NCBI GenBank assembly: GCA_046758745.1
Contig: JBHIAV010000046.1
Location: forward strand, 1 to 23,030
DNA: 23,030 bases
Origin: Gemmatimonadota bacterium
Lineage (GTDB): Bacteria; Gemmatimonadota; Gemmatimonadetes; Palauibacterales; Palauibacteraceae
Direction of reading: 5' to 3'
Both the position numbers and the translations under genes were made by a program. The notes below the pieces were generated by a model. That model searched no databases. It worked only from the letters and a program-made list of their open reading frames with translations, and had not been told where the DNA came from. Below are positions 1 through 23,030 of the stretch, piece after piece. Position 1 is the first letter of the stretch. The number at the start of each line of letters is the position of its first letter.

Positions 1-351
1 CGCGCGTGTGACGGAATCGACCGCGAGCTCCTGCGTCGCCGCGACGCCCCAGCTCCCGTCCACGAACGATCGGACCCCCACGCCGAGGGTCCTGCTCTCG
101 GAGATGCCGGTGATCTGCCGCTCGCGGGTCGTCACGGAGCGCCGGCGTACGAGCTCGAGCCGCGCGTCCGCGTACCGGGCGCCGGCGGCGCGCGCCGCCT
201 CCAGCGCCGCGTGCAGGAGCTCGCGGGCCGCCGGGTCCAGCGTGGGCGGCGCCGAGCGGCCCGCCGGCCCGGCGCGTAGAGCGCCGGGCCTCGCCAGGGC
301 GAGGCCGCCGGCCGCGATCGCCGTGTGCTTCACGAAATCACGCCGCTCCAT
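1..351 (-). CDS. tldD: TldD-family metalloprotease, N-terminal part with Tat signal peptide (runs off left edge)
   Basis: Not in the ORF track. Manual translation from ATG at 351, which overlaps the upstream stop as TGATG: MERRDFVKHTAIAAGGLALARPGALRA...ALEAARAAGARYADARLELVRRRSVTTRERQITGISESRTLGVGVRSFVDGSWGVAAT. GAxYADAR and GVGVRxxVDGxWG match the TldD N-terminus; RRDFVK plus a hydrophobic stretch is a Tat motif. The HExxH motif would lie outside the window. Confidence 0.85.
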   Translation of the reverse strand, partial: MERRDFVKHTAIAAGGLALARPGALRAGPAGRSAPPTLDPAARELLHAALEAARAAGARYADARLELVRRRSVTTRERQITGISESRTLGVGVRSFVDGSWGVAATQELAVDSVTRA

Positions 352-1691
352 CAGACCGCCTCCGACACGCTTGTGAACTCGAACTCGGACACCCGGATCG
401 CGGGCACCTCCCGGGACGCGCTCACCCGCACCGGACGGCTCATCGCCTCCAGCCTGTCGAGCGCGAACAGAGGAGAATCGTTCCATCGGAAGTTGTTGAC
501 CGGGTAGCGAATCTCACCATCCTCGATGAGGAAGGTCCCGTCGCGGGTGAGCCCGGTGTACAGGATCGTGCGCGGATCCACCTGGCGGATGTACCACAGG
601 CGTGTGACCAGAAGGCCCCGTCGCGTGCCGCGGATGAGGTCCTCGAGAGAGGCATCCTCGCCGCGCATGCGCAGCGAATCGGGAGCGCCCGTGGGGCGCG
701 CTCCCTGCTTCTGCGCCCAGAATCGATCGTAGGAGAGCTGCCTCAGCACGCCGTTCTCGATCCACGTCTCCCGCCCGAGGGGGAGGCCGTCGCCCTGGAA
801 GGGTTGCGACCCGAGCCCCGCCGGATCGCTGACCAGCGTGACGCGGGAGTCGAGGATCTTCTCGCCGACCCTCGTGCCACCCGGCGCGCTGAACGCGCTC
901 CGTCCCTCGTCGGCCGAACGGGCGCTCAGGGCGGACGCCAACAGCTGCACCAGATCGGAGACGGCCTCCGGCTCGAACACAACGGCATAGCGGCCCGGCT
1001 CGAGCGAACGCGGCTCCCGAGAGCGGATCGCCTTGTCGACGGCCCGCTCGTGGACGGAAGCGGGATGCATGGCGCTCCAGTCCCGGTCTCCCTCCCCCGC
1101 CCACCCGGAGCCGCTGCCGTCGCCGCTTCGCACCGTGAGGCTGTAGCTCGCGCCGGTCGAGGCGTGGTAGGCGAAGAGACCGGCGCTGTTCGCCACGGCG
1201 CTCGAGCCGGCCGACACGCTGAGAAAGCCGGCCGCCTCCAGGTCTCCGGCGCGGCGCGCGCGGTCTATCGCCTGCGCGGCCACTTCGCCGCGCGGACCGG
1301 GTCCGAGGTCGGCGGTGGCGCCGAAGTAACCCTCCACCTGCGGGTATTCCTGTGGCCCCAGCTCCGGCATCAGCTCGGGATCTTCAGGCGCCAGCCGTGC
1401 GAGGCTCTCCGCCGCCGCCACCGTCTCGCGGAGAGACGCCTCATCGAGCCGGTTCGTGGAGACGGACGCCTCGCGGCGGCCGAAGCGCACCGTGATCGAC
1501 GCCTGCACGCTCTCGAACTCGCCGGCCGTGGTGATCCGGTTCACCGCGTACCGGGTGTTGCCGTTCCAACCGCTCGACAGGTTGACGCGTGCCTCGTCCG
1601 CGCTGCTCAGCCGCAGGATGCGGCCCGCCAGCTCGCGGGCCTCCTGCGGCGACAGCCCCCTCCGGCCGTGGCGCCGCCCATCGCGGCGCAT
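351..1691 (-). CDS. tldE: TldE/PmbA-family protein (non-catalytic partner)
   Basis: TldD/PmbA motifs: NTRYAVNRIT, AVANSAGLFAY, LEPGRYAVVFEPEAV (no HExxH), PFxGDGLP, WIENGVL, GLLVTRLWYIR, TGLTRDGTFLIEDGEI, PVNNFRWN. ATG at 1691 is preferred over 1763, which overlaps the divergent gene. Confidence 0.88.
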   Translation of the reverse strand: MRRDGRRHGRRGLSPQEARELAGRILRLSSADEARVNLSSGWNGNTRYAVNRITTAGEFESVQASITVRFGRREASVSTNRLDEASLRETVAAAESLARLAPEDPELMPELGPQEYPQVEGYFGATADLGPGPRGEVAAQAIDRARRAGDLEAAGFLSVSAGSSAVANSAGLFAYHASTGASYSLTVRSGDGSGSGWAGEGDRDWSAMHPASVHERAVDKAIRSREPRSLEPGRYAVVFEPEAVSDLVQLLASALSARSADEGRSAFSAPGGTRVGEKILDSRVTLVSDPAGLGSQPFQGDGLPLGRETWIENGVLRQLSYDRFWAQKQGARPTGAPDSLRMRGEDASLEDLIRGTRRGLLVTRLWYIRQVDPRTILYTGLTRDGTFLIEDGEIRYPVNNFRWNDSPLFALDRLEAMSRPVRVSASREVPAIRVSEFEFTSVSEAV

Positions 1692-1755
1692 GCCCGCCCT
1701 TACCACGCCGTATCCCCTTCGCCTCCGATCCTCCGAAGGGTTAAGCTTCTCCGTC

Positions 1756-2058
1756 ATGATCAAGTTCCACTATCACACGGCGCGGCGCCCGATCCGACGG
1801 CTCGGCATCCGGCCGGGCGAGCGCCTGTGCCACGCATACAGCGACACCGATCTCGCCGACTTGCAGGAGTGGGGCCGGATGCACGGCCTGCGGCCCGAGT
1901 GGATCGACCGGCGGAGCGCCATGCCGCACTTTGATCTGTTCGGAGAGCGCCTCGACCTCGCGGGGCCGGGGGTCACCCGCGATGAGCTGGTGGCGGATCT
2001 ACGCACGTGGCGGGTCCAAACCGGCCGGGCGAGAGGGAGAAGGAAGAACAGCGGATAG
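1756..2058 (+). CDS. DUF4031-family small protein
   Basis: C-terminal 100 aa of ORF 1456..2058, from ATG 1756. CHAYSDTDLADLQEWGRMHGLRPEWI...PHFDL matches the DUF4031 pattern (H..SD...L..FA..GL...W....HYDL). Confidence 0.7.
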   Translation: MIKFHYHTARRPIRRLGIRPGERLCHAYSDTDLADLQEWGRMHGLRPEWIDRRSAMPHFDLFGERLDLAGPGVTRDELVADLRTWRVQTGRARGRRKNSG

Positions 2059-2125
2059 GCGTCCCCCGACGAGCCTCGGCACGCCGGCTACCACCCGCCG
2101 CCTCACGTACGCGCCCCGGCCGCCC

Positions 2126-4261
2126 TCAGTACGCTTTCAGCTCGAGCAGCGCCCCGGCCAGATCCTCCACCTGCGGGAGGATCGCCGCCTCGAGCTGCGG
2201 CGCGTATGCGACGAACGTGTCCTCCGAGGCCACCCGGCGCACCGGCCCGTCCAACCACTCGAACAGCTCGTCCGCGATGCGCGCGGCGATCTCCGCCCCG
2301 AAGCCCCACGACCGCGCGTCCTCGTACGCGACGATCACCTTGTTCGTCTTCTTCACCGACGCTGCGATCGCCCCCATGTCGAGCGGGCTCAGCGAGCGGA
2401 GGTCGATCACCTCGGCGTCGATGGGACGCTCTTCCTTCTCGAGCTGCCGAACAGCCCGTAGTGTCCTCTCGACCAGGGCCCCATAGGTGACCACCGTGAG
2501 GTCACTCCCCTCGCGCACCACCTTCGCCTTCCCGAACGGGATCATGTAGTCGGGTCCCGGATATCGCCCCTTGTTGTAGGTCTGGCGGTAAAGATGCTTG
2601 TGCTCGAGGAAGAGAACGGGGTCATCGCACCGGATCGCCGTCCGCAACAGACCGTTCGCGTCCACCGCGTTCGAGGGACAGATCACGTGCATGCCGGCGG
2701 TGTGCGTGAAGAGGGTGGCGCCGGTCTGCGAGTGGTACATGGCGCCACCCGCCAGGTAGCCTCCGTACGTGGTGCGGATCACGGCGGGACACTTGAAAGC
2801 GCCGTTCGAGCGCCACCGCATGGTGGTGATCTCGTTGCGCAGCTGATGGAAGGCCGGCCATATGTAGTCGAAGAACTGGATCTCCACCACCGGCTTGAGA
2901 CCGCGCACCGCCATCCCGATCGCGCGTCCGACGATGTTCGCTTCGGCGAGGGGCGAGTTGAACACGCGCTCAGAGCCGAACTCCTTCTGCAGCCCGTGCG
3001 TGACCTTGAACACTCCACCCTTGCCCTTCACCTCGTCGAGGTACCGCTCGCGGCTCACGTCAGCGACATCCTCCCCGAACAAGACGATGCGCGGGTCGCG
3101 TCGCATCTCGTCCCGTAGGCACGCCTTCAGGAGGTCCACCATGGTCGCCTCGCCGCCCTCGAAGCGGGGCTCCGTCCGGAAGGCGCTCGAGCTCGGATCG
3201 ACCTCGAGAGAGTAGACGTGGCGGTATACCGCGTCCGGACCCGGCTGCGGGCGTGCTCCCGCCCGCTCCGCGGCCTCGGCGACTTCGGCGTCCACCTCGT
3301 CCCGAATCGTCTCCAGCTCTTCCTCCGTTGCGAACCCCTCTCGCACGAGGTAGGCGGCGAAGGTGGGGATCGGGTCGCGCCGGGCCTCGGCCTCCCTCTC
3401 GGCCTCCGGCCTGTACGCCCGCTCGTCGTCCGACATCGAGTGGCTGTAGGGCCGGATGACGTGCGCGTGCACCAGAGCCGGGCCCCGGCGCGCCCGGCAG
3501 TGCGCGACAGCCTCCTTCAGCACGACGTAGCTCGCGATCGGGTCCGTCCCGTCGACCTCGCGCACCAGAAGGTCGGGAAAACCGGAGACGACGCGGGAGA
3601 TGCTGCCGCCGGCCGTGTTTACCTCCACCGGGACCGAGATCGCGTAGCCGTTGTCCTCCACCAGGTAGAGGACCGGGAGCTTGAGGTTGGCGGCCGTGTT
3701 GAGGGACTCCCAGAACTCGCCCTCCGACGTGGTCCCGTCTCCCGTGCACACAACCACGATCTCGTCTCCGTGAAAGGAGACGCCCGCGTCCTTCAGGCCG
3801 AGGCGGGCCGCACGTACGCCGGCCTCGGCACACCCGACCGCCTGCAGGAACTGCGTCCCGGTGGGGCTCGAAGAGCTGACGATGTTGTACGCCCGGTGTC
3901 CCCAGTGGGACGGCATCTGACGGCCGCCGCTCGCCGGGTCCTCGGCCGCGCCGACTGCCTGCAGGAACATCTCGTACGGGGTGACGCCGACCTGGAGGCA
4001 GAGAGCACGGTCGCGGTAGTAGGTAAAGTACCAGTCGTACGCCGAGCGCGTCGCGAGACCCGCCGCCACCAGCACCGCCTCGTGGCCGGCGCCGCTGATC
4101 TGGAAGAAGATCTTCTGCTGCCGCTTCATCACGATCTCGCGGTCGTCGATGCGGCGCGACAGGTACATGGTGCGATATATGGAGATGAGGTCGGCCGGGG
4201 CGAGGCCGTGCGACTCCCCCTCGCCGAGCCGCGATGGGACCTGTTCCGTCGGTGTGGCCAT
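2126..4261 (-). CDS. 2-oxoacid dehydrogenase E1, fused alpha+beta (branched-chain/2-oxoisovalerate type likely)
   Basis: TPP motif [15 protein letters not shown]...[25 protein letters not shown] loop; beta domain [54 protein letters not shown] 4261 follows an AGGAAAGG RBS. Confidence 0.93.
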
Positions 4262-4404
4262 ACCTTTCCTTTCCGGGCTGCCCAGCCTGGAGGTCTCTTC
4301 CGTACCCCGGAAAAGATAGTGGTCAGCAAGAATCATGACTACCGATCGGCCCTCGCTGAGCCGGGGTCCTTGCTCGCCCGGCCGACCCGTGGTAGCCTGG
4401 GGCG

Positions 4405-4421
4405 TTGAGAATGGATCTCAA
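4405..4421. promoter_or_regulatory. Fur-family-like operator (TTGAGA-N5-TCTCAA)
   Basis: Perfect 6-5-6 inverted repeat, AT-rich within GC-rich DNA. It resembles the 7-1-7 TGAGAAT-n-ATTCTCA box and lies ~30 bp upstream of the porin start. Confidence 0.55.
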
Positions 4422-4453
4422 TCTCATACCTGACCCTGGAAAGCGGAGGACCC

Positions 4454-5869
4454 GTGAAGCCCCAACGGCGCTTGCACCCCGTTCCGGCGCTCGCCCGCAC
4501 TGCGGTGGCCCTCATCTCCCTTCTCTTCGCGACGCCCCTACACGCTCAGGAGGAGGCGGAGATGCGTGAACGGCTCGAAAGTCTCGAGCGTGACGTCGCG
4601 GAGCTCCGGGCGCGCCTCCAGGAGGCGCGCGACACTACGGCCGCCCTCGAGACGATCCGCCTTCAGATCGAGGCGATTACCCGGCAGTTGGAGGAGCTTC
4701 GGCTCGGCAGGGAGCTCGTGGTGGTGGCCGACAGCACTGCGCACGGGTTCGGTCCCGCCGCCTCCAAGGTGTATGGGGTGCGTCAGGGAGTGTCGATCGG
4801 CGGGTACGGGGAGCTCCTGTACGAGAACTTCGCGGAGGAGCGCGAAGACGAGGCTCCCTCGGGCAAGACGGACCGGCTCGACTTCCTGCGGGCGATCCTC
4901 TACGCCGGCTACAAGTTCAACGACCGGTTCCTCTTCAACTCCGAGATCGAGTTCGAGCACGCCTCGACGGACCAGAAAGGGTCCGTCTCGATCGAGTTCG
5001 CCTACCTCGACTACCGGGCCTCGGAGCACTTCGGAATCCGCGGGGGCCTCCTTCTCCCTCCGATGGGCTTCCTCAACGAGCTTCACGAGCCGCCGACCTT
5101 CCTCGGCGCCAGGCGGCCCGAGACGGAGCTCCGGATCATCCCGAGCACGTGGCGGGAGAACGGCGTCGGGATCTTCGGCGAGGCGGGCCGCTTCAGCTAT
5201 CGGGCCTATCTGGTCAACGGCTTCGACGCGGTGGGAGGGGGGAGCTCGGGCTCGGGCGGCTTCAGCGCTTCGGGGGTTCGCGGCGGGCGGCAGAAGGGGT
5301 CGAAGACGGTGGCCGAGGACTTCGCTGGCGTGGGAAGGGTCGACTACCTGGGCCGCATGGGTCTCACGGTCGGGACATCGCTGTATCTCGGAGAGGCCGG
5401 GCAGGGAAATCCCATGCCATCGGACCCGACGCGGGAGATCGGTGCGCGCACGTTGATCTGGGAGGGCCACGCGGAATATCGCGCGCACGGCTTCGACCTT
5501 CGCGGCCTCTTCGCCCTGGCCGACATCGACGACGTGGCGGAGCTGAACGAGGCGAAGGGCCTGACCGGCGCGAGCTCCATCGGCGAGCGGCTCATCGGTT
5601 GGTACGTGCAGGCCGGGTACGACGTTCTGAGCGCCGTCTTCACGGAGGCTCAGCTCCTTCCCTACGTCCGCTTCGAGAAGCTGAACACCCAGGACGACGT
5701 GCCCGCGGGCTTCGCCGCGGACCCGGCCAACGACCGGGAGATCCTCACCTTCGGGGCCGCGTGGAAGCCGATCCCGAACATCGTGGTGAAAGCGGACTAC
5801 GCCCTGCAGAGCAACGAGGCCGATACGGGAGTGGACCAGCTGAGCGTGGCGCTCGGCTACCTGTTCTAG
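4454..5869 (+). CDS. Outer-membrane beta-barrel porin (OprO/OprP-like superfamily) with N-terminal coiled coil
   Basis: GGAGG RBS before GTG; signal peptide ending LHA-Q; coiled coil (ERLESLERDVAELRARL); GGYGE, LYAGYKFNDRFLFNSEIEFEH, EFAYLDY, PMGFLNELHEP, IIPSTWRE motifs; C-terminal LGYLF typical of Bam substrates. Confidence 0.8.
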   Translation: MKPQRRLHPVPALARTAVALISLLFATPLHAQEEAEMRERLESLERDVAELRARLQEARDTTAALETIRLQIEAITRQLEELRLGRELVVVADSTAHGFGPAASKVYGVRQGVSIGGYGELLYENFAEEREDEAPSGKTDRLDFLRAILYAGYKFNDRFLFNSEIEFEHASTDQKGSVSIEFAYLDYRASEHFGIRGGLLLPPMGFLNELHEPPTFLGARRPETELRIIPSTWRENGVGIFGEAGRFSYRAYLVNGFDAVGGGSSGSGGFSASGVRGGRQKGSKTVAEDFAGVGRVDYLGRMGLTVGTSLYLGEAGQGNPMPSDPTREIGARTLIWEGHAEYRAHGFDLRGLFALADIDDVAELNEAKGLTGASSIGERLIGWYVQAGYDVLSAVFTEAQLLPYVRFEKLNTQDDVPAGFAADPANDREILTFGAAWKPIPNIVVKADYALQSNEADTGVDQLSVALGYLF

Positions 5870-6004
5870 CCGGTTCCCTGCCGGACCGGCGGATGGCGCG
5901 CCTCGCAGCCCGGTCCCGTGCCGCCTATGATTCGCCTTTGCCCCGGTCGGAGCGTCGTCTCCATTCCGTGCGACCCTGTACGACCGGGGGCCCGCGGAGG
6001 ACGC

Positions 6005-6982
6005 ATGAGGCCTCACGTCGACAGGAAGGCGACGCGCCTCGCGGCGCTCGATGTCGGGACGAACTCGATCCGGCTGGTGGTCGCCCAGGTGGAGAGCGGC
6101 GTCTCCTACCGCATCCTGCGCGAAGAGCGGGAGATGACGCGCCTCGGCGAGAGGCTGAGCGAGACGGCACGGCTCTCGGACCCCGCGATGGAGCGCTCTG
6201 TGGAGGCGATCGGAAGGATGAAGGCGATCGCCGACGCGCTAGAGGCGAGGGAGCTCCGCGCAATCGCGACCAGCGCGGTCAGAGAGGCCGAGAACGGGCG
6301 CGACTTCCTCCGGCTGGCGTGGGAGCGACACCGGATCCGGGTGCAGGTGATCACGGCCGAAGAGGAGGCCCGGCTCGCCCTCCGAAGCGTGGCGCGTCAT
6401 TTCGATGTCGAGGACCGGCCGGTCGCCATCGCGGACATCGGCGGCGGTAGCATGGAGGTCGTCTTCTGCCGCGGCGCAGAAATCGAGCGGGTACACTCGC
6501 TGCCGCTCGGGGCCGTGTGCCTCACCGAGCGGTATCTCCGAGGCGAGCCGATGCGCGAGAAGGAATGGACGAGCCTCCGCGGAGCGATCGACCGCGCGAT
6601 CGAGAGGGCGATCGGCACACCGCCGTTCGACACGCCCCTGATGATCGGTAGCGGGGGGACCTTCACGGCACTGGCGGCGATGGCCATGTTCCAGCGCGAG
6701 GGGCGGACCGGCCCCGTGCAAGGGTACGCGATGACACGATCCGAGGTGGTGCAACTCCTGGATCGCCTGCGCGAGATGCCGCTCGAGCAGCGACGCCGGA
6801 TCGAGGGGCTGAGCCCGGACCGCGCCGACATCATCGTGGCCGGGGCCGCCGCCGTCTCCCGTCTGGCCGAACGGCTCGGCTGCCGGCGCATCCTCGTCAA
6901 CGACGGGGGCATCCGCGACGGTCTTCTCCTCTCCATGATCGCCGAGGTCCCGGAAGGGGACGAGATCTCCTCCCGGGCCTAG
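6005..6982 (+). CDS. ppx: Ppx/GppA exopolyphosphatase, short form without C-terminal HD domain
   Basis: ALDVGTNSIRL, ATSAVREAENG, EEEARL, DIGGGSME, SLPLGAV, GSGGT, RADIIVAG, GIRDG. GGAGG RBS before ATG 6005. Confidence 0.92.
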   Translation: MRPHVDRKATRLAALDVGTNSIRLVVAQVESGVSYRILREEREMTRLGERLSETARLSDPAMERSVEAIGRMKAIADALEARELRAIATSAVREAENGRDFLRLAWERHRIRVQVITAEEEARLALRSVARHFDVEDRPVAIADIGGGSMEVVFCRGAEIERVHSLPLGAVCLTERYLRGEPMREKEWTSLRGAIDRAIERAIGTPPFDTPLMIGSGGTFTALAAMAMFQREGRTGPVQGYAMTRSEVVQLLDRLREMPLEQRRRIEGLSPDRADIIVAGAAAVSRLAERLGCRRILVNDGGIRDGLLLSMIAEVPEGDEISSRA

Positions 6983-6983
6983 C

Positions 6984-7061
6984 CACCACCCCCAGGCGTC
7001 ACTTCCGGGGCTGCCGACACGACCCCCAGGCCTCACTTCCTCGGCTGCCGGCACGACCCCC
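6984..7061. repeat. 34-bp imperfect tandem repeat, about 2.2 copies
   Basis: ACCCCCAGGCGTCACTTCCGGGGCTGCCGACACG at 6988, ACCCCCAGGCCTCACTTCCTCGGCTGCCGGCACG at 7022, partial ACCCCC at 7056. Confidence 0.85.
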
Positions 7062-7244
7062 CGCGCCCCTTCCACCGATACCGGAAACCCTCTCCGAGAT
7101 CGAGAGCCGCGTCACCACCGAGTGACGCGCACGCGACAGCCCGGTGACCCGTCGGGGCGATCTTCCCATCGACTTCGCGAGCGTTCCCACGATGGGAAAG
7201 GGACGCCGAGCCGGAGAAACGATAGATGAATCGAGGGGGGCACC

Positions 7245-7448
7245 ATGCGTAGGTCCAGCGATTGGAAAGGGGTGATCCTGGCGGCGGCCGCGCTCGGCTT
7301 GCTGGCGATGACGGGTTGCGAGTCGGTCACGGCACCCGAGTCGGAGATTCTGCGTGACGAGTTCAAGGTCACACCGGAGCAGGGAAGCGACGATGTGGCG
7401 ATCGACGATTCCGGGCGTCGGACGCGGCCCAAGGGAGTGCAGGAGTAA
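7245..7448 (+). CDS. Small putative lipoprotein (67 aa)
   Basis: GAGGGGG RBS; basic N-region, hydrophobic ILAAAALGLLA, lipobox-like MTG-C; acidic mature region. Confidence 0.7.
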   Translation: MRRSSDWKGVILAAAALGLLAMTGCESVTAPESEILRDEFKVTPEQGSDDVAIDDSGRRTRPKGVQE

Positions 7449-7540
7449 AGCAGGAGCGAAGAGGAGCACGGGAAGGCGGTCGTCAGGGGGGAGCCCCGGG
7501 GAGCCTCGCGGATCGTCGCGCGGGCCTGCACCGGCGGCCG

Positions 7541-7577
7541 GGGGGGTCGGGGAACCTTCGGGGCCCAACCCCCCTTT
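7541..7577 (+). terminator. GC-rich hairpin with cUUCGg tetraloop, possible terminator
   Basis: GGGGGG..GGG..CC-TTCG-GG.CCC..CCCCCC followed by only TTT. Confidence 0.35.
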
Positions 7578-7673
7578 CGAATGGCGAGAGATCCGACCTG
7601 GAGCCGGTTCGCCCCGGGAGACGTCCTCGGTATGGAAGCGACCCGGTACGAACGACTATCTTCCTCCGAGGTC

Positions 7674-8021
7674 ATGAGCAGAAAGACGATCCGGATCACG
7701 CACCGCGAGAGCGGAACGCCGATCGCCGAGGGACCGCTCGGGTGGGGGATCACCCCCTTCGAAGGCAACCTCTACATTGGCCGGAAGCACCTCCTCACCG
7801 ACGGGTTCAAGCCCAACTGGGTTCCCGGCCTGTGCATCTACAAGTTCCTCTACGTGTGGTTGGACCTCGTTCTGCCGGGCGGGCGCAGGGTGAAGGACCT
7901 GGGATGGATGTACTGGCTGCCGAACCCGCTCTTCCCGTTCATCTGGTTCCGAGTCGCCGTGCCGCGATCGCACCCCGAGCTCATCGTGGAGGAAATCGCG
8001 GCCACAACCACTGCAGCATAG
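7674..8021 (+). CDS. DUF427-like small protein
   Basis: EGNLY, CIYK and LGWMYWLPNP...IWFRVAV resemble the DUF427 motifs EGNxY, CPYKG and AWxYxxP...IxxxVAF. GAGG precedes ATG 7674. Confidence 0.55.
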   Translation: MSRKTIRITHRESGTPIAEGPLGWGITPFEGNLYIGRKHLLTDGFKPNWVPGLCIYKFLYVWLDLVLPGGRRVKDLGWMYWLPNPLFPFIWFRVAVPRSHPELIVEEIAATTTAA

Positions 8022-8177
8022 GCAGCGAGCGGAGCGAGCCGGCCGGAACCGTTCAAGACAGCCTTCTGCGTGTGGTTCTTGACCGTGGCGAGCTTCGCCC
8101 GGTACAGTCGTGACCTGACGAAGGCACCCGGGCTCGCACGGTTCCCGAGCGTTTGGTGGGGGGCGTCCGATCACTGA

Positions 8178-8222
8178 GACCGGATTCGGTCCTTCCGGTC
8201 AGACCGTTCATCAGACCTTTCA
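8178..8222. promoter_or_regulatory. Candidate operator cluster (GntR/FadR-like)
   Basis: Palindromes GACCG-GATT-CGGTC (8178-8191) and CGGTC-A-GACCG (8196-8206), plus a 12-bp direct repeat TCAGACC(G/T)TTCA (8199-8222) directly before the RBS of the next gene. Confidence 0.35.
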
Positions 8223-8236
8223 TGGGAGGAATCCAC

Positions 8237-8692
8237 ATGCAGCTCGGCCACATTCCGTTGGCATTGTCTGTCGCGACCTACGACTGGAATCCGAAAATGG
8301 CCGTCTTCTGTTTGGGAGCGCATTTTCTTCCCAATGCCGATGCGCTGGTCGTCAAGGCCCGCTTGGCCAAGCCATCGTTTCACTGTACGGTTACGCACAA
8401 TCTCCTCTTCGCCCTCGCCGTCACCGGCCTGGTTTATCTTGCAGCCCCGCACTACGCTCCCTTCGCTTTCGTGGCGCTGAGCACACACTACCTCGCAGAC
8501 CTGGGGAGCACGGTGGGCCAACCACTCCTCTGGCCCTTCTCGAAAAGGAAGTTCACGCTCGCCCTGTTCGAGGACACCGGATACTGGGGTTGGAAGATGT
8601 ACACCGGTTACTACAAGCAACCGATGGCCTGGGTCCTGGAAGGAGCGGTCGTGGCGTTCTTTGCGTACCGCCTGCACGCCATCAGCCTGTGA
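8237..8692 (+). CDS. YdjM-family membrane-bound metal-dependent hydrolase
   Basis: GGAGGA RBS; N-terminal His, LPNAD (cf. LPDxD), HCTVTHNL (cf. HRxxTHSL), THYLAD and GQPLLWPF; several hydrophobic segments. Confidence 0.8.
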   Translation: MQLGHIPLALSVATYDWNPKMAVFCLGAHFLPNADALVVKARLAKPSFHCTVTHNLLFALAVTGLVYLAAPHYAPFAFVALSTHYLADLGSTVGQPLLWPFSKRKFTLALFEDTGYWGWKMYTGYYKQPMAWVLEGAVVAFFAYRLHAISL

Positions 8693-8753
8693 ACCGCCTT
8701 GACTGTGCGCCGAATGCCGGCCCGAGTCGGTGGACTCGCCGCGCGGGAGGAGC

Positions 8754-10331
8754 ATGATGCCGTCGGGTAGGCACTGGGATGCGGTGGTCATCGGCAGCGG
8801 TTTCGGCGGGAGCACTGTCGCCCTGAAGCTCGCCGAGGCCGGAATGTCGGTGCTGGTCCTGGAGCGCGGTCGGTGGGTGGACCGTGATGAGAGCGCTTGG
8901 AGCACGCATGCGATTCACATCGACCAGAAATACCGGGGGCAGACTCCCTTCGAGGCACATGCGCCCGGGCTCCGGGGCCTGGTCTATCCCAATCACACGG
9001 TGGGCGGCAACTCGGTCTTCTACGGTGCAGTCTCGTTTCGCCATCGTGCGGACGATTTCAGGCGGCGCAGTCGCTTTGGAGATGCTTCGCCCGAGCGCGT
9101 CTTCGTCGATTGGCCTTTCTCCTACCAAGACCTGGCTCCCTATTACGACCAGGCAGAGCGGCTGCTCGGCGTGGTCGGAGTAGCCGGCGTGGATCCGACG
9201 GAGCCGCCGCGAGACTCGGATTACGCAGGCGCTCCGCCTCCCTACGCGACACCGGCGAGGCGCGTGGCGCGAGCAGCCCGGAAGCTGGGCCTGCGCCCCT
9301 TCCCGATCCCGCTGGCGATCAACTCCAACGGAGGGAACGGTCGGAGCAGGTGCGTCAGGTGCCTCACCTGCGATCTGTACCCGTGCAAGATCGGGGCGAA
9401 GAACGATCTCTGCGTGACGGTGTTGCCCGAGGCGGTGCGACATGGTGCCGTGATTGCGGATCGGGTGACTGCAACCGCGCTCGTCCGGAAGAGGGGTCGC
9501 ATCACCGGAGTGCAGTACCTGGACCTGGATACCGGAGAAACAGGCACCATCTCCACGGCCCTCGCTGTCGTGAGCGGCGGCGCCATCGGGTCCCCGAGGC
9601 TCCTCCTCGCCTCCGGACTGGGGGAGGTAGAGCCGAACGGCGGCCTGATCGGGCGGTACCTCATGCGGCACTGCAGCGGCGTGGTGGCCGGTTTCTTCAC
9701 AGCCATCACCAATCCGGAGCGGCGGTTCCACAAGCAGGTGGCAATCACCGATTTCTACTCCGGTGGTCCAAACGGTGGAGGACCTGTCGGGCCCTGGGGG
9801 ATGATTCAGAGCCTTCAGGTTCCACCGCCGGAGTTCATCAAGATGGTGATGCCGTTTCCCTCCGACCTGATCGGGACCCTGAGCCACAAGCGCAACATCT
9901 TCCTGATGTGCCTGGCCGAGGATGTGCCGCAGTTCGATAACCGGGTGACCCTACACCCGGAGAAAACGGACTTGTACGGGCAGCCCATTGCCATGGTGCG
10001 CTACGAGCACCATCCGGACGACCTGGCGCGGCGGAGCGCCCTCTACCGAGTGGCCAAACGAATCATGCGAAAAGCGGGTGCCTGGGCATGGGTGCACATG
10101 GCCACCAGGAGCTTCTCTCACGCCGCCGGCACCTGCCGCTGCGGAACTGACCCGGCTCACGCCGTCCTGGATCCCATGTGTCGCTTCTTTGGCATACCGA
10201 ACCTCTTCGTGGTGGATGCCAGCTTCATGCCCACATCGGGTGCGGTCAATCCCAGCCTCACCATCGCGGCCAACGGACTTCGGGTGGGTGAGTACATCGT
10301 GGCGCAGTGGACCGACATGCCAAGGCCGTAA
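8754..10331 (+). CDS. GMC-family FAD oxidoreductase
   Basis: GSGFGG dinucleotide fold, VLERG, VGGNSVFY, DWPFSY, CVRCLTCDLYPC Cys cluster, GRYLMRH, HAAGTCRCG, VDASFMPTSGAVNPSLTIAAN. GGAGGAG RBS before ATG 8754. Confidence 0.93.
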   Translation: MMPSGRHWDAVVIGSGFGGSTVALKLAEAGMSVLVLERGRWVDRDESAWSTHAIHIDQKYRGQTPFEAHAPGLRGLVYPNHTVGGNSVFYGAVSFRHRADDFRRRSRFGDASPERVFVDWPFSYQDLAPYYDQAERLLGVVGVAGVDPTEPPRDSDYAGAPPPYATPARRVARAARKLGLRPFPIPLAINSNGGNGRSRCVRCLTCDLYPCKIGAKNDLCVTVLPEAVRHGAVIADRVTATALVRKRGRITGVQYLDLDTGETGTISTALAVVSGGAIGSPRLLLASGLGEVEPNGGLIGRYLMRHCSGVVAGFFTAITNPERRFHKQVAITDFYSGGPNGGGPVGPWGMIQSLQVPPPEFIKMVMPFPSDLIGTLSHKRNIFLMCLAEDVPQFDNRVTLHPEKTDLYGQPIAMVRYEHHPDDLARRSALYRVAKRIMRKAGAWAWVHMATRSFSHAAGTCRCGTDPAHAVLDPMCRFFGIPNLFVVDASFMPTSGAVNPSLTIAANGLRVGEYIVAQWTDMPRP

Positions 10332-10336
10332 CGCGA

Positions 10337-11419
10337 GTGAGCGGGATCAACCTCTGCATTCTGGGGTGCGGGTCGATCGCGAGGCTGCACAGCCGGATCG
10401 CCCGTACGCTGCGACCCCAGCTCAATCTCCTGTACGCGAGCCGATCACTCCAGAAGGCCGAGGCCTATCGCCGCCGGTTCAAGGGAGCAGGTGCCTTCGG
10501 GAGCTACGAGGAGGCCTGCGGCTCACTGGACGTGGACGCCATCCTGATCTGCACTCCCCATGCATTGCATGTGGAGCACGCGCTGCTGGGCGCTCGCCAC
10601 GGCAAACACCTGCTCATCGAGAAGCCGGTCACCCGGGACCTCGCGCAGCTGACCCAAATCGAACGCGCAGTGGAACGGGCCGGCGTGGTCTGCATGGTCG
10701 CTGAGAACTATCACTTCAAGCCGGTTGTCCGGGTGCTTCGCCACCATCTCGAGGCAGGGGACATCGGAGACCCCATCTTCATCGAACTGAACAAGACCGG
10801 GGGCCATCCCGCCGACGGGTGGCGAGCCGATGCGCAGATGATGGGAGGGGGAGCCCTTCTGGAGGGCGGCATACACTGGATCCATCTCGTGCTGTGCGTC
10901 GGAGGGCCGGCGCGTGAGGTCATCGCCGCGAGGCCGACCCACCCCTCACCGCGCCACGCGCCCTTCGAGGACAACCTCGAGGTGCTGTTGAAGTTCGACA
11001 ACGGATCGATCGGCAAGCTGCTCCATTCCTGGAGCACGTCGAACCGCCTCGGGGGGTTGCAGGCATCCAAGATCTACGGCACCGCCGGCAACATCACTTT
11101 CGAGAGCAACGGCTTATGGGCCCTGGTGCTCGGTCGCCGCAAGCGCCTTCGTATACCCGGATGGCGCGACATGATGGGGCGTCGCGGTATGCTGAAGGAG
11201 TTTCTGGCATGCGTGCGGGAGGGCCGGGAGCCTGCCGTGTCGCTCGCGGTGGCCCGCCGGGACCTCGAAGTCGTGCTGGCGGCCTACCGATCGCTGAGTT
11301 CCGGACGGTTCGAGCGTGTCGCCGCCCATGGTGACTCCGAACCCCGGAAGCCGACGGGAGCCGGCGCCCGCGAGCGGGAATCGCCCGAGGACGCGAGTCT
11401 CAAGGGCGAAGGGAGCTGA
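10337..11419 (+). CDS. Gfo/Idh/MocA-family NAD(P)-dependent oxidoreductase
   Basis: GCGSIA, ICTPHALH, KHLLIEKP, GGGALLEGGIH. Probable GTG start 6 nt after the GMC stop. Confidence 0.9.
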   Translation: MSGINLCILGCGSIARLHSRIARTLRPQLNLLYASRSLQKAEAYRRRFKGAGAFGSYEEACGSLDVDAILICTPHALHVEHALLGARHGKHLLIEKPVTRDLAQLTQIERAVERAGVVCMVAENYHFKPVVRVLRHHLEAGDIGDPIFIELNKTGGHPADGWRADAQMMGGGALLEGGIHWIHLVLCVGGPAREVIAARPTHPSPRHAPFEDNLEVLLKFDNGSIGKLLHSWSTSNRLGGLQASKIYGTAGNITFESNGLWALVLGRRKRLRIPGWRDMMGRRGMLKEFLACVREGREPAVSLAVARRDLEVVLAAYRSLSSGRFERVAAHGDSEPRKPTGAGARERESPEDASLKGEGS

Positions 11420-12806
11420 GCAGCGACCGGGACCGTGTGGCGAGCGCCCCGAGCGTTCGGGCCATGTAGACGAGCAGCGTTGCGACGCCCCATCCGAAGG
11501 TGACGTAGAAGGCCTCCTCCAGGTGCCCCGCGGCGAGGCCGACGAGGAGGACGAGCATATAGATGTTCCGCCGCCCCGCGACCAGCCGGAACGCCCGGTC
11601 GAAGGGCCGGTGATCGTGAATCTGTCGGTCGGTGAGCCGCTTGTAGAAACCCGAAACGGCGCGTGCCCCCAGCATCACCCCGACGAGCCCCACACCGAGT
11701 TGCAGCGGCAACCGGTGACCGGTGGCCTGAAGCAGCCCCCAACCCAGCCCCACGTACCACGAGAGCTCGAAGGTCACGTCGAGCAGGTGGTCCAGCCGAT
11801 CCCCGAAGGGGCTCGCCTGCAGCTTCACCCGTGCCAGCTTCCCGTCGACTCCGTCCAGCACGTTGACGATCAAGGCGATCGCGAGACCCCACCCGAACGA
11901 TTGCGTGGCGAAAAGATAGGTAGCGGCGAATGCCACTAGGCCAGTGAAGACGGTGAGCTGGTTCGGGGTGACGGGGGTGCTGGCGATCCACCGCACGCAA
12001 AGGTTCTCGGGTGCGGGATGGAGGAAGCGTGCGGGGAAGTCGAGAACCCCCTTTTGAGCGGCGTCCAGGATCATACGTTCGGCGCGCTTTCGGTCCTCGG
12101 CCGTGCGCAGCACGCACCAATACGGCCGAAGATGGCGACGAAGATCGGGTACATAGGCGGGGAGATCGCGGACCACGAGCCTTGGATCCGCCGCACACGC
12201 TTCGACGCCGACCGCTGCGCCGAAATGGGCCTTGCGGATCTCTGCCACACGGTCGGGAAGCGACCCGCCGTCCAACTTGGCGAGTCCGATCGGGCGCACG
12301 GCGTCCTCACCAGCACCCTCGCCCTCCCGGGCCCGGTCCACCAACCATGTCGGGCTCGGCAAGGCCAAAATCCGGCGGTAAAGCCGCGGATCGTACACAC
12401 CCTCACTCCGGACCAACAAGACCTCTGCCGGCCGCCCGACGGAGCCGGGGATCCCTCCTGGCCCGTCGTCGTGCACGAAGATGACGCGCATGCCACCGAG
12501 AGGGACTTCCGCCAATTGGCGGCGGATCTCGTGCTCGACGTCGCGCTCGGCCGGCTGGCCGTCGAGAAAGACCACGCAGCGCTCGACGCCGATCTCAGCC
12601 AGATGGTAGAGATGCCGTTGTAGAGGCGAGCGGCCGAGAATCCGGCGGAGGCTTACAGGCAGCCCGGAGCCGGGAAGCTTTCGCTCGAGCCCGCCGGCGA
12701 TGGCTGCCACGATGCCGCCATGGCGACCCGGAGCAGCCGGGCGGACCGAGGGAACGGGATCCCTAGATGCCCTTGCAGTTCTCACATAGGGTCCCGGCGA
12801 AGTCAT
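11400..12806 (-). CDS. CDP-alcohol phosphotransferase with degenerate N-terminal nucleotidyltransferase-like domain
   Basis: TPNQLT and complete motif DGVDGKLAR...GDRLDHLLD; multiple TM helices. The N-terminal ~250 aa (ILGRSPLQRHLYHLAEIGVERCVV) resemble an NTP-transferase but lack GxGxR...PK. Start position is uncertain. Confidence 0.85.
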   Translation of the reverse strand: MTSPGPYVRTARASRDPVPSVRPAAPGRHGGIVAAIAGGLERKLPGSGLPVSLRRILGRSPLQRHLYHLAEIGVERCVVFLDGQPAERDVEHEIRRQLAEVPLGGMRVIFVHDDGPGGIPGSVGRPAEVLLVRSEGVYDPRLYRRILALPSPTWLVDRAREGEGAGEDAVRPIGLAKLDGGSLPDRVAEIRKAHFGAAVGVEACAADPRLVVRDLPAYVPDLRRHLRPYWCVLRTAEDRKRAERMILDAAQKGVLDFPARFLHPAPENLCVRWIASTPVTPNQLTVFTGLVAFAATYLFATQSFGWGLAIALIVNVLDGVDGKLARVKLQASPFGDRLDHLLDVTFELSWYVGLGWGLLQATGHRLPLQLGVGLVGVMLGARAVSGFYKRLTDRQIHDHRPFDRAFRLVAGRRNIYMLVLLVGLAAGHLEEAFYVTFGWGVATLLVYMARTLGALATRSRSLLSSLRP

Positions 12807-13671
12807 TCCTCCTCATTCGATCCCGGTACTGTCTGTATTGCTCGCTGTTCCAAATCTCGCGGATCGAGCTGTCGTGGATGTTTCCGAAGACGTGCTTACG
12901 CTCCCAATCGACACAGCAGAGCACCATGTCGCCGTTCCACAGGATCCACGCCCTCCAGAACGGGATCGTGCAGTAGGTTGCGTACCTCCACTCGCCCTCT
13001 TCGGCCGCGATGTCCGTGTTGTCCGTGATTTCGGGATGGGCCCTGTTGTCGAGCTCCCGTGCCTTGAACCGAATGCCCCGCTCTGCCCAGAAGGATCGGG
13101 TGTCCTCCAGCTGTCGATCGACATCCTTGGTCCGAACGGCCCACACTTCGAGGTGCGGTGTCTTCGAGCCCAGCTCATCCTTCACCCGAACCAGGGTTTC
13201 GATGTTTTCGATCGTTCTCGCGAAGCGAGGGCCCCTCATGGTGTCCTCGTAAACCTGTGGATCGACACCCTGCACGCTGAACCTGATGTGTTCGAGTCCG
13301 GAGCGGACGAGGTCGTAAGCCCTCTGCTCGGTCAACAAACCTCCATTGGTGATCAGTTTCGAGATCGGGAAGCGCTTGTTGCCACGTCGCTCCATGATGT
13401 ACGCGATCCGTTCGTGGATCTTGCGATCCACCAACGGGTCGTTCTGAAGGTACGGGCTCAACACCTTGACGTTGTTCTCGATCGCCTCATCCACGATGCG
13501 CCGGAAGGTCGCGTCGTCCATGCAGCCGTGTATCTGGTTTTCTTCGCGCCCCATCGGACAGAACACGCACCGGGCATTACAGCCGTATTTCGTCTGTATC
13601 TGGATGATCTGGGGAAAGGAGGGTGTGAAGCGGGAGAAGGCATGGTACTTCACATACTCCATGAGCGGCAC
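12763..13671 (-). CDS. Radical SAM protein with SPASM/twitch domain
   Basis: CNARCVFC cluster motif, ITNG, and C-terminal YCTIPF...GDMVLCCVDW...GNI....IREIWNS...LCENC. Start is GTG 13671 or ATG 13662. Confidence 0.93.
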   Translation of the reverse strand: MPLMEYVKYHAFSRFTPSFPQIIQIQTKYGCNARCVFCPMGREENQIHGCMDDATFRRIVDEAIENNVKVLSPYLQNDPLVDRKIHERIAYIMERRGNKRFPISKLITNGGLLTEQRAYDLVRSGLEHIRFSVQGVDPQVYEDTMRGPRFARTIENIETLVRVKDELGSKTPHLEVWAVRTKDVDRQLEDTRSFWAERGIRFKARELDNRAHPEITDNTDIAAEEGEWRYATYCTIPFWRAWILWNGDMVLCCVDWERKHVFGNIHDSSIREIWNSEQYRQYRDRMRRNDFAGTLCENCKGI

Positions 13672-13871
13672 GGAAGCGGCCGCTGGCCCCGGAGGGGTCA
13701 GTTTGCGGCGAATCTGGTGCAGTGCCTTGCCCAGTGGAGGCTCCTCGTTCAGCTCGGCGCGTCGAGCCCAGGTTTAATGTGAACGGGAGAGGCGCCGGAG
13801 AAGTTCGGATGGATACGGGCGCTGGCCCGCCCGGCGGGAGAGCGCCTCGCCGAGCGCCGAGCCGGATGCCG

Positions 13872-13996
13872 GAGCCGGGCCGGGGCACGGGGCCTTGGCC
13901 GCGCCGGACGCTCAAGCCGGGCCGCACCACCGAGCCGGGCCGAACCACCGAGCCGGGCCGGGGCACCGGTCCGGAGCCGGGCCGCGGCACGGGGCC
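13872..13996. repeat. GC-rich repeat array, core AGCCGGGCCG, central copies with 18-bp period
   Basis: Core copies at 13873, 13915, 13933, 13951 and 13975. First and last copies are both followed by a GGCACGGGGCC tail. Confidence 0.8.
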
Positions 13997-14156
13997 GTAT
14001 CGGCCACACAGACCCGTCGAACCGCCCTCGCTGGCGAGCCGGGCGAAGGAACAGAATCAGCGAAACTCTCCGGCCGTGGTGAACAGGCGGGGCCAACCGT
14101 AATCTACTCGCCGGCCAAGCGTAATCGTCGGGCAAACCGGCAGCAACCAATCGAGC

Positions 14157-15647
14157 ATGCGAACCACGACCGAGACCGACACGCGCGATCTGGCTCGGGG
14201 CGCGGGCGTCAACTATCTGGGGTTCATCGCGAGGCTCGCGCCCCGGGCCCTGTTCCTGTTCCTGGCCGGCTCGCTCTACGGAGAAGCTCGGTTCGGAGTG
14301 TTCACGTTCGGCATCACGCTCGTCGAGACGGCCGCGGCGGTGGCTCTTTTCGGCATGAAGCGGTCGCTCTTCAAGTTCATGAGCGAAGCTGTGGTCCGCG
14401 GCGAAACCGAACTTCGCGCCGTCGCCAACGGCATGGCGCTGGCTCTGACGACAGGCACCGTCATCACGCTTGCCGTCTCGGTCGGCGCCGATTTCCTCGC
14501 CGGGTTGTTCCGCCTGCCGTCCGCTGCCAGACCGCTTCTCCTGCTCACTCCCGCCATTCCCATGATCGTCGTCTCCGACATCCTCCTCGTGGCGATTCGC
14601 TTCACCCGCCAGATGCGCTTCGAAGTGTGGGCGCGCAGTGTCGCGGAACCCATCACCCTCACCGCCACGGTCGCGATCGCGTACTATGCGGGAGCCCGCG
14701 AAACCGGGCTCCTCATCGGGTATGTGGCGTCGCTGGCCGTGGCGGCCGTCGCATCCGTAATCTTCTTCGTACGAATCTTCCCCCTCCGAACGTGCCTCAG
14801 GATTCCCCTGCAGTGGGAGGAGATGCGCCGACTCATCACCTTCAGTGGACCGACGGCCGGCTACGAGCTCATGCTCCTCCTGACGGACAAGGTCGACATC
14901 TTCCTGGTCACCTACTTCTCCCCCGCAGCGGTCGTAGGGATATATGGGATGGCCCGCCAGCTTTCGACCGTCACCAAGAAGATACGTCAGGGCTTCGACC
15001 GCATTCTGCCGCCGATCCTGTCCGAGAGCATCGCTGCCGGAGACATGGAGCGGGCCCGCGATCAGCTTGCCATGGTGGCGCGGTGGATCCTGTCGATCGA
15101 AGTGCTGATCGTCCTGGGGTTCGCGTTCTACGCCGGCCATCTGCTCGGCCTGCTCGGCGGCGCGTTCGCCGCCGGCGCCGTCATTCTGATCCTCCTGCTG
15201 ATCGGGGATACCATCAACGGCAGCCTCGGCGTAAGCGAGCTTCCGATCGTCTACCTCCGACCCAGCGTGAACATCGCCATCGGCGCCGCCATGCTTCTGA
15301 TGAGCGTGGCTACCAACATCTGGCTCATCCAGGCGATGGGGGCGGTAGGCGCCGCCCTGTCCGTGGTCATCACGTATGCGCTGGTCAACGCCGGGCGGGT
15401 CGGGGTGAACCGGTGGTTGTTTCACATCACGCCGGTGAAGCCGAGCATCCTCAAGCCGCTGCTCGCAGCGTTTCCCGCGGTGGCGGCCATGCTGGCGTGG
15501 CAGCACCTCTCCGCAGACGTACCGTGGGTCGGCACGCTGGTCGGAGTCCCCGTGCTGGTCGCAAGCTATGTGGGTGCACTCTTACTCCTGGGGCTCGAAC
15601 CCGAGGACCGGAGGCAGCTACGGCGGCTGCGCCGCCGCAGCGGGTGA
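14157..15647 (+). CDS. Wzx-like flippase (MOP superfamily, polysaccharide-biosynthesis protein)
   Basis: ~12-14 hydrophobic segments; LARGAGVNYLG start; DKVDIFLV...VGIYGMA; NIWLIQAMGAVGAALS. Confidence 0.85.
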   Translation: MRTTTETDTRDLARGAGVNYLGFIARLAPRALFLFLAGSLYGEARFGVFTFGITLVETAAAVALFGMKRSLFKFMSEAVVRGETELRAVANGMALALTTGTVITLAVSVGADFLAGLFRLPSAARPLLLLTPAIPMIVVSDILLVAIRFTRQMRFEVWARSVAEPITLTATVAIAYYAGARETGLLIGYVASLAVAAVASVIFFVRIFPLRTCLRIPLQWEEMRRLITFSGPTAGYELMLLLTDKVDIFLVTYFSPAAVVGIYGMARQLSTVTKKIRQGFDRILPPILSESIAAGDMERARDQLAMVARWILSIEVLIVLGFAFYAGHLLGLLGGAFAAGAVILILLLIGDTINGSLGVSELPIVYLRPSVNIAIGAAMLLMSVATNIWLIQAMGAVGAALSVVITYALVNAGRVGVNRWLFHITPVKPSILKPLLAAFPAVAAMLAWQHLSADVPWVGTLVGVPVLVASYVGALLLLGLEPEDRRQLRRLRRRSG

Positions 15648-15664
15648 TCGTCACGATCGAAGCG

Positions 15665-17215
15665 TTATCCGGCCGCTGTTTCCCTTGCCCGCTCGGGCTC
15701 GGCCTGCACGAGCCAATCCGGACGATCCACACGGGCGCCGAGGAGGGGAGCCTGCCGGTCACGCCTCGCTCGCCGGAGTGACGAAAGATTCGCTCGCACC
15801 GTCGCTGGAAGCAGCAGAAAGGTGGCGGCGATGCCGGCCATGGGGAGCACCAGGGGTAGCTGACCCACCACAGCCAGCAGCAGCACCCACGCCGCCATCA
15901 GGTCCCTCTTGCCGAGATACTGAAGCACCCGCAGGACCCGACTCAACGGACCGTTCCCCTTCTGGAAGCCGTAGCGCACGGCGAGCGCGCTACCCGATTT
16001 GCCCCGCCGCAGCAGGTAGAAAGAGATGTTAGCCAGGCTGAGGAACACGGCCGCGAGGCCGAGCACGCCGGTCCAGAAGTAAAAATCCGGCAGCGGCGAC
16101 CGGTGGACACCGATTATCAATCCCACCAGGAATGCGAGATAGGCGATGTTGTCGCATATGGTGTCGACCCATTCTCCGCGGTAGCTGCCGCGGAAGGTGA
16201 GCTTGGCCACCTCACCGTCCGTGCCATCCAGAATCGACGCGGCCTGGAAGAGGATGCCGCTCAGCAGGAAGGAAAGGTATCCGCCTGCCGCGGCGAACCC
16301 GGCGGAGACCAACCCGATCACGAGCGCGGCCACACTCACCTGGTTGGGAGTGATCGACGTCCTGACGACGCGGCGACTCACAGCCGTCGAGATCGGCCGG
16401 TTGATATACCGAGCAATCGGGCCGTCGGTCGACCGTCGCACGCCGGCCATCAGCCTTCGCTCCGCCTCGGCCACGTCTTCGGGTGTGTCAACATCGTACC
16501 ACATGCGGTCCCCGATGTCGGTCGCCCGGGCCATACCCGCCGCTGCCAGCTTCTGGACGCCATCGGAGAGAGCTGCATCGCCGTCCTCGCAAGACGCCCT
16601 CAGGGCCGCGAAGAGGGCTGGCGATGCCAGAAACACCCCGGTATCGATGGCATCATAGGTCGGGAGTGCCTTCCCGATGGCCACGATGTGGTCGGACTCG
16701 ACCTGTACCTTGGTGGCGTCTTCCAGGTCGAGCACACCGTCGATCCGGTAGTCGACTGCCAGATCGATCCCCTGTAGACGGTGGACATTCTCGGTGAGCG
16801 CGATCACCACCGCGGGATCGAAGAGGTGATCGGCCATCGTCAGGATGAACGGACCTCTGAGCACGGCTTCGGCCGCGAGCGCCGATAGACCGTTCGACTT
16901 CCGCCACTGGTCGTTATACAACCAGCGTACCTCGATATTCAGTCTCCCGATTCTTTCGATCTCTCGCCGGATCTTTTCGGCCTGGTACCCCACTACGACG
17001 TGGGCCGTCTCGAGACCGGCCTCTTCGAGCGTGAACAGCGTCCTCGCGAGGAGCGGCACTCCAAGCAGTGGAAGGAGCTGCTTCGGCGTGTGGCTCGTGA
17101 GTCTCGTTCCGTCGCCGGCGGCTAGAACCACGGCATCGGCAATACGCTGTCTATGGTCACTCACGTCGTGCATCCAAGTCTTTCGGAATGGAGAGTCGAC
17201 GACGGCGTTAGTCAT
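15665..17215 (-). CDS. Bifunctional NTP-transferase / CDP-alcohol phosphotransferase (IPCT/DIPPS-like architecture)
   Basis: AVVLAAGDGTRL...PKQL, SNGLSA, LTMADH, DLEDATKV, IDTGVF, WYDVDTPED; linker DGPIARYINRPIS; TPNQVS; DGTDGEVAK...GEWVDTICD. GGAGG RBS before ATG 17215. Confidence 0.9.
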   Translation of the reverse strand: MTNAVVDSPFRKTWMHDVSDHRQRIADAVVLAAGDGTRLTSHTPKQLLPLLGVPLLARTLFTLEEAGLETAHVVVGYQAEKIRREIERIGRLNIEVRWLYNDQWRKSNGLSALAAEAVLRGPFILTMADHLFDPAVVIALTENVHRLQGIDLAVDYRIDGVLDLEDATKVQVESDHIVAIGKALPTYDAIDTGVFLASPALFAALRASCEDGDAALSDGVQKLAAAGMARATDIGDRMWYDVDTPEDVAEAERRLMAGVRRSTDGPIARYINRPISTAVSRRVVRTSITPNQVSVAALVIGLVSAGFAAAGGYLSFLLSGILFQAASILDGTDGEVAKLTFRGSYRGEWVDTICDNIAYLAFLVGLIIGVHRSPLPDFYFWTGVLGLAAVFLSLANISFYLLRRGKSGSALAVRYGFQKGNGPLSRVLRVLQYLGKRDLMAAWVLLLAVVGQLPLVLPMAGIAATFLLLPATVRANLSSLRRARRDRQAPLLGARVDRPDWLVQAEPERARETAAG

Positions 17216-17342
17216 CAGCGCCTCCGGCGGCGGCCGAGGCTGCGCATGCCGGGGTGGTGTCGGACCAGCAACCCGGCAGAGAATGCTGTCGTGACGCGGA
17301 CCTCGCCTCTTCAGCGAACGCCGCGGCTGGGAGGCTTCCGGG

Positions 17343-17484
17343 GCGGAGCTCCCGGATCGGCGCTCCGGCCTCCGCCTCATTGAGGATGGCGACTACCTGC
17401 TTCTCGGTGGACCGGCGCCTCCGCATAGCTCCTCCTCTCAGCCCGGAGTGCGATGATAGCCCCCCGATTCGCGGGGTTGGGTCA
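17343..17484 (-). mobile_element. IS3-family (IS407-group-like) left-end remnant with truncated orfA
   Basis: Minus strand starts TGACCCAACCCC (IS3-type TGACC end), then a GAGGAGGAG RBS and MRRRRSTEKQVVAILNEAEAGAPIRELR, matching the OrfA consensus MKKxRFTEEQIxxILxEAEAGxxVxELCR. Similarity stops after 28 codons. Confidence 0.7.
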
Positions 17485-17638
17485 GCGGGACCGCTCCGTC
17501 CTCCCGAGCCGAACCTACTTTACAGCTACTGGCCGAGATTCCACAGCCTGACAAACCGGGGACACTCTCGCCATGTTCCTCTTGTCACCTTGGCACCAGG
17601 GGTTGTATGTGAGGAACCCGCCGCGACATAGCGGCCAA

Positions 17639-17864
17639 CCCGGCACGGGGCGGGGCGGTGGCGGCATGCGCACGAGCTGTTGCCCCCCGATGCTCCCCGA
17701 CAGACTGGCCCGTAATAGAAGACGGTGGCCAGCCGCCCCCTGCCGGGTAACCACCAGAGCTGTCTGAAGTTACTCAGCACCCAGAGGGGGGACATGACCC
17801 CCGTCCACGAGCCCAAGATAGCACGGCGGAAGCGATCGCTGCCACCACCGGCCCGGGAGCCGGG
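17639..17864 (-). ncRNA. Candidate structured RNA (long imperfect rod-like fold-back), family unknown
   Basis: Nested helices on the minus strand: CCCGGC/GCCGGG, CGGUGGUGGCA/UGCCGCCACCG, GCUUCC/GGGAGC, GGCUCGU/ACGGGCC, GACGG/CCGUC, GGUCA/UGGCC, CCCCCU/AGGGGG, CUGGGU/ACCCGG. The internal non-Watson-Crick pairs in these helices are G-U on this strand. Confidence 0.4.
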
Positions 17865-17878
17865 AGACGCAAGCCGAC

Positions 17879-20278
17879 TCACGCCCCCTGGGCGGTCTCT
17901 TTCCTGTCGAACAGCTGTATGAGTGCTGGCAATACGAGCACAGCGGTCACGAAGGTCGCGGACAGCCCGATCACCGCCAGCTCCCCCATCGAAGCCAATC
18001 CGGGATGACTCGCGAGGATCAGCCCTGAGTAACCCGCAATGGTGGTCAAGGTCGTCACTCCTATCGTCAGCCCCGTGTTTCGGAGGACGAAATACAGCGA
18101 ACCGGAGCCCTCCTCCAGGTAGCGGTGATGAATATGCACACCATTGTCCACTCCTACGCCGAGGATCGACGGGAGAACGACGATGTTGAAGAAGTTCAAC
18201 TCCATACCGATCAGATACATCACCCCCCCCATCCATACGACGCCGATGACAAGGGGTGAGAGCACCAGCAGAGCCGACTTCGCGCTCCGAAAATCAGCCA
18301 GTACGATCAGGAACACGACGATGAACGTCAGCAGTACCGCTGTCTTTCCTTCACGCATCATCAAGATCAGCATCTCTGCCGAGATGATGCTCGAGCTGGT
18401 CGCATGGAACACCTTTCCCGATCCGGTCGTGATCGTGCCGACATCATTTCGAAAGTCTATGGCGTTCCGCCCGTCCCTCAGAGCAACGCTGGGATAAATG
18501 AATACGAAACTGCCGAGCTCACCCTTCTTGTTGAGGAACCGGCGTTTCTCATTCTGTGGGACATCCTCCAGCGTGAAGGGCGTATCGACATGCAGATAGG
18601 CCCTCAACTCATCCAGCCGCCTCTTCTCCTCCCCCTTTACCAGCCCCTCCGCCTCCTCTTCTACGAGCTCGCGGATCTCTCGTATCTTTCGGAGTTTCTG
18701 CGGCTGGTCCTCGGGCACGAGAGAATAGACGGAACTCACACTGTTGATGGTCGGCGTGAGCGTATCCTGCTTCATCTTCCACCTCACCGCCGCCATCACC
18801 TCCTCAGCCTCTTCCCTTGAATCGGCCAGAACGACCGCGGGAGACTCCGACCGTGTGAAGACTCCCCGGGTCTTCTCGGCCACCGTTTCACGCTCCTGTG
18901 TGACGACTCTGAGATCCGTGAAATCGTATTCAAAATCGACTCGCGAGAAGGAGACCGCGGCGACGACCGTCAGCGCGGCAGCGGCCAGCAGAATCCCTTT
19001 GGAATACCTGAAACTCCGCCTCTCCCAGCTCAACTTTGCCTTCGGAGCGGGCCGTATCCGTAGCAGACCGGTATCCTCGGCCAGCACGATGAAGGCAGGC
19101 AGAACGACGACCATGGAGAGGAACGCGAACAGTATTCCCACACCTGCTATGAAGCCCAGATGGGAGAAGCCCTTGAAGTCCATGAGCATGAGGGTGAAGA
19201 AAGCCGCCGACGTCGTGACCGCGGTCGTTCCGATAGCCGTGCCCGTCCGGCTCACCATTTTTTCGATCGCAGCTCCGGTGGCCAGGCCCTCTTGACGACT
19301 CTCTACGTACCGCGCAAACGCATGAATACCATAGTCGATGCCGAGCCCGAACAAGATGACGAAGAGAAACCCCGTGATCGTGTTCAACTCGCCGATGACC
19401 AGATACGTGACACCGAAGGTCCAGGCCAGCGAGAAGAGGAGGCTCGTGCTGATCAGGATCGCGCCGAGGACACGACGAAAATACAGAACGATCAGTAGAA
19501 AGACGCCCGAAACTCCGTAGAGGATCGTCCCCAGGATGTCGCGCTTGACGGTTTCATATTCATCCACCTGATTCTTGATATTCCCGCCGTAGTATACCTT
19601 GATGGTCCGGTCGTACAGCTCCGGATGGGTTGCATCGACGATGCGCTCGACGGCCTCCACCATCGCACGATTGAAGGAGAGATCCGAGCTGCTTCGAGAT
19701 GGAAATACCCTCACCACGAGTATCGTGCTGTCGGCGTTCGTGTAGAACGGCTTCGGTTCCTCCGCCCGATACTTCTCTTCCCATTTCGCTAGCTCATCAC
19801 CGCCCTCTTCGGCACCGTCTTCTCCGAACAGGTCCTCGACCAGGAAGGGGTTCAGCCGCTGCTTTTCCTTCTCGATGGTGTTCTGTACCGCCGCGTCGAG
19901 AGAGTCCAAGGTCGCGGTGTCCAGGTAGAGCAGTGCATTCCTCTTGTAGAAGGCCAGATCGTTCTTGTAGTCCACGTAGTTCACGTAGGGACTGGACAGC
20001 AATCGTGGCTCCAGATCTTGGGCGAGCCGCTTGACGGCGGAAAAGTCGTCAGCTTCGAATACGATGCGCAGTTGGCCGATGCCGCCGACCTGTTCCTTCA
20101 TTCGGTTGAGAGCCTGAACGCTTTCGAAGCTATCCGGCAACAGTTCTGCCAAGTCGCTTCGAAGGCTCAACTTCGACGTCAGGTAGCCTCCGACGACCGT
20201 TGCGGCGAAAGCAACGACCAGAATGGGCTTGTAGTGTTTGTGGAGCAGATGGCCGGTATATCGGGGAACTCGAAGCAT
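17879..20278 (-). CDS. MMPL/RND-family transporter (HpnN-like lipid exporter class)
   Basis: Two repeats of TM + large periplasmic loop + 5 TM; GLGIDYGIH and GVGVDNGVH; TTSAAF and TTIAGY; SDLAELLP. Confidence 0.92.
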   Translation of the reverse strand: MLRVPRYTGHLLHKHYKPILVVAFAATVVGGYLTSKLSLRSDLAELLPDSFESVQALNRMKEQVGGIGQLRIVFEADDFSAVKRLAQDLEPRLLSSPYVNYVDYKNDLAFYKRNALLYLDTATLDSLDAAVQNTIEKEKQRLNPFLVEDLFGEDGAEEGGDELAKWEEKYRAEEPKPFYTNADSTILVVRVFPSRSSSDLSFNRAMVEAVERIVDATHPELYDRTIKVYYGGNIKNQVDEYETVKRDILGTILYGVSGVFLLIVLYFRRVLGAILISTSLLFSLAWTFGVTYLVIGELNTITGFLFVILFGLGIDYGIHAFARYVESRQEGLATGAAIEKMVSRTGTAIGTTAVTTSAAFFTLMLMDFKGFSHLGFIAGVGILFAFLSMVVVLPAFIVLAEDTGLLRIRPAPKAKLSWERRSFRYSKGILLAAAALTVVAAVSFSRVDFEYDFTDLRVVTQERETVAEKTRGVFTRSESPAVVLADSREEAEEVMAAVRWKMKQDTLTPTINSVSSVYSLVPEDQPQKLRKIREIRELVEEEAEGLVKGEEKRRLDELRAYLHVDTPFTLEDVPQNEKRRFLNKKGELGSFVFIYPSVALRDGRNAIDFRNDVGTITTGSGKVFHATSSSIISAEMLILMMREGKTAVLLTFIVVFLIVLADFRSAKSALLVLSPLVIGVVWMGGVMYLIGMELNFFNIVVLPSILGVGVDNGVHIHHRYLEEGSGSLYFVLRNTGLTIGVTTLTTIAGYSGLILASHPGLASMGELAVIGLSATFVTAVLVLPALIQLFDRKETAQGA

Positions 20279-20355
20279 CTATATCCGGAACCCTGCGATG
20301 GGAAGTCGTGCCGGGAACGATGAAACCGCCTGTATGCCTTCCCCGACTGAGAAAC

Positions 20356-21012
20356 TCAACCGGAAGGCTGCCCCTCTTCTTCTTTCAACTTGCGGACCAA
20401 TTTCTCGTACATCTCTCGGTACGACGACTTGGCGATCTCTTTATAGAACGAGTCACGGTAGGTTCTGGCCGTGCTCGCTCCATCTATCACCATATCGTAC
20501 GCTTTCCATGCACCACCGACCTTGTGCATACGGTAGACGATCTCGACGGTCTTCCGTCCCTTGTAGGCAATCGTAGTGACATCCGCCTTGTCACCCCGAA
20601 TTGTGGGCTCCGCGTATGTCACGCTGTCCGCCCTGTAGATACTCAGCTTCTTGACGGACGAGTTTCTGATCAACTGCCGAAATACATCGACGAACTCGGT
20701 CCTTTCCTCTTCGGTCCGCTCTTCCCAGTGCTTGGCCAACGCCCGCCGCGAGAGTTCCCTGAAGTCCATCAGGCCGTTGATGATGTCCTTCAGCTTCTCC
20801 TTCGCGTCAGCGCTCAGCTCGTCGCCTGACGATTCCAAGATCTTCTCGACAGCCGAGTTCCTCGCCCGGATCACCTCGACGGGCGACTGAGGGCCGGCGG
20901 CTGAACTTCCTGACGGTATCGACGTCGAGCACAGGAGTAGACCCATTGCCCAACCACGGAACGGGTTCCATCCTCTGCCCCTCATGCCTCGTCTTCTCCT
21001 CACTTCTCCCAT
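20356..21012 (-). CDS. MlaC/Ttg2D/HpnM-family periplasmic lipid-binding protein
   Basis: MDFRELSRRALAKHW...EERTEFVDVFRQLI; IVYRMHKVGGAWKAYDMVIDGAS...YRDSF; signal-like N-terminus. Start could be 21033, 21012 or 20985. Confidence 0.88.
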   Translation of the reverse strand: MGEVRRRRGMRGRGWNPFRGWAMGLLLCSTSIPSGSSAAGPQSPVEVIRARNSAVEKILESSGDELSADAKEKLKDIINGLMDFRELSRRALAKHWEERTEEERTEFVDVFRQLIRNSSVKKLSIYRADSVTYAEPTIRGDKADVTTIAYKGRKTVEIVYRMHKVGGAWKAYDMVIDGASTARTYRDSFYKEIAKSSYREMYEKLVRKLKEEEGQPSG

Positions 21013-21022
21013 GCCGCCACTC

Positions 21023-22396
21023 TCAATTGGCATAGAGGTCCCGGCCCACCGCCTTGCTCAACTCGACCAACGAGGTGTTGTACTCAAAGATATTCCGCAA
21101 ATGTTCAGCCCTCATGGACGAGTTCGCCCGAAACGCGTCGATGACATCCTTGACCTCACCGATCCCGAGATCGAACGTCTGCAATTCGGCGCGGAGCCAA
21201 TTCTCACTTGCCTGCAGAGCCGTGCGACTTTCTTCCATGTTTGCACGAGCCTGCCTGGTCTCGAGATAGGCTTTCTTGACATTCAGCCTGATCCCGCTTT
21301 GCAGCGGTCGCTGCCGTCCAGACATCCTGGCCAGCTCCAGTTGAGCGACCCTGACCTCATCCCGTGTCTGAACGAAGTTCAGATTCCAGTTGAAGCCGAC
21401 CACCAGCCCGGGACGGAAGAAATTCGTTCGATTGGACCAGAACGGGTTCCGCGGGTCGAAGCGGGACGGTGCCCGGTTGTACTTGACCTGTGCGCCAACG
21501 AACAGCTGTGGCAAAAAGTCGCTCTTTTCGACCTCGACGAGTGAGGAGAGGGCGCCGATCCCCGCTTCCAACCGGCTGATCTCCGGTCGGTTGCTCAGCG
21601 CCATATCGGTGTAAGTCTTGAGGCTGTCGAGCGTGACATCGAGAGGCTCGAGGACGTGCGTCTCCACATCTAGATCGGTCTCATCGTCCAGGCCCACAGC
21701 TGCCCGCAGGGCCGCTTTCGCCAGCTCGACCTTGTCCAGCGCCTCGCGATGTCTCTTGTTTATTTCATATGTGAAGATATCGAACTTGAATAGATCGTTC
21801 TGAGTCACTTGCTCGGAGCCTTCATCGAACCTCTCCTCCAGCTTGGTCCGAGCCTCCCTGGCCTCGTCCAGGACATCCTCGACGACCTGCAGCAGCTCAT
21901 AGCCCAAGACGAGGCCCCAGTATGCCTTACGCACCTTTAACCGGACGTCGTTCCTCTCTTTCGCTACGCTCGCCTCCGCCGCGTCCACACGGAAACCGGC
22001 GGCGTCGATGAGTCCACCGATCTTGCCGAAGGTCCAGAGGGGCTGCGTCAGCTCGAGGTCGATTTCCGTGAAATAGCGGAGGTCGGAGAGGCCGGTCGTG
22101 GTGTCGGGCGAGGTGAGCACACCCGTTTCGGTGAAGACACCACGTTGACGAGGAATGGGCCCCCAGACGTTTGTGAGGTTGAGCCTAGGGAGGAAGCGGG
22201 CATGTGACGCTTGAGACCTCTTCGCCCGGGAAAGCGCGAGGTCCCTGTTGGCGGCCTCGATCGAGGGGTTGTTCCTGAGCGCGATCTCCTCCGCTTCGGC
22301 CAGGCTCAAGACCCGCTTCTCGCCTTCCTGGCCGAGACAGAGATCGGCGGACAACAGGCAACCCAGCAGGACGCCGATCAATACCCTGGAATACAT
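21023..22396 (-). CDS. TolC-family outer-membrane efflux protein
   Basis: Signal peptide; LSLAEAEEIALRNNP, FLPRLNL, LTQPLWTFGK, VRKAYW, ALSNRPE, FLPQL, VKKAY, LSKAVG; duplicated OEP repeat. Confidence 0.92.
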   Translation of the reverse strand: MYSRVLIGVLLGCLLSADLCLGQEGEKRVLSLAEAEEIALRNNPSIEAANRDLALSRAKRSQASHARFLPRLNLTNVWGPIPRQRGVFTETGVLTSPDTTTGLSDLRYFTEIDLELTQPLWTFGKIGGLIDAAGFRVDAAEASVAKERNDVRLKVRKAYWGLVLGYELLQVVEDVLDEAREARTKLEERFDEGSEQVTQNDLFKFDIFTYEINKRHREALDKVELAKAALRAAVGLDDETDLDVETHVLEPLDVTLDSLKTYTDMALSNRPEISRLEAGIGALSSLVEVEKSDFLPQLFVGAQVKYNRAPSRFDPRNPFWSNRTNFFRPGLVVGFNWNLNFVQTRDEVRVAQLELARMSGRQRPLQSGIRLNVKKAYLETRQARANMEESRTALQASENWLRAELQTFDLGIGEVKDVIDAFRANSSMRAEHLRNIFEYNTSLVELSKAVGRDLYAN

Positions 22397-22406
22397 CCAC
22401 CGCCTT

Positions 22407-23030
22407 TCACCGCTCGTTGGCTTTCAGGATTCTCTCGACACCCGAAGTGACGGACGGACCGGCCGATCGCAAGGCCCGTATGTCGTCGTAATCCGCATAG
22501 GCGTGCGAGTTCGTCGAATTGGCGTCGGAGAGGAGGCCGATCCCGATGGGCTTGTCGGGCGGCTTGCCCCCGAAAGTTTCCTTATACGCCGCACGTAGAT
22601 CGAACACATACGTGTGCCACTCGTCCAGACCCTCCTTGTCTGTACCGACCACGATCATCCAGGGCTTGCCCACTCCCTCGCGCTGCGTAGCCGAGCCCAC
22701 CGGCAACGACGAACTCCAGACGTACTTGACAGATTCCGGGATCAAGCCCAGCAGCTTCTTCTTGTAAATGAAGTAGATACCTGCCGCACTGTCTACCGTC
22801 TCATCGAATCGTTCGTCGGCACCTTTCGGAATCTCATGCACACGCCACCGGAACGAGACGTACGGATATTTCCTGAGATCCCACTTGACCTCCTTGCCGA
22901 GGATGACCGACTCACCCTCGTCGGTGGCCTCCAGGTACTTGTTGCCATCCTCCTCGCGCACTCGGTACGGCTTATGCTTGTCATCATCTTTGATCTTCCA
23001 CGACCAACCGACCGGCAACTCATCGACCGT
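22407..23030 (-). CDS. DUF3047-family protein (5' end beyond right edge)
   Basis: Frame is open to the edge. FRWRV...GADER...DSAAGIY, KYVWSSSLPVG, DLRAAYKETFG, IGLLSDANST...AYADYDDI match the DUF3047 pattern. Confidence 0.8.
   Translation of the reverse strand, partial: TVDELPVGWSWKIKDDDKHKPYRVREEDGNKYLEATDEGESVILGKEVKWDLRKYPYVSFRWRVHEIPKGADERFDETVDSAAGIYFIYKKKLLGLIPESVKYVWSSSLPVGSATQREGVGKPWMIVVGTDKEGLDEWHTYVFDLRAAYKETFGGKPPDKPIGIGLLSDANSTNSHAYADYDDIRALRSAGPSVTSGVERILKANER

Follow-up and report, generated by a model that had tools for sequence, protein, structure and literature searches.

The 23,030-nt window analysed here is the entire contig C46 of a Gemmatimonadota MAG (G000), with no sequence beyond its right edge, and it carries an 11-gene locus that raises the question of which molecule is built by its head-group enzymes and where that molecule is sent. 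At a probability of about 0.5, the locus is read as an island, spread laterally, whose products attach inositol-phosphate units to the ceramide of its host and carry the resulting lipid to the outer membrane. Of the parts of this reading, a lipid product with its export is highly probable, an inositol donor is likely, and a ceramide backbone is somewhat favoured.

Layout and distribution of the locus

ORF and profile checks recovered all 11 genes with the coordinates and families given in the first-pass annotation; they make up four transcription units, not a single operon, and separable modules. The GC3 of the exporter genes is 0.72-0.76, compared with 0.87-0.89 for flanking housekeeping genes. 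G+C-rich degenerate repeats with a period of ~18 nt (13856..14008; family D1, 5 copies) are located where the radical SAM and flippase genes diverge.

Among 301 genomes of the phylum, a close relative of the cytidylyltransferase fusion described below was found in nine, a close MMPL in eight, all within those nine, and the second CDP-alcohol phosphotransferase (CDP-AP) in seven, all within the eight MMPL carriers and none outside them, a nested pattern that bears out the earlier proposal that the head-group enzymes are co-conserved with the exporter. A total of 44 distinct close-MMPL loci was collected, 25 of which have a flank of at least 5 kb (long-flank loci); one or both CDP-APs are present in 18 of these 25 and neither in the other seven, and the subset of 13 obtained from an MMPL-only metagenome scan includes seven with CDP-AP genes. 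The same partner genes adjoin the exporter in low-G+C relatives, a group whose homologues are named KSB1 and Calditrichaeota. As a point against the island reading, the phylum of a Syntrophaceae bacterium has distant MMPLs only (25-32%), with different neighbours, in 12 of 200 genomes. The grouping is far beyond chance and recurs in other genomes and metagenomes; the island is patchily distributed among uncultured bacteria, and its core consists of the exporter (MMPL, MlaC, TolC, and an MlaC-DUF3047 fusion) and the two CDP-APs. The claim that all 11 genes form one fixed pathway is not upheld: the redox trio and the radical SAM gene are separable from the exporter, and the same MMPL also adjoins phosphonate genes in one locus (L149).

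Head-group and redox enzymes

The IPCT-type cytidylyltransferase fused to a six-helix CDP-AP domain (15665..17215, minus strand, frame open upstream to 17380) scores 224 bits against NF041135, below the cut-off of 580, and its closest solved structure is the IPCT-DIPPS of Archaeoglobus fulgidus (4MND, E 3e-45), an enzyme of di-myo-inositol phosphate (DIP) formation. The structure model (pLDDT 91.8) matches 4MND with a Z of 32.0 and an rmsd of 2.9 over 403 residues, and this model and a motif audit show that the two-domain arrangement, the fold, the IPCT motifs, and the CDP-AP signature are kept. Together with the modelled six-helix architecture, which is tied to soluble acceptors in PMC4634129, and with the name that homologues bear in some sources, CDP-L-myo-inositol myo-inositolphosphotransferase, this resemblance could suggest that the fusion is a normal IPCT/DIPPS and its product the soluble osmolyte DIP. 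However, the fusion scores below the NF041135 cut-off, forms a separate clade (support 98/98), and is linked to a lipid exporter; it also differs from 4MND by a ~30-residue insertion between helices 4 and 5. The acceptor residues are SY and KRDER in 4MND and SYTRAR and RAER in the host PIP synthase (C7), whereas the SY and the second Arg are both absent from all 22 rows of the fusion's clade; in a 105-row alignment, R416-D417 is invariant and the second-Arg position is occupied by Phe in at least 90%. Relatives adjoining ino1 or an inositol monophosphatase retain the acceptor residues, and the arginine is essential in PIPS according to PMC4634129. Because the inositol-phosphate acceptor residues of DIPPS and PIPS are lost, the fusion is unlikely, judging from its sequence, to be a DIP producer, and the osmolyte explanation as a whole is very improbable; the earlier preference for a lipid over soluble DIP gains support accordingly. 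The proposal of a cyclitol donor is likewise strengthened by the IPCT motifs and fold and by the presence of ino1 in G000 and in all five carriers tested.

The second CDP-AP (11400..12806, minus strand; PF01066) has a degenerate N-terminal nucleotidyltransferase-like domain, in 120 homologues of which the LA[AG]GxGxR motif was found in none. It is the reciprocal best match in G000 (E 4e-30; the next CDP-AP has 8.5e-6), and CpgA-family motifs align with it; by sequence, it is a member of the CpgA-position (CC_1159-like) family, in which the Cpg labels derive from gene order and not from Caulobacter sequences. Of 17 matches among its plasmid relatives, four were inspected, and all four lie in Caulobacter-type phosphosphingolipid loci. 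The Wzx/polysaccharide-synthesis-type flippase gene (14157..15647, plus strand; PF01943/PF13440) usually adjoins this CDP-AP gene in the co-occurrence table, and with its profile the host Wzx proteins score above the flippase of the Roseomonas Cpg locus.

Three plus-strand genes form a cassette of a GMC oxidoreductase, a Gfo/Idh/MocA protein, and a membrane protein. The last of these is a YdjM-family protein of 151 aa (8237..8692; PF04307, E 1.5e-10), the hydrolase activity of which is uncertain and whose place is taken in other loci by U0, a membrane protein of ~275 aa that is not related to it. The GMC flavoprotein, of the sugar/polyol dehydrogenase type (8730..10331; PF05199/PF00732), has the large subunits of glucose and fructose dehydrogenases as its best solved relatives (E 4e-34), and no signal peptide was seen on it. 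The NAD(P)-dependent Gfo/Idh/MocA oxidoreductase (10307..11419; PF01408/PF22725) has inositol 2-dehydrogenase as its best NCBIfam model (105 bits, cut-off 355), and its gene occurs in 39 of the 301 phylum genomes. Both subtypes of the trio are linked to the exporter, and the cassette is present without the exporter in 32 genomes. The radical SAM gene (12763..13734, minus strand; PF04055 + PF13186, Twitch/SPASM) probably starts at a CTG at 13734 behind GAGGAG, upstream of the ORF-finder start at 13671, and the resulting N-terminal extension is homologous to relatives. Its best PDB match is the distant BtrN (E 4e-12), reportedly a 2-deoxy-scyllo-inosamine dehydrogenase, with which it shares a short radical SAM core and a twitch domain. 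The gene is missing from all five other carriers tested and is an optional part of the island.

A predicted four-part exporter

The exporter genes all lie on the minus strand. The predicted MMPL/RND inner-membrane lipid exporter (17879..20278; PF03176), related to HpnN and BstA, scores 315 bits against HpnN (cut-off 752) and 233 bits against BstA (cut-off 1400). The predicted MlaC/HpnM-like periplasmic lipid shuttle (20356..21033; PF05494, E 7.5e-32) reaches 51 bits with the HpnM model (cut-off 160). Next in coordinate order is a TolC/OEP-family outer-membrane protein (21023..22396; PF02321 in two stretches, E 1.2e-44), for which a 20-sequence alignment was made; no adaptor family was present among the scanned neighbours in the window and related loci. 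The DUF3047 gene (22407..23030; PF11249) is cut by the contig end and corresponds to the C-terminal half of MlaC + DUF3047 fusions of about 380-480 aa; the missing MlaC half is absent from the G000 assembly. In the model of the G060 orthologue (pLDDT 89), an MlaC fold (Z 17.4) is joined to a CBM11-like fold (Z 10.9), so that DUF3047 is modelled as a CBM-like beta-sandwich and the fusion as a lipid pocket with a CBM-like domain.

MMPL, MlaC, MlaC/CBM, and TolC thus appear to constitute a previously undescribed four-part transporter, whose outward direction and lipid cargo are predicted from its components. An MMPL with a periplasmic lipid carrier beside lipid biosynthesis genes is shared with HpnN/HpnM hopanoid and BstABC sterol transport (PMC11713862), and an MMPL is also encoded beside spt in Myxococcus xanthus (bioRxiv 10.64898/2026.04.12.717747). 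Unlike the hopanoid and sterol systems, the window proteins fall below all curated cut-offs, have no hopanoid or sterol genes nearby, and include two MlaC-fold carriers, one of them CBM-like fused, and an adaptor-less TolC-family partner. Only one lptFG pair is present in G000, and one locus in each of five carriers; Lpt-independent export is the best reading of these gene contents.

Candidate pathway and competing readings

A possible route begins with inositol-1-phosphate from the host Ino1 and ceramide from a host operon of spt-bCerS-cerR-like genes, both of which are present elsewhere in G000; the first-pass annotation was correct that neither an inositol-1-phosphate synthase nor a serine palmitoyltransferase gene is in the window. 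The IPCT domain of the fusion would form CDP-inositol, and its CDP-AP domain could then load inositol-phosphate onto a neutral lipid alcohol, for which ceramide is the likeliest candidate; such a Kennedy-type reaction would not require ceramide kinase. A second phospho-cyclitol unit may be added by the CpgA-family enzyme, as CpgA converts CPG to CPG2 in Caulobacter, and ring hydroxyls may be oxidized or epimerized by the accessory GMC and Gfo enzymes, optionally with the BtrN-like radical SAM enzyme. The bulky lipid would be flipped by the Wzx-like protein and passed by the proton-driven MMPL to MlaC and the MlaC-CBM fusion, which may read the polar head, and the TolC-family protein could serve as the outer-membrane end, replacing the LptF2G2 route of Proteobacteria. 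If this is true, the exporter would be a candidate for the second, so far unidentified path by which bacteria export sphingolipids.

This chemistry has described precedents, so that the earlier statement that no such pathway is described holds for the combination and its exporter alone. In Rhodothermus marinus, inositol ether lipids are reported to be made from CDP-inositol (Jorge et al. 2015) by an IPCT/DIPPS-like enzyme with a neutral lipid acceptor; this route shares CDP-inositol as head-group donor with the pathway proposed here, and we know of no CpgA-family partner or exporter for it. The ceramide (di)phosphoglycerate locus of Caulobacter crescentus, CpgABCD with LptF2G2 (PMC11324152, PMC12275187, PMC13228409, bioRxiv 10.64898/2026.04.12.717747), shares cytidylyltransferase and CDP-AP lipid decoration, a CpgA-position enzyme, and a flippase and transporter in the locus. 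In contrast, the window has an IPCT-type rather than CpgD-type donor enzyme fused to another CDP-AP, extra redox enzymes, and the MMPL-based exporter in place of LptF2G2. The putative alternative inositol lipid cluster of Bacteroides vulgatus/Prevotella, unconfirmed, also pairs an NTP transferase with a CDP-AP and is proposed to proceed via CDP-inositol, but its genes are separate and lie beside MIPS and a HAD hydrolase, with no exporter described in the available part of PMC9246714.

The annotation had left a DAG-, ether-, or ceramide-based lipid open, which is here refined: ceramide is more likely than DAG or ether on sequence grounds because the second CDP-AP belongs to the CpgA-position family and one subclade adjoins ceramide genes. 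Such genes adjoin five of the 44 distinct close-MMPL loci (4/25 long-flank), all in or near that subclade, and not the window. In L014, L058, L060, and L156, of one subclade, a CpgB-like (ceramide-kinase-like) gene is first in the operon; CpgC-like, CerR-like, and bCerS-like genes are also present in G159, and G116 has aasR-cerR-acpR-spt and bCerS beside the exporter, with an spt score of 617 (NF047599, cut-off 500). The spt of G000 scores 533 against a curated cut-off of 640, and a bCerS-like gene is found in 188 of 301 phylum genomes, so its presence in G000 is weakly informative. No CpgB or CpgC orthologue was found in G000 (87% complete) or in any of five carriers tested for each, the two carrier searches having been run on sets that contained no positive genome. 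A PI-type glycerolipid, formed from CDP-inositol and DAG or dialkylglycerol as is reported for R. marinus, extended by the CpgA-family enzyme, and exported, would agree with the lack of ceramide genes beside the window and 39 of 44 exporter loci, with the binding of glycerophospholipids by MlaC folds, and with the CDP-inositol route to dialkylether inositol lipids cited in PMC9246714. It is nevertheless rather unlikely: a second PI route would be redundant beside the canonical ino1-PIP synthase pair that C7 of G000 carries, the annotated relatives of the second CDP-AP lie in ceramide loci, and a Ger/PlsA-like query, so labelled from its domains, matched G000 by ATPase domains alone.

The six-helix architecture of the fusion, with its link to soluble acceptors, counts against ceramide, as do the resemblance of the flippase to host Wzx and the GT4/GT2 genes flanking several loci (L008, L057, L059, L061, L151, L171, L174); the latter two mean that the acceptor could be a glycolipid or glycan. 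Phospho-inositol or phospho-polyol would then be added to a glycolipid, lipoglycan, or Und-PP-linked repeat, which Wzx flips and the CBM-like domain of DUF3047 binds, and related fusions in another class do occur among flagellin-glycosylation genes (L065-L068). With glycosyltransferase, polymerase, and ligase genes absent from the window and most carrier loci, small lipids as the cargo of MMPL and MlaC, and the CpgA-family link of the second CDP-AP, this explanation is improbable. So, taken whole, is a mosaic hotspot of envelope-lipid genes in which a lipid exporter of general use, a head-group module, and a redox cassette unrelated to them do not act on one molecule, as the four transcription units, the 32 non-carriers with the trio, and the exporters standing alone or beside phosphonate genes might suggest; for the trio and the radical SAM gene, it probably holds in part. 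The modules are scattered across the genome in G060, G086, G110, and G144, yet fusion, second CDP-AP, and MMPL still share the same few genomes, and in the U0 subclade the genes kinase-GMC-Gfo-U0-exporter-fusion are co-directional.

Composition, origin and distribution of the island

All eleven neighbouring genes named in the first-pass annotation were confirmed in the window, where they form four transcription units: YdjM (8237-8692), GMC (8730-10331) and Gfo/Idh/MocA (10307-11419) genes on the forward strand; a radical SAM gene and a second CDP-alcohol phosphotransferase (CDP-AP) gene (11400-12806) on the reverse strand; a flippase gene (14157-15647) on the forward strand; and DUF3047 (22407-23030), TolC (21023-22396), MlaC (20356-21033), MMPL (17879-20278) and nucleotidyltransferase-CDP-AP fusion (15665-17215) genes on the reverse strand. 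They constitute a real, recurrent and mobile island for lipid decoration and export. The radical SAM gene probably starts with a CTG codon at 13734, behind GAGGAG, because the 21 codons gained in this way correspond to an N-terminal extension seen in its relatives. The window is an entire contig of a 3.08 Mb, 87% complete assembly, and the contig end cuts the DUF3047 gene, the relatives of which are MlaC-DUF3047 fusions; the absent half was not found in the host assembly. No Rfam match was obtained in the window.

The nearest relatives of the window genes are Gemmatimonadota records, and housekeeping genes (TldD/PmbA, fused E1, Ppx) fill the left 7 kb. The G+C content falls from about 0.70 to 0.63-0.67 (8-18 kb) and then to 0.57-0.60 (18-23 kb), and GC3 is 0.72-0.76 in the four exporter genes, 0.76-0.84 in the other seven island genes and 0.87-0.89 in four flanking genes, the reference being a median of 0.85 for 1650 ORFs called by a crude method. 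The low GC3 and G+C content, together with a patchy distribution, point to acquisition of the island. On the left side of the window, the gene at 4454-5869, upstream of the Ppx exopolyphosphatase gene, probably encodes an outer-membrane barrel that has a coiled coil at the N terminus and ends in Phe; the product matches no family above cut-off and has one paralogue on another host contig (C36). A tandem 34-nt duplication, 85% identical, lies directly after the Ppx gene (6984-7051), near the onset of the G+C drop, and just left of the island (7581-8021) is an ORF of 146 aa that matches nothing in Pfam or NCBIfam.

Across 301 evenly sampled genomes of the phylum, host included, the fusion had matches at E≤1e-30 in 42 genomes (9 close) and the MMPL in 11 (8 close); the second CDP-AP was matched in 7. 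The 8 genomes with a close MMPL, hereafter carriers, all fall within the 9 with a close fusion, and the 7 with the second CDP-AP all fall within the 8; in the ninth close-fusion genome, a fragment of an MMPL lies close to the fusion. The carriers represent 7 genera and 3 families and are not independent. A close MMPL is held by 69 fetched loci, which form 44 groups; among 25 long loci (at least 5 kb of flank), some of which were found using the fusion as query, the fusion or the second CDP-AP is present in 18 and no CDP-AP is seen in 7, and a metagenome scan with the MMPL only gave 7 of 13 long loci with either gene. A low-G+C group (39-50%), whose MMPLs are 55-63% identical to that of the window, carries the fusion, radical SAM, second CDP-AP, flippase, MlaC-DUF3047, TolC and MlaC genes in varying order alongside the MMPL gene. 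Homologues of this group bear the names KSB1 and Calditrichaeota, and 23 of 37 fusion homologues so named (P0248-P0312, contigs of at least 10 kb) lie on a contig identical in size to that of an MlaC-DUF3047 homologue, a hand count that takes contig size as a stand-in for linkage. Fusions at a greater distance carry the names Latescibacteria and Zixibacteria.

A plasmid search with the MMPL returned distant matches only, and in 200 genomes from the phylum to which a Syntrophaceae bacterium belongs, 12 distant MMPLs were found, none with the module. Other distant MMPLs (27-32%; loci L186, L190, L217 and L218) recur with GT4 and polysaccharide deacetylase genes, most of them also with LPG-synthase-like or lipid kinase and PAP2_3 genes, and appear to represent another uncharacterised lipid system.

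Donor and acceptor specificity of the head-group enzymes

The nucleotidyltransferase domain of the fusion has the motifs LAAGxGxR..PK, MxDH, ATKV, DTG and WxDVDT in common with 2XME and 4JD0 (Z 29 to 4JD0 in a model comparison), whereas CpgD-like proteins, named after the Caulobacter ceramide (di)phosphoglycerate (Cpg) locus, show NGD, GESIG and WxEID instead; its identity is 37-40% to IPCT-like proteins versus 27-29% to CpgD-position proteins. The CDP-AP signature DxxDGxxAR...GxxxDxxxD is present with AK replacing AR. By sequence and by model (pLDDT 91.8; Z 32.0, rmsd 2.9 over 403 residues), the closest solved relative of the fusion is the IPCT-DIPPS of A. fulgidus (4MND). The fusion resembles IPCT in both motifs and fold; in contrast, it differs from DIPPS in its acceptor site, and it scores 224 bits against the equivalog NF041135, below the cut-off of 580.

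PIP synthases hold the phosphate of their inositol-phosphate acceptor with a serine and with the second Arg of RxxR, the latter being needed for activity (PMC4634129, in part). Both features, SY and the second Arg, are kept in 4MND, in the host PIP synthase beside ino1 on contig C7 and in fusions adjoining ino1 or inositol monophosphatase genes, whereas both are absent in 22 of 22 rows of the fusion clade of the window (support 98/98). The underlying tree held 54 rows, after removal of fragments shorter than 200 residues and of rows without a match to the signature pattern; three low-G+C fusions lost through this filtering were examined separately. Among 120 further homologues, SY was found in none, and the second Arg was absent in 72 and present in none, the other 48 being unmatched by the motif pattern; in a 105-row alignment, Phe occupies the second-Arg position in at least 90%. 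Between helices 4 and 5, the CDP-AP domain has an additional segment of about 30 residues. Inositol-1-phosphate is thus unlikely as the acceptor, and the loss of SY and the second Arg makes a neutral, hydrophobic alcohol more likely. The six-helix CDP-AP domain counts against such an acceptor, since this architecture is associated with soluble acceptors (PMC4634129, in part). With that counterpoint, the absence of the DIPPS acceptor residues from the clade favours the lipid product that had been preferred over soluble di-myo-inositol phosphate (DIP), and the fusion appears to be IPCT-like rather than a DIP synthase. A large subfamily of IPCT-CDP-AP fusions, partly named DIP synthases in databases, has no DIP acceptor site.

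Two variants of the fusion were also encountered. At L061:4266-10541 (genome G060), a fusion without the nucleotidyltransferase motif is flanked by two stand-alone nucleotidyltransferases, with radical SAM and second CDP-AP genes next and the exporter on another contig. In another class of the phylum (L065-L068), related fusions that have no RD motif are surrounded by flagellar genes and Maf glycosylation genes, a setting that suggests a role in modifying the flagellin glycan.

Through its second CDP-AP, the island is linked by gene order and homology to phosphosphingolipids. This enzyme matched 17 plasmid records, 13 of them from Roseomonas, and 4 were opened. In Roseomonas marmotae and R. 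mucosa the order is metallophosphoesterase, CDP-AP, lipid kinase, hypothetical, spt and ACP, and these loci also hold HIT, lptF/G, bCerS-like, two nucleotidyltransferase, cerR-like, acyl-AMP ligase and flippase genes; the same order occurs in CC_1152-CC_1168 of Caulobacter, where CC_1159 is the CDP-AP (PMC11324152, in part). A Roseomonas protein query of the host assembly gave the second CDP-AP of the window as best match (E 4e-30; next CDP-AP 8.5e-6). The match is reciprocal, and motifs align over the full length with the CpgA-position proteins of Roseomonas, Pseudomonas and Diaphorobacter, Cpg labels being assigned here by gene order and not by Caulobacter sequences. CpgA converts CPG to CPG2 using CDP-glycerate (PMC13228409; PMC12275187; both in part). 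The island appears to work like the Cpg locus, with a CpgA (CC_1159)-position CDP-AP, yet falls outside it: the donor domain is IPCT-type rather than a CpgD-type phosphoglycerate cytidylyltransferase, and no CpgB, CpgC or second lptFG pair (LptF2G2) was found in the 87% complete host assembly, which has two generic DAGK genes. Cpg-type gene sets without spt were also seen on IncP plasmids of Pseudomonas and Diaphorobacter (L232, L233), and a second locus of genome G159 (L244:9452-13043) combines a CpgA-family CDP-AP, a CpgD-like cytidylyltransferase and a further CDP-AP.

For the scheme as a whole, the most likely product is a ceramide with one or two inositol-phosphate units, at a probability of about 0.5. 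The right edge of the window, past which ino1 and spt were to be sought, is the contig end; both were located elsewhere in the host, ino1 on C7 and an spt-like gene in an spt-bCerS-cerR-like operon on C2 (33347-36990; L085), the best model for the spt being NF047600, with a score under cut-off. Furthermore, ino1 was found in 5 of 5 carriers tested. A bCerS-like gene occurs in 188 of 301 genomes, which suggests that ceramide synthesis is common in Gemmatimonadota and makes its presence in a genome uninformative as evidence for a ceramide backbone. In family f6, bCerS occurs in only 15 of 47 genomes, and each of its two carriers has a single, divergent match, consistent with the copy beside the cluster. 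Ceramide genes adjoin 5 of the 44 close-MMPL groups, from one subclade that is not that of the window. In genome G116 the cluster adjoins acyl-AMP ligase, cerR-like and ACP genes and an spt passing NF047599, an arrangement repeated in L156, and in L155 bCerS immediately follows the fusion. A CpgB-like kinase gene lies directly upstream of GMC on the same strand in L014, L058, L060 and L156, the four related loci with a CpgB-like gene; G159, the one with a CpgC-like gene, additionally has PIPS-type, cerR-like and bCerS-like genes. Neither CpgB nor CpgC was found in the 5 carriers tested for each. If the ceramide reading holds, the lack of both in the host implies that the first step would be direct transfer to ceramide. 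The predicted anionic inositol sphingolipid offers a target for environmental lipidomes.

A candidate trans-envelope exporter

HpnN and BstA are relatives of the MMPL, which nevertheless falls below the cut-offs of their models (bits/cut-off 315/752, 185/1100 and 233/1400), and no hopanoid or sterol genes were found among its window neighbours. The MlaC matches PF05494. In a model of the G060 MlaC-DUF3047 fusion (98 rows, pLDDT 89), the N-terminal domain has the MlaC fold (Z 17.4, rmsd 2.8 over 173 residues), and DUF3047 forms a beta-sandwich similar to CFAP20, to CBM11/CBM16 and to the C5-epimerase sandwich (Z 10-14), a fold likeness that alone shows no function. Conservation is much higher in DUF3047 than in its MlaC partner, and an ESM Atlas query with DUF3047 returned DUF3047 clusters only. 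In contrast to tripartite RND-adaptor-TolC pumps, no periplasmic adaptor (membrane fusion protein) gene was found in the window or in the scanned neighbours of related loci. A predicted complex of the G060 TolC, MlaC and MlaC-DUF3047 fusion scored 0.46, against 0.49 for one control, and carries no weight here.

How sphingolipids are exported in bacteria with a single lptFG is an open question, for which an MmpL gene after spt in Myxococcus was offered as a guess (bioRxiv 10.64898/2026.04.12.717747, in part). The host has one lptFG pair, and each of 5 carriers has one locus. In L149:2297-5306, the gene for the same MMPL (61%) stands ahead of genes for a TPP decarboxylase and for a nucleotidyltransferase-aminotransferase V fusion, the latter probably of the PntC-AEPT type for aminoethylphosphonate activation, suggesting that the same exporter ships an aminoethylphosphonate head group. 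These phosphonate-type neighbours, together with the seven long loci without CDP-AP, indicate a modular exporter. As one joint proposal, tentative and on balance doubtful, MMPL, MlaC, MlaC-CBM(DUF3047) and an adaptor-less TolC could form a new trans-envelope exporter in Gemmatimonadota, KSB1 and Calditrichota. It would work without Lpt, delivering sphingolipids that bear inositol phosphate or another phospho-polyol to the outer membrane, would combine with exchangeable cassettes for the head group (inositol phosphate or aminoethylphosphonate), and would use DUF3047 as head-group reader. The island would thereby name a complete four-protein candidate for sphingolipid export in single-lptFG bacteria, small enough to transfer to a laboratory strain, and would provide a first functional handle on DUF3047 as well as a case of a TolC-family protein that operates with no adaptor.

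A description of this exporter architecture could not be found. The literature search, which lay outside subscription journals, returned no paper on the gene combination and none joining MMPL, TolC, MlaC and sphingolipid or KSB1, Gemmatimonad and sphingolipid; DUF3047 was found in one paper, PMC3597751 (in part). The main text of PMC11334938, as far as covered, mentions neither an inositol sphingolipid nor these phyla, which its supplements and those of ceramide papers may list as sphingolipid producers.

Accessory genes of the island

The co-conservation expected of the head-group and exporter modules held for the fusion, second CDP-AP and MMPL, nested in the same genomes; the redox trio also occurs without the exporter, and none of 5 other carriers tested has the radical SAM gene. 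BtrN is the closest relative of the radical SAM protein, which, like BtrN-like cyclitol enzymes, has CxxxCxxC (C31/C35/C38) and twitch cysteines (C234, C252/C253, C296, C299), all invariant in 6 of 6 rows. Epimerase and dehydrogenase are both candidate activities; no paper on the HygY or SpeY mechanism was found in the literature on twitch epimerases. The flippase tracks the second CDP-AP, and its orthology to Cpg-locus flippases is unsupported, since its profile ranks host Wzx proteins far higher than the Roseomonas flippase of such a locus.

Gfo occurs in 39 of 301 genomes, 32 of which are without the exporter, and specificity of the trio to the island was thus rejected. Among 20 of these 32 opened, GMC lies alongside in all 20, and YdjM or an unrelated membrane protein that replaces it, U0, in 17, with no exporter or CDP-AP gene beside any; the cassette is present in 8 of 8 carriers, within the cluster or elsewhere. 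The GMC-Gfo-membrane protein set is an independent cassette recruited to the island, which plausibly oxidises and then reduces a sugar or cyclitol hydroxyl, its best solved relatives being sugar dehydrogenases. The radical SAM and GMC/Gfo genes as alternative routes were dropped, because G060 and the host have both and G086 has radical SAM with a Gfo-U0 pair. YdjM has PNAD and HCTVTH in place of the family motifs PDxD and HRxxTH, so its hydrolase activity is uncertain. U0, of about 275 aa, has no Pfam or NCBIfam match and contains an internal repeat (two KDAPxEGF segments); it replaces YdjM beside GMC-Gfo in L014:3279-4106 and in 14 loci among L284-L300, and its ESM Atlas clusters, from Bacteroidota, Myxococcota and Gemmatimonadota, are unnamed. 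Stand-alone cassettes adjoin a DedA/VTT protein gene in three genomes (L283, L285, L288) and a PAP2_3 protein gene in one, hinting at action on membrane lipids.
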